Shown here: piece by piece, positions 1 to 64,000 of the stretch
How positions within the stretch are numbered: the stretch's first letter is position 1
Layout: each line of letters begins with the position of its first letter
From: Blastocladiella emersonii ATCC 22665
Lineage: Eukaryota; Fungi; Blastocladiomycota
Reading direction: 5' to 3'
Assembly (NCBI GenBank): GCA_025594325.1
Contig: JANHCV010000008.1
Span: 248,001 to 312,000 of the forward strand
Length of the DNA stretch: 64,000 nt
Program-made: the position numbers and the translations under genes
Notes under the pieces: model-generated
Told to the model about the DNA's origin: nothing
Database searches by the model: none
What the model saw: only the letters and a program-made list of their open reading frames with translations

Positions 1-828
1 CGTCGCCGTCGACCCGGCAAAACGCCCGATTTGGATACAAAGCTGGTCTGCGCTCACCCCAATTCCCGGAACCTCGCCGAAGCGGTTTTGGATGACCTTT
101 TGGGAGCCGCTAAAGCATCTGGAGACTTCAGAGATGCTCGCCATCAGCGTCGCAATCAAGAAAGTCTTTCTCAGCAAGTTTTCGATGCTCCCTGATTCTC
201 AAGACCCGAAACTTGCCGCCATGGTCTCGAGCGATTCCGCGACCGTTTACAACATCGCCTTTCGCCTTCGGCACGCCCTCTTCCCGAACCCAGCGCCGCA
301 TCGGCGGCGAACGAACCCGAATTTGCGCATTGCGCGTACAGCTCGCTTTGCGGCCGCGCACGCTCCCGCTCACCTTTGCCACGGCGCAACCGTGAATATC
401 GCAGTCCGCCACAACTCAGGTATTCCGCCGCTGCAGTTCCCTTCAGCTCGCAATCGCTTGATTTATGTGCTTATTTTATTGCAAACACTTTGCGGTGTTC
501 GCTCCCGACGCGGATACCCATTCCATCCCTCGCTGTCGCCGCTCAACGAACGTGGAGTTCATCGCCTCCAAGGTCCTTCTTGGGCTCATGCAAATGGGTC
601 ACTTCCCGCCGCGGGAGGTGATGCGGACCACCTTGCACGCGACGCTCACCGTCATGTCCCTTGGAACGCGCATCGCGTGCTGCCGCCGAGGAGTGGCGCT
701 CGTCATTGGATCGAGGCAACTTGCAGTTCGCGAGCCAGTACCTCGCGGCCATTGCCGAGTTCCCAACCGAAGGTTTCGGGTGGCGGCTCGTCGAGATTTG
801 GTGCATCGTGGATTCCCAGCTCGGATAG
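1..828 (+). pseudogene. Family A copy A0, 5'-truncated by the window edge, frameshifted
   Basis: Frame 2 from base 2 reads RPIWIQSWSALTPIPG..FWEPL..VAIKKVFLSK, the family A core. The knuckle (YCKHF..H..C) and the terminal YLAAIAEFP..LVEIW..stop(826-828) lie in other frames. A 5-bp TTTAT duplication sits near 470-480. Confidence 0.85.
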
Positions 829-1116
829 TGAGTGGCCTCGGTCGGCGCATGATCCAGATTGCCCGTCGAGGCGGAGCATTGGATAATATATTAGCGTCCG
901 TTCGTTGAGCCTGAGGACCGTGTCGGCCAGCCCCCCTGATCGGCGCGCCGGGTGGAGTCGCGAAGGACGCGTCGCGCGATCACATGTTCAGCGGGTCACA
1001 CGGACATCGACTACGCGCCAGCCTTGCGCGCTGAGCGCGCGCTCCCCTTTTCCTGCACATCTACTCACGGAGAAATGTATAAACTTGATGCAATCGTAGT
1101 CGGCGCTAGTCACTCG

Positions 1117-1914
1117 ATGGATTCTCCGGCTACGCCGACAGCACAGCACCAAGCAGTTTCGCGTGAGAGTGGCACACTTGCACCGCTGCCCGTACTAGAG
1201 CACTCGCTCGAGACGCAGCTTTTGATGCAGCTCGATTCGCGACTTTCTTGCATCCATCGCGTACTTCATCAACGACTCAATGTGGCCGCGTGCACTCCTG
1301 GCCTTGACTTGCACATGCATTCCAGCCAATCGCATCCGTCAGCACCAAACGCGGCGGAAATGACGCACACGATCCACTCGCCAAGCGCCCAAGCGTTGCT
1401 TCATCGCAACAAACCAAATGAATTGTCGCTCTTGACACCATCGGAAACCCGACCACAGTCAACGTGTTCGACGACCATGGCCCGCAATGCGAAGCTAGCC
1501 CGCGCCCTCGCAAAGCCCTGCCTGTACTGTCTCAACATCCGATCGGCCGCTCGTGGAGCGCGCGATCACACGCTGGCTCGTTGCAAGTACGCCGCCAGAG
1601 TGGCCGACGTCGCTGGAACTATCTTCTTTGGACTGCGGCAGTTGCCGGGCTTCCCACCCAAAGACTCCATGTGCAGCCGCTCGTACGAGACCCTGAGCGC
1701 CCTCAGTCACGATTACGCAGAGCGCACGCGTCGATTCCACGCCGACACGTTCACTATCTCCACAGTCAAGTCCAAAGCAGCCGAAAACCTCCGCTTCGCA
1801 AACCTCGTGCTTACGGCGCTGGCTGAGTTCCCGCCGACGATGGCTGAGTCGCACCTCGCTCCCGTGTGGAGGGAAGTTGTCGCGATGTGCTCGAGGTTCG
1901 GTATCCGGCTATGA
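1117..1914 (+). CDS. Family A copy A1, short form lacking the capsid-like core
   Basis: ORF 952..1914. It has the N-helix LETQLLMQLDSRLSCIHRVLHQRL, then CLYC-x12-H-x4-C and a C-terminus most like A2. Start chosen at the ATG downstream of the promoter motif at 964; exact start uncertain. Confidence 0.75.
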   Translation: MDSPATPTAQHQAVSRESGTLAPLPVLEHSLETQLLMQLDSRLSCIHRVLHQRLNVAACTPGLDLHMHSSQSHPSAPNAAEMTHTIHSPSAQALLHRNKPNELSLLTPSETRPQSTCSTTMARNAKLARALAKPCLYCLNIRSAARGARDHTLARCKYAARVADVAGTIFFGLRQLPGFPPKDSMCSRSYETLSALSHDYAERTRRFHADTFTISTVKSKAAENLRFANLVLTALAEFPPTMAESHLAPVWREVVAMCSRFGIRL

Positions 1915-2400
1915 TGGATGCGCGGCTGATTTCGCCCATGTTCTCGCCTGGTGGCCGGCCTTTCCTTGGCCATCAAACACGCCTCGCGCTCGTGTTGTGT
2001 CTGCATAAACTCTTCTTTCACTCATCAACCGTTGGTATCCGTCTGCATGAAACCGAAAAGAGTGTTTCGCGTCGTCGCGCGCGTGAGTCGCTCTGTGAAG
2101 CAATGCGACCGCGAGCCGACCTGAGTTGAACGCGTGTCCGACGTTCCCACTCGATTCAATCACAGTTGCCCTGTCCCGCATCGGTCCGATCTGAGAGTGC
2201 CGCCGAATTCTTTGTGCGTGTCCTGCTTTCGCCATGCGCGTACTGATTCCGCACGAGCAAGTACGTGGCGCTGGCACACGTTGGCGACGAGCGACACACA
2301 CATTGACGACGTACGAGAGTTTGCTCGACACCGACCTGAATCAGTGGCAAGCGTGGAGAAGTGAGCGAGCTGAGACTCGCGGTGGAATCGCGTGCGGTCC

Positions 2401-2424
2401 GAGACGCGTTTTGAAATCAGGTGA
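2401..2424 (+). promoter_or_regulatory. Bipartite motif GAGACGCG-N8-TCAYGTGA (+ strand copies also at 964, 4261, 4701, 7460, 9162, 15998, 17923, 49897)
   Basis: Fixed 8-bp spacer. Found ~80-220 bp upstream of family A starts and oriented with the gene. Confidence 0.75.
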
Positions 2425-2512
2425 CGAGGTTTGGGGCGGTGGGACACCAACTGATCGCCGCGCGCGCGCCGTGGCTCCCCTCCCTCACACACCATTCAAT
2501 GCAACAATTGCC

Positions 2513-4144
2513 ATGGAATCACTACATGCAAAAGACTCGGACGGACTTGCGTTTATGGGCTCCCCGGTGGCGCCAGCTTCGTTCGACCATGCCCTGCCGC
2601 CGGCCTACGAGGCGGCAGCGGACGGCGTACAAGGACACTCACCCGAGCAACTCGTTTTGGCTCAACTTGAATCACGGCTTTTCTATATCCGTGGAGTCTT
2701 ACGGCAGCGGTTACAACGGGCTGAAACCGCGCTCGTGCTTGATCCGCTCGATAGTCGCTCTGGTGTCGCGGCGGCCGACGAGCTTGACCGCTCCAGCGAG
2801 GGCTCAATCTCTCGACCGGCTACCGCTTCGAGTATGAGCTCTTCTCCTCAGCGCAAGCCTTTTTCGCATTCCTCGTCTCGTTTTTCATCCCCTGGTCGGC
2901 CGCTGCTCGACAAACTCGTTTCTCGCGCCGATCCGGCTCCAGCCGACACGCCAACGACACTCAAAGCGCTAGTAGAGACTCGTGGACCGTACTTCAGAAT
3001 CGCAGCATCGCCGGGTCGGCGCACGACCAACAAAGCGCGCGAGTTTCTTGACTGGATGAGGCGGCTCATCCCTGCTGATCACCTCGCTAGTGCGCTGATT
3101 TTCGCCAAGCCGAACGTACACCCCGATGACTATCTTGCGTATGCTGTCTTGCTCATCAAGTCGCACTCCGATTCAGTTGCCGCGCATCACTTCCACAACG
3201 CCGTCAATAAGGGCTCACGCCCTCCGTGGATCCGAGACTGGGTTGCCATCCAGCCACGGCCCGGACAATCGTTGAAGCACTTCCAGGCGGCCGTCTGGAA
3301 CTTGTTCCTGCAGTCGAAATCGATCGCGCTTCTCGTCAATAGCCCCGTGTTCAAGGAACTGTTCGTCGAAAAGTTGACTGGTCTTTATCCCGAAGCGTGC
3401 AGCGAGCGTGTCGCCGCGCTGGTTAAGAGCGCTCACTGCTCGTTTGCTGATATCGTGGACGAGCTCAGCCGGCTTCTACACCCCGCGAAGCCTGCTGTAG
3501 AGCAAGAGCAGTTGGTCCCGCCTCGCGATCAATCTCGCTCGCGTGGCAGGAGCAGGTCACCTGGCAAACAAAATCGACTTGGTTCGCTTGACCGTTCCCG
3601 CCGCTCTCGCTCAAGGTCGCGAGGCCGCTCGCATTCCAATCGATCTTCCAACGGCACTTCTCAACCTCGCGGGTCTTCACGGGTCCCTGCCTCAGCTCAA
3701 GTCGATCTTGACAATGACCGGAAATTAAATCGCGCGCAGGAGGCACCGTGCCTGTACTGCGTCACCCTAGGAATTCCTTTCAGCAAAGCTAGAGCACACA
3801 CGCTCATCGGATGCCCGCATGCCGCTGACACAGATCGCGTCGCCGGATCAATCTTCTTTGGGTTGGAGTTGCTTCCGTCATTCCCGGCCAAGGTCACCAT
3901 GCTCAGCAGGTCGTACGACACGCTGACTGAGCTCGCACTCGTTTGCGCGGACCAAGTAAGGCTGACGCGGTTCGACAGCACTCGCCGCCCTGTGCTTACA
4001 GCAAAACAGCTCGTGTCGCTTCGTTACGCGCAACTCCGACTCACCGTTCTCGCCGAGTTTCCTCCCGCGATGCTCAACACGCATATCGCGCCCGTGTGGG
4101 GAGAGATTGTTGCAATTTGCAAAAGGCACAGAGTCTCGTTGTAA
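2513..4144 (+). CDS. Family A copy A2, Gag-like protein
   Basis: ORF 2234..4144 with all family A motifs (GPYFRIAASPGR, RPPWIRDW..QPRPGQSL..F, RS tract, CLYC..H..C). ATG 2513 lies downstream of the motif at 2401. Confidence 0.85.
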   Translation: MESLHAKDSDGLAFMGSPVAPASFDHALPPAYEAAADGVQGHSPEQLVLAQLESRLFYIRGVLRQRLQRAETALVLDPLDSRSGVAAADELDRSSEGSISRPATASSMSSSPQRKPFSHSSSRFSSPGRPLLDKLVSRADPAPADTPTTLKALVETRGPYFRIAASPGRRTTNKAREFLDWMRRLIPADHLASALIFAKPNVHPDDYLAYAVLLIKSHSDSVAAHHFHNAVNKGSRPPWIRDWVAIQPRPGQSLKHFQAAVWNLFLQSKSIALLVNSPVFKELFVEKLTGLYPEACSERVAALVKSAHCSFADIVDELSRLLHPAKPAVEQEQLVPPRDQSRSRGRSRSPGKQNRLGSLDRSRRSRSRSRGRSHSNRSSNGTSQPRGSSRVPASAQVDLDNDRKLNRAQEAPCLYCVTLGIPFSKARAHTLIGCPHAADTDRVAGSIFFGLELLPSFPAKVTMLSRSYDTLTELALVCADQVRLTRFDSTRRPVLTAKQLVSLRYAQLRLTVLAEFPPAMLNTHIAPVWGEIVAICKRHRVSL

Positions 4145-4403
4145 AAGCAGACGGGAGCGGTTCGGCGTTGTTTCCCAAGGCCTTCCGAATTAAATAGATT
4201 GCGTATTGTAAGACGTAGGGCGGGGTTTGGCGCATGAGAGTTGAGAGGAAACTGAGGACGGAGACGCGTTGCGAAATCATGTGATGCGGTTCAGCGGTTG
4301 AAAACGTAGCAGGCTCGCCGTTATGTTCTCGCTCTCCGCAAGTTTCCAAACAGTTGACTCCGTACTGATATCTCGCCCTGCAACCGATTATGAAGCTTCC
4401 AAC

Positions 4404-4630
4404 ATGAAGGGTAGGCTGCCCGGTTCAACGGCCCGTTTCGCTTCTGTGCGGTTGAGCCGCGATCAAGCAGTTGCACACAGCGGAGCAACCCATTCGAACA
4501 GCAATTGCTTACGCAGCTACAGAGGCGCTTTGCTCGCATCCACTGCGCGCTGCAGTCCAGGCTGCGTACTACGGCTAGTGCGGAGCGCGGAGCACGCGCT
4601 TCCACCTGAATCGCGTCTACCCTTAAAACT
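4404..4630 (+). pseudogene. Family A N-terminal remnant
   Basis: One frame near 4490-4570 reads FEQQLLTQLQRRFARIHCALQSRL, matching the family A N-helix. It has its own promoter motif at 4261. The rest of the gene is missing. Confidence 0.65.
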
Positions 4631-4848
4631 TGCATTCAATCCTTTGCTGGAACCGTAGCAAGTTCTGTCGCCTCCGCTTGCGACTGGCAAGGCTGCCTGC
4701 GAGACGCGACGGGAAAACACGTGAGTGGCTTGCCGGTGGGCGAAGTGGCGGCCGTTCGTCGGAGGCGACGTTGACTCTCCCGCGTGTGTCCACAGTATGC
4801 CTGCTGGCCTCATGTAACTTTTCGCGGACTGCCTGCAATGTAACACGA

Positions 4849-7263
4849 ATGGAACATACGCTACATATCAATGAATGCGCGCCCGCGTCGCCCAAACACG
4901 GCCCTCAGCTTGAACTGCCCGCTTCGGGCGAGGGGCGGCGTGCGCTGCTGACGGCGAGTCTTGTCCGGCTTCTTGATGCTCGAATTGTCAGCATCCGGCT
5001 GCACCTTCTGTCTCGGACTGACTTCGGGAGTTCGGCTGCCATGCTAGCTGCTGATGCGACAGTGCATGAGCTTGAAGCGCTTTGCGACCGGCTGGCATCG
5101 GAGCTTGATCTGGAACACGCGCAACCAACCTCGAACCCAGACGGGTCTCCCTCCCTTTTGCCAGGAGTCACGGACGACCCCAAGCTGCCCCTCGAAGATC
5201 GCGTGCGACGTTACGGCCCGCTCTTCCGCCTGCCTGCACGTCCAGGGCGCGTTTCAACAAACGATCCTCGCGCCTTCATCGGCGCGCTTTGCAGGTTTAT
5301 CCCATACCATTCCGTGGCCGAATTGCTTCTCATGTCCCGCGACAACATGCCTCGTGACGATTTCGTCGCTCTTGCGCCGCTTCTAACTCCTGATATAGCA
5401 TCACACATGGCTGAAGAGGCCTTCATCGTTGCTACAAATCCAGCATCTCATCCGACCTACCTCACAACTTGGATTTCACTCGAGCCGCAGCCTGGAACTC
5501 GCCTCGAGCACTTTCAACGGCAATTTAGCGACGTGCTCCGGAGGATGAGCAGGTATCAGTCACTCCTGAGTTGTTCCCACATCAAGGAGATTTATCTTTC
5601 CAAACTTGCCGCGCTCCCGGCATCGTGTGACCCAGCCGTCGTAGCCTTGGTTGACCAGCAGGGTAAATCGATTGGCGACATTACAGCTTGTCTCGGCAAC
5701 CCAACCATTCCCGCTGGGTCCTCGCATGCAATTGAAGGCGGCGACACCTTTGGACCAAAATCACCCTTGAAGCTCCCGTCGCCAGTCCAATCTTCGCCGG
5801 CGGCGCGGCATTCTCGCAGCGCGGACGAACGGTCGCAAGCACGGTTATCCTCCATAGCCCCTGATGCTCGGCCGACATCGCAGTCCCGCTCTCGCAACGG
5901 CCGGCATCGATCACGCTCTCGCTCAAGATCTCGCTCCAGATCTCGGTCGCGCTCTCAGTCGCGTCGGCGCAGGAAGCGCCCTCGATCGCCGTCTCGGTCT
6001 AGAAAACGGTCTCGGTCACGCTCGAAGTCGCGTCGGCGGAGGAACCGGACTGAATCGCCGTCCCGGTCTCGGAGCCGCGCTCGATCGCCATCTCGCTCTC
6101 CTCGGCATCGAAACGATAGCGTTCGTTCGCGCCAGCGCTCGCGTTTTCGTGCTCGATCAAAACCACCTCGGAAGCGACTTGAGCTGCCCTTGATGCTCAA
6201 GAGGTCGCTTGGAAAGCTGGAACCACCCGACCGCACCACAATGTCTTCTGCTGCTCCACAGCAAGGTGCTTCGCTTGAAAACATCAACAAAAATGAGACG
6301 CTGTTCCGGCTCCCACCGAAACCAGGCCAGACGACCACCGATTGCTCACGCGAGTTTCTCAAGGATCTCCGCACAAAAATGTCACCCCTCAATTTGTCCA
6401 CTGCCCTCACCCTCGCGCAAGATCGAATGCCGCGCGACGTGTTCCTCGCGTGTGCACCCTTCTTGCACCCTGAGTTGGACAATGCGGACGCGACACGGAC
6501 GTTCGTTGATGCAGCCGATCTCTTGGGTCGACCTCAACCTCGCTGGCTCTCGGACTGGATCGCGCTCGAGTGGTCGCCTGGTCAATCGCTTGATGACTTT
6601 CACACGCACTTCTTGATTCCGTTCAGGCTGCTTGGCACGATGAAGCTGTTGATTGCGCAGACGCACATCAAGACCATCTACCTTGAACGACTTGCGCGCC
6701 TGCCCGAATCGCACGACCCAAAGATTACCACCATGGTCAAGAACAAGCTCATTTCCATCTTCGATATCCAGGCCCGGCTTGAATCGATGCTTCCCGCCTC
6801 CGCCCTCTCAGCGCGCCCAACTCCGCCGCCTCCCTCAAGCGCCAACGATCCTCTCACCTTGGCTATGCACCGGGCGCCGTGCGGCTACTGCATCCACTTC
6901 CCGCCGCTCCGAATGCGGGCACAGAACCATGCGATGGTCGAGTGCACGACCGCGAACAATCTCAAACTGATCATTGAATCGATTCTGCTCGGCTTTGTGA
7001 CCGTGAGCTCGTTTCCTCCCTTGGACGTCATGGCCCGTGGCTCGCACAGCGAGCTCATTGCGCTCGCGTCCAACTGGGCTGCTCGTCTTAGGAAACAGGC
7101 AACGTTGAGTCGCGGTCTACCGTGGAAGGAGCGCGAGTAGATGTCCCATGCCGCCATGTACCTGAGTGCGGTCGCGAGATTCCCCATTCAGCTGCACACA
7201 ACGCGGGTTGTGCCGATCTTTTCGCAGCTCGCGGTGTTGTGCGAACGTACGACCCAGAGTTAA
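4849..7263 (+). CDS. Family A copy A3, tandem duplicated core domain, premature TAG at 7138-7140
   Basis: ORF 4630..7140 has two cores (GPLFRLPARPGR.. and TLFRLPPKPGQ..), a long RS tract and CGYC..H..C. The homologous C-terminus (MYLSAVARFP..) continues in frame after the TAG to TAA at 7261-7263. Confidence 0.8.
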
Positions 7264-7572
7264 TGTAATATTCTTCCAAAGGTTGTGGTGTCAACGACGG
7301 CTGAGAATTCCTGAACGCTCGAAATTTGCTTGGGCCGCAGCAGCAGGCAGCGCGGAACCAGCGTTGTTAAAAAATTATCGGATTTCAGTATCCTCATTAA
7401 CACTCGCCGGCGCTCGTAGCCCTGGGCCCAGCCGTGGCCTCGTGTCTCGCACGGGGTGAGAGACGTGTTGCGGAATCAGGTGATCAGCTTGCGCCACCCC
7501 GCTGTTTGATCGCCGCCGCCGTGACGCCCACAACTCTTTCTCTCGCAAAGGTATGAAATCGTCCATGTAACT

Positions 7573-9099
7573 ATGACCTCATGCAATGAATTCGGATCGG
7601 GCCATCCAGCTGATCAAGAGCTTGGTCGTGCCGCGGCCGCCATGCGCCGTTATGCGCGAGACCAGCGCCTCCCCGCTTCGTCCAAGGAGCGCTCCGAGCT
7701 CATGCAGGGCGCACTATGCAGTCTTATGGATGCTCGCTTGAGCCTCATACAGGCGGCCCTCGCTGAACGGCCGAAAACTGAAACTGGTCCTTGCTTTAAT
7801 TTTGCCGTTGCAGGCCCCGCCCGGACGATTGCCGAGCTCGAGCAGCTGCGCCGCGACTTGAAAGCTGGTTTGACTGCTTCGACTCCCCCAGCGGGATCTT
7901 CGCCCGAGCCTGCAATCAATGCGCGGGTCGAGTCCGGCCATCCGGAACGGACTGAAACTACATGGCAGCCACCCTCGCCACCGGTGCTCACGCGTTCCGA
8001 GCATCTCACTCTTGACGAGCTGGTGCAGTCTCGAGGCCCGCTTCTACGGCTCCCGGCACCGCCTGGACGGTGGTCAACCGACTCCCCGCGCGATTTCGTC
8101 GACCGCTTGCGCACCCTCGTTCCAGCGGGCCAACTCGCGTGCGCACTGCTTAAATCCAAGGAAAATGTCCCGCTCAAGGACTACCTTGCGTTTGTCGTCC
8201 TTGTATTTTCCGATCAGCCCGATGTGGTCGCGGAGCGGCAGTTTTGTCTCGCTCTTGACATTGCACGTCGCCCGGCGTGGGTGCAGCTCTGGATTGACTT
8301 GGACCCGGCACCCGGTTCGTTGGTCGACTCGTTCTACCAGCAGGTTTGGGGCGTCTTTCGCATTTCAGGAAAATCGACGAGTTTGCTCAATGCTCCGCAC
8401 ATCAAGCAATTGTTCGTCGACAGGCTCTCAGCGCTGCCCGAGACGAGCGATCCGAAAGTTTTCTTGCTTCTCAAGAGCTCGCAATATTCGGTAGCGGACA
8501 TTGCCGAGGAGCTCGGCAAATTGCGCATTCCCGCAGTAACCAACAACATCTTCGAGTCGCAGCCATCTCATACTCGACGCTCGCGCCCTTCATCGCCTCG
8601 TCAGCGGGATGCAAGCCTGCCTCGCCATCGCAGCCGCTCTCGGACCCGCGATCCTCCAACAGAACACGCACCAGAGCCCCGCGACGACCCAAGACTGCTG
8701 CGCGCGGCTCAGGTTCCGTGCACTTACTGCATCCGGTTCACGGCTCTGGAGCGAAACGCGCGGATGCACTCGCTCGTAGCCTGTACCCGCGCTGCCGATG
8801 TCGGACGCATTGCATGTTTGGTGCACAGTGGCCTGCGGCAGCTCCAGCAGTTTCCCACCGATGAGCTCATGCGGAGCGGCTCGTACGAGATCCTAGTTGC
8901 GCTATGTTCCCGCTACGCTGCAGTGGCCTACGCCCAGTGCAAGTTCAGGAGTCGGTCTGAAGCTCGGTCCCTGGAAAACATGGCCGTGTGCCTCGAAGGG
9001 TTCGCGGATATGCCAGCGGAGATGCTTACGTCGCACCTGGCGCCGATGTGGGAGAATGTGTGCAGCTTGCGCCGCGATTGGCGAGCTCCTTTGAAGTAA
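7573..9099 (+). CDS. Family A copy A4, apparently intact (508 aa)
   Basis: Single ORF with all family motifs. Promoter motif at 7460. Confidence 0.88.
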   Translation: MTSCNEFGSGHPADQELGRAAAAMRRYARDQRLPASSKERSELMQGALCSLMDARLSLIQAALAERPKTETGPCFNFAVAGPARTIAELEQLRRDLKAGLTASTPPAGSSPEPAINARVESGHPERTETTWQPPSPPVLTRSEHLTLDELVQSRGPLLRLPAPPGRWSTDSPRDFVDRLRTLVPAGQLACALLKSKENVPLKDYLAFVVLVFSDQPDVVAERQFCLALDIARRPAWVQLWIDLDPAPGSLVDSFYQQVWGVFRISGKSTSLLNAPHIKQLFVDRLSALPETSDPKVFLLLKSSQYSVADIAEELGKLRIPAVTNNIFESQPSHTRRSRPSSPRQRDASLPRHRSRSRTRDPPTEHAPEPRDDPRLLRAAQVPCTYCIRFTALERNARMHSLVACTRAADVGRIACLVHSGLRQLQQFPTDELMRSGSYEILVALCSRYAAVAYAQCKFRSRSEARSLENMAVCLEGFADMPAEMLTSHLAPMWENVCSLRRDWRAPLK

Positions 9100-9241
9100 T
9101 AGATGCTCGGTTAGACCCCCGCGTTTTTGGTGAGAGACGGGCGTGCGAGACACCGAGGGTGGAGACGCGTTCGGAAATGGTGTGACCGTTTTGGAGTTGA
9201 TTTCTCGTCGCGAGAGCAGCAACCGCTCGCGCTCCGCTTCC

Positions 9242-10176
9242 GTCAGAGCGAGCACCGGGTCGTGTCGCGCGTCGTGCAGGCGGCTGAGAGCGCGTCGCGG
9301 GACAGAGTTGAAGTCGCAGCCGCGCCTGCGCGCCGTAAAGGGCGCATCGAGGTCCGCGCGGACGGCAACGGCGATTCACAGCGGGAGATGCGCGGCAGGC
9401 CTTGTTGGCGAGCGCGTCGGCCTCCTCATTCTCCAAGTTCACGGCGTGGCCACGGACCCATTCGACCTGGAGCTCGCGGGCCGCGATGATCCAGCGGAGC
9501 ACGGCCCACTCGAGCGAGCGCGTTGCGCGGACCCGCACCCACGCGAACAACGAGTTCCAGCGATCCGCTCACGAAGACGTCTGCGCCCGCTGCAACGTCT
9601 GGCAAACCCAAGCCACGGAGCGACCCGTCCGTGTAACGGACCGCAACTCAAAGAGCGGATCTCTCGACCTCGCAGTCCTCACTCGAACTCACGTTCATGG
9701 GACCTCGCAAGTCGTTCTCGGTGCAACCGTTGGACTCGCGCCCACGTCAACGAGCCTGCGCTAGCGGCTCCCAGGTGAACCGCGTCGTGTAAGGATGTGC
9801 ACCGAACACGGGCTCCGTTTTCCACACGTTTTCCAACACGCACGCCAAGCACGGGCTCCGTTAGCGGTTTACCGCGCTTCTGCATCTCTCACGCATTCAT
9901 GTGCTCGGAGTCTCGCGGGCCTGGTCGAGGGTCGGTGCAAAGCGTTAAACGTTCCGCGATGGCCGAGCGGAACAGCGTCAAGCGACGCGCTTCCGGGGGT
10001 TGGGCGGAGGCCGATCACGTGCAAGACCAGGACGCGTTGCGCCACAGCGATCACATGAGAAACGACGCGTCTGTCACGCGTTTCGAGGACATTCACATGA
10101 CGAGAGGGCGACATGCTCACGTGAGCGTCGGCACCCTATCCGGCCGCGACGCGGTCTAAAAAGAGGGCTTTAGCCC
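9242..10176 (-). mobile_element. Truncated inverted copy of the TCGA-target TIR element (see 34136..35981)
   Basis: 9242..10180 mirrors 35070..34132 (both 939 bp; ORF-track translations are identical). It ends in TIR GGGCTTTAGCCC (10165-10176) followed by TCGA (10177-10180). The other TIR is absent. Confidence 0.92.
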
Positions 10177-10700
10177 TCGACTTGCTGCAATGTAAATGGC
10201 ATCGAAGGCGCTGCGTAATACTGCGAGCTTGCGGCCGCGGCGAATGCGATGCGCCAGTTCGACTTGACGCAGGAAATTCCCTCGGCTCGCGAAGAGCGAG
10301 AGCGCCTTTTGACGGGCAGCCTTTGCCGGCTCTTGGAAACCCGGTCAGCATACATCCGACATGTCCTTGAGCAGCGGCTGAACCCAATCTTGGATGGCGT
10401 GGCCAGTGTGCATCGCCGAAACGGCTCCCAGCCATTGGTCCTTTGCGCATCGGTTGGCGCAAACCCTTGCGCGAACCCCCCTTGCGCGACCCGTTGCGCG
10501 AGGGTTTGCGCAAAGGGGCCGATGTTGGGCACCATCGAGACCCCATGTATGCGCAAACCAGGGCCTCGGTTCGCGCAAACGTTGGCGCAAGAGGTCGCGC
10601 CTGGTTCGCGCCGCCGGACGCGCTGCGCCTCAATATAGAATAACGTGCTCACCTTGTTAGGCATTCCGATAGACCGATTCGAATAATAGCTCTGTATCAA

Positions 10701-11610
10701 TCATGATACGCCCCTGCGCGCGGCCGCCGCCGCGCCCGACCGGCCCTCGCGGCCACAGCTCGCCCGTGGCCACCACCGCCGCCGCCACTCCTTGAACTTG
10801 ATGCTCGAGAACCGGTTCTTGAGCTTGGTCTTGATGCCGCCGACGCGTGGCCGCCCGTGTCGTGGTAGTCGGTCGAACTTGAGCGGGTCGAGCGTGTCGT
10901 GGTAGTCGGTCGAACTTGAGCGGGTCGAGCGCGCGCGCTTGATGGCCGCGCGGTGGCCGGCGCCCTTGATCGCCTTGAGCGACTTGATCTCGAACACGGC
11001 GTCGGCGATGGCCACAGTCGCGGGCCGTCGAAGCGAGCCGAGCTCGGACTGGTGCGCCGCCGACTGTCGTTGCCCTGGTGCGGAGGGGCAAGGGGTCAGC
11101 GACGCCGAGCGTGAGAGGGGCGGTGGGTGAGAGACGTACGGCGTGGTCATGGTGGCCGAGGGTGCCTTGTCCTTGCACTGCAGCGAGTCGAGGACCTTGG
11201 TCTTGTTGATGTTGGCGCCAGCAAGCTGCCGGTTGATCTGCAGTGAGACGCGTACGTGCGTGTTAGCGAGGGGCTCGAAGCGCGCATCCTAGGCCGCGGA
11301 CCAGGTCGAGAACGCACCGTGATCGAGCATGCCCTGGATCTCGCTGTATTTGGACCTCGAACGCCTTGGCGAGTCCGAGGAACAGCACGTCAGAGTCGAT
11401 GACCATGGTCGGGGCCGTGGTTGCCGTTGCTCGAGGTCTTCGGCCGTCGCGGACGCGTCCTTGGTGACCATGGCGGTACAGTCGGTGATCGAGTCGAGCT
11501 TGGCCTCGCCGACGCCTTGGGCACGCAGACGACGGTGCCCACGAGTGCCGACACCCGCAGCAAGTGAGAAAGCGTACCGCATCGCCAAGCAGCTTGGCGG
11601 CCTTAATCAC
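10701..11610 (-). pseudogene. Second (accessory) gene of the Plavaka element, frameshifted
   Basis: GC3-rich coding-like segments in several minus-strand frames (MVIDSDVLFLGLAKAFEV; INRQLAGANINKTKVLDSL; VFEIKSLKAIKG). A 37-bp tandem duplication at 10856-10929 shifts the frame. Boundaries approximate. Confidence 0.4.
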
Positions 11611-12563
11611 AACGGCGAGGAACGTGGTCGCTACACCACCGAGGACGCGTCAGAAAGCGGGTCGAACCGTAGCCTCGGCGATACACGCGCACACCTTGCC
11701 GAACTCGGCCGTGCACGCGCTTGGCGAGGCCCTTGTCGAACAGCCCGGTCGAGTCCGCTGCGTGGCCATGGACGCGTCGCCGAGACGGCCGATCGCGTGT
11801 CACACGAGGCGCGCTTGGGCACGGGTCAGCACGAGCGCTCGGTCGGAAGTGGTCTAAACAAGTTGGGCGACGTGGGGAACGAGTGAGCGGTGTTCGAGCG
11901 GCACAGCAGGGCGGCGAGTGATTAGGGGGTGATGACGGGCGCAACCGAGCCGATCCGCCGCGGAGGACAATCGGCAGCGGTCCCGCGCGTGGCGAGGTCG
12001 ATGAGTGTCGAGGGGAAGGGCGGAAGTGGGGCGGATGAGTCGACGGAAAACGCGCGCTCGCGCCGACTCAGCACGACGCGGATGCACCGCCGCAGCGGCG
12101 ACGTACGCCTCCTTGGTGGCCCCGGGCACGTCTCGGGGGTCGGTTCGTCGTCGCAGGCGAGCGTGGAGGCCGCGGACACGACTTGGGCACGGCGAGCGAC
12201 GCGGCGAAGCTGGCCTCACGACGCGGGCGCCGCCATGGCCGACGCGGCGCGGGCAACGTACGGGCGGGGCTGCGTGCGAGTCGCAAGAGCAGAGTGTGTC
12301 GATTGCATGGTGGTAAGTGGGGTCGGGCGGGGACTTGGCGGGTCGGCGGGAGCGGCAGCCATCCGCGCCCAACGCGCGCGCTGAAGAAGGATCGGCGGCG
12401 GACGAAAGCGTCACGTGGCATGACCTTCGCGTCCCTCGCCTCCCTCACCGCTCGACGCACCATGCAATCCCATCTTGCGACTTTATGCAACCGACCTGAA
12501 TTACCGAGCTCTACCTCTTGCTATGCCTGACGCTGTCAAATCTGTGTGTTTGTGCTCACACAG

Positions 12564-13989
12564 CTCCGATCTCGCCGTCGGAACTCGTCAAGTTCACAGT
12601 TCTCACGCTCGATGAGCTCCACTGCACTCTGCTCCGCGGATCAGCGCCGAGCGACCGGTCGCCCGAGTACGCTGAACTGGCCCTCGGCTGGTTCGACCAG
12701 GCCGCTCGCCTTGTGTGCGCGCGCCTCAACAACTACACCATGATCCACACGCCCAAGTACCACTGCTTGAGCGAGTACGTCGAGTTCATCAAGCGCTTCG
12801 GCCCTACCACGAACCTGTCGACCGAGGCGAGGGAGCGCTTGCACAAGTTCAACGCCAAGATCGTGGTCAAGTTCACGAACTACACGGCGACCTCGACTGA
12901 GCAGATTTTATCACGCATGGCCTCGTGCGAGGCCCTGCAAGCGATCGTGCGCACGCTCGTGAGGGAGTGCGACCCCGCGGTTCAGATTCGCTGACTCTAG
13001 CGCGCCGTGGAGCATCACTAACGCTCACATCGTCGCGATCGCATCACAGGAATACGAGGGCGTGGAAGAGATATTCAACAACCTGACCGACGTGCTCCTG
13101 ACCACGCTCAAGGCGACGACGTTTGACCTCATCAAGTTTGGTCCCGGGCGCGAGGTGCACTTCTCGTTTGGCACGACCGCGAGCTCGAGCATGGACCAGC
13201 TCTCGACCCGTATCCCGTTCCTCGCCCAGATCCTCCATGGTTACGTGGCCAAGAACGCTGGACTCTCGGCGCAGCGCGCGGCCGACGATCCGCTGCTGGG
13301 TCCTGACGACGGCAAGGTACTCGCGTGCGCGCGAACTGTATTGCAAACATTTGAAGCTGACGCTCCCGCCTCGTTCCGCGTGCACCTCTTCATGTACAAG
13401 GCAATCTCGTTCGAGGCCTTCTCGCTCGGCGGGTTCCGCAACGAGCAGCTCACGGGCAAGTGCCAGTTCCCAATCCGTGGCAAGGCGCACGCGAACCGGG
13501 TCATGATACACTGCTTGCTGAGCTCGCACCGAACGATTCGGTCGCTGACATCTGCTTTCTTCTCGCGTACGGTAGTATCTCACGTCGGACAAGAAGTACC
13601 GCGTCGGGAAGCTGGCCGCCGCGCTGCACTTCACGCACAACGGCACCGAGCACAACGTGGCCCTCGTCGAGCAGTTCCGCGTCCAGGACGACGCGCCATG
13701 CGGCAACATGACGTACAAGGAAATTCCCGTACAGGCGCTCGCCTTGCATCCAGCAGAGCCGGGTATGGGCCTCGGTCGCTACCACGCCGTGAGCGTGGCG
13801 GCCTTCCAGACGTTCGTTCACGTCGTGCCCAACTACGACCGGCCCGCGGCGCCGACGACCGCAGGCGCAGCCAACTTCAAGCTCGACAGCGAGTACCGGG
13901 AGTGGCTGCTCAATCCGTTCGACTGCGCGGGGTCGGCCGCGCTCATGGCGTACCTGTGGGAGCGCGACCTGCTCGAGGTGGTGGTGTAG
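12564..13989 (+). pseudogene. Plavaka transposase, C-terminal half only (intron-containing)
   Basis: PKYHCLSEYVEFIKRFGPTTNLSTEARERLH matches the Plavaka K.H...HY...I..FG.....STE..ERLH motif. Downstream exons give ALVEQF, FVHVVPNY and WLLNPF. The N-terminal catalytic half is absent. Confidence 0.8.
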
Positions 13990-16079
13990 GGGACCCGATC
14001 GGGTCCCGCGGCGGCGGCGCGTAGCGAGCGCCGTCCCTTGCAGTATTCGCGACGAGAACGAGCTGCGGCGCGTGGAGGGCGCCGCTGGTCGAAGTACATG
14101 ACCTCGTTCTCTCAGAACATCACTCTCGCTGCCGCATCGGTGACTTGACGCGTTTCGCGTTCGCGAGCGACGCAGTCTCACGGGTCGAACACGAGTCGAA
14201 GCGCAAGACCTCTCTTCACCGCGTCAAAGTCTCAGGCAATCGCTCATAAATAGGTTGCATCAAGTCGCCGGAGCAGAAAATTCATGGTTCATACTGGTCG
14301 ATGCGTGCGTGGGGAGCGGGGACTTGGAGATGGCGAGGGCACCGACCCGGTCCGCGCGACCCTTTGCGCAAACCCTTGCGCCACTTTAGCTGGCGCCGCG
14401 GCCGGGTTTGCGCAAACCCCTTTGCGCAAAGGGTCGCGCAGCCGGAGTCGTTTCGGCGATGTGAAAGAACACGCACCCATGCTCCAGTCGATCCGTCCGC
14501 TGGAGAAGTTGGTCGATAAATTATCGGCATTACTTTCAAACGTTCCCGAGCGTACTGAGGGCCCCAAGAGCGGGCTCGTGTCACCCCCGCCCACTGATGC
14601 GCTCTCGCCCGGACTGGCCGAGCTGAGCGGGCGCAAACCCGATCGCTCCGCGAAAGACGACATCCAGCGTCACGGACCGCTTTTCCGGCTTCCCGCTCAG
14701 CCAGGTCGGTTTGCGACATGCAGCCGCCAGGCCTTTCTCGCCGAGCTCAAGCGATACACACCCTCGAACCAATTGCTAGCCAGTTCTATCCTTGCTTCGC
14801 GCGAAAACATGCCTGAAAACGACTACTTTGCGTGTGCTGCGCTCATTAATCCGACCATGCCCAACACACTTGCAGCGGATGTTTTTAATTTAGCGACCAA
14901 CGCGGACGCGCGCCCGTCTTGGATCCGCGACTGGACCCTGCTTGCCCCAAAGCCCGGTTACACGCTTGGCTGGTTTATCCAAAACTTTTGGAAGCCACTG
15001 CGGAACGCCAAGTATGCCAGGATGCCTGTGAACAGCCCCGCGATCAAGCAAACTTTTCATGACAAGATTTCAGCGCTCCCAGGAGCCAACGATCCTAAGC
15101 TTCTTGCCATGATCGAGCACAAGTACATGTCCATCTATGACATGGCCGACTTTCTCGGGTCCGCTGCGGTTTTCCCTGCAGCCAGTTCTACTTTGCCCGC
15201 CAGCCAAACGATTGCGGCAACCAAACCTGACCGCGTGCTTGATCGCGCCCCGCGCTCCCTTCGAGAGCGATCTCGTTCCAGTTCCCGAACTCGCTCTCCT
15301 CGACCGCGTATTGATTCGAGCCTGCGCCGTCGATCTCGCAGCCCGCCGCGGGCTCGCTCTCAGCAGCCACCATGCTCATATTGCAAACACTTCCCGCTTC
15401 TCGCCAACGCTGCAAGGAATCACTCACTATCAGCTTGTAAACGTGCAACAGATGAGTCCTTGATTGCCAGAAAGGTTTGCTACGGACTCAAGCTGCTGCG
15501 CAAGCGCCCATCAACGGAAGCCATGTACAGCGCCTCGCATCAATCGCTTGTCGACTTGTCCCGCGAATTCGCCGACTTGGCGAGCCAAACGGCGGATCGA
15601 GCCTACTGCACACCGCAGAACAAAGAGCACCTGGAGGACACGGCGAGGTACCTCGCTGCGATGGCCGAATTTGACGCGGCGCCGCTCGCACGGATCTGGC
15701 AAGAGGTGGATCGGCGCTTGTGACTTTGTGACTGGTGCGGTTGTGGTCGTGTTCCTAGCGCACGAATAGAACGAAGTTTTGTTGTCCCATGCGGCGGTTC
15801 AGAAAGAGACGTACATCAATCGATTCAACGCTTGTGCCAGTTGCTTCCAACAACGATTGGGCGACGAAGCGCGCGTATAGCGCATCGCTCCATGACCGCC
15901 GTCGTGAATATGTGACACTGTCCTGGACGCGGCAGGTTCGAGTGTGGGTGGCGAGAAAGGATCCGCGTCGCAGGCACAGGCCGGCTTGAACCGGAAGGCA
16001 ACGCGTTCGGAAATGGCGTGACCTTCGCGATCAATGTGGCGGTTCGCTCCCTTTTCTCCCCCAGCGACTAGACCTCGCA

Positions 16080-17612
16080 ATGCATCCCACGGACGCTTCT
16101 CGCACTTCTTGCAATGTCAACGAGATGCATGACGCGACCACTTCTTGCACTTTGGGCCCGGCAGACGCAATGGACCGGTTCGATGACACACAGGAAGGCT
16201 CGGCGCATGGAGATCCAGAGCTTGCTTCCGCCGACGACCTCGTTCGCGGTCTTGAAGCCCGTTTGGCATGTTTCCACCGAGTGCTTAACCAGCGCCCCGG
16301 ACCTTTCTCGCATGAAACGGACCCAACGAGCGATTTGGAGTCGATGGGCAGTGAAATTCAGTTCGACGCCACTACCGATGTCGTCCCGAGTACACTGCCG
16401 CGACGCTCCAAGATCATGCCAAGCTCGCTCAATGCCGTCCAGCCTGATCGGACACTTCCGGGAGCAGCTGCCACCTCTTCTCGCGCTCACGCAATCGAAG
16501 ATGATGTACTGCTCAACGGACCGTTTTTTCGGCTTCCTGCTCAACCGGGTCGTGTCGTGACCAACAAACCGGGCGAGTACCTTGGCTATCTCGCACGGTT
16601 TGCATCCACGACTCCCTTGGCCGAACTGATTCTGCTCTCTTGCGAATACATGCCTGAAATGGACTACTGCGCCTGTGCCGCGCTCATTCACCAGAACCTT
16701 CCCAAAGAGCTTGTGACCGAAGCGTTCGAATTCGCTGTTGATGCACAGACGCGTCCGACTTGGCTTCGCGACTGGACCGCTCTCGCACCAGCTCCTGGGT
16801 CGACGCTCACAGAGTTCAAGACGGCGTTCTGGAAACCGCTGAGATGCTCCGAGTTTGCCAGCGAGCTGGCCAATAGCTTCGCCGTCAACGCGATACTTCT
16901 TATCAAGCTTCCAGGGATCTCGGCTGCGCGGGACCCAAAGATTCGTGCCATCGTCCGCCATAAGCACCTGTCAATCTTTGACATGCTTGATCGCCTCGGG
17001 TTTGTTGCTCTTCCTCGCGGCAATGTGTCAAGCGCCTTCAGGTCGTTGACATCGACTATGCCCCACGGCCGCAGAGAGTCGCGCAGTCCATCTCGTTCAC
17101 CTCGTGGGTGTAATCGTCATCGCTCTCGCTCGCCGTCGCCGTCGCCTTTGTCGCGACACAACATTGGCTCCTTCGCTCGCCGTCAATCTCGCATTCCGCC
17201 GCGTACTTCAAAACTCAATGCTGGTCCGCGCATACCGCCATCCGCTTGCGGTTACTGCAAGCACTTTCCGCTGCTGTCTGCCCGAGCCACAGACCATTCA
17301 CTCTCAAGCTGCAGTCCCTCGAAGGACGTGCAGCGGATCGCGAACAAACTCCTGATTGGATTCGATTTGTTGAACTCCTATCCTTCGCAGGAAGCGATGC
17401 GGAGCACATCCACCCGCACGCTCGCTGCCATGTCACTTGAACTCTCCGAGCTTGCATCACGTGCTGTATCGACGGCCCAGCATCGTCCAGGGCACGAGAT
17501 TGAGCACTTGCGTTACCTGGGTCGGTACCTTGCGGCCATCGCCGAGTTCCTAACTGCGAATCTTGGGTCTCGTCTGGTTGCTGTGTGGAAGTATGTAGCA
17601 GTGCGTTTGTGA
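16080..17612 (+). CDS. Family A copy A6, apparently intact (510 aa)
   Basis: Single ORF with all family motifs. Promoter motif variant at 15998-16021. Confidence 0.88.
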   Translation: MHPTDASRTSCNVNEMHDATTSCTLGPADAMDRFDDTQEGSAHGDPELASADDLVRGLEARLACFHRVLNQRPGPFSHETDPTSDLESMGSEIQFDATTDVVPSTLPRRSKIMPSSLNAVQPDRTLPGAAATSSRAHAIEDDVLLNGPFFRLPAQPGRVVTNKPGEYLGYLARFASTTPLAELILLSCEYMPEMDYCACAALIHQNLPKELVTEAFEFAVDAQTRPTWLRDWTALAPAPGSTLTEFKTAFWKPLRCSEFASELANSFAVNAILLIKLPGISAARDPKIRAIVRHKHLSIFDMLDRLGFVALPRGNVSSAFRSLTSTMPHGRRESRSPSRSPRGCNRHRSRSPSPSPLSRHNIGSFARRQSRIPPRTSKLNAGPRIPPSACGYCKHFPLLSARATDHSLSSCSPSKDVQRIANKLLIGFDLLNSYPSQEAMRSTSTRTLAAMSLELSELASRAVSTAQHRPGHEIEHLRYLGRYLAAIAEFLTANLGSRLVAVWKYVAVRL

Positions 17613-18134
17613 TTTGGCCTTGTCCGTCGCCGAGCTCATACATTGCCACGGTTTGACTGGTTGCGAACACCCAGTATCGCTAGCGTGTTGACCTGAATTA
17701 ACGCGACGACCTTCAACACGGGTAAGGGGTTCTGCAGACTTGCGTGCTTAGATCGCTGAGAGGTGCAGGCCCCCCTTACACACCGCGCATCAATGCGATA
17801 CCTCCCACGTAGCGCTCCGGAAGCATGCAACCAATACAGCTTCAAGGGCTATCACCGTAATTGCCGTACTTTTATTCAAAATTGTTTGAACAGATAGCCG
17901 CGGGTAACTCCATGATATGTGCGAGACGCGTCGCGTAATGGTGTGACCGCGAACGTGACCGACGAGCTGGTGAGAAACGCGTCATGCGGCCGCGGTCTCA
18001 CCTCTCGCTCGGCCTCCCCAAGTCGACCAGCACAACCCACGATGCATCTCATGAAACAATCTACGACTTGCTGCAATGAAAATGGCACTGGCGGCACTTC
18101 TACAAACTGTTCCTTGTCCGCCGCGGCGGGTGCT

Positions 18135-20060
18135 ATGGATCAGTTCGACCTTACGCGCCAGGTCCCGCCAACGCGCGACGGTCAAGAGCGCCTCCTCGCC
18201 GGCGGTCTCTGTCGCCTGCTCTCATCTCGCATCTCCTGCATCCATGGAGCGCTTCAGCGGCGACTCGATTTCGGCCTGAAAGGCGCGGATATGCCGAAAC
18301 CCACAGCTTCAATCGAGACGGTTCACGGCATCGAAGACTTTACGAACATGATTTCGGCAATGATCGAACACTTTCCCGAGCGAAACAAAGAGCCTGTTCG
18401 CAAGGCTGTCAAATCCGTGTCGACAAGGCGATCAGCGGCCTCTCGTTCAACGCAACCCGCCAGCTTGTCTCAACGGAACCCAAACCTTTCGATCTCAGAC
18501 GACTTACGGCATAGCGGCCCGCTGTTTCGACTATCTTCTCAAGCAGCCCGCGCCGTTACGAGCAGCCAGCAAGAATTTCTCGACTTGCTACGCCACTTTG
18601 CGCCCGCGGATCCATTGGCGGACTTGATCCTTTTCTCGCGCGGCAACATGTCCGATGAGGATTACTTTGCCTGCGCTGCGCTCGTCCACCCGGCCATGTC
18701 GAACGAGGTTGCGACCGCTGCCTTCCTCGCCGCCACCGATTCTGCAGCGTGTCCGCCTTGGGTTCGAGACTGGGCCGCGCTCACGCCGGTCCCAGGAACT
18801 TCAGTCACGGATTTCAAAACCGCGTTTTGGAAACCGCTGCGGTGCTCCGATTATGCCAGCCAACTCGTCAAGAGCCCAGCTATCAAATGGATATTTCTTG
18901 ACAAGATTGCCGAGATCCCAGGCGCCCGTGAGCCGAAGTTTGCTGCCATGGCCAACAACAAGCACGACTCGCTCTTTGACCTCGTCGATCACTTCAAGCT
19001 CGCGTGGTTTCGTTCGATCGAGCCGTCCTCCTTGCCTCGTTCTTCAACTGACGCCCAAATGTGCAATTTGATGGACGCGAGCGCGCCCGAAGCGCAGGGC
19101 AAGCACTCGCGCCGCCCACCTGGCTCGGCTCGAGAGCACTCAAACTCGCGCCCGCGCTCGCGATCCCCAGTTCGCCGCGACGATTCGGGCTCCCGTCGTC
19201 AAACTGTCAGCTCTCCACGTTTCACCAACGTTACCGCTCACTTTTCGCAGCCGCTCTGCGCATACTGCAAGCACTTTCCACTTCTTTCTCTGGTCGAAAT
19301 GCATCACCCGTTCTCGACTTGCCTGCGCGCGGCCGAAGAACTGAGCGCCTCGAAAGTGATTTACTCTGGCCTCAAATTAATACGCAGCCTTCCCTCGCGA
19401 TCGGCCATGCTCAACAGTTCACACGAATCGCTCGTCGCCCTGTCCCTCGAGTACGCCGGCATTGTCCGCCACGCCGCAACCGGAAAGCGGTGCTTGCCGT
19501 ACAACAGGGAGCACCTGCAGTACACGGCTCGGTACCTCGCTGCCGTCGCTGAACTTGGCCCAGTGCCGCTGGCTGCAGTTTGGGGAAGTGTGGCCTGGCA
19601 AGCGGGACGTGCGTCATTCGAGCCGACGTACGAACGTGTTCAATTTCCTGACTCTTACCTTGCAACGAATACATTCACACTGTCCCTTATCGTGCACACC
19701 CATCTATTACATACGGGCAACGCTGCCGATCGTCGCAAAGCTCAGGGCTTCGGAATCGCTACAACCGATGCCCGGGCGGTGGCCAAGACCGCAGCCGACT
19801 GTCCGCTTGACGACAGAAGATTCGAGCTGCCGTTCTTGCGGCCGCGCGAGCTGCCCGTCGTGGTCGCGATCGAGGTGAGCAGCTCGGCCCACTTACCGCG
19901 CTCCTTGTCCGACTCGAACTGCAGCAGCCACGACTTGCCCTGGGCGAACAGCTCGACGCACCGCGGCTGCGAGACAGGCGCCGGGTCGATGAGCGTCGCG
20001 GTCAGGTCGAGGACGAAGCCCATGGCGACTCCGGACTTGTCGGGGACAAACGTGATTTGA
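18135..20060 (+). CDS. Family A copy A7 with lost stop codon (homology ends at 19607)
   Basis: All family motifs present. The codon aligned with the paralog TGA stop is GGA (19605-19607), so the ORF runs 151 more codons, antisense into the GPCR 3' end. Start uncertain (18041 or 18135). Confidence 0.75.
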   Translation: MDQFDLTRQVPPTRDGQERLLAGGLCRLLSSRISCIHGALQRRLDFGLKGADMPKPTASIETVHGIEDFTNMISAMIEHFPERNKEPVRKAVKSVSTRRSAASRSTQPASLSQRNPNLSISDDLRHSGPLFRLSSQAARAVTSSQQEFLDLLRHFAPADPLADLILFSRGNMSDEDYFACAALVHPAMSNEVATAAFLAATDSAACPPWVRDWAALTPVPGTSVTDFKTAFWKPLRCSDYASQLVKSPAIKWIFLDKIAEIPGAREPKFAAMANNKHDSLFDLVDHFKLAWFRSIEPSSLPRSSTDAQMCNLMDASAPEAQGKHSRRPPGSAREHSNSRPRSRSPVRRDDSGSRRQTVSSPRFTNVTAHFSQPLCAYCKHFPLLSLVEMHHPFSTCLRAAEELSASKVIYSGLKLIRSLPSRSAMLNSSHESLVALSLEYAGIVRHAATGKRCLPYNREHLQYTARYLAAVAELGPVPLAAVWGSVAWQAGRASFEPTYERVQFPDSYLATNTFTLSLIVHTHLLHTGNAADRRKAQGFGIATTDARAVAKTAADCPLDDRRFELPFLRPRELPVVVAIEVSSSAHLPRSLSDSNCSSHDLPWANSSTHRGCETGAGSMSVAVRSRTKPMATPDLSGTNVI

Positions 20061-22833
20061 CCTACGCGCGAGGCGCGGTTAGCGGCTGGACGGGCGAAGC
20101 GAGGGAGAGGAGGGGACCGCGTACCGTCGAGCGCAAAGACTTGGACCTTGTACGCCCGCCACTGCGACAGCATGCCAGTCGTTTTGACCGAGATCACCGA
20201 CTTGGCCGCCCAGTTGGGCTAATAGAATGTGGATAATCTCGTCAGTTTTTGGTCCCACAGACGCACCGAAGGCCAGACGTACGTTGCTGGGCACGCTCGG
20301 CAGCTTGCCCGTGCTCGCCTGACCGCTCGGCGTCGTCGCTGGAGCCCCACCCGGCGCGTCCTGCTTGCGTGCCGCGGCGCGCACATCGATGACGAGTCGG
20401 CCGACGAGCGCGAAGAACGTGAACCCGACCGCGAACAGGATCATGTAGTGCTTGACGTAGAACGCGGCGATCTGGGCCGCGCCGAAGTCGAACAGCGCGA
20501 ACGCCGTGATCACGATGGACGACAGCGCAATCGTCTGTCCCGCGAGGTACATGAACTTGGACTCGTTGTACGACGAGCTAACGTTGCGCGTCTTGAAGGC
20601 GAGGTACAGGAACACGAGCGTCAGGAGCGCGTTGAAGGCGATCGAGGTGGCTGTGAGCGCATTCTGGAAGGTCGGCGACTCACTGCGGCACGCGTAGTAG
20701 ATGTAGGTACGCGCGGACGTCATCTGCGGCTTGGGCGCGTCGACGATCGACCACACTAGCAGGATCACGGACTGCGCGAGCATGATGGCGCCCACGCCCT
20801 GGAACAGCGCGCGGTCGCTGACGCGCGTCACCTTGACGAGTGACTTGTTCTCGAAAATTGTCCAGATCTACGCGAGAGCGGGCAACAGTGAGTGAGCGGA
20901 CGGTGAAGCACGCGATGATGGGACGGACGTACGCGGTACGCCTTGGCCACGGTGGCGCCCACGACCATCTCGAACCCGTACGCGAAGATCCAGAGGCTCG
21001 CCTGACACTGCTGCGATGACGGGATGCCGATCGAAAGGAGCGTGCTCGAGAGGAGCACGATGCACCCGATGCAGATGAAGTTCAGGAACGGGTAGCTGAG
21101 ATGCCGAACGTGCGGCACCGACCGGTGGATGAACAGGTACGCGTCCGTGACCAGGATCGCGACGATCATGGCGATCGTGGCCACGGCGAGTAGGATCCCG
21201 CCGACCGAGGTCCACGTCGGAACGAGCAGGGCCTGCGTGATGCGGTCGGCGGGGATCGACTTGGTGCCCGAGGCGAACGTCGGGTCGACGAGTTTCGTGA
21301 CCTGCTGCGCGGCGTCGATCGTGTACGCGGTCGTCACGGCGCCGTTGAAGATGTTGCGAATGATGAGTGGCCTGAACACACGCAGAGGGTTAGTACGCGA
21401 GATCCGAGCGGTGCAGCGAGTCACGTACTGAAGCCGGTCGCCCTTCTTGTCCACAACAAAGTCGCCCGAGAGACCCTTGAACGAACCGACGAACTCGACT
21501 GGATCGAACGTGTAGTTCCGCGCCAGCACACGGTCGGCGCCGAACCTGTTGACCATCTGCGGAAGAGTGCGCGAGGTCAGCGTTTGATCACGTTAGCAGA
21601 CGCATTTAGGCGTACCTTGACGAGCCCGTTGCCCATGGACAGGAGGCAGTCGGCGAAGAGCAGCGCGTACGACGGGATCGCGACAGACGGGTACACCGCT
21701 TTCCACCGCGCCTTGAACGACGCGGACAGGTCGTTGCCGCTATCCTCGAGCGGCATCACGAAAAGGAACCCGTCAAGCAGCGAGGCCCACGTCTTGTCGG
21801 CCGCGGCCGTGAGCGCCGTGCTGAACGCGTCGGGCGCGACCCAGGTGTTTCCCGGTCCGACGAGCCCGCGGGCCTGCGCCGCCTTGAGGAAGACGACCGA
21901 CTCCTCGGGCAGCGCGGCGATCACGTTGATCAGGGTACCGGTCAGGTCGATGGCGTCGAGCTGCGGCCCAAGCTGATCGGACGACGGGCTGAACGACTGG
22001 ACGGTAGTGACCGAGATGCCGAGCGAGCTGGCGGCGGCGAGGAAGCCCTGGCTGACTACACGCGCGTGTCGCAATTGAGCAAACGTAGCTCGACAGCCAC
22101 GGATCGACCGCGATACGGACTGCTCTGGCCGTAGGTCCCGGTCGCGAAGACGAGGTTGACGCGCGACCACCCCATGTACTTGATGAAGCGGGCGATGATC
22201 TGGCCTTGTTGCGGGTCCGAGACGATAGTCCTGCATGCATCGTCGAGCAATCGGGTCAGCGTCGCGTCTGCCCGTGGCTTACGTGTTGCACGCACCGATA
22301 GAAGTTCGGGTAGTCAAGCGACGACAGCTGTGACGTGGACGCGGATCCCGAGCACATCGGGATGTTGAAGTAACCCGCCTCGAGCGCCTGCGGCAACGTA
22401 AGGTCGCTATCGAACTACGGGGCGAGTGTCAGTTCCGTTGTGGATCTGAGAACGAGAGAACCGAGGACGTACGTCTCCGACCACACCAAGAGTGCCATCC
22501 TTGATGGCCGCGGCGAGGAACCCATTTGAGCTGTCGAAGAGCGACCCGTTGGTCGACGTGTACGTGACGCGGAACGTGTGCGAGCGGTCGATCGCTTGCA
22601 GGTCGGGCTCGAGCAGCTTGAGCGCGTCGACGATATAGGGGATGTCCGGGTCTACGCGAGACGGGTGGCAAGTTGGCTCTTGCCGCAATCACGAGTAAAG
22701 TTCGACGTATGCTCGTACACGCGGGGGACAGGAACGGCAGGTGCACGGCCACCTTAAGCTGCGCAGCAACCGCCACGGACGGCGCGAGGATCGCGAGGGC
22801 GAGTATGCCGAGGAACAGCGCCGGTAGTTTCAT
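19742..22833 (-). CDS. Multi-exon class C (GABA-B/glutamate-type) GPCR-like protein: signal peptide, Venus-flytrap/ANF domain, 7TM, C-terminal PH-like domain
   Basis: Signal peptide MKLPALFLGILALAILAP. Periplasmic-binding motifs (GWSRVNLVF..GTYG, GPGNTWVAPD). 7tm_3 hallmarks (SYPFLNFICIGC, TVAKAYR, YLAFKTRNVSSSYNESKF). Several GT-AG introns; exon boundaries only partly resolved. Confidence 0.85.
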
Positions 22834-23094
22834 GGTGTCAATAGACTGCTCGATACATGTTCCGTGGACCCGATGCGATGGGAAGAGTTCCGGGGCGGGC
22901 GAGTTTGTGGGCCTCCCACAGCGCCGCCACAACCGCCACACGTTGCACCCACTCCCAGCTCAGCCCAGCTCGTGCCCTTGTTCCGAAAGTAGACGGATCA
23001 AGCGTCTCCCGAGTGCGCTTACAAGACTGGTGACCTTGGAGCTGGGAGACTCGCGCTCGCTGCCACAGCACGCGTCAAAACGCGTCGTTTAGCC

Positions 23095-23118
23095 TCACGT
23101 GATGGCGCGACGCGTCTC
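23095..23118 (-). promoter_or_regulatory. Bipartite motif, perfect copy upstream of the GPCR (- strand copies also at 28997, 30941, 36107, 39059, 46806, 47662, 50879, 53149, 59291)
   Basis: Minus strand reads GAGACGCG TCGCGCCA TCACGTGA. Same spacing upstream of B1, B2, B3, B4, B6 and the LRR gene at 50741. Confidence 0.75.
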
Positions 23119-23649
23119 CCTAGTCGCTCGGCTCCTCCCTCGTTTCGGTTTTGGGGTGAACCCGAGAGTGTCAGCCTGAGTGTCAGCTGTGTGTGCTGAG
23201 CGAGCCGCGACGCTGAACCAAGCTTGCAGGGAATATGAAGGGGTCTCCGCCCCGCTGTTCCACCGTAGGCTCAAACACCTCGAGCGGGATGTCGCCGAGC
23301 AAGGATCGGGGCATAGCCACTTGAGCGAGTTGATGAGACGCAACTGACTGCAAAGGCTGCACCTCACCAGATCGATCCCCACTTGCGGCGAGCTCGGGCG
23401 AGAGCGGTGCCAAGCTTGACACGGAACAGCGTCTCTTGGGTTTCCTGTCACCTAGACCCCCAAAAGCGCCTAAACAAACTATTGCACCAAGTTGGACTCC
23501 TCCGATCGGCATGCGGTGTGCACTGGGGGTGCTCGGTAGGACGCGACCGAGCCCAAGTCGCGCGATTTGACCGCGGCGAGCCGCCGCGGCCCGTTCTCTC
23601 TCCCCGAATGCAAATGCAACGCACCTGATTTATGACATCTCATAAAAAA

Positions 23650-24148
23650 AATGCCGCTTCGCGTATCCGACTTGATCGAAAATATACCGATGGACTCGAG
23701 TTGTTGAATCTCGGCTACAACGGATGGACGCAGGCCACATTCATCGAGTTCGCGCCATAACTCCCCGCGCTCGCTTCGTGTCCTCGATCTCAGCGGCAGC
23801 CAGATCGACAAGCCGAGCGCACGCGCCATCGCTGAGCATATGCCGCCGCACCTCAAGTCTCTCGTCCTACGTGGGTGTAAGCTGGACGACGCCGCGGTTG
23901 GCGCTTTGATTGAGAGACCTCCGCCGACGCTGGTCAGCCTCAATCTGCGCGCCAATCAGCAGCTTACCGACCGCGCCGTGGGCTTCCTCGTTGATCACTT
24001 TCCTTCGGGCCTCGAGTCGATCGACCTTCGCGGGACAAGCGTCACGACGCACGCCATGGACGCGCTTCGTGCCGCCGCTGTCGCAGCAGGACGGCCGACG
24101 GGCCGGTTCTTGGGCGGCGTCAAAGGCGGTGACTGTTTTGCTGGATGA
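23650..24148 (+). pseudogene. RNI-like leucine-rich repeat gene fragment
   Basis: Repeats GLELLNLGYN, SLRVLDLSGSQI, LKSLVLRGCKL, LVSLNLRANQQL, LESIDLRGTSV. In-frame TAA at 23758-23760 and single-base shifts near 23688 and 23763-23766. Confidence 0.8.
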
Positions 24149-24316
24149 TGATCGTGTGCGCGAGCATCCGTGAATTATGAATATCTTGATTCAGGCGCAG
24201 AACACGAACAAGAGCGAGGCGAAGGGTGAATAAGGGAGACGCTTTGATTCAAACAGGGACCACACCCAGCGCGAGAGAAGGCGTGGATAATGTACACGGT
24301 GATGATGATGCTGAAT

Positions 24317-27300
24317 TCACTCCGCAGCCGCAACTTCAAGCTGCTGCTGCTGCTGCTCAACGCTGGCCTCGGCTGCGCCCGCCTCGCCGACCTCATCAAG
24401 CTCGACCTCGACCTCCAGCTCGGGCTCCGGCTTCACCTTCCCGCCCGCTGCGAGCACATCGAGGGCGTCGGCGTGCTGCGTCACAAACTCGTCCCACCCG
24501 CGGAGTTGAACCACGCCCGGCGCGAGCGTGAGCCGGCCACCGACACGACGTACGCGCTCGACGAGCCCCGCCGCCCCCGTCCCGTCCTCCTGCCCGGGCG
24601 TTCCCGCATGGACGAGCGCGATGCGGCCATCGACGAGCGCAAGGACCGACGACGACGCGACGTTGGCGCACGCGAGCTCGAGGACGACGCGGACCGCGGG
24701 GACGAGGCCGGGCGTGACGGCGACGGCGCGCGTGGCGTCGATGGCGCGCGTCGCGAACACCGGGTCGGCGAAGGCGATGCGGAACGCGGCGCGGCTGACG
24801 CCGTTGCGCGCGGGGCCCGCGACGGATCCGGCGGCCGCGCACTCGGGGAATGCGACGCGCACACGGTGGCGCATCAGCATCGGGAGGAACATGGCGAGCG
24901 GGTGCGAGTCGAGGGCGAGGCGCAGGTCGGCGAGCGTGAACCGCGTGCCGCGCGGAGCGGGAGCCGCGGCGGGTTCCGCGTCGCCTGCAGCGGCGGTATG
25001 CGAGTGACCAGCGGCGAGTTCCGTCAGGCCGACGGGCGACACGTTCGCGGCGAACCACGCGAGGACGCGGGTCCAGTCGGTGCGCTGGAGGCGGTTAACG
25101 GCGAGCATGACCTGCGGCTTGCCGATCCCCGCGGGCACATCGACGGCGTCGACACCGAGCGCCGCAGGTAGATGGTCCGCGACACAGGCGAGCACGACGA
25201 TGAGCCGGTGCATCGCCGCGATCATCGCGCGGATCGCGATCCCGTCGCTGAACTGGCTCTTCATCGTGGCGCCCGTCGCGGTCCCGACGACCGCCCACAC
25301 GGCCTTGTACTCGTCGACGGACCGCGGCGTGTACAGCAGCGGCGTGAGGTCGAGCCCGCTCGTGTCCGAGAACCCGCACAGCAGCTCGGCGAACTGGCGT
25401 CGCCTGACGGCGTCGGCGAAAATGCGCTCGAGCGCGCGCAGCACCGTCAGCGTCATGAGCACAGACCGCGGGGCCGACGGGTGCGACGTCGGGTGCAGGC
25501 ACATGAGGCGCGCGGCGTCTGCAGCAGCCAGCTCGGCGGCCGCTGTCATGTTGGCTTTCGCCGACGCGGCGTCCGAGGCTACTCTCGTCCGCGGCGCACG
25601 CGGGCGGTGCGACTGCGGCGGCTCGCTCGTGGGCGTCGAGTCCGCAGTGCCGTGAGGCTCAAGGACGGGCGCCTCGCCCTGCTCGGTCAACGATGCGGGC
25701 GGAGCCGAGCCCGAGCCGCCGCCCGCTGCGTCGAGCCGCCGCACGCCGTCTGCCGTCAGACCCGAATCGACCGCCGACGTCGCAGCCGCGGCGTCGAGTG
25801 CGACTGACTCGGCGGAAGCAGCGTCGTGGCTCGTCGCGCGCTTGTCGAGGGGCTCAGCGTTGCGCGACTTGGCGGCAGGGCCAGCAGGTCGCGGCGACAA
25901 CGACGCGGCGGACCGCGCCGCGGCCTCGAGGTCGGCCGAACCGTTTGCCGCCGTCTGGTCGGGAGGCGGCACGTCCGCGTCCGAAACGGGAGCAGGCCGA
26001 GTCTCGGTAGCGGGCGATCGCGGCGCTGGTGGCTGAGCGGGGCCGTCCTTGCGCGACGCCTCGACAGCGCGGTTCGCAGGTCCAGGTGCAGCAGACGGGT
26101 GCCGGAGCGCTCCCGAAACCGCGACACGAACGTGCTGCCCGTTGGTCCAGTGCGCGGGCGGGTACCGCGCGGCGAGGTCGCCGAGCAGCGCGTTGTGCCA
26201 GCCGGACGGCGAGGACGGGGTCGGCAGCTCGTTCGGGACCGCGATTGACGAGACCGAGCGCGAGTTGACGGATGCGGCGGCGGCGGTGAGCGGGGTCGGG
26301 GGAGGGTGGTGCGCCGCCGAAACGCCGGCCGGCTGCGGGATGGTGCCGAGGCGAGGTGTCGCGGCGGGCGTCGTGGTGGTGGTGTGCGGCGGAGAAGCGA
26401 GGTACTGCTGCTGCTGCTGCTGGTGGCGGGCGGCCGCCGAAGCGGGCTTGGGGTGGCCGTGCGCGGGCGACTGCGGGCCGCCGTTCGCTGCGGTAGGGCG
26501 GCCGGTGGCGGGGTTGCTCGTCGGGAGCGACGCGGTCAGGAAGTTGGGCGCGTAGAGGTCGTGGACGGCGGCGGGCAGCGACACGGTCCGGTCGCGCGAA
26601 GTAGCGGCGCCACCCGACGCGGCGTGCGAGCGCGGCTGCGCGGCCGCGGCCGTAGCGGTGGTATTACCCGGTGAAGCGGGCTAGGCGGTTTGGGACAGGT
26701 TAGCTCGAGACACAGCCGCGACCATGCGGACGGACGCGTACCTGCTGCGCGGGAAGGTACCGCGGTGCGAGGAGCGCGCCCCTCGCACTGGGCGAGTGAT
26801 GGGCTGGAACGACGAGCGCGCGGCTGCCGTTCGGCGTAGGGTGAGCGGGAGGAGCCGCTGGCGTGCTCGGCGGAAGCATCTGCTGCAGCTGTGCGCCCGA
26901 GTTGGTGGGCGGCACGACGGAAATCTACACGCAATAATTGTCATTAAGGCGACTGAGCCTCCGCGGTCGTGTAGGGAATGGGCACGGACCAGCGTCGGTG
27001 CTGCACTCGTGGAGCGGACGCGGGTTTCGAGCACGCGGGTCGACTTCTTGGGGGTCTTGCGAGTGACAGGGCCGGCAGCACGCTACTCGGCGCGTGAGTG
27101 CGAGCCGCGCGTGTTCGAGACTGAGAAAACGTACGACTGCCGACGGGGTCTCGGGAACAGCAGTCTGCGTGACACACGGGAGCCCACCAACCTGTGCACA
27201 ACCGATGCGGATGTCAATCAACTGCCGGTCGCGCCAAACATGCGCTGAGGCGTACCGCATCGGGTGAGCGATCCGACGTGCCGTTGAAGGTGAGCTGCTG

Positions 27301-28926
27301 CGTTGGTCGAGGGTCGATGTCGGGTTGCTAGACGCGTCAAGTCAGCAAAGGTTTGCCCCACTCGACAGTCAACAAACGCACCGTCTCCGAAACCGCGACA
27401 ACCGTCTCCCACGCGATACCCACGCCATCGTCCTCGATGGGTGCGAGGGTCCCGATGCACGCGCGGCCGAGCTCGTCGCGCATGAAGAGCCGCGTGGCGC
27501 GCTCGCCGTTGTTGCGCCACGCGCGGATCTCGGTGGGGCCGTCCGTGTCGAGGAAGCGGCGGACGAGGCGCTCGACGGGCGGCGGGGGCGGAGCAGTGTC
27601 GGGTTGAGGTGCCGCGGCGTTGGCGGTAAATTCGATGAACCGCGGGTGGTCGAATTGAGCGAGGATCGGCGGCGGCGGCGGAGGCGGCGCTGGAACAGGC
27701 TCAGCAGCGGCGGCGACGTCGCGCATGTCGCTGTCGCGGGTGTCGCGGGTGTCGCCGTCGGGCGCGTCGCCATTTCCTACACGGCGCGGAAGTGAGACAT
27801 CGCGCCGGTGTAAGACTGAGCGTTGGTGAGAGTACCTCGAGCGTGGCCGTTGGCGCGACTCGAGAGATGCTGGTTGACGCGGATCCGCTTACCGGCCCGA
27901 CAATAACGCGGGTCGTCGTCGTCGGGCACGGACGCGCCTAAACGTAGCGCTCGTGTCGTTAGCACCCCGCGATCGATCCAAGTCTTCGAATGAATCGTAC
28001 GCTTGCACGGCGGGCTGACACCGAGCTGCCACCGAATCGTGGAGCGGAACGTGTTGATCTCGAAGACGAGCGCGCCGTCGAGCTTCGCGTCCCGCTCGGC
28101 AAACTCGAGAAAGTACGGGACCGCGGCGCAGAACGCCTCGACGCGCGCGGCCTCCTCCCCGACCGCCGGCCAAGCCAGGTCGCGCACGAGCGGGTCCTTG
28201 CCCTCGTCGAGCGCAGCGTACACGGTTGCCGCATCCCGAAACACGCCGAGTACCGCGCGGAAGAACCCGTGCGCGGTCGCGCCGTCCCAGTCGCGGCGCG
28301 CGTCGACGACGTGGATCACGGGCTTGGTCCCGCCGACCGTGAGCTTGCCGGCGAACAGGCCGAGGAACGCGTCGGCGTCGGTGCCGTCATCGCGGCCCGC
28401 GTGGAAGATGGAGCACGTTGGCGCACCCGTGTCGCGGCGGCGGATGCTGATGAGCGTGATGCCACGGAGGCACGGGAAGACGATCAGGTCGTGGGTGTCG
28501 GTGAGATGGTCGACGACCCAGTCCGCGAGACGGACGGCGTGATGGGCGGCCGTGTCGCCGTTGCCCTGGGCGCGCAGCAGGCGGAAGTCGGTGAAGGCGC
28601 GGGCAAAGAGGTTGACCGGGGCGACGAGCAGGCGCGCGCCCGAGGCCGCGTCCACGTCCTGAAACGCGGCGCGGACGAGCAGGTTGGCGAGCGTGATATC
28701 GAGCGGGCCCGAGGGTGCGAGGAAGGCGAGGATGCTGGCGGACTCGACGGGCGCAGGATCGTTCGGTGTGCGCCACAGGACGGGCGACCCGGCGTGCGCG
28801 ACGAGCGCGTTGACGATGGCGCGCGCTGACTCCACTACACCCCGCAACGGCGATTTCGCGTCAAGGGTGAGTGGGGACTCTCAGAGCATGGATTGCAGCA
28901 AGTCTCATACACGACGGGGTCCTCAT
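24317..28926 (-). CDS. Family B copy B1, multi-exon, probably intact (N-domain, X-domain, linker, C-domain)
   Basis: Exon 1 28926-28911 and intron 28910-28835 give MRTPS|LESARA. N-domain ORF 27777..28847, X-domain ORF 27337..27726, C-domain ORF 24317..26584, with donor/branch/acceptor signals between them. Middle exons not fully resolved. Confidence 0.75.
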
Positions 28927-29099
28927 GGTTGCATTCTCGTCGGGGTCCCGGGGAGGCCGGGCGGGAGTCGGTTTCAAAGCGCAACGCGTTGCTCACCCAT
29001 GTGATTTCCCGACGCGTCTCGCAGGCGTCCCGTTTCGGGTCTCGCGTTTGCTGAATGCCTACCGCGGTCAAGTCGCTTTGGGCTCAACCAGCTAAGGAT

Positions 29100-30823
29100 T
29101 GGGTTGAAAACAGGTCATGATCACGTAGCGCGTGCAGAATGAGGCGGGTGTGCTCGTACCATCTGGATATCGCTGTCAATCGGATTCTCCAATGAACAGC
29201 TTGTCAACGAGCCCGGAGCTGGTGCACGCGTCCAGCCATGGCTCCTGCTCGGGGGTGCCTACGACCGAACGAAATGGTTAGTTTCGGATGAAACCGAGAC
29301 GTCAGTGCAGTCGCACAGGCAAGGAATCCGCGAGAACCGTCGCCCAATTGGCAGGACCAGAGATGGGCGTCACGGTCGCGACACACGCGCGCCCGAGTTC
29401 GTCGCGCACGAAGAGACGCGTCACTCGGTCGCCCTTGACGCGCCAGGCACGGGTTTCGGCTACAGCCGAGTCGGCAGTCGCCGCGGCGACGAGGTATGCG
29501 GCGAGGCGCGAGGCAGAAAGCGGTGACGTGGAAGCGGGTACGCCTGTCGCGGTCGGCACCAGCTCGACAAAGCTGGCGTGGTCGACCTCGGCGAACGAGT
29601 CCGCCGCGTACGCTGTGGCCGGCGAGGGGGTCCGCTCGCGAACAGGCGGAACACGATCGCGCTCGTTGGCTGTACGAATAGTCACGCCGTGTGATCAAGA
29701 TCAAAAGGTAGTTTCGAGAGAGAACGGCGTACCTGAATCGGACGAGCCAGCTGCCAAGTCCAGCGAGTCGCGAACAGAAGGCTGTGCCTCGCTAGCTGCA
29801 ACCTCAGATTGCTCCGAGACCAGCCTTCGCGGCTCTAAACGATCCTGCAATAAGCATCGAACGAACCAAAAATTCGGCGCAAGTCGACGTACGCTCGAGG
29901 GGAAGTTCGCGACGGCGACGGCGCAAATCTATGCGACTGTCCACCGCAGCAAGAAAGCTCTCCAGTTTTTCGGCAAGCACGCGTTGCAAGGGCCGGGTGC
30001 GCTCGGCAAACTCGACGAGACGCGGAAGCATCGCAGCAAAGGCCTCGACGCGCGACTCGTCCGAGTCGTCGCCCAAAACGTCAAGGTGGTCGGACGGATC
30101 GTCACCGGCGTACATGGTGGCGTGCACGGCAGCGGAACGCTCGAGCAGCTGCTGCTGCCCGCGATAGAAACCAGCCGCAGCCACCCATTCGGGTCGTGCA
30201 TCGATCGTGTACAGCGAAGGTTCACCGCCAGCGATGGTTTCAACGACCCGGCGAATGAAATCATCGGCGTCGTCCGTTCGGTGTCCTGCGTGAAACACGC
30301 AAAAACTCGTTTCCGGGTCGGCTGAGTCGCGGTGCAAGCTGAAGAGAGTAATCGCTGCGCGCGTGGAGCGGACGCACGGGAAGATGACAAGCTGGTGGGT
30401 GTCCAGCAAACGGTCGCCAACCCAGTGCGCGAGCGAGTGTGCAGCGGCCGCCGCGGCGGTCAAGTTCGACTGAGCGGCATGGAGGCGGGCGTCGGTGTGG
30501 GCGCGCTCGAGCGAGTTAACGGGCGCAATCAGAGCGCGCGATTGCAAGGTAGCAGGGAGCGACGCGCCAGCACGGCGAGTTCCACAATGGCCGAGTCGAG
30601 GGAACACGAAGCGGGCTTAGCGCTGAGGAAGGCATGGAGTGCATCGGACTCGACCGTCACGCGCAAGTCCGGTGACGAGTAAAGAGTGTCCGAGGAGAGG
30701 TGCTCGACGAGCAAGTCGACGATGGCCCGCGCGGACTCGACTGGCGCGGGAAACGCGGCGATCGCATCAGATTACATTCATGTCGACGATTGCATGAGGT
30801 TACATACGCGACGCGGTCGCCAT
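29100..30823 (-). pseudogene. Family B copy B2, frameshifted and lacking the C-domain
   Basis: Exon 1 30823-30808, intron 30807-30741. About 7 bp deleted near 30563-30575 shifts the frame (LDSAIVEL.. to ASLPATLQ..APVN). X-domain at 29302..29600. The B1 promoter follows directly. Confidence 0.8.
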
Positions 30824-31069
30824 GGCTGCATTTTACTCTATCGTGGAGAGCCGATCATGGGCGAGGTGGAAGCGCCACCTAAAGCGCCACTCGTCAACGG
30901 TGGGCGACGTCACACTTCGGAGACAATGATCACATGCACGTGGCGTGATTTCGCGACGCGTCTCGCGCTCGCCGACGCGTTGCGGATGTCAGACAGAAGG
31001 TTAAACGGTAGAAAATAAGTGTATCACGACCGCGATTAGCCGCCAAATCGTCAGAGCATCACCCGTCGA

Positions 31070-34029
31070 TCACGATTCTTCGTCCGCCGCAACAATGCTT
31101 GCCCGCTGCGTCACGCCCGCTGCCAGTGCATCAAATGCTGCCGCGTGCCGATCCTTGAAATCTTCCCACCCGCGCAGCTTGACCGTGTTGGAAGCAAGGC
31201 TGAAATGAGGTCCGCCACTGTGACGGAGGCGTTTCTTGATCCCCGCGACGCCGTTCCCGCCTTCCTGTCCTGGAGAGCTGGCGTGAACAAAAACAAGGCG
31301 ACTTACGGTCTGAGTGGGGTCAAAGACCGCCGAGGAAGCGATATTCGCCTGTGCAAACTCGAGGACAACCTGGATGGCGGGCACAAGACCTGAGGTCTGA
31401 ATGACTTCGCTGGTCGAAGCTCTTGCGCGCGCGCAGACACTTGGATCAGCGAACGCAAGAACGTAGATCGCTCGGCTTGCCTTTCTGACAACGTAGGGCG
31501 CGACGCAGCCAGCAACGGCGCACTCCGGGTAGCGCGTGGCAATACGGTCTTGCTTCAGGAGTGGGAGAAACGCGGCGAGCGGGTGCGCATCAAGGATACC
31601 GCGGAGCTCGTTGAGAGGATATTGGGCTCCGCGGCCGTCTCTTACCAGCGGGCGGTCAGGGTCGCGAATTCTTTTGTACTGGAGGCCGCCCAGTCCAGTC
31701 AGAGAAATTGTAGCTGCAAACCACGCCAAAGCTTCTGACCAAGCAGGCTCATCCAAGCGATTCACAGCGATCATGATCTGGAGCTTGGGAGTCCCATCCG
31801 GCACCTCGACGGTGCAAGTGCTAAGCGCGACTTCAAGGTTGTCGGCGACGCACGCAAGGGCAACGAGAAGGCGGTGCACGGATGCTAAGGAGGCAGCAAT
31901 TGGCTTGCAGTCCGCCAGGGGATGGCGAAGCGTTGCACCAGTCGATTCGCCTATCACCGACTATAAAACCTGGTACTGCGCGATCGACCGCGCCTCGTGG
32001 AGGAGCGACGAAAGATTGATCGGACTGGAATCAGTGATCCCGCACAGGACTTTGGCAAACTGGGCGCGCGCAACAGGATGACCAGTAACACGATTGATGG
32101 CGCGCAGGACAGTGAGAGAAAAGGCCACCGTTCGCGGGACGTAAGCACGATGCTGCAGTTTGAGACCGAGTAGTTGCGAGGCTTCAGTTGATATGGAGTT
32201 GGCTGCCCTGTTAAAATCAGTCAAGGAAACTGGTGATTTTGAGACAGCGGGCAAAGCAGTCATGTGAACTGGATCTGTCGACGCGGGAGCTACTGGTGGG
32301 ACAGAAGCAAGTGTAGAAGCCTCGCTCGTATCGGCGGTAACTGTTGACACGATGGCGCCGCCAGGTGCGTTGCCGTCAAGTACGGCCGATGAAGGTACAG
32401 CAAGTTGTGGCGTTGCATCGGGCTGCGTCAAGCTTGATGATTGCGAGCGGGCCATGGAAGTGGAGGAAGACATCGTATCACTGTTCAACGGTCGGCTTGC
32501 TTTGGGAGCCTGAATGCGGGATCGTTTCGCTGGGCGCACCGCGACAGGCAGAGAATCTGCGACTTGACGCAGCGGCGGTGCAAGCAGGGCAGGGATGGCC
32601 GTGTCACGACTGGGCGAAGCTGGAGAAGGGTGGATTATGTTTCCCGCCACCGACTGGATTACGGTCGCGAATTCGGAAGCCGTTGAAGACCATGGTCGTA
32701 ACAGCTGCGCTCGGCTGTCGTCGTCCATGTTGAGCTCAAGGATGGAATGCGACTCGGGCTGAGCTGGCGGAATACAAGAGTGTGGTGCGGAACTCTGCTC
32801 GAATGCACACGAGCGAGGAGAAGTGTGCGAAACCGGAGTAAGGATCGCCGCGTCGAATGAGTTGTTGCGAGGAAGCGCTCCCGGTTGTTCCAAGTCAAGA
32901 CTTCCGTGTCGAGCAGCGTCATCAGTCAAAGGCTCGATCAAGATAGAACCGGCCACGAAGACACTTGAAGAACGGAACGAAGCCGATTCAAGGCATGGTG
33001 CGTCCCGAAGAATCGATTCGGCAGCAGGAGGCAAAGCACCATCTGGTAGAAGTTCGCGAAGCCACCCACACCCATTTGAAGCCGCAAAAGGCGGATTGGA
33101 ATAGGTTTCAGAGAATTGTGTCGCATCGCGCAGTGGTCCTAAACCATGCTTGTTAGCGATTAATCCGGAGATGAAATGTTGAGAAGGAGCGTACCATAAA
33201 TTTCACTCGTCTCAACGTTCGGGCTGGTCTCAGACTGGAACTGTTTGATCGCCGATGTGAGCTCGGGACCCATCGGTCGAAGTCGTTCAGAGAACTCGAC
33301 GAGCTTCGGGAGGATCGCGGCAAAGGTTTCAACTCGGCATTGATCAAGCTCCCCGCTCGGAACCATCCCGTGAAGCGGATCAGTATCCTCGTACATGGCC
33401 GAGTGCACCAAGGCGAGATTGCGGAAGAAGTCCCGCAGCCCGTGGTAAAATCCTGCGGCGCTTACCCACTCGCGCTGCGGATCCATCATGTAAATCGAGG
33501 AGTCAGCACCAACCGCTCCATCAATCAGGCCGCGTAGAAAGTCCTCGATGGCAACGTCGGCCGGATGACCTGCACGAAAAACGCAAAAGCTCGGTTCGCT
33601 GTCATGAGAATCGCGGTGATGGCTCACGAGGGTAAGTGCAGCGCGGTTTTCGAAAATGAAGGGAAACACGACAAGCTGGTGTGTTGCGTCCATGAAGCTA
33701 GCGAGCCACTGCGTGAGCGGACTTTGTCCGTGTGTGACGTTGAATTGCGATTGCGGAGCGCGAAGCTGAAAATCGCAGAACGCGCGCTCGAGGGAATTGA
33801 CTGGAGCCATCTGGATGCGATCGCGAACGAGTGGCGGAACCGAGGCCAAGGCCGTTTGAGCAACGAGATCGGCGAGCGCTGGAGAAAGCACGCAAAGCGA
33901 AGGTACAGCATTCAAAAAGGCATGGATTGTGACTTTGAAGACCTTGGAGCCATCATCTGCCGATGCCAAGATGACCGGCGACTCTCGATGCGCGGCGAGT
34001 AAGTCGACGACGGCGCGCGCTGACTCCAT
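31070..34029 (-). pseudogene. Family B copy B3, nonsense TAG at a conserved Trp, TIR element upstream
   Basis: N-domain ORF 33160..34095 splices in frame (intron ~33196-33140) to ORF 31961..33034. YQVL*SVIG aligns with YKAVWAVVG of paralogs. ORF 31070..31957 continues in the same frame. Confidence 0.82.
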
Positions 34030-34676
34030 CGCGAGCGTGCGGCACGGAGCGGGCATGTTCAGCAAGTCAAGCGGTGGCCAAAATGGACATTGCATGAAGT
34101 TTACATGAGCGGCGCAAATGCCATGCCTTCATCGAGGGCTAAAGCCCTCTTTTTAGACCGCGTCGCGGCCGGATAGGGTGCCGACGCTCACGTGAGCATG
34201 TCGCCCTCTCGTCATGTGAATGTCCTCGAAACGCGTGACAGACGCGTCGTTTCTCATGTGATCGCTGTGGCGCAACGCGTCCTGGTCTTGCACGTGATCG
34301 GCCTCCGCCCAACCCCCGGAAGCGCGTCGCTTGACGCTGTTCCGCTCGGCCATCGCGGAACGTTTAACGCTTTGCACCGACCCTCGACCAGGCCCGCGAG
34401 ACTCCGAGCACATGAATGCGTGAGAGATGCAGAAGCGCGGTAAACCGCTAACGGAGCCCGTGCTTGGCGTGCGTGTTGGAAAACGTGTGGAAAACGGAGC
34501 CCGTGTTCGGTGCACATCCTTACACGACGCGGTTCACCTGGGAGCCGCTAGCGCAGGCTCGTTGACGTGGGCGCGAGTCCAACGGTTGCACCGAGAACGA
34601 CTTGCGAGGTCCCATGAACGTGAGTTCGAGTGAGGACTGCGAGGTCGAGAGATCCGCTCTTTGAGTTGCGGTCCGT

Positions 34677-35350
34677 TACACGGACGGGTCGCTCCGTGGC
34701 TTGGGTTTGCCAGACGTTGCAGCGGGCGCAGACGTCTTCGTGAGCGGATCGCTGGAACTCGTTGTTCGCGTGGGTGCGGGTCCGCGCAACGCGCTCGCTC
34801 GAGTGGGCCGTGCTCCGCTGGATCATCGCGGCCCGCGAGCTCCAGGTCGAATGGGTCCGTGGCCACGCCGTGAACTTGGAGAATGAGGAGGCCGACGCGC
34901 TCGCCAACAAGGCCTGCCGCGCATCTCCCGCTGTGAATCGCCGTTGCCGTCCGCGCGGACCTCGATGCGCCCTTTACGGCGCGCAGGCGCGGCTGCGACT
35001 TCAACTCTGTCCCGCGACGCGCTCTCAGCCGCCTGCACGACGCGCGACACGACCCGGTGCTCGCTCTGACCGCGTCCGCGTCCGCTGGCATCACGTCCTC
35101 CCTCATCGATGTCCCAGCCCTTGTCACTGCGCTTCGGGGCAGCACGCGCCGCATCTACCCGAGCGAGTCCCTCACCGCGAACTCGCTCCCGTGCCTCCAG
35201 CTCCGCGCGCTCGCAGGCCAGCTGCCGACCCGCGGCTGTTTGCACCAGCTCTGGCCGCACCGCTACGAGTCCCCCAACTGCGCCGAATGCCCAAAAACTG
35301 GCGGCAAGGTCGCCGACACTCAAGCGTACGCGTTTGAGTGCACACTCTTC
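34677..35350 (+). pseudogene. Degenerate LINE-type RNase H plus C-terminal Cys/His (zf-RVT-like) fragment
   Basis: YTDGSL..LG at 34677. After an internal deletion/frameshift: LQVEWVRGHAVNLENEEADALANKA, then LAGQLPT..L..LWPHRY..PNCAEC....DTQAYAFEC. No reverse transcriptase domain. Confidence 0.78.
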
Positions 35351-35755
35351 GCGCGCAATCGTCTCCGCGGCACTGGACGACGTCCGCATCGTAAACGCCC
35401 TCGCGGCGGTCGACAAGGGCTAGATCGGGGGCGAGCTCCGCACCAGCGTCACCGGATCGCTCGCCGAGCGCCCTCTCAACCCAAAACACATGAAACACCG
35501 TGGCCGCCATCGTGGAGGCACCACTCGTCGCGTGGTTCAAACAGCTTTACTGAGACAAACTCATCGATCCACGCCTCGCGCTCCTGCCGCGACGGCCATC
35601 GCCTCGAGCGCCTTGCAGGAGCTTGCTTGGCGCCCTCGCTGCAGCGCGATTGCTGATGCCGCGCCGGTGACACATGACGGTGCCCTGCCGCCACTCAACG
35701 CGAGCGACCAACCGCACCATTCTTTGTTGAAGCGCGCGCATCGCGCAGCAGGGGA

Positions 35756-35944
35756 ACGCGCAAAGCTGCGACGCGCAAAGCTGCGACGCGCAAAGCTGCG
35801 ACGCGCAAAGCTGCGACGCGCAAAGCTGCCACGCGCAAAGCTGCGACGCGCAAAGCTGCGACGCGCAAAGCTGCCACGCGCGAAGCTGCCACGCGCGAAG
35901 CTGCCACGCGCGAAGCTGCCACGCGCGAAGCTGCCACGCGCGAA
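35756..35944 (+). repeat. 15-bp minisatellite, 12 full units plus a partial (ACGCGCRAAGCTGCS)
   Basis: Directly visible. It lies inside the TIR element, 25 bp from its right TIR, and variants are polarised left to right. Confidence 0.97.
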
Positions 35945-36322
35945 ACGGCGCAAGCGCCCAACGTGGCGCGGGCTTTAGCCCTCGATTGAAAACCAGACGC
36001 GAAGCGTCTAGGTGCCTCAAGTATAATATCAGAGAGAGAGTGGGTGGGAGCCGTCGCCGCGCGGCTTTGCGGACGCGTCCGTCACCTCAGCCGCGTCACA
36101 TGATGCGGACGTGATTTTGCGTCGCGTCTCCTGTTCCGCGTTCTGTGTTCTGCGCTCCGCGACCGGCATTGGCGCATGGAAATGTAATAGTACGTTCAGT
36201 CCCAGACCTAGACGCTCAATTTTCAGGCGCGACCCTGGCGTTGAAAGTAGCTGAGCTTGTAAATCAAACATAAATTTGTCACACAGCGACCGACACAGAA
36301 CTCTTTCAAAACAGCAAAGCAC

Positions 36323-38970
36323 TTACTCCGCCGCGGGTGGCTCCTGTGCCTGCGCCTCGACTCCCGCCGGAGCAGAAAAGCCCGCGGCAAGCATGTCGAG
36401 TGTGCCTGCGTGCTGCTCCTTGAACTCATCCCACCCGCGCAGCTCGATCGGGCCAGGAACGAGCGTGAGCAGGTGTCCTCCGCCACGCCGTAGTTTCTCG
36501 GCAAATCTGGCTGCGCGACCCGCGCCCCAAGGCCCGGTCGAGTCCGCGTAGAAGACGGCGGGGCGCCCGGCGCGCGCGTCGATATAGGCCGTTGACGTGA
36601 CGTTGGCGCAAGCGAGCTCGAGGACGACGCGGACGGAACGCGCGAGATCGGGCGCCTGCATAATCTCTCGGGTCGCAGTGGTGGCGCGTTCAGCGAAACT
36701 CGGATCGGCAAACGCAATCGTGTAGGCTGAGCGACTCGACCTGCTGACGGCGAATGCGGAGACGCGGCCGGCTGCAACGCACGCTGGGTACTGTGTCTGG
36801 ACAGCGCGGCTGCCGAGGAGCGGGAGGAACGTGACGAGCGGGTGCGAGTCAAGCATGGTCCGCAGCTCAGTGAGTGACCACCGAGTCCCGCGCAAAGCAC
36901 AATGATCGGACGTGTACTTGCGCTTGCCGGCAAGCGCGAACTGGAGATCGTCGAGTCCTGTGTCCGAGACGGTGCGAGCGAACCAATCAAGAATGCAAGT
37001 CCACTCCGCGCGCTGCATGCGGTTGATTGCGAGCATAACCTGTAGCTTCGGCGTCTCTGCCGGAAGGCCAACGACGCGAGCGCCAAGAGCTTCCGCGAGA
37101 TGGTCGGCAACGCAAGTGAGAACGACAATGAGCCGATGCATACAAGCGAGAGTCGACTGAACAAGCCTCGTTTCCGCGGATTGATGGCAGGTTGTCGCCA
37201 ACCCCATCGCGGTGCCGACCGTCGCCCAAATGGCTTTGTACTCGTCAATTGTGCGTGGGTCGCGCAGAAGGGGCGACAGGTCGATCCCGCTCGTGTCCGT
37301 GATGCCGCACAAGATTTCGGCAAACTGGGTGCGAGTAGCTGAGTCGGCAGGTACGCGTTCGAGGGAGCGAAGCACGGCGAGGGTATAGACCGCGGTTTGC
37401 GCTGCGGCCGGGTGGGCGGCCGCGTTCAGGCAAAGAAGTCGGCCAGCGTCAGCAATGGCGGTATCGGCGGCCCGCGACAGGGTTGCGGTAAGCTCTTTGT
37501 AATCTTTGCGAGTGGCAGCACCCTTCGATTTCTTGCGGCTCCGAGTAGGGACCGAAGCAATTTCGTGGGGCCCATTCACAAGCGTTTGCTGCGGGTCCGC
37601 CATAGCAATCGCAGGTTCAGTCGTTCGGGGCATGTTAAGGCGGCGGCGGCGCTTGGCTGGCTGCGCCGTGGGCGGTGCTGCGGGCGGTGCAACGGGTGGT
37701 GCTGCAATGGAAATTCTCTCGGCGAGATTGAAAGCGGCTGGCACGGGAGGAAGCATGAATGCAGGAGCAGACGTGACGAGCCCGACCAAGTCGGAAAAGG
37801 CCATCGTGACATCCGAGTTCCGAGCCATGGCTGACGGGTACGCGGATTCGGCAGCAGGAGCAAGATCACCCGCAACCGTGTGCTCCGTGCTTTCAGATGC
37901 GAGAGTGAGCGACGCTCCAGAAAGCAACGGGTGTGCAGTAGTGTCCGATGACACGATGCTTGGAAAGCTCGCAGCTGTGGGCGGTATCGGCGGAGCATGG
38001 ACATCGTCGGCGGCACGAGGCTCGATCAGCGGCAACACTTCGGTACTCGCTTCGATGTCGATCGGCCGCCCAAAAGCGAGCCGGAACTCCCGGATAGCCG
38101 TGGACAGTTCGGGTCCTAGCGGATGATGATCTTCGCCAAATCGAGCAAGCCATGGCAAGATCGCTGCGAGGGTCTCGAGCCGGCAATAATCCGACTCGGC
38201 ATCGGCGACAAGTGAGCCAACTGGGTTCGCGCCCGCAGACATGGTCGAGTTCACGGCCTGGACGTTGTTGCACAACGCTTGAAGAACGCGATGGAAGCTC
38301 GCAGCCCCGGTTGCCTGCACCCGTGGCTCGATGAAATGAACAGACGGAGTACCGCCAACTGTCGCTCGAAGGGCATAATGTAAGAGTTCATCGACTGCGT
38401 CCGCGGAGTGGTGGCCTGCAGTCAACACGCGGAACGATAAATCGCCGCCGCCGCCACCGGGCTCGCGATGGATGCTGACGAGCGAAAATGCTACGAACGT
38501 GTCGTATAAGCTTGGCAGGACGATGAGGTCAGGCGCTTTGCGGAAGCAGTCGGCGAACCAAGAAGCGAGCGCGTTGCGGGCATCGAATTTTGGGGCAGGG
38601 GGCCGAGAAGTACAACTTTGGCGATCGGAGATGGCCGTCTCAACGAGGCTGACCGGCGCGACAAGAACCCGGCCACGAGCGTGCGCAGGAACCGAAGCAA
38701 CGATCGCGTTGAAAATGAGATCGGCAAGAGCCGGGGTAAGCTTGCACATCGAGGCTTCGGGACTCAAAAAGAATGAAGCGCGACAGAGTCGATCGTAGCA
38801 CATGTACTGCTCGAAGAGAACACGGCAGGAGCGCCATGGTGCGCAGCGAGTAAGTCGACGATCGCCCGTGCGACCTCAAATCCGACTGTGTGCACGTTTT
38901 CATAGGGAGCAAGTCAGAACCGCGTCTTAGCGCATTTTGCATGAAGTTACATACGCGACGCCGTCGCCAT
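36323..38970 (-). CDS. Family B copy B4 (N-domain plus C-domain in one long exon); 1-bp frameshift in an A5 run at 38766-38770
   Basis: Exon 1 38970-38955, intron 38954-38886. SVALHSF is one base out of frame with FLSPEA of the 826-aa ORF. Real lesion or homopolymer sequencing error cannot be distinguished. Confidence 0.78.
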
Positions 38971-39336
38971 GATGCCGTGTTACATTGGTCGCAAAGGAGA
39001 GGGGTAACGAGCGCGGCGAAACGACGCGGTTCTCACGCCCGCCACCCTCACGTGGGCGTCACATGATAGATCGACGCGTCTCGCGCGCTACACGTCCCGC
39101 CGGCTGACTGAGCAGCTCAAACATCAGAGTCGATAAGAAGAAAATAAGCCGAATTTGCGTTGAGCCGGCAGCGCTAGGGCTGGGAACCAACAACCTGCGT
39201 CGCAGGCTGTCAGTCTAAATGACACTGGCGTGATTGATCAACACGTCTCGCCCAGTGCTTCTCGCGTTTATTCAATCACAAATGTTGATATTCAACGCTC
39301 AAAAGACATACATAACTCGACCTTGCTGTCCTGCGC

Positions 39337-42300
39337 CTACTCAGCACTGCGCTCGTCCACAACAGGTGCGTCCTCTTTTGTCTCCTCACCTCCCGCCGAC
39401 GTCGATTGCGAACCGCCCCTCAAAATGAACTCGAATGCGGCCGCGTGGAGCTCTTTGAAGTCGGACCATCCGCGCAACTCGATGGTACCGGGCGCAAGCT
39501 GGATTTTGTGATTGGCCTTGTACACTCGTTTGGTAATGCCCGCAGCGCCAGTCCCGTCCTCCTGCCCGGGCAAGTTGGCGTCCATGACCACGGCGTTGTC
39601 GGCCGCGACGTTAAGAACAGCCGACGACGCGATATTCGCACACGCAAACTCGAGAACAACTCGGATAGCGGGTACGATACCGGGCGTAAGAGCGACATCG
39701 CGCGACGCGGTGACGGCGCGCTCCGAAAGCAACGGATCTGTGAATGCAATGACGAACGCGGCGCGGCTAGGCTGTGCGAGGACGCCCGATACGACGTAGC
39801 CGGCAGCAGCACACTCCGGGTACTGCTTGATGATCGGGTTGCGTCCAAGAAGCGGAAGAAACACGGTGAGTGGATGTGCGTCGAGAGCAAGGCGCATGTC
39901 GGCGAGGCCGCAGCGTGTGCCAAAGGTTTTGGTCGCGGATTTCGGGCCCTTTGAATTCTTGAAGTGCAGATCGGCCAGCCCGTGCGGCGAGACAGTCTCC
40001 GAAAACCAAGCAATCGCGCGATTCCATTCGGCCCGCTTGAGTAGATTGACGGCGAGCATGACCTGCAGCTTGGGAGTGCCGGGCGGGATCGTGACGGCTG
40101 AAACGTTGAGCGCCGCGGGAAGATTGTCGGCAATACAAGCGAGGACAACAAGAAGACGGTGCATGCACACCAATGTCGTCTTGATCGCGGTACTCTCAAC
40201 CCTGCAGTGCGTGAGCGATGTATCACCCGTCGCCGTCCCAACTGTGGTCCACAGCTGCTTGTACGCGTCAATGGAACGCGTCTCGCGGAGCAGCGGTGAA
40301 AGGTCGACACAGCTCGTGTCCGAGTAACCGCACAGGATTTGCGCAAACTGGCGGCGGGTAACGGGATTGTCAAGGACGCGGTCAAGCGCGCGGAGCACTG
40401 TAAGCGTGTAGACGGCATTGTGAGGCGACGTTGGGTGCGCGGTTGGGCAAAGACAAAGCAGTCGCGCAGCGTCAGCAGACACAGACTCGACTGCCTGAGT
40501 GACGGTCTCAAAGTGCCCAGCTGTGTTTGGCGACGAGGCTGAGGCCACGGAGCGGAGCAAGCTGTCGTCCACTGACGCGGAGTGTGTGTCGGCCACAGCA
40601 CGTTGGTCCAAATCGGTGCTGGGTACAGCGGCCGACTCAACTGAAAGCGACGGCTGAGCCAAGGCGCGGGTCATGACGCGATTGCGATCCAGAAGTAATG
40701 TCGACGCATGAGGAGGGTCGAAGGGTATCTGCTCCAGCTCAGATTCGTGAAGTCGAGGGCGCTTGGATGCCCGTTCGCTGTTTGGCGGAACGACTGCAGG
40801 ACGACGCGTCGGCGGAGCGAGTGACATGGCGCTGGCGGGTTGAGTATCTACCGAGGCTGGCTGCGTTGAATCCTGTGCCGCAGCAATCGCAGTGTGTGAA
40901 TCAGTACCTCGAAGCAGTGGTCCCAGCGTCGTAGCTGTAGCCGCAGGCTGGACAGCAGGCAGCGGGTTGGCACTGAGCCGCCAGGCGGAAGTTACCGCGG
41001 AAATGGCGGGTTTGCGCAGCTGAGTCGTCGGCGATGGCAGAACGGGAGCAAAGTTCAAGTCCTGCGAAGCTTGAGAGGGGCTAGGAATCATTGGCATAGG
41101 ATTCCCTTGGGTCGGTGCGGCAGTCGCATCAACGCTACTCGTCTGCATGGCTGGCTGATTGCGAACGGCAAGCGAGCCGGCGTAATGAGGCACTAAGCGC
41201 AGATGCTGTCGATGATATAGAGTGTTGTACTTCGCGGGCGGATACGGCTACCGATGATAGGTCAAGTCAGCCCCGCAATGTAAGCAATCGCGTTTGACTC
41301 GAGCGTACCCAGTTGGCGAGAGCTTGAGATGAGGGGAACGAAGTAGACGCTGGCCCTCCAGCCTGCGAAGCCAAGTGCGATGCAAGAAACGGGTTGCACT
41401 GGTAGAAGCTGCCCGAACGAGCCGATTGATAATCATCGAGTGCTGAGACAGCACCGTTCAGCGAGAGATGCGATGAGGCAGCCGGATCATACGCGGGAAC
41501 ATGGGCGTCGGGCAGCGGATTCGATGGCGCTGCCAACTGCGTCGTTGTGGAGTCTGAAGCAGATGCGCGACGGTCTGAGGCCACATTGAGGTTCGGCAGC
41601 CCCGTATTAACGCGGTCAAACGCAGCCAAACCAGTGTTGCTGTCAACTGGACTCGTGAAGGGGGTGATCGAGGCCATGCACGCCCGACCACTGCTGTCGC
41701 GTAAGAAGAGTCGCGTCAAACGACCGTCATCGGCCTTCCACGCACGGAAATCACTGACAACCGGATCCGACCGCGCAGCAGCCAGAATGTAGTCAGCGAT
41801 CCGCTCCGCAGGCGCTGCAGTTGCGCACGTGGCGCTGATAGCGCTGGCTGCAGGTTGAAGCAGGCCAACTCGATCGGAAGCGAGCTCGCTGGACTCGGAA
41901 CGCGGTGCGACGTGGGGCTCAGCAGCAGCAGGAGCAGAAGCGCAACCTCCGCCATCGTCTGCGAGGACGAGTGGGTCAAGGTCAGCTCATCGAAGGTTGG
42001 CGCGGATCAGGGAGGGAGCAAGAGCCGTACCGCTAAGAGTTTTGTACATGTCAGAGTCCAACGACGCCGTGCCAGTCGAGTTACCACCCGTGGAAGTGGT
42101 CGGAACTTCAATTGCGTGAACGCCGAGCAACTCGCTCACTTTCGCCGCGAGCTGCACATCAAGTGGCCGAACCCGCACAGCGAACTCGACAAGCCGAGGA
42201 AGAATTGCAACAAAGGCCTCGATTCGCTGGTCCAGCGCTATGTCGTTCAATCCAAGCGTTTGAAGCGGGTCCTCGCCCGCGTATATGGCCGAGTGCACCG

Positions 42301-43002
42301 ACTCCACGTCCTTGCACAACCTGCGAAGCTCGCAATAGAACCCGGCCGCGTCCGTCCACGACTTTCGAGGTTCCATGAAGTAAGCAGCCGGTTCCCCGTC
42401 GACTGCGGTTCCAAGTACACCGCGCAAGAAGTCGTCGAAATTGCTCTCGGTCGGGTGCCCCGCGCGGAACACGCAAAAGTCCGTCTCCACAGCACCAGAT
42501 TCGCGGTGAAGGCTCACTAGAGTGAGAGCAGCGCGATTATCGTGCACGCATGGGAACACGATGAGGTCGGGCGCGTCGCGTACAGCATCCGCGAACAAGC
42601 GAGCAAGCGGGGCCGGTTCGTGCAAGTCGGTGGAACCGGGTTGGACATCATTGTTGCGAAAAACAGCAAACGCGCGCTCGAGAAGGTTCACTGGAGCGAC
42701 AAGGATGCGCTTGCTGAGGTGCCGAGGCAAACAAGCGATGACCGCCTGCGCGAGCAGCTCAGCAAGTGCTGGGTCAAGGGCGCAAGTCGGACTCAGGAAT
42801 CCATGAAGAGGGGCTGATTCGACTGTGCTACCGGTCGTGGTCGAGCTAAAGACAACGGGCGAGGCATGGTGCCTGGCAAGCAGGTCGACGAGGGTGACCG
42901 CCGACTCCACTTTGAGGACGCGAGCATAATACAAGAAGGCGGATGTCAGCTGACGTCCAAGACAGATAATGCATGTAGTTACATACGCGAGAAGGTCGTC
43001 AT
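39337..43002 (-). CDS. Family B copy B5, multi-exon, probably intact
   Basis: Exon 1 43002-42987, intron 42986-42910. N-domain ORF 41987..43075, X-domain exon (FRAWKADDGRLTRLFLRDSSGRAC), C-domain ORF 39337..41193. The junctions I checked are phase-compatible. Confidence 0.8.
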
Positions 43003-43324
43003 GGTCATGGATTGCATTGGGGGACGGGAGAAGTGAGCTCGGTTCCGGCGTGCGAATCAAGGAAGCCACGACCACGTGACACCATTCGAGATGAGCGTCG
43101 CGTCCGCAGGGAACCCTGCCTGGTGCCGTGTCCCCGGCTCTGTTCTCGACAAGTGCAAGCCTCCTTCGTCAAGCTAAACACCTCATGCTTGCTTGCCGCC
43201 GCGAACAACTTTCGCTACCAACGTTTAGTTCGACTGTTTCAGAGTGAAAACCAGAGTTGATGTATACATGGATCTCACCGCCCCAATTCGAGCACGCGCT
43301 TTGCCGCTGGAGTGGTTCCGCCGC

Positions 43325-46300
43325 TCACAGCGCGTCCGCGATGGTCTCCTCGCCCGCCGCCTCGTCGGCGCGCGCACCGTAGGCACCGCCGCTCGCGATC
43401 ACGTCAAATGTGGCCGCGTGACGCTCCTTGAAATCTTCCCATCCACGCAGCTCGATCGGGCCGAGTGAAATCTTGAATCGGCCGCTACCAGCAATCTGGA
43501 CCCGCACCTGAAGCTCCGTTGGGTCACTTTCTTCACCTTGGCCAAGCGAGTCTGCATGAACAAGCCCGACGCGCCCAGTCATGACATCAAGCGTGTACGG
43601 GCGCTTTACGTTGGCGCAAACCAGTTCAAGAACGACGCGGATGCAGGGCGCGAGCTCGGGTACCTGCAGAATCTCGCGGGTCGCCGCGATGGCGCGTTCG
43701 GCGAAAGCGGGATCAGCAAACGCGATGATGAAGGAGGCGCGACTTGAATGCGAAAGGACGCTTCCCGCGACACGGCCAACAGCCGTGCACTCGGGATACT
43801 GCTTGACAATGCGGTGCTGGTCGAGAAAGGACAGGAACATGGCAAGCGGGTGCGCATCGAGCGCGCTGCGCAAAATGGTCGCAGCACGTCAGGTGCCGTG
43901 ACGCCGAGTACCATTAGCCGCCTCCTCCTCTTGCGCCCGTGCCCCATTTGAAGCCAGGTCGGCAAGCCCGACAGACGAGACGGTCGCTGCGAACCAGGAG
44001 AGAACATGGGCCCACTTGGAATGCCACAGGTGGTAAATGGCGACCATAACCTCAAGTTTGGTCGTGCCGGGCGGGACATCCACACAGTCAACTCCGAACA
44101 CCACAGCGAGATGGTCTGCCGCACATGCGAGAACGACAACCAGCCGGTGAATACTCACGAGAATCGTCCGGGTCAGCGTCCACTCGAATCTGTGGTTATA
44201 GGCAAGCTCTGAGCCTGTTGCCACGCCCACCGTCGCCCAAATGTGCCTGTACTCGTCAGTTGATCGTCTCTCGCTGAGAAGAGGTACGAGATCGAGGTCG
44301 CGCGTGTCGGAAATGCCGCACAGCAGCTCGGAAAACTGGCGACGCGCAACAGGGTCGTCGAAGATGCGGTCGAGAGCACGCAGAACGGTGAGAGTAAAGA
44401 CGGCCACGCGAGGCGCGGCATCGTGCTTATCTGGACACAAGCAAAGCAGGCGTGCGAATTCGACTGCGATAGAGTCCGCATCCGGCGCCAAGACTGCCCA
44501 TTTCCTACTGCGGTCAGATTGACCAGCTGGGGATCAAGCTGGGCCTGAGAGAGAACCTGATTCCGAGTTCGTTTCGCTGGTCGAGTCAACGCGGGCAGAG
44601 CGTCCGCAGGTCGGCGCGTCGGTGGAGCGAGTGCGACTTCGCCCGCTGGCTGATGGTCGGGCGGCGGTACGCGAAGGCGGATGCGTATCCGAGGAACCGA
44701 GGTCGGCGGCGTCACCGCTGGAGGGCCAGATGCAGACGCAAGCGGTACCGTCGAGGTCGGCGTAGCGGGCGAAGGTGCCGGAGGCGAAGCATTTGGAGCC
44801 GATGACGACAGAGGAGGTACGACAACAGGCGACTGCAGTGGTAGAAGCGAGTCGCAAAGCTGTTGAGTTGTCGCGTTGGCAGCGGGCGGAACCGAGCGAT
44901 TTAAGCTCGTAGCGACGGTCCGAGATGACCCGTGCGTTAGCGTCGTAGTACCAGAGAAGGAGTTCGCTAGCGGCGGAGAAATCGGGGTCGGAAAACCGTT
45001 GGTCACGGCGCCATCGATGAACAAGGGAGGGTTCGAATGGACGAGCTGCATCGGATGTTGCGGATAATAGTTCATGCAGTAGAACGCGCCCTGATTGGGA
45101 TGGTATGCTGTGTGAGCAAGCTAAACAGCACCGTTCGTGTCAGCAAAAGAACAATACCCGCGGTCAGTCTCCGGTCGTACCCATGGTGCAATCGGTGCGG
45201 GCCACGGCAAGGGCGGCGACGGCAAGAACCCGCTGAAAAGGTGCGTGTGCACTGGTGAATTGCCTGTATTCGGAGAGGTGGATGGGACAGCGGCAGCTGC
45301 GTACGGGTACCCGTGGTACTGATAGCCGTACGAGAAAGCAGTATACTGCGCTTGGCCGTGATAATAGTGGCCATGCGCGACAGGAAGCTGGTGGATCATG
45401 AGCGTGACGGGAGCAAATCCACGCTGAGCCGAACGCACGGCGGGTGTGATTCCCGTCGAAACCCCTGCATGAGATGGAGCGGCATGGGTTGAAGAGACTG
45501 GGAGAGTAGGCGGCGGGGCGAGGGTATGACTGGCTGATTGCTGGGTCTAATCAAAAATCGGGTCAGCAGACGCTCATGTATCAGGGAAACGATTGAGGTG
45601 AGACACGCACGTTCCCAGGAACGACGCGGGCCGTGCTCCAATCGAAGGAAGAATCAAGCGAGGTGGCAGTTACGGCGCAGGTTCGGCCGAAATTATCGCG
45701 CAGAAGCACTTGGAGGGGAGGTCGCGCCAATAACGCTCAAATCCGAACGACTAGTTGGATGCGTACCCTCGAGCGGCAGGACGCGGGAATATATAGCCGG
45801 CTCCAAGCATCTGCTGACCTGAGCCCCGAGCTTACTCACCGCATCAGCAAGCTCAGGTCCAAGGGGTCGACGTCGCTCGGCAAACTCAACGAGCCGTGGA
45901 AGCACCGCGCAAGCTGCATCCGAGCGCCACGCATCCGACTGTTCGCCAAGCACAATCGCGTCAAGCGGATCCTCGCCCCGCGTACATGGCCAAGTGGACC
46001 GCCTCGACGCTCTCGCACACGAGCCGAAGCGCGCGATGGAACCCGGCCGCGTCCACCCAATCCGGCCGCGCGCCGATGAAAAGGACTGCTGGTTCGTCGC
46101 ATCCCGTCGCCGCTGCAATCAAGTCACGCAGAAATTCATCGCCGGTGCCGTCCAACGGGCGGCCCGCGCGGAACACGCAGAACCCAGTCTCGTCGTCATC
46201 GGGCTCGCGGTGAAAGCTGACGATGGTGACGGCGGCGCGGTTCTGCCGCACGCAAGGGAACAAGGTAAGGTCGCGTGAGTCGCGCAGGCAATCCGTGAAC

Positions 46301-46721
46301 CAGTGCGTGAGTTCGCTCGACGCGTGTGCCGCGGCAGCAGCAGCAGCAGCAGCAGCATCGGGTCGAGAAGTGCCCGAGGTTGAATAGACAAACACATTCT
46401 CGAGCGAGTTGACCGGAGCGACCAAGACGCGCTCGCGAACGTGCATCGGGAGCGAGGCGACCACCGATTGGGCGAGAAGCCGGTGTAAGCGTACAACCGG
46501 TGCCCAAGAAGGCGTGGAGCGCGTCGAAATTGACCAGGGCGCCGGTTCCTGGCAAGGCATACAGTTTGTGCGAGCCATGATGCGCCGCGAGCAAGTGCAC
46601 GACGGAATGCGCTGACTCCACTTTGACGTTGGCGGCGGCAGCGCGGTGCACATAGCGAGCAAGTTAGGCACAGACTCGTCCAGCCGTTTGCATGCAGTTA
46701 CATACGCGAGGGGCTCGCCAT
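43325..46721 (-). pseudogene. Family B copy B6, multiple lesions
   Basis: Exon 1 46721-46706, intron 46705-46621. About 11-bp deletion at ~46480, +1 in a C run at 45976-45979, and an in-frame TGA at 43889-43891 within a ~15-bp insertion. Confidence 0.82.
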
Positions 46722-47809
46722 TGCTTCATGCCACGAGGGGGTCGGCGGAGCGAGCTTCGCGGCGTCAAACGGCGCGAAACTCATCCCAGCCGCGTCACGT
46801 GACGCTGGCGTGATTTCCCGTCGCGTCTCGCGACTCGAAAGAAGCGTGGCCACCAACCACCGGCGTGCTGAAGCGCCGAATCGGCTGCATCGTGATGCAA
46901 GTAACGAATAATGACGCATCGCGCGCTCGCCGCTGCTGCGGCCAAACGCTCGGATTGAGCGACTTGAGTTTCTCAGGCGAGTCACAACAACTTGCTCGCT
47001 CCGCTTTCTAACGTGGGGAATTTCAACCAAGAACATGCATTGCAACATTGCAAAGTGAGGAAATGACAAAATTGTGACGTAGAGCGGCCAAAAGCCGCGC
47101 GCTTAGCACCTCGATCTTGACGTGACGCGACCACCACTCACGCGATCGTTACCTGGAGCGTCCGCGACCGCAATCCAAGCAGGATCCGGCGCCCGTCACC
47201 TTCGAGCTGACACTCGGAAACCTTGATCTCCTTCATCGCCGGTGAGACTCGGCCGACCAGCGCCGCGACAGCCGCGGCGGTCAAGACGCACTCCGCGAGC
47301 TGGAACTTGGTCAGCGCGCACGGCAAGTTGTGCGCGACGGCGTCGCCGTATTCGGGTTTCCGCTGGTTCGGGCTGTTCAAGCCGATCTCGAGGCCTTCAA
47401 GCGTCTCCGCCACGGCGCGCAAAAGTGAAGCGAGGGCGGCAGGTTTGAGGTAGACGCGGGTGACGGCCAGGTGACGAAGCTGGGTTTGCGCGATTCCAGC
47501 AGCGAGGTGGGCGATTCCGTCCTTGCCGAAACGGCCGCCCCGCAGTTCGAGACGCGCGAGGGACCGGGGCAGCGTTTGGAGTATGGCGGCTCAAGCCCCG
47601 CCACCGCCCGCCACGGCATCGCGCTTTTGCAGATCGCACTTCGCGTCCGTGCGCCACACCACCACGTGATAAATGAACGCGTCTCCGCTGTCTCGCGCGG
47701 TCACATGAGCTCGCCTGATGCGAAGCGATCAATGAATGCGGTCGGCGGCGACGAAAAATCAGGGGACGGTCACCGCGGCCGCCCGTTTCTAGCCCCGCAG
47801 AGCACGGCC

Positions 47810-48480
47810 ATGAAGCTGAATGCCCTACCCGTTTCCTTGGACGAGTTCGTGCACTTATGGTTTATCCATGGCTGCGACGACAAGGCGACGTCCGAGGAGC
47901 TCAAACGTCGCTATCTGAGTACGTGGCTCACCACCCTGTGGCTCACCACCCTCCACGGAGAAGCTCAAGGAGCGCGCAGACACCACGCGGCCGTGAGCTT
48001 CGAGCTTGTTTTGACGACCACGTCCGCTCCCTCGCGTAGTTTCGGCGTGTACTTGTTCGCTGGCGTCGACTCGTACTCGCGCATGATCTTCTACATACAC
48101 GCCGTCACGCGCAAGACGTCCATGGTCGCGTACAGCTGCTTCCGGTACGACTTTTCCTTGGACGCCCGCTCGCCCGCACTCGCGCTGACGCGCACAACGT
48201 GTTCGTAGCGCCGCGATCGGGGCGTAAGCATGTTCGACCAGGTTCTCGTCGACAGCGGGAGCGAGAGCAACCGGCTCGAGTTCGTGCAGGTCCAGCTTCA
48301 CAACCACCTTCCTCCGACCCGCGGCATGGGTCCCGCGGTCCAGCGCGTCGCGTCCACGGCCAACATCCGCGTCGAGTACCCGTGGCGGTACCCAAACCGC
48401 AGCGTATCCGAGCTGCGGCTTGGGACCCTCGACCGCATGGATATCGCGGCCATTTCCACCTCTCGGACCTCATGGACAAG
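47810..48480 (+). pseudogene. DDE integrase-core transposase remnant
   Basis: AGVDSYSRMIFYI, VLVDSGSESN and STANIRVEYPWR match the GIDGYSR / RSD.G.EN / S..NQRIERLWR pattern of IS3-derived eukaryotic integrases. N-terminal HTH-like segment at 47810. Confidence 0.75.
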
Positions 48481-48866
48481 TTCACGCGTGCGCGAGATCA
48501 GTCGCCCAACTGCCTGGATCTTGCGTCGAATTATGCTCCTACATCCTCACCTTCATCGAGATCACGAAGCAGCTCTCTGAATCGATTGAAATATAGTTGT
48601 GCACAACCTTGGCCATCTTGAGAAGAACTTGGGAGAACTCCATTGTGCGTTTCGACCCACAAATCGCTGGGTCGCGAGAATGAACAATTCGGCCATGGTT
48701 GGCACGATGGCCATGGTCATGGCCATCGTGATCCGTTCCGATCCCGCTCAAAGGACGCCAAAAAGCGAAGTAGGAACGAAAAGGGATACATTTTTTTGAC
48801 GTGGAAACGAAACAAGAGCGAGAATACGAGAACATGAGAAAACGAGATGCAGGGGTCGATTTGCAA

Positions 48867-49734
48867 CTAGATCGACCGCAGACTATGTTGAACCCAGCGA
48901 GCGGAGTTGATCGCGTGAAGCTTGAGGCCAGCGGGACCGTCGCACACCCCGCTTCTGCCAGGAACCGGCGCCTTGGCCTCGGCTGGCAGAACCGGGTCGA
49001 CGGGACGCTCGCGGGCCATGATCTGCGTGACGACGCACTGGGCCCCAGTGCCGCCGTGCATCTTGACGGAGGCGCAGCACCCGCGGTGCTCGGCGCGAAC
49101 TCTGGACAGCTTGGCGTTGAACTTGTTGACGGCTGCGGGGTACGAGGCGACGTGCTCCGCGATGTACGCGAGCTCGTTGAACGCACGCAGCGTACCATGA
49201 CCACGGAACTCGAGGAACTTGTTGAGCTGCCGCCGTAGGTGAACAATCAGCGCAGCAACAAACGTACCATCCGCTTCCGCGAGTTTGGTCAGCGGCGCGC
49301 TCTATAGCAAGTGCGACTTGGTGCATAAGTTCACAAGCGGGCGGGGTCCGCGGATCAGAGGCAAGACGCGCACCGACATGCTCGACCTGCGAGAAACAAT
49401 CGTCCACGGGGTGAGAAACGTCGCGTCGGGCAACGAGGCCCAGTTGTTGTCGACCTCGCAGCGGCCGCACCAGAGGATGGGTCGATCGAGAGCCATCGAG
49501 TCTATGATCTCCTCGGCGCAGCGGACGCACACCGCGAGCGAGCACGAACCGCACGCGTGAACGACAGGGTCTCACACGCCGGGTGGGCTAGATTATTGCC
49601 CGTGAGCGTCGGCGAACGATTCCATGCCAGCCGTGAAGGGAAAAAACGTACCACAGCGACTACAGACCGTGCTCTTGACCGCCGCGTCGTCATCGTCACC
49701 GTCAAAGTCGGTATAGAGTTGAACAGTCGCCATG
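48867..49734 (-). pseudogene. Second gene of the IS3EU-like element, Cys-rich, multi-exon
   Basis: ATG 49734 lies just inside the right TIR. Segments VCSRCG, CVRC..WCGRC and a GC3-rich exon (RQLNKFLEFRGHGTLRAFNELAY). Structure not resolved. Confidence 0.4.
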
Positions 49735-52700
49735 GTGAACGTCTGCGTCGTAGTTGGGCCTCGAAAGCAGGATGAGGTCGGGCTAAGCAGGGCTCTCGCC
49801 AGCTGGTTGCAGCAACCGTTCCATATTTCGTCGCCGCCGACCGCATTCATTGATCGCTTCGCATCAGGCGAGCTCATGTGACCGCGCGAGACAGCGGAGA
49901 CGCGTTCATTTATCACGTGGTGGTGTGGCGCACGGACGCGAAGTGCGATCTGCAAAAGCGCGATGCCGTGGCGGGCGGTGGCGGGGCTTGAGCCGCCATA
50001 TTTGGAGACACGCGTAGCTGCCGCGGGGCGCAGGCGGTGGTCGAAGATAATACAGGCCTGGACCAAGTCGGGGAGCCACGGGCCCGTAACTCGGTCACCG
50101 CGGTATGCGAGAAAGCACTCAGAAAGAATGACCTCGCGCACCGTGTTCGGGAGCCGAAGCGCGGCCACGGTCGCGGCGGTAGCGCCAGCGGAAGCGAGGA
50201 GCACGCTCGTCACCTTCTGCGACGGGCTCGCGAGAGCGCTGGCGATCGTCGCGACCATGGTGTCGGTCAGGCGCGCCTTGTAGACGGCAAGTCGCGGATT
50301 TCCTTCTTGGATCAGCTGGGCAAGCTTGCCTGGCACGGCCCCCGCAGCATCGGCGGGCATGTAGTCGAGGAGAATGGCGGCGGGGCCGAGGTCCTCAATG
50401 AATCTTTGGCCGCGCTTGTTCCGGGCGAAGATGGCCCGGATCACATCAAAGGACTCGAGCCGGCCCGCGTCATAAACCTGGCAAACGTCGTCTATGCTTA
50501 ACTTGATCTGGCGCTCCGATTCGATCCACAGGTTGAGCGCAGGAACGTTGCCGTTGAGCGCCGCGTTCATGAACGTGATGTTGTCGAGGACGTGGTCCAC
50601 GATCGCCCCGTGCACGCGGGGCGCTGCAGCTCGCGGGAGCACGGCATCGTACTGGGCGAGGCCAAGCGTGTCGGCGCGATCGTGCGCGCGCACGGCGCGA
50701 ACGAGGATGGCCTCAATAAGTGCAAGTATATCTAGCTTCATTGCAGGTAGTTCATTCGATGCGTGAGAGGTGCTTAGGAGGGAGAGAGTCTGCGAGCGGG
50801 GTTGCTCGCGTCGGCTGTGGGCAGGGGAACGCGAGCCCCTGTGCGTCGCGAGCATCGCGACTCTCACACCGCAGCGCATCACATGATTGTTCGACGCGTC
50901 CAATCAGCGCGCTACTTGCGCCTCCACCTCATTGCCAGTACCTCCACCACTCACTCCGTTCGGGTGTCAACTGTGCGGGGCTTTGCCCAAGTGCCCTCTC
51001 GCAGCGATCACACGGCACTCCAGACGCGTCGTGGACGCGCGATGCAAGGAACTGCATGATTTGTGAACTGAGAGACACGGAACTCGCTTCAGATGTAGTG
51101 CAGACTGAGATCATGCTTCTGACTCGCATTACTCAAAGGGGCTCGAAAGAAAGAGTCGCGACGCGTCAGAACCACGCGTTTGGGCCGTCGCAACACGCCT
51201 TCTTCGCGCTTTTGTGCGTCTTCCTGCTCTTGAGGAGGATCAAGTCGACTACGGACGTGGCGGAGATAGCTGAAGGTCGCTGAACGGATCGCTGTTCAAG
51301 TTGCGGGAGCGACTCCTTGTGCAGCGAGTTGCGATCAAGCGCGCACAAACACGAACTGGCTCGAGTGATGGTGGCTTTGATCGAGCGCTAGCGCGACTTG
51401 ATTGTGGGCGCCGATTACTCTCAACATCGCCCCAATGCAGCATACGCGCACGTAGCGCGTAGTTCCAGCGCGCTCAAGGCAACTGAGATCGGATTTGTGA
51501 CAGACGCGTCAAGGCGAGCCACTCGCTCGTAAGAGCATGCTGGTGTTTTGAATGAGCCGAAAATAAAGCAGTCGGCGATCGTGAACTAACAGAATGTATC
51601 ATGCACAACGAATGCACGCGAAGACTCGATATCGACCAACGCGTCGATTTTCCGCGAAGAACGCGACCAACCATGATTCTGTTCGCGTCGCACGCTATGA
51701 GCCAGCTCGAGACCTCGCGTGAGCTCGCCTCCTTGGGCACGGAACAACAGAGCTCGGATGAAGCGGATCTATGGTGGAAAGATCGCGAAAGGTCGATGCG
51801 AGTTACGGTGCCACGGGATGTCGTTGACAGCGACACGAGACACTCTAGCGCAGATGGATGGATATCGTGTACGTCTTGATGCGCGCATGAGCGGAGCGCT
51901 TTGTCTCGCTCTTGTTCGCCTGATGAAAGTTGCTGACGGACCGATCCTCATCGTCGTGCGAAACCCCGGAGCACGTGAGGATTGTCAAAATTGTACTGAC
52001 GCACGCCCGTCGGTGGAAAGCTAGCATCAACGGTTCCAACCGCGGTCGCGACGGTTTGCTCAGCCGACTTTCTCTCGCCTCCAGTTGCTCGGTAGACCTT
52101 GACAAGGAGTTTTTAGTGAATCGATAACACGTTTCGCTGCTGTGCAGGTAGCAGGGGTCGAGGTAAGAAGCGGCCAGCAGCGCAGCAGATGAGCCGCGCG
52201 TGATTGCGCTGGAGCAAAGCCAGATGTGCGCTTCGCTCGTGATGAAGTTCGAATCCCAGGCCGCCGCAGCAGAGATACCGCGTGACCGCTCGTCGCGAGA
52301 GTTTAAGCGACTTCGTTGCACAACCCTCGCTTGGCACGACGTCCCTTGGCAAGTGAACAGGACGCGAGGGGTCGCCAGGCGGGCACAACGGCGGTATAGT
52401 GGCGGCAACGGCGGTGAAGAAACCGCGTTTTAAGACACAAGGGGAAGAACTAGAACACAAATAGCATCGCCTTTGAGCCTGGGTCACCACGGGAAACAAG
52501 GCACTGGAAGGCCCAGGTACCGTGAAAGCATCCCACAACACGCTGCTCCGCTCGGCGAGCTCGCCTAAGCAGCACTTGTGCAGTAGCAAGAGCAGAGTGC
52601 AAAAGCGGTGCCAATGGAACACTCAAGTCAACGGCCGAGTCGAGCACAGCACGTCGCCGTGCGAGCGCCACCCAAAGGCGCCGAGGTGGGACAGGACCGG

Positions 52701-53276
52701 CGTGTCGTCGATTTCGTGATTTATGGAATCCATTGCATAGAGTAAATGAGCTTCATTGAATAAGGAGAGCAAACGGGAGGGGAGCGGAGCGGAAGCGAGA
52801 GCGAAGCGAAGTGGCGCAACGCGACACGGGGAGTGATGTCATTGAGAAAAGTGTGACTGTAACGTGACGAGCGTTAGCCACGAAATCGCGGTCACTATAG
52901 CTTGGGCAAAGCCCCGCATCCACGCCTTTCGTAGCGTCAATCCACTTCTCCGGCCTTCACCAACGCACTCAACCAATCCAATTCCATCCAACTCCTCCTA
53001 CACCGCGGTCACACAAGTCCGCCAAATCCACCTCCTCCCCCCACTCTCGCCTGATACGCCGGCAGCTCGACCCACTCCCCCTCCTCTTCCCCGCCGACAA
53101 AGTCTGCATCCCCCAAACTGCACCCCGCGACTCTCAACTGGCGACGCATCACATGATTGTTCGGCGCGTCTCCTCTTCGTGCGCGGGCGCCCTCACCTCA
53201 TCCATGTTCCGCGTAGCATAGAAGACACTCAATCTTTCCGATTACATCCGACTCTTCTCTCGCTCGCGCGCCGCAC

Positions 53277-54010
53277 TCACAAGTCTGCCAAATCCACCTC
53301 CTCCCCCACTTCCCTTCTCGCCTCGTACGCCGGCAACTCAACCCACTCCCCCGCGTCACCCACGTAGTCCACATCCCCAAACCGCGCCGGCGCCATCACC
53401 CGCTCGCTCGCCGGCCGCAACCCGCGTTCCCGCTCCACGAAGCGCGCAACGCTCCGCGGCATGACGGCGCGCTGGACGCGGCGGTGCAGCCACATCAATA
53501 AGCCGGCGGGGCCGAGGACGGCGGCGACGGCGAGGGCGAGGAGGAGGAGCGCGGTGATGAGGGTTGCGAGAGGTGGAGGGGTGGGTGAGGGTGGGGTGGG
53601 GGCGGTGAGTCGCGCAGCGGCCGCGGTGGAGGGGTCAAGAAACGAGGCGGGCGGCGACGGGAACAGCTGGGGGTTGAGGGAAGGCGGGTCGATGCACACG
53701 CCGAGCGAGGGGGCGGTGGTTGGTGGGAGGAGCAGGCCGAGCTCCTCTATCGCGACAGCAGAAGGTGATCCGAGCGCGACGCACGCCGCGGGCGGCGGAC
53801 ACGTCGAATCATGGACTAGACCGGGTCGCAGTGTAAGCCTTGGTCGCCGATCCGCTCTCACTGCACGAGCTTACGTGAAGCCCACGACGGCAGCGGGACG
53901 CCGCCCTTGACGTGCGTGGCGGCGCACCACCCGCGGATCGCGGGCGCTGCCGCGGCGCGCGTCGCGGTGCGAGGGGTTGCATGAGCTGTCGTGGTCTTTG
54001 ATGGTGCCAT
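53277..54010 (-). CDS. Single-pass membrane protein (224 aa, 2 exons)
   Basis: Exon 1 54010-53875, GTAAG..TAG intron 53874-53816, exon 2 53815-53277 join in frame. TM segment LITALLLLALAVAAVLGPAGLLMWL followed by basic HRR and a cytoplasmic LPAY motif. Confidence 0.7.
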
Positions 54011-54213
54011 TTGTGCGAGTTACATGAGCGGGAGCGTTGAGGGAGAAGAGAGCGGGGTTGACGTGGCGACCAAGAGCCGCAGCAGCGGTCAGCGAGGGTG
54101 ACTTGCGCGCACGCTGGAGCACAGGAACGATGAGAGCACACGCAAGAGACGACGGTATATAAGACGATCTATGGGGCAGGAAGTGGGGATCAAAACTGTT
54201 TGCGCGCTCACAC

Positions 54214-54819
54214 TTACGCGGTGGCGGGCTTCTCCATCTTGGCGAGCAGCGTGGCCTCGACGTAGTAGACGCGGGCAAAGTAGACGGCGGCGAGTCGGAC
54301 GAGCGACCAGAGGACAAAGTCGGGGAGGAGGACGGTGAGGAGGATGATCCAGGACCGGCGCGCGTCGCGGGCGTCGATGGGCTTGGGGTCCGAGATGACG
54401 TGGGTGCCCGGGTTCTCGCGGGCCATGAGGAAGAGCGTGGCGATCATGGTGGCGACGTAGGCGAGGACGTGCAGGAGCGACCAGAAGAAGTAGATGCGGA
54501 CGAGTGGGGCGCTGCGGCGGGTGAAGGCGACGAGGCCGAACACGGACATGGCGAGGCCGATGACGGCGAGCACGACGACGGCGTAGACCGAGTCCTTGAC
54601 CTCGGCCAGCAAAAAGTAGAACTGGTTGGCGAGGGTGTCGACGAGGGTCGGGTCGTCCTTGGCGGGGAGCAGGTTGAAGGCCGAGTTGAGGGCCGTGGCG
54701 AGGAAGAAGACGGAGGCGAGCGCCGTGTAGACGATCATGGCCTTGCGCAGGAAGGCGAGCCACCGCGTGGTGACGGCGTGCTGGATGGCGGCCTCGTTGT
54801 GCGTGGTCTTTGATGTCAT
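54214..54819 (-). CDS. Four-transmembrane protein (201 aa), tetraspanin/LAPTM-like topology
   Basis: Four hydrophobic segments, strong GC3 bias, TATAAA about 70 bp upstream on the minus strand. Confidence 0.8.
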   Translation of the reverse strand: MTSKTTHNEAAIQHAVTTRWLAFLRKAMIVYTALASVFFLATALNSAFNLLPAKDDPTLVDTLANQFYFLLAEVKDSVYAVVVLAVIGLAMSVFGLVAFTRRSAPLVRIYFFWSLLHVLAYVATMIATLFLMARENPGTHVISDPKPIDARDARRSWIILLTVLLPDFVLWSLVRLAAVYFARVYYVEATLLAKMEKPATA

Positions 54820-55844
54820 GGTTGGTTGGTTGGTTGCTTCGTTGCGTTGGGAGCGCGGATCGAGGTGCGGGGGCACGGGCAGACTTTATACCCTCGCGGG
54901 GCGATCCCCCTCACGCGTCCACCAAACTCGAGTGGCATCATCCAGCAACACGACGATGTGCAGGGCGACGTCACTGACGATGACCGGAGAATCTTGCTCG
55001 CGACGAGCGGTCCCTGCGCACGAGGGCGGTGCACGAGGGAGGCGCGCCCGAGGTGGCGGAGCGTGGCGGCGCGCACAGTGACGTCACTTGGAGGCCCCAC
55101 TGCCACAGTCTCGCAACTTTCATGCGGGCGGGCGGCGTATTGGTCGAGTATGACGGCGCATGAGTCATGCACGCGCGTCGCGTCGCTCCTCTGCTGTGTG
55201 GAGGTGCGGCAGCCGACGCGTCGACGCGCCGCGCCTCTCCTCCCTCGCGTCCCCCACCTGGACCTGGACTTGAAGTTTAGCCGGCCCACGGCGCGCGGCC
55301 GCGTACGGTTCCCACGCCGGGCCGTAAGCGTCCCCGGCGCGCGGCCGCGTGACTGCGCTTAGATTGCCGGCGCGGGTCCCACGCCAGCGGGGCCAGTCGC
55401 GTCGATGAAAGCGCGCGAGTCTCTGCGGTGCCCCAGTGGACTCAGGGACCGCCACCGCGTGTGTCCCCTCGCTCAGGATGAGAATCCGGCGTTCATTTCG
55501 AGGGCGGAAGAGGGCCGAGTTGAGTCAGACCGCGGCCGAGCTTCTGGCATGTTCCAGCAGCCCGTCCGCTTCGCGCAGCAGCGACACGCAGCAGGCCCAC
55601 GTTTCCGGGCCGGCGGGCTTCCGTGCAGAACGCGTGCCGCGCCGCGCCGCGCCGCGTCGGACCGTTTCGCAGTCATCGCCCGCCGCCGCCCCGCTGCCTG
55701 GCCGCCGCGTGTCTCGCCCGCTTCCTCTCTCTCCCCGAACACGGAATCATCAACCATCGTCCGCTGGCACTCGTTGCACACACTCGCACACTCTACGCAT
55801 CAACACACTCAACGCGCGCTGGCCGCCACACCACCACCACCACC

Positions 55845-58800
55845 ATGACGTCGTCATCGCTGCTGCAGCCGCCGTCGTATGGCGAGCACCGCGCGCACCT
55901 GCTGCGGTCGCGGTCGCCGCTCGGCCTGCCCGCCACCGACACCGACACGGCGAGCGTCGAGGACCTGCTGCCCACACGCGCGACCCCGCCATCGCTGCAC
56001 CGCGCCGTGCCCTCGACGCCGCCCGCGAGCAGCGCCTCGCTGTCGCGCACGTCCCCGCCCGCGATGGGCCAGCTGCGGCCCTTCTTCGACCCGATCCTGC
56101 TGCAGCACTACCTGGGCCTGTCGCGCAAGCTGGCCGCGCTGGCCCCGTGCCACGACCTGCTGGCGCGGCAGCGCGCCCACACGCAGTCGCTCGAGGCCGA
56201 GGTCAAGGCCCAGCGCGAGCTGCTGCCCAACCTCGAGAAGCGGTCGTACGTGTTCTAATTGACTTTTGTTGTGTGGGCTTGGCATCTCGATTATTCCCGG
56301 GCGCAGCGGCCTCTTGCTCGTCCGGGTAATCGACCCGGCACCGGCTCTTCCGCATCCGGGCGGACGCGTCGGCTGCGGAGCCAGATGCGGGACCTGCTGC
56401 GCCACTTCCTGCGCGCCGACTTCACCTCGCACCACTCGCTCACTCACCCCTCCCTCCCCCTACGTCACCGTCGTGTAGCCACAAGGAGCACCGCGACGTC
56501 GAACGGCTGCGCAAGCTGACGCTCAGCACGCTCGGCGCGCTGCTGCGCGGCAAGTACGCCGAGGCTTTGCACCGCGGCGAGCGCGACTTCTGGTCGGCGT
56601 ACTCCGCCCTCCAGGCCGCCGAGGACCGCGTGCTCGCGCTCGACTCGGCGCTGCGCGTCGCGTACGCGAAACAGGCCGGGCTCGAGGCCAAAGTGCGCGA
56701 GCTCGAGCGCGGCGAGGCCGAGATCGCGGACCTCGAGAAGCTCCTGTTCGATACCGACGAACCGTACTACGCGCGGTCGATCTCGCGGCGCACGACGGTG
56801 CGGGATGATGGGGTGGACTCGGGCCGGTCGACGCCCGAGCGCGGCCGGTCGCTGCACCGGTTCCCGTCGCGGTCCGCGTCCATGCACTCGGCCGCGCGCG
56901 TCCCGCTCCCGGCGCAGCGGGATTCGGGGATCCTGCTCCCGCCGACCCCGACCTCGTCCGACGGCGACACGGCTGCGGCGCTACCCGCGCCCGCCCTCAT
57001 CTCGCTCGCGTCGACCCCCGCCATGTCCGTACCAGACGCCAACGCCGACGTCGCTGCGACCCCCGCCCCGTCGTCGTCCATGTCGCTCGACACGGACCGC
57101 GAGACCGATGCGGCCAACGGCGACGCCGAGGACAACGCCGACGGCGAGGGCGAGACGGACGCCTCGCCGCCCGCGTCGCTGCTGCGCGTCCGCCGCGTCG
57201 CGAGCCCGCCGATCGTCGCGTCGCTGGTCCGCGCGCCGCGGTCCGCGAGCGCCGCGCCGCTCCGCGGCGGGGACCGTCTGACGCCGCTCGAGATGCTCGC
57301 GCCGCGGACGCCTGGCGGCCCGCTCGCCGGCATCGCCCTGTCCGCGCTCCCGCACACCCGTACCCCCGCGCCCGCATCCTCGGGCCCGCTTACCGCGACC
57401 CTCGCGCGTACGCAAGTCGCCGACGCGCTGCGCAAGCGGGACGACTCGGTGCGGTTCATCGAGTCCCAAATCGCGCAGCTCGTCGGCGAGAAAGAAGACC
57501 TGGCGCGCGCGCTCGACCACCTGGCGGCCGCCGAGCGCCACGTGCACCACTCGATCGCCGCGCTCGACCAGCGCAGCCCCGACCCGTGCATGGAGTGCGC
57601 GAGGCTCGCGAGGCTCGCCGAGGAGATCTTTGAGACGCGCCAGGAGCAGGCGTTGCAGCGGCTGTTGTCTCCGACGGCCGCGGCCGCGGCGGAGGAGGTC
57701 GAGGTGCAGCGGCCGCGCACCGCGTCAAGCGCGAGCTCGCGGTCCGCCGTCGAGGCCGCGGCGGCTGCTGCGTCGGGGGTCGCGGAGCGCGGCGATGGGA
57801 GCGTGTGGCACCCGGCCCCCGCACCCGCCGCGCAGCAGCCGCAGCAGTCCCAGCGGCGCGGCAACTCGCGCCTGCGCCGCCCGTCGCTCGCCAACCTCGC
57901 GCGCGCGGTTCTCGGCGGCGGCGGCGGGCGCGACTCGGACTCGGGTACCAACTCGGCGTCTGACTGGCCGTCATCGACCTCGTCCGCCTCCGCTGCGAGC
58001 GCATCCTCGTCGACGAACCTGCTCCTCCGCCCGCCGCGCGCGTCGTCCGACGACCACCACACCGACACCGACCTGCGCGACCGCCTCGCGCGGCGCGGCC
58101 GCGCCATCACGCTCGACACGCACTCGGCCGTCACCGCCGCTGCCGCGGCCGCCGCGGCCGACGAGGAACCCGTCCCGATCCGCCAACCCGCCGTGATCCC
58201 GCTCACGCACACGCTGACGGCGCCGCCGACCATGGTCACGCTGCGGCGCGGGAGCGACAGCAGCGACACCTCGAGCTCGGGCGGCGGGGGTGGGGTGATC
58301 CGGCGGCTGGGCCGCCGCCACCGCCGCCGGATGCGTGCGCGGCGGGCGCGTGGAGGGCACCGGTCCGACGATGGGGATGAAGATAGCGACGACGGGTCGC
58401 GGTCGCGCAGTCGGTCGCGCAGCCGGTCGCGCCGCGGCGGCGGGTGGCTGAGCGACTCCGGCGCCGCCGCGTCACCGCCGCAGTCTCCGCGGCTCGACGC
58501 GAGCGACCCCGCGACGTTGGTGGGCCGGTGCACCAAGCACCCGAAAGTCGTGCCCGGCCGGCAAGCGCAGTTTTCCTTCTCTTCCTCCTCTCGCACCCCG
58601 CGGTCCCGATTCCACCCTCACCACCCTTCCCCACCTACCTCCAAAATCGCGCCCGCCATCGGCGCGAAACTCATCGGCGACACCCAGATTGCGCACCTGC
58701 ACCTCCGCGAAGCCGCGTCCGTCTCGGCGGCACACCTCGGCGGCGACGTGCCGATCGCCGGGCTCGATCTCGCCCTCAACAACGCGACGAGCGAGTCGGC

Positions 58801-59143
58801 GCGCGCGCGGCTCGCGGCCGCGCTGGCCAAGATCACGCGCACGCGCGGGGTCGTCGCCCGCCGGGTCGCGGATATCGACGCCGACCTCGCGTTCTTGCGC
58901 ACCGACGCGGCCGCGGCGAAGCGGCAGGGCGTGGCGGCCGTCGCGAACGTGATCCAGACGGCGATCGGGGTTGTGGGAGTGGATGAGCGGTTGCCCGGGT
59001 ACGACGAGGTGGTGGTAGCGCGCGCGGCGGGTGGGGAGGGGGTGCGGGTCGTGGAGGCGAATCTCGAGCAGGAGGCGCATCCGTCGGCGCCGACGCTCAA
59101 CCACGTTGGCGGCGCGGCGCGGGCGGTGACGGCGGACGCGTAA
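55845..59143 (+). CDS. Multi-exon coiled-coil/low-complexity protein of unknown function
   Basis: ORFs 55623..56258 (from MTSSSLL) and 56567..59143 with heptad segments (FIESQIAQLVGEKEDLARALDHL). Donor GTACG at ~56245 and pyrimidine-rich introns. Confidence 0.7.
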
Positions 59144-61393
59144 GCGGTGGAGATGGATGCTGGGTGTGACTAGCTGTATGTAAATGGATTCCCTCTGTTG
59201 GTCGATGTCTCTTGCGAAAGGGAACAGGGAAGAGGGGAGGTCGTAGTCGCTGCACGACCGTGGTCGCGCGAAGACGCGTCGCGTCTCAGGAAACGTGATA
59301 TCGCGACGCGTCTCGCGCCCCCGACCAAGTTCGACCGACCTCGGCTGGGATTGTAGCTCACATCGTCGTCCCCACGACCACACTGTGCAAACCCGTCGCA
59401 CATCACCCAACGCGAACTTCGACAAGGCGAACCGAACCGGCTAGTCGCCGCGATGCACTGCTTCGGCGCGACGACACCCCGCCCACGCCGATCCCGCTCC
59501 CCCGCCGATGGCCGCCGTCCCCCATTCATGCCTGAATCGCCCAGGCGACGCCCAAGCACACGGACTCCCAACATTCTCGATGACGCCAAGCTGAGCGAGA
59601 TGAGTCGCATTTCGTCGGTGCGGGGCGCCAGGTAAACCTCTGAAATCCGGCGCCCGGGTCCCCCGAACGCGGGCCTCTACACAGACGCCGGACTCCATCG
59701 CGCGCGCCGACCTCCGCAGCGTACGCCGACCTCTGGTCTCGGACGAAAGGCGCCGGGGACTATGGACGGCCGGCTTGCCTTCGTCGAACACGTATACTTC
59801 GGATCCTGGGCAGCACCAGATATGGTCGGTCAGGTCAGCACGAGTCGCGACCTTCGCTTGGTCAGCAACGACGCTGCGACGGCGTCGCGAAATAGCACCG
59901 TTCGCGACCCGCGACGCCGAGGTGGGCGCAGCCGTCGCCGTCACGCTGTGACTCGTCCGCGGTGGCGGAAGTCGAGGGACGCGCCGCGCCACGCACAAAT
60001 TGGGCGCCACGGCGTACCCTCCCTCGCCGACCACAGGCGATCACATGTGGCGGTGGCTCGCGAGTCGATCGCACCCGCTGACAAGTGAGGGTCGGTCAGG
60101 CCCTGCCCAATCGCGCGGGCGGCGCCATCAAGTCATGAACTGGTGGTGTGGGTCGATTGTTCGCGGTGGGCGCGCGCAGGGCGACTTCCCCGCGCACCCC
60201 GCGCGCCGCGTGCATTCAGTGGGTTGCGTCGACGCCTCGTACGCGATGTTAGCTCCTCCATGGCCGCAGGAGATCGTGCGGGCGGTTGGACGCGCTGTTC
60301 AGGGTCGGCGCCGCGGCGTTCACTTGGGCACCGCGAACCATGGACGCGGTGTGATGGTTGATCTGATCTTGGACGCGTAGTCGCGGGAGGGAGGACGGAG
60401 TCACGGCCGCGACGCGAACACGTTTATACGGGAGGGATCGGTCCAAATGGAGATCCTGAGGCAGCGTCGTCGCGGAACCGACACGTCGCGTCTTGGTGAT
60501 CTGCGACGGCGTGTCGGACTCGGAGGTGGTGCGAATACCTCGCGTCTGGGGCTGCCGCGGCCATGGCCACCGACCACGACCGCGATCCTCGTCCACTTCA
60601 TGATCTCGGTTGACTAGGCTCAATGGGCCAGCCGACATCCGCGACGAACCGCACGCGTCCGCGTCCATCCATCCACTCGGACCTTCTCGAGGCGGCGAGG
60701 CTTGCTACGGTGAGGTGACCTCTCGAGCAAAGCCACCTGCCGAGGCTTGGCCGCGGCCGGCCGCGCGACCTGACCGCAAGTATCTTTAGCGCGCCGGACC
60801 AAATCGTCTGCCCTCTCCCAAGCGCACCGCGAGGATTGGCTCGCTGGTATTCGGGCGTATATAACTAGACGGACGCCGCCGCCTCGGTACCCGCGGGACT
60901 CTGCCCATCGACCTTCATCGCTCTCGACGACGACGACGGCTACGCTCGCTCTCCACGACCATCGCGCCGCGCCCTGCTACTACTACGGTACGTCTCCAGC
61001 CCCGCTGCACAGCCCACGGGCAATCGGCGACGCGGCCGACGTCCCGCGGACGAGATTTCGCGTGGCACGGGCAGCCGGCCCGCCTCGGCCCGCTGCACGA
61101 CGCGCACGCTAGCCGCGCAGCGTTCCCACCGTGGTCGCGCTCCCGACCCGGCGTACGTGCGGCGAGCGCGGGTGGGAAGCGGGGTCGCGGAGCCGCGTCG
61201 GTCGCGTGGCCCACGGAGCGCGCGCGGGATCGCTCGCTGCTCCTGCTCTTGCTCCCGCGACTGTGCCCGATGGGACCTCATGCACTACGACGATGACGAC
61301 GATGCTGACCTTGTCCCGCGATGGCGATGCCCGTGTGGTGTTCGATAAATAGGCCCGACCTCCTCTACCCTCCCCCCCAACGCACCGTCAACC

Positions 61394-63160
61394 ATGGAAC
61401 ACTCTACCACCGACGTCGGCGCCGCCGTGACCCCGCCCGCGACGCCCGTCGACCCGGCGCCGACGCCCGATACGCCGGCCGCGACCCCGCCCGCGCGCAA
61501 GCGCAGCCTGCGCCTGCCCGCGACGCCCACGTCGCGCCGCGGGAGCACCGACTCGGCCGCGACCACGGTCCCCGGCAGCGCCGCGCCGTCCGCCCGCACG
61601 CTGTCCATGTCGGCGCCGTCGTTCGCATCATCCCACGACACGCTGCCTATGTCCGACACCGACTCGCTCCGCGCTGCGCCGCGCAAGAACTCGCTCCCGC
61701 CACCCTCTTCCTCTTCTACCCCGCCCGCGACCCCAACCACCTCCTCCGCCTCCCCCTCGACGACCTGCTGGACCTCCGGCCCGCCGTGCTCGGTCCGCGT
61801 CCCGCGCCGCGCGTCCGCCGTCGAGTGGAAGCCCCGCTACGCGGTGGCGTGCCGCGTCGGGTTCACCGCCAAGATCCATTTGGCGAGAAAACCCGAGCAC
61901 GCCGACGCGCGCGCCCTCGTGCGCGGCGACGCGGCGCCCGAGCGGAGCATCACGCTGCCGCCCGCGTGCCAGGTCCACGTCGTGAGCGCGGACCGCGCGC
62001 CGGGGCACGGCGCGATGGCGGGCGGCAGTGCGGCGGGTGGGGGTGCGACGCTCGTCCTGGTCTCGGCGTGTGGGTTCCTCGCGGAAAAGCCCGCGGCAAG
62101 AGCGCGTTTCGCGCGGATGGTCGCGTCGCTCGCCCGGTCGCCGAGTAAGCGTGTCAAGCAGGACTCGGCGGCGGTCGCGGAAGACGACGAGCCGTTGGTG
62201 GATGATGACGACGACGATCTCGCGTCAACCGTTTCTTCGGCCGCCCCGGCGTGGACGACCAACCCGCTCTCGCCCGGCCTGTGCCGCGTCACCGCTTTGT
62301 CCACGGCGCACCACGAACCCGCTCCCGCAAAACGCACCCGCCCCGCGGCGTCCGTCATGTCGTCGCACGCGCTCCCGGGCCCCGTGCTGCTGCGGTTCGC
62401 GCACCTCGAGGACGCGCACGTGTTCGCCGACATTCTAACGGGCCGGTGCGCGCGCGACGACGACGAGCTCGTGTCGGTCGCGTCGCCCGAGGCCCCGCCG
62501 CCGCGCGAGGTGCTGTCGCCCGAGGACGCGGCGGTCGCGCGGTACCTGACGATCGACGAGGCCGACGCGGTGCCGCCCGTCCCGCCGCTCCCCGCGTCGC
62601 CGTGCTTCACAGAGTACACGTCCGCGAGCTCGTCGTCGTCGTCGAGTTCGGCGTCCTCGGTCTCAGGCTTCGGCGCTCCGCTCGCGGGTAACCGCAACAC
62701 GATCCTGTTCCCGCCGCGCAGCCACTCGCGCCGCCCGTCGGCCCCCGCGTTCGCCAACCCGCTCCCGACCAAGCAACACCCGCACCCGATGCCGTGGCCG
62801 TTCGCCGAACACGGTCTCGCGAGCCCTCCCCCAACCCCGCCCGCGTGGCGCACGCAGCACGGGCACGGCGACCCGCCGCACCGCCCGCAGTCGGCCCCGC
62901 TCCTCCGCGGGTCCCTCGACGCGGACCCCGGCGCGCGGCTCGAGATGCGCCGCATGCACGAGGCGCTGCGCGGGATCCAGGAGAACCAGCGCCGCGTGAA
63001 TGCGCGGCGCGGGTCGGCCGCGTCGTCGGTTGCGGCCGCGGCGGCGTGCGCGGTGGCGGTCGAAGGCGGGGTCGGGGCGCTGGCGCCCGTCGACGAGGAG
63101 GAGGCCGTGATGGACGCGTACGACGAGGAGGCTGTGATTGACGCGTACCTCGCCGCCTGA
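61394..63160 (+). CDS. 588-aa Ser/Pro-rich protein with a possible interrupted PH-like domain
   Basis: Good ATG context and GC3 bias. WKPRYAV..IHL..SITLPPACQV..LLRFAHLEDAHVFADIL resembles PH strands and the terminal helix. Confidence 0.7.
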   Translation: MEHSTTDVGAAVTPPATPVDPAPTPDTPAATPPARKRSLRLPATPTSRRGSTDSAATTVPGSAAPSARTLSMSAPSFASSHDTLPMSDTDSLRAAPRKNSLPPPSSSSTPPATPTTSSASPSTTCWTSGPPCSVRVPRRASAVEWKPRYAVACRVGFTAKIHLARKPEHADARALVRGDAAPERSITLPPACQVHVVSADRAPGHGAMAGGSAAGGGATLVLVSACGFLAEKPAARARFARMVASLARSPSKRVKQDSAAVAEDDEPLVDDDDDDLASTVSSAAPAWTTNPLSPGLCRVTALSTAHHEPAPAKRTRPAASVMSSHALPGPVLLRFAHLEDAHVFADILTGRCARDDDELVSVASPEAPPPREVLSPEDAAVARYLTIDEADAVPPVPPLPASPCFTEYTSASSSSSSSSASSVSGFGAPLAGNRNTILFPPRSHSRRPSAPAFANPLPTKQHPHPMPWPFAEHGLASPPPTPPAWRTQHGHGDPPHRPQSAPLLRGSLDADPGARLEMRRMHEALRGIQENQRRVNARRGSAASSVAAAAACAVAVEGGVGALAPVDEEEAVMDAYDEEAVIDAYLAA

Positions 63161-63202
63161 TTGTATATACATAAAAAGTCTCCATTTTATACCACCCCAC
63201 CG

Positions 63203-64000
63203 TCAGCTCTTCATGTAATCCGCAAGCACCGCCGCATCGTCGTCCCCATCGATCCCGAGCTGCGTCGCGCGCACCTGCGTCCGGTACTCGATGGCGTCGA
63301 GGTTGAGCGACGACCCGCGGGACTCGGGCTTCTGGCCGCCGAGCATCCGCGTCGAGCTGAGCTGCGGCGTCAGGCCGTCCGGGAACCGGTGCCGCGGAGG
63401 TTGTAGTTGTTGGTCTTGCGCGGGGTTGCGGAGCCACGTCGCGCGCGCGGTCACGGCGGGGGAGACTTGGTAGTGCGAGCTACACGCACACGGACACGCA
63501 GGGTCAGTTCGTGGCCATGGTCGTCGTTCACGGTCGAAACCGTACCTCGTCGGCCGCTGCGGCGGCCCGCCGCCGCCGCCCGGGACAAAGTGCGACGCGG
63601 CGCCCGGCAACGCCCCGCCGCCCATCACGCTCCGCCGCCCGCCCTGCATCTCGCTCTCGAGCCGCGCCTGCTCCTGCTGCACCGCGCGCTGCGTCTCGCG
63701 GAGAAGCACGTCGAGCGCCGCCTGCGCCGCGGGGGCCGTGAGGCCCGCGCTAGCGCCCGCGGGTGATGGGACAAGCGACGACCGACGACGACGACGACTG
63801 ACGGAAGGCGCGCGCGCGACGCCTTGCTCGATCACCGTGATGGGCGCGCCCGCGGCGGTGGCGGACGCGAGTTGTTCTTGTTCTTGACGCCGCGCGACAG
63901 CCGGGAGCGGCAGCGACGCGGAGCCCGCGGGCGGCGGCGACACGGTGGTGGTGGTGGCCGTGGTGGGTGCGGCGTCGGGAGGGACGGTGCCGCCGTTGGC
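63203..64000 (-). CDS. 3' part of a multi-exon gene extending beyond the window
   Basis: ORF 63203..63943 stays open toward the window edge. Intron-like segment ~63480-63545 with CTGAC branch point and TAG acceptor. Confidence 0.6.
   Translation of the reverse strand, partial: ANGGTVPPDAAPTTATTTTVSPPPAGSASLPLPAVARRQEQEQLASATAAGAPITVIEQGVARAPSVSRRRRRSSLVPSPAGASAGLTAPAAQAALDVLLRETQRAVQQEQARLESEMQGGRRSVMGGGALPGAASHFVPGGGGGPPQRPTRYGFDRERRPWPRTDPACPCACSSHYQVSPAVTARATWLRNPAQDQQLQPPRHRFPDGLTPQLSSTRMLGGQKPESRGSSLNLDAIEYRTQVRATQLGIDGDDDAAVLADYMKS

Follow-up and report, generated by a model that had tools for sequence, protein, structure and literature searches.

Stand-alone genes derived from capsids are known mainly from animals. 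The Gag-derived restriction factors mouse Fv1 and yeast Ty1 p22 each occupy a single locus and do not form arrays. Other proteins are comparable in part: LINE ORF1p has an N-terminal helix that may form a coiled coil, binds nucleic acid through its C-terminal part and, in some clades, has CCHC motifs, and classical or FOG-type C2HC fingers have the spacing C-x2-C-x12-H-x3-5-C on a beta-beta-alpha fold. In fungi, three co-opted gag genes, Crtg12-14, have been described, each single copy and confined to Dikarya (Wang & Han 2021, PMC8321522). A tandem array of domesticated totivirus-like capsid ORFs, STORM, is described for Scheffersomyces yeasts (PMC13756089).

The DNA considered here is from Blastocladiella emersonii ATCC 22665 (contig JANHCV010000008.1, bases 248,001-312,000), and this entire stretch of 64,000 nucleotides is referred to as the window. 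B. emersonii is a water mould-like fungus, and ESTs and RNA-seq data exist for this strain (PMC9730499). We consider the array in the window to belong to a large multigene family known only from B. emersonii; with a probability of about 0.5, the core of its proteins derives from a retroelement capsid and has diverged very far from it.

A single paralogous family occupies window positions 1-19,604 on the plus strand, as eight units of ~2 kb, each with its own promoter-like motifs, and the array extends past the left end of the window. Pairwise core identity within this array is 30-47%, and stop-free ORFs of ~480 codons are maintained in DNA of 59% GC. The original prediction of eight paralogues and a fragment is correct as to the family, but only four copies (A3, A5, A7 and A8) have intact ORFs, the other four of the eight being broken. 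The presumed fragment at 10249 is not a separate remnant; it is the 5' part of A6, which has been split by a 4-kb insertion. The features are as follows, in window coordinates.

1-908, plus strand: A1, a partial copy truncated by the window start, a pseudogene with two frameshifts; C-terminal part of the core 5-292, RS linker in another frame, CCHC and tail 465-863 in a third frame.
1117-1914, plus strand: A2, an open ORF and core-less variant; N-helix 1222-1275, C2HC finger and tail 1492-1911, without a core domain.
2401-4144, plus strand: A3, intact; upstream motif 2401-2424, likely ATG 2513, N-helix at 2657, core 2981-3487, then RS linker, C2HC 3749-3814, tail to 4141.
4261-4590, plus strand: 5' remnant of an additional copy; motif 4261-4284, N-helix 4508-4561, stop at the end.
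4849-7251, plus strand: A4, with two cores; N-helix 4963, core a 5212-5715, RS tract of 192 aa between the cores, core b 6292-6795, C2HC 6880-6945, in-frame premature stop in the tail at 7138-7140, homology going on to ~7251.
7460-9099, plus strand: A5, intact; upstream motif 7460-7483, likely ATG 7642, core 8032-8538, C2HC 8719-8784, tail to 9096.
9242-10180, minus strand: 939-bp repeat, present as an insertion in the promoter region of A6; not a family member.
10179-10440, plus strand: 5' part of A6; proximal motif 10179-10198, ATG 10249, N-helix, break at ~10440.
10441-14447, no strand assigned: insertion in A6, ~4 kb, of higher GC.
14448-15723, plus strand: 3' part of A6; core 14668-15177, RS linker, C2HC 15373-15438, tail to 15720.
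16103-17612, plus strand: A7, intact; proximal motif 16103-16122, likely ATG 16170, N-helix 16242, core 16515-17018, C2HC 17247-17312, tail to 17609.
17910-20060, plus strand: A8, intact; upstream motif 17910-17946, proximal motif 18065-18084, likely ATG 18135, core 18513-19016, C2HC 19257-19322, tail homology to 19604, ORF continuing to 20060.

Both ends of the insertion in A6 carry TTGCGCAAA-type subterminal repeats in inverted orientation. The insertion gave zero Pfam matches, and no second copy was detected among the fetched loci. The 939-bp repeat has an inverted copy, 100% identical, at 34132-35070. Within it, between A5 and A6 and on the minus strand, lies an RNase H-like C-terminal fragment (9394-9508) with an E value of 1.8e-5, just short of the Pfam cut-off. 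No LTR-like direct repeats were found in the window array, and neither Pfam nor a motif scan detected RT, PR or IN domains in the window.

A HMMER profile search of 1.84e9 representative proteins returned 16 matches, 14 of which are true relatives, all of them B. emersonii 'hypothetical proteins' on contig JANHCV010000008.1; the remaining two were rejected as repeat-driven artefacts. Word-indexed searches of 5.8e9 clusters yielded no further relatives, and a metagenome scan was empty for the family. The annotated members are all on one contig out of 21. Five further loci of this contig contain more same-strand tandem arrays, giving ~36 copies in 174 kb with the window included, and such arrays are spread along more than 1 Mb of the contig. 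The published annotation lacks the majority of copies, and the highest core identity between any two copies is 73%, with no recent bursts. The paralogue array is a real, undescribed, lineage-specific family.

No RT, RH, integrase, protease, YR, LTRs or terminal repeats were found beside the ~36 copies of the window and the five loci, and no pol-linked relative or donor element was found in the data searched. The description of these genes as stand-alone and amplified, with no pol or LTR, holds for all six places on the contig. Homologues are not invariably located beside pol, because the copies stand alone both in the window and at the five other loci.

The module order originally proposed (N-helix, core, RS-rich tract, C..C..H..C motif, helical tail) was recovered, and the peptides quoted in its support are all present in the sequence. 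The constant part of the protein consists of a ~170-aa core, a basic linker, a putative zinc-binding motif and a helical bundle of ~100 aa; an amphipathic helix at the N-terminus and the RS tract are extras that vary across the family. The linker is R/S-, K- or P-rich depending on the copy (R 15-26% and S 13-23% in the window copies). A single finger per protein follows the basic tract, and all members of the family share its ligand spacing of C-x2-C-x12-H-x4-C. The canonical knuckle, C-x2-C-x4-H-x4-C, is absent from the 178 kb scanned, and the assignment of a retroviral-type zinc knuckle must be abandoned given the spacing in all copies.

From a shallow alignment of 25 paralogues, all from one genome, AF2 models the core (pLDDT 91.8, pTM 0.86) as a beta-hairpin followed by ~10 helices in two lobes. 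The motif L.P.PG(E)..[VL]..[FY]...F, which may resemble the retroviral MHR, is conserved at the lobe junction and is followed by a long helix. The tail is modelled as a helical bundle (pLDDT 94.6) for which generic helix bundles are the sole Foldseek matches, and we know of no counterpart to it in known Gag. At the zinc motif the model has short helices, and the first two cysteines are not set in a beta-hairpin; no Pfam zinc-finger family is matched by the C2HC motif.

When the core was compared with the PDB using Foldseek, ~30 of the top 50 matches were HIV-1 CA, MLV CA or Arc, and in BFVD caulimovirid coat proteins or retroviral Gag, including ALV p27 and ERV Gag, accounted for at least 12 of the first 50. 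Capsids have the best probability and TM values in each list, but no match to the core in either library is significant (E >= 1.1, probability <= 0.33, TM <= 0.34). Pfam gave zero matches among seven full-length copies and no Gag family above threshold among 25 cores, the sole match being PNMA, at 15.4 bits against a 25-bit cut-off and colinear over 90 residues. No capsids were recovered in profile searches against PDB sequences. The term Gag-like is weakly supported: the capsids that head the Foldseek lists and the confident core model speak for it, and the non-significance of the matches, the Pfam result and the zinc spacing speak against it. A Gag origin of the family is plausible, at roughly even odds, and the capsid link of the predicted protein is suggestive.

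These same data accommodate a somewhat unlikely alternative, that the family is an orphan and evolves fast, its members being helical zinc-finger proteins that bind nucleic acid and are evolutionarily unrelated to Gag. On this reading the capsid ranking reflects a generic two-lobed resemblance. The non-significance of every Foldseek match, the negative Gag Pfam and PDB sequence searches, a finger spaced 2-12-4 as in classical C2HC fingers, the generic tail and the confinement of relatives to one species would all be expected of such a family. It accounts less readily for the fact that Ortervirales capsids top two independent structure libraries with the best probability and TM values, for an order of beta-hairpin, two helical lobes, basic tract and zinc motif that parallels CA-NC, or for a sub-threshold Pfam match that falls on PNMA, itself a Gag-derived family.

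The comparison of dN/dS among copies, which had been proposed as a check, gave 0.18-0.37 when the closest core pairs were used; dS is 0.56-0.93 in the two pairs that are least saturated. The core has evolved under purifying selection, and with omega at about 0.2-0.35 there is no sign of positive selection. GC3 is 0.57-0.70 in the window copies. Annotated copies elsewhere have 0.80-0.94, and the ordinary genes nearby 0.82-0.91. With its low GC3 and four broken copies, the window array could be largely non-functional. The word 'domesticated' in the original prediction cannot be retained, because no orthologues were found outside one genome in the protein databases searched, half of the window copies are decayed and their codon composition is atypical.

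Decay of this kind might also indicate that the copies are junk rather than genes, namely dead gag or ORF1 remnants of an uncharacterised retroelement (DIRS-like, LINE-like or LTR) that lost its pol and was amplified in tandem. The broken half of the window array, its GC3 (low, and unlike that of host genes), the scarcity of annotated copies, and the TE insertions and RNase H-like fragment within the array are consistent with this, as is the abundance of DIRS elements in Blastocladiomycota (PMC3783388). We nevertheless regard it as improbable. The ~36 copies in 174 kb adjoin no RT, RH, IN, PR or terminal repeats, and the RNase H piece lies within a separate repeat and runs opposite to the family. 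Moreover, the dN/dS values are low, the units retain promoter motifs common to ordinary genes, several copies combine open ORFs with host-like GC3, and a maximum core identity of 73% leaves no trace of recent bursts.

The conserved upstream motif has nine matches in the window against 0.07 expected. The proposal that each unit has its own promoter motif is thus right in that the motif is real, but the motif is not private to the family, and also occurs 5' of a GPCR gene and of a second tandem family (B-C) on the minus strand. The B-C family adjoins the Gag-like family in the window and in locus L002, where genes of the two are head-to-head and ~1 kb apart, and genes for Herpes_ori_bp-like and PIF1-like helicases are close to other family members. 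This proximity, the shared motif and the restriction of annotated members to one of 21 contigs could point to a larger selfish or virus-derived multi-gene island on contig 8 that comprises both families and the helicase genes, but such an island is very unlikely, as ordinary genes such as those for chitin synthase, a P450 and a class C GPCR lie in between, B-C is missing from four of the six sampled places, and none of the hallmarks of a known virus or giant transposon, be it a capsid, a polymerase or an integrase, was seen.

If the core is instead capsid-derived, it would have descended anciently from a retroelement capsid and diverged greatly while keeping a CA-like fold, with the basic tract and zinc finger in place of a nucleocapsid. 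A protein so built would therefore be proposed to oligomerise via the core (and the N-helix) and to bind nucleic acid via the RS linker and finger. The arrays may have expanded through unequal crossing-over, with turnover by birth and death. The likeliest working copies would be those few, at other places on the contig, whose codon composition resembles that of host genes, and the window array would be a partly decayed branch, probably weakly expressed. It is conceivable, although we think it quite unlikely, that the high-GC3 members self-assemble and package RNA as a capsid-derived fungal counterpart of Arc and PNMA, with the arrays serving as a guard against retroelements, either dosage-dependent or diversified, or in RNA transfer by zoospores. 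Such members might act jointly with the co-located, co-regulated B-C family.

Should the family descend from Gag, no earlier case would be known from an early-diverging (zoosporic) fungus, and none anywhere would be so heavily amplified; it would also have diverged beyond the view of domain-based screens. Pfam-reliant screens for TE co-option in fungi would miss it, since it has no Pfam match. It would further imply that capsid folds persist as host gene families far beyond detection by sequence methods, and its core-less, double-core and RS-, K- and P-linker forms would be natural variants for studies of capsid-like assembly. Without any descent from Gag, this would still be a protein family that has not been described before, with confident predictions for two of its domains, limited to ~1 Mb of one chromosome-scale contig in a model fungus.

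Among known systems, LINE ORF1p differs in that it contains an RRM, whereas the core of the B. emersonii family is all-helical, and no ORF2 (endonuclease/RT) or RT motif lies downstream of any copy in the window or the five loci. The spacing of the finger fits the classical or FOG-type C2HC finger, but the AF2 model has helices without strands and there is no Pfam match. STORM is also a tandem array in a fungal genome, made up of capsid-derived ORFs without a replicase; it is reported (PMC13756089) to have four ORFs, clear totivirus ancestry and a distribution across several species, whereas the B. emersonii family has dozens of copies, is confined to one species of an early-diverging phylum and has no demonstrable viral ancestry.

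The restriction factors Fv1 and Ty1 p22/p18 are Gag-only proteins free of enzymes, as the proteins of this family may be, and the core-less A2 and double-core A4 recall truncated or altered Gag that could poison assembly; the B. emersonii family differs in having no known target retroelement of related Gag. The co-opted gag genes (Arc, PNMA, RTL/SIRH, SCAN and fungal Crtg12-14) are similarly stand-alone, without pol or LTR. The family differs from them in its lack of a significant Gag match in sequence or structure and of an identified donor element, and in its non-retroviral zinc motif and extra helical tail. Syntenic orthologues across species or families, a criterion of co-option in Wang & Han (2021), were not found: every relative in the protein databases searched is from B. 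emersonii. What the family has in common with the co-opted genes is a core predicted to be two-lobed, helical and CA-like, purifying selection on the coding sequence and, in one member, a weak match to the PNMA profile; compared with the single-copy Crtg12-14, it comprises dozens of tandem copies.

The array that opens the window consists of a single paralogous family, read on the + strand from base 1 to ~19,604, as established by the ORF listing, alignment and motif scans. Its members share a module order beginning with an N-terminal amphipathic helix (L..L..R...I...L..R) and a variable linker, followed by a core of ~170 amino acids that starts at GPLFRLPA.PGR, an R/S-rich tract (R 15-26%, S 13-23%), a zinc motif (C-x2-C-x12-H-x4-C) and a helical tail of ~100 amino acids with a conserved Trp at its end. 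Core identity between window copies is 30-47%. The original prediction counted eight paralogs and a fragment; one family on one strand is indeed present, but only the units A3, A5, A7 and A8 are intact, and the supposed fragment at 10249 belongs to A6 as its 5' end; in A6 the N-helix region breaks off at ~10440 and the reading frame, homologous to A8, picks up again at ~14450. A1 is truncated by the window edge and has its core, RS tract and finger in three separate frames, and A2 is an open ORF with the N-helix and finger-tail, lacking a core. A4 contains two cores with a long RS tract (192 amino acids) between them, and its tail is interrupted by an in-frame stop (7138-7140), beyond which homology extends. 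The window array is half decayed, and also includes the following feature:

4261-4590, 5' remnant of a further copy, with promoter motif and N-helix

Members outside the window differ in their linker, which can be rich in K (P0002), rich in P (P0008) or almost missing, and the RS tract may precede the core (P0014). Given this variation, the constant unit is the core, finger and tail.

A HMMER search with the full profile against 1.84 billion representatives gave 16 matches, 14 of which are B. emersonii "hypothetical proteins" (locus tags H9P43_006651 to 006885), all on JANHCV010000008.1 in the interval from 196 kb to 1.29 Mb; the remaining two (Plasmodiophora, Chitinophaga) are multi-repeat artefacts. 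Word-indexed protein searches with full-length A6 (which RS-tract words may have swamped), the A6 core region and the 25-sequence core profile found nothing new, and metagenome contigs scanned with a single protein yielded no relative. Exact look-ups of A7 and of an 826-aa ORF from a second tandem family in the window, the B-C family, found no annotated gene; none of the window copies is in the searched library, and thus they appear to be unannotated. Six-frame HMM scans of five further loci on the contig again detected units of core followed by tail, arranged in tandem on one strand, including ~13 copies in one 25-kb locus, for a total of ~36 core-bearing copies in 174 kb, the majority unannotated. 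Among the called neighbours at these loci are genes for a chitin synthase and a P450, two that are helicase-like and many domain-less ones, but no polymerase or integrase. The helicase genes, of Herpes_ori_bp type and weak PIF1 type (L005:3927-6917 and L003:20328-20942), sit less than 10 kb from members of the family, near contig positions 196 kb and 969 kb. The window's place on the contig (1,801,506 bp) is fixed by a 588-aa ORF at 61394-63160, whose single exact match in the public gene index is at 309,394-311,160 of JANHCV010000008.1; that locus and the window are 100% identical over 3,607 bp, and window positions convert to contig positions by adding 248,000. The paper describing this 34.27-Mb, 21-contig PacBio assembly, annotated with funannotate, does not mention the family (PMC9730499). 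The family is real, undescribed and limited to one species and one contig, with two confidently predicted domains.

The first of these domains is the core, for which an AlphaFold2 model based on an alignment of 25 family sequences has a pLDDT of 91.8 and a pTM of 0.86. The model opens with a short beta-hairpin at the N terminus; five helices then lead into an extended segment, after which come five further helices. The extended segment carries a conserved L.P.PG...[VL]..[FY]...F motif, a junction motif that may resemble the retroviral major homology region. A Foldseek search of the PDB with this model yielded no significant match (best E 1.6), but ~30 of the best 50 matches are capsids, namely HIV-1 CA, MLV CA (6hww, 6hwx) and the rat Arc CTD (7r24). 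The PDB capsid alignments cover ~160 columns at TM 0.25-0.33; two lobes connected by a flexible hinge are expected to score a low global TM if they are treated as a single rigid unit. In BFVD the top match has E 1.1, and ALV p27, retroviral or ERV Gag and the coat proteins or polyproteins of caulimovirids account for at least 12 of the best 50 matches, with the highest probability (up to 0.33) and TM (0.31-0.34) in that list. A Pfam search of the cores gave one sub-threshold PNMA match, colinear over 90 residues. When two core profiles and a single member were run against PDB sequences, no capsid came up, only chance matches such as the BRD2 bromodomain, eIF3k and SptP.

The proposal of a Gag-like core, and the comparison of its model with capsid structures, thus came out in part: capsids lead both structure lists, but no match is significant (E at least 1.1, TM at most 0.34) and no Pfam Gag family is called. 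We place the probability of a CA-like fold at roughly 0.65, and descent of the core from a retroelement Gag at even odds.

The four ligands of the zinc motif are invariant in window and non-window members, with a spacing of 2-12-4. Classical or FOG-type C2HC fingers are spaced in this way, and nucleocapsid knuckles are not. The CCHC element of the original prediction is therefore present but lacks the retroviral knuckle spacing, and the proposed order of helix, core, RS tract, CCHC and tail holds in the window array, with exceptions such as the core-less A2. The finger and tail, also modelled with AlphaFold2, form a helical bundle (pLDDT 94.6) for which Foldseek found only generic four-helix bundles. 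Pfam searches found nothing with the tail alignment and nothing useful with all copies and the non-family ORFs in the array, and hhalign indicates that core and tail are unrelated.

No LTR-like direct repeats were found in the array, and Pfam and motif scans detected no RT, protease or integrase, as anticipated for the intervals between copies. A motif scan across all 178 kb was negative for the canonical zinc knuckle, the YxDD box and a strict RNase H signature, and Rfam detected nothing in the window. An active non-autonomous transposable element is rejected for the lack of terminal repeats and of recent copies (top core identity 73%), and an LTR or LINE element for the absence of LTRs, ORF2 and RT. 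A satellite-like repeat is rejected as well, since divergence between the copies is much too high for one and they were under purifying selection in the past.

That selection is visible in the closest core pairs (72-73% identity), with dN/dS of 0.18-0.32 at dS 0.56-0.93; more distant pairs, window pairs included, give 0.2-0.4 with dS saturated. These ratios point to past purifying selection on the core. Four ORFs of ~480 codons are still open in the window array at 59% GC, which is unlikely without selection. GC3 is 0.57-0.70 in window copies, 0.80-0.94 in annotated copies elsewhere and 0.82-0.91 in ordinary window genes. By composition, a minority of members are probably typical, expressed, host-like genes, and the window array may be a branch that is older or under weaker constraint, in a compartment of lower GC. 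The window as a whole is a strong compositional mosaic, in which GC reaches 70-74% in the stretches 24-28 kb and 56-64 kb against 57-62% in both tandem-family arrays, with a GC3 of ~0.9 in ordinary genes versus ~0.6-0.7 in most array copies.

Several inserts and repeats interrupt the window. Between A5 and A6, on the opposite strand, is an RNase H-like C-terminal fragment (E 1.8e-5, just below the Pfam cut-off). It lies in a 939-bp repeat (9242-10180) that recurs 24 kb further on (34132-35070) as an inverted copy of 100% identity, and so represents a separate, recent mobile or duplicated piece. This repeat ends in a GAGGGCTTTAGCCCTC hairpin, and its initial 66 nt have a further match at L006:14478-14543; it is probably part of a mobile element, recently inserted in the A6 promoter. 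The ~4-kb insert in A6 (10441-14447) is higher in GC (64%), unique among the fetched sequences and carries TTGCGCAAA/GCGCAAAC motif clusters in inverted orientation at both ends; its ORFs (e.g. 12518-12994, 13062-14024) have no Pfam match. A tandem repeat at 35711-35980, with at least ~13 copies of the 15-nt unit ACGCGCAAAGCTGCG, contains the GCGCAAAG motif common to the ends of this insertion. Further along, a 178-bp inverted repeat (99% identity; 47582-47759 and 49823-50000, ~2 kb apart) is accompanied by ORFs 47471-48208 and 49593-50903, which share an 81-aa segment; the former has a stretch that by eye is DDE-integrase-like (GVDSYSRMIFY), with no Pfam match.

Two conserved non-coding motifs precede the copies: a distal one, GAGACGCGTYGCGNNATCASG, including ACGCGT and a CACGTG-like box, and a proximal one, GACTTGCTGCAATGNAAAYG, 40-70 nt ahead of the start codon. 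The distal motif occurs nine times in the window versus 0.07 expected, and these occurrences and nearby features are as follows:

2401, 4261 and 7460, + strand, distal motif GAGACGCGTYGCGNNATCASG
23098, 29000, 30944, 36110, 46809 and 59294, - strand, distal motif GAGACGCGTYGCGNNATCASG
20079-22240, - strand, multi-exon class C GPCR gene, with 7tm_3 split over two ORF pieces, plus a ligand domain of periplasmic-binding/ANF type
26416-26503, + strand, 88-nt ARAGORN call of tRNA-Pro(GGG) inside a 755-aa minus-strand ORF

Each copy was thought to have its own promoter motif. Conserved motifs do precede copies, and the distal one is also ahead of a member at L001:6937, but six of its nine window occurrences are on the minus strand, upstream of the GPCR gene, B-C family copies and another gene. 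In both tandem families and the GPCR it is mostly directly upstream of the gene, in the gene's orientation. Since genes outside the family carry it too, it is a shared cis element not private to the family, and possibly a regulatory one.

The GPCR gene fits the GPCR expansions reported for this genome and is convergent with A8, whose read-through ORF ends 19 nt from it. The tRNA call is probably a false positive, with no Rfam tRNA at gathering score. The B-C family has six minus-strand units at 24,400-46,700, and is also found at L002:2500-7100, where a homolog lies head-to-head with a Gag-like member, ~1 kb apart. A unit consists of a B domain of ~260 aa and, after it, a C domain of ~360 aa; at 36323-38803 both are joined in a single ORF of 826 aa. 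A stop is present in two of the C copies, and Pfam and PDB sequence searches found no relatives.

The Gag-like family comprises modular proteins in tandem arrays, without enzymes and under purifying selection. Most likely, the core, and perhaps the N-helix, mediates self-association in the manner of capsid domains, and the basic RS/K tract and zinc finger bind nucleic acid, either like a nucleocapsid or like arginine-rich capsid tails. The RS tracts could allow regulation by phosphorylation, and the arrays probably grow and decay by unequal crossing-over, a birth-and-death process. Particle formation, RNA chaperoning and interference with retroelements are three candidate roles; speculatively, variants such as A2, which has no core, and A4, which has two, could poison assembly.

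Overall, the original observation is partly confirmed and its Gag interpretation partly supported, with a capsid link that is plausible. The family has neither an above-threshold Gag sequence match nor knuckle spacing, and cross-species comparison does not support the term "domesticated"; for these reasons it is filed as working like a Gag-derived family and not as a proven member. Its closest analogues are co-opted gag genes, of which a survey across the fungal kingdom recovered just three, each single copy and from Dikarya (PMC8321522). DIRS retroelements, which are abundant in Blastocladiomycota (PMC3783388), are a candidate donor. In yeasts, capsid ORFs derived from a totivirus are described as forming a tandem array (PMC13756089).
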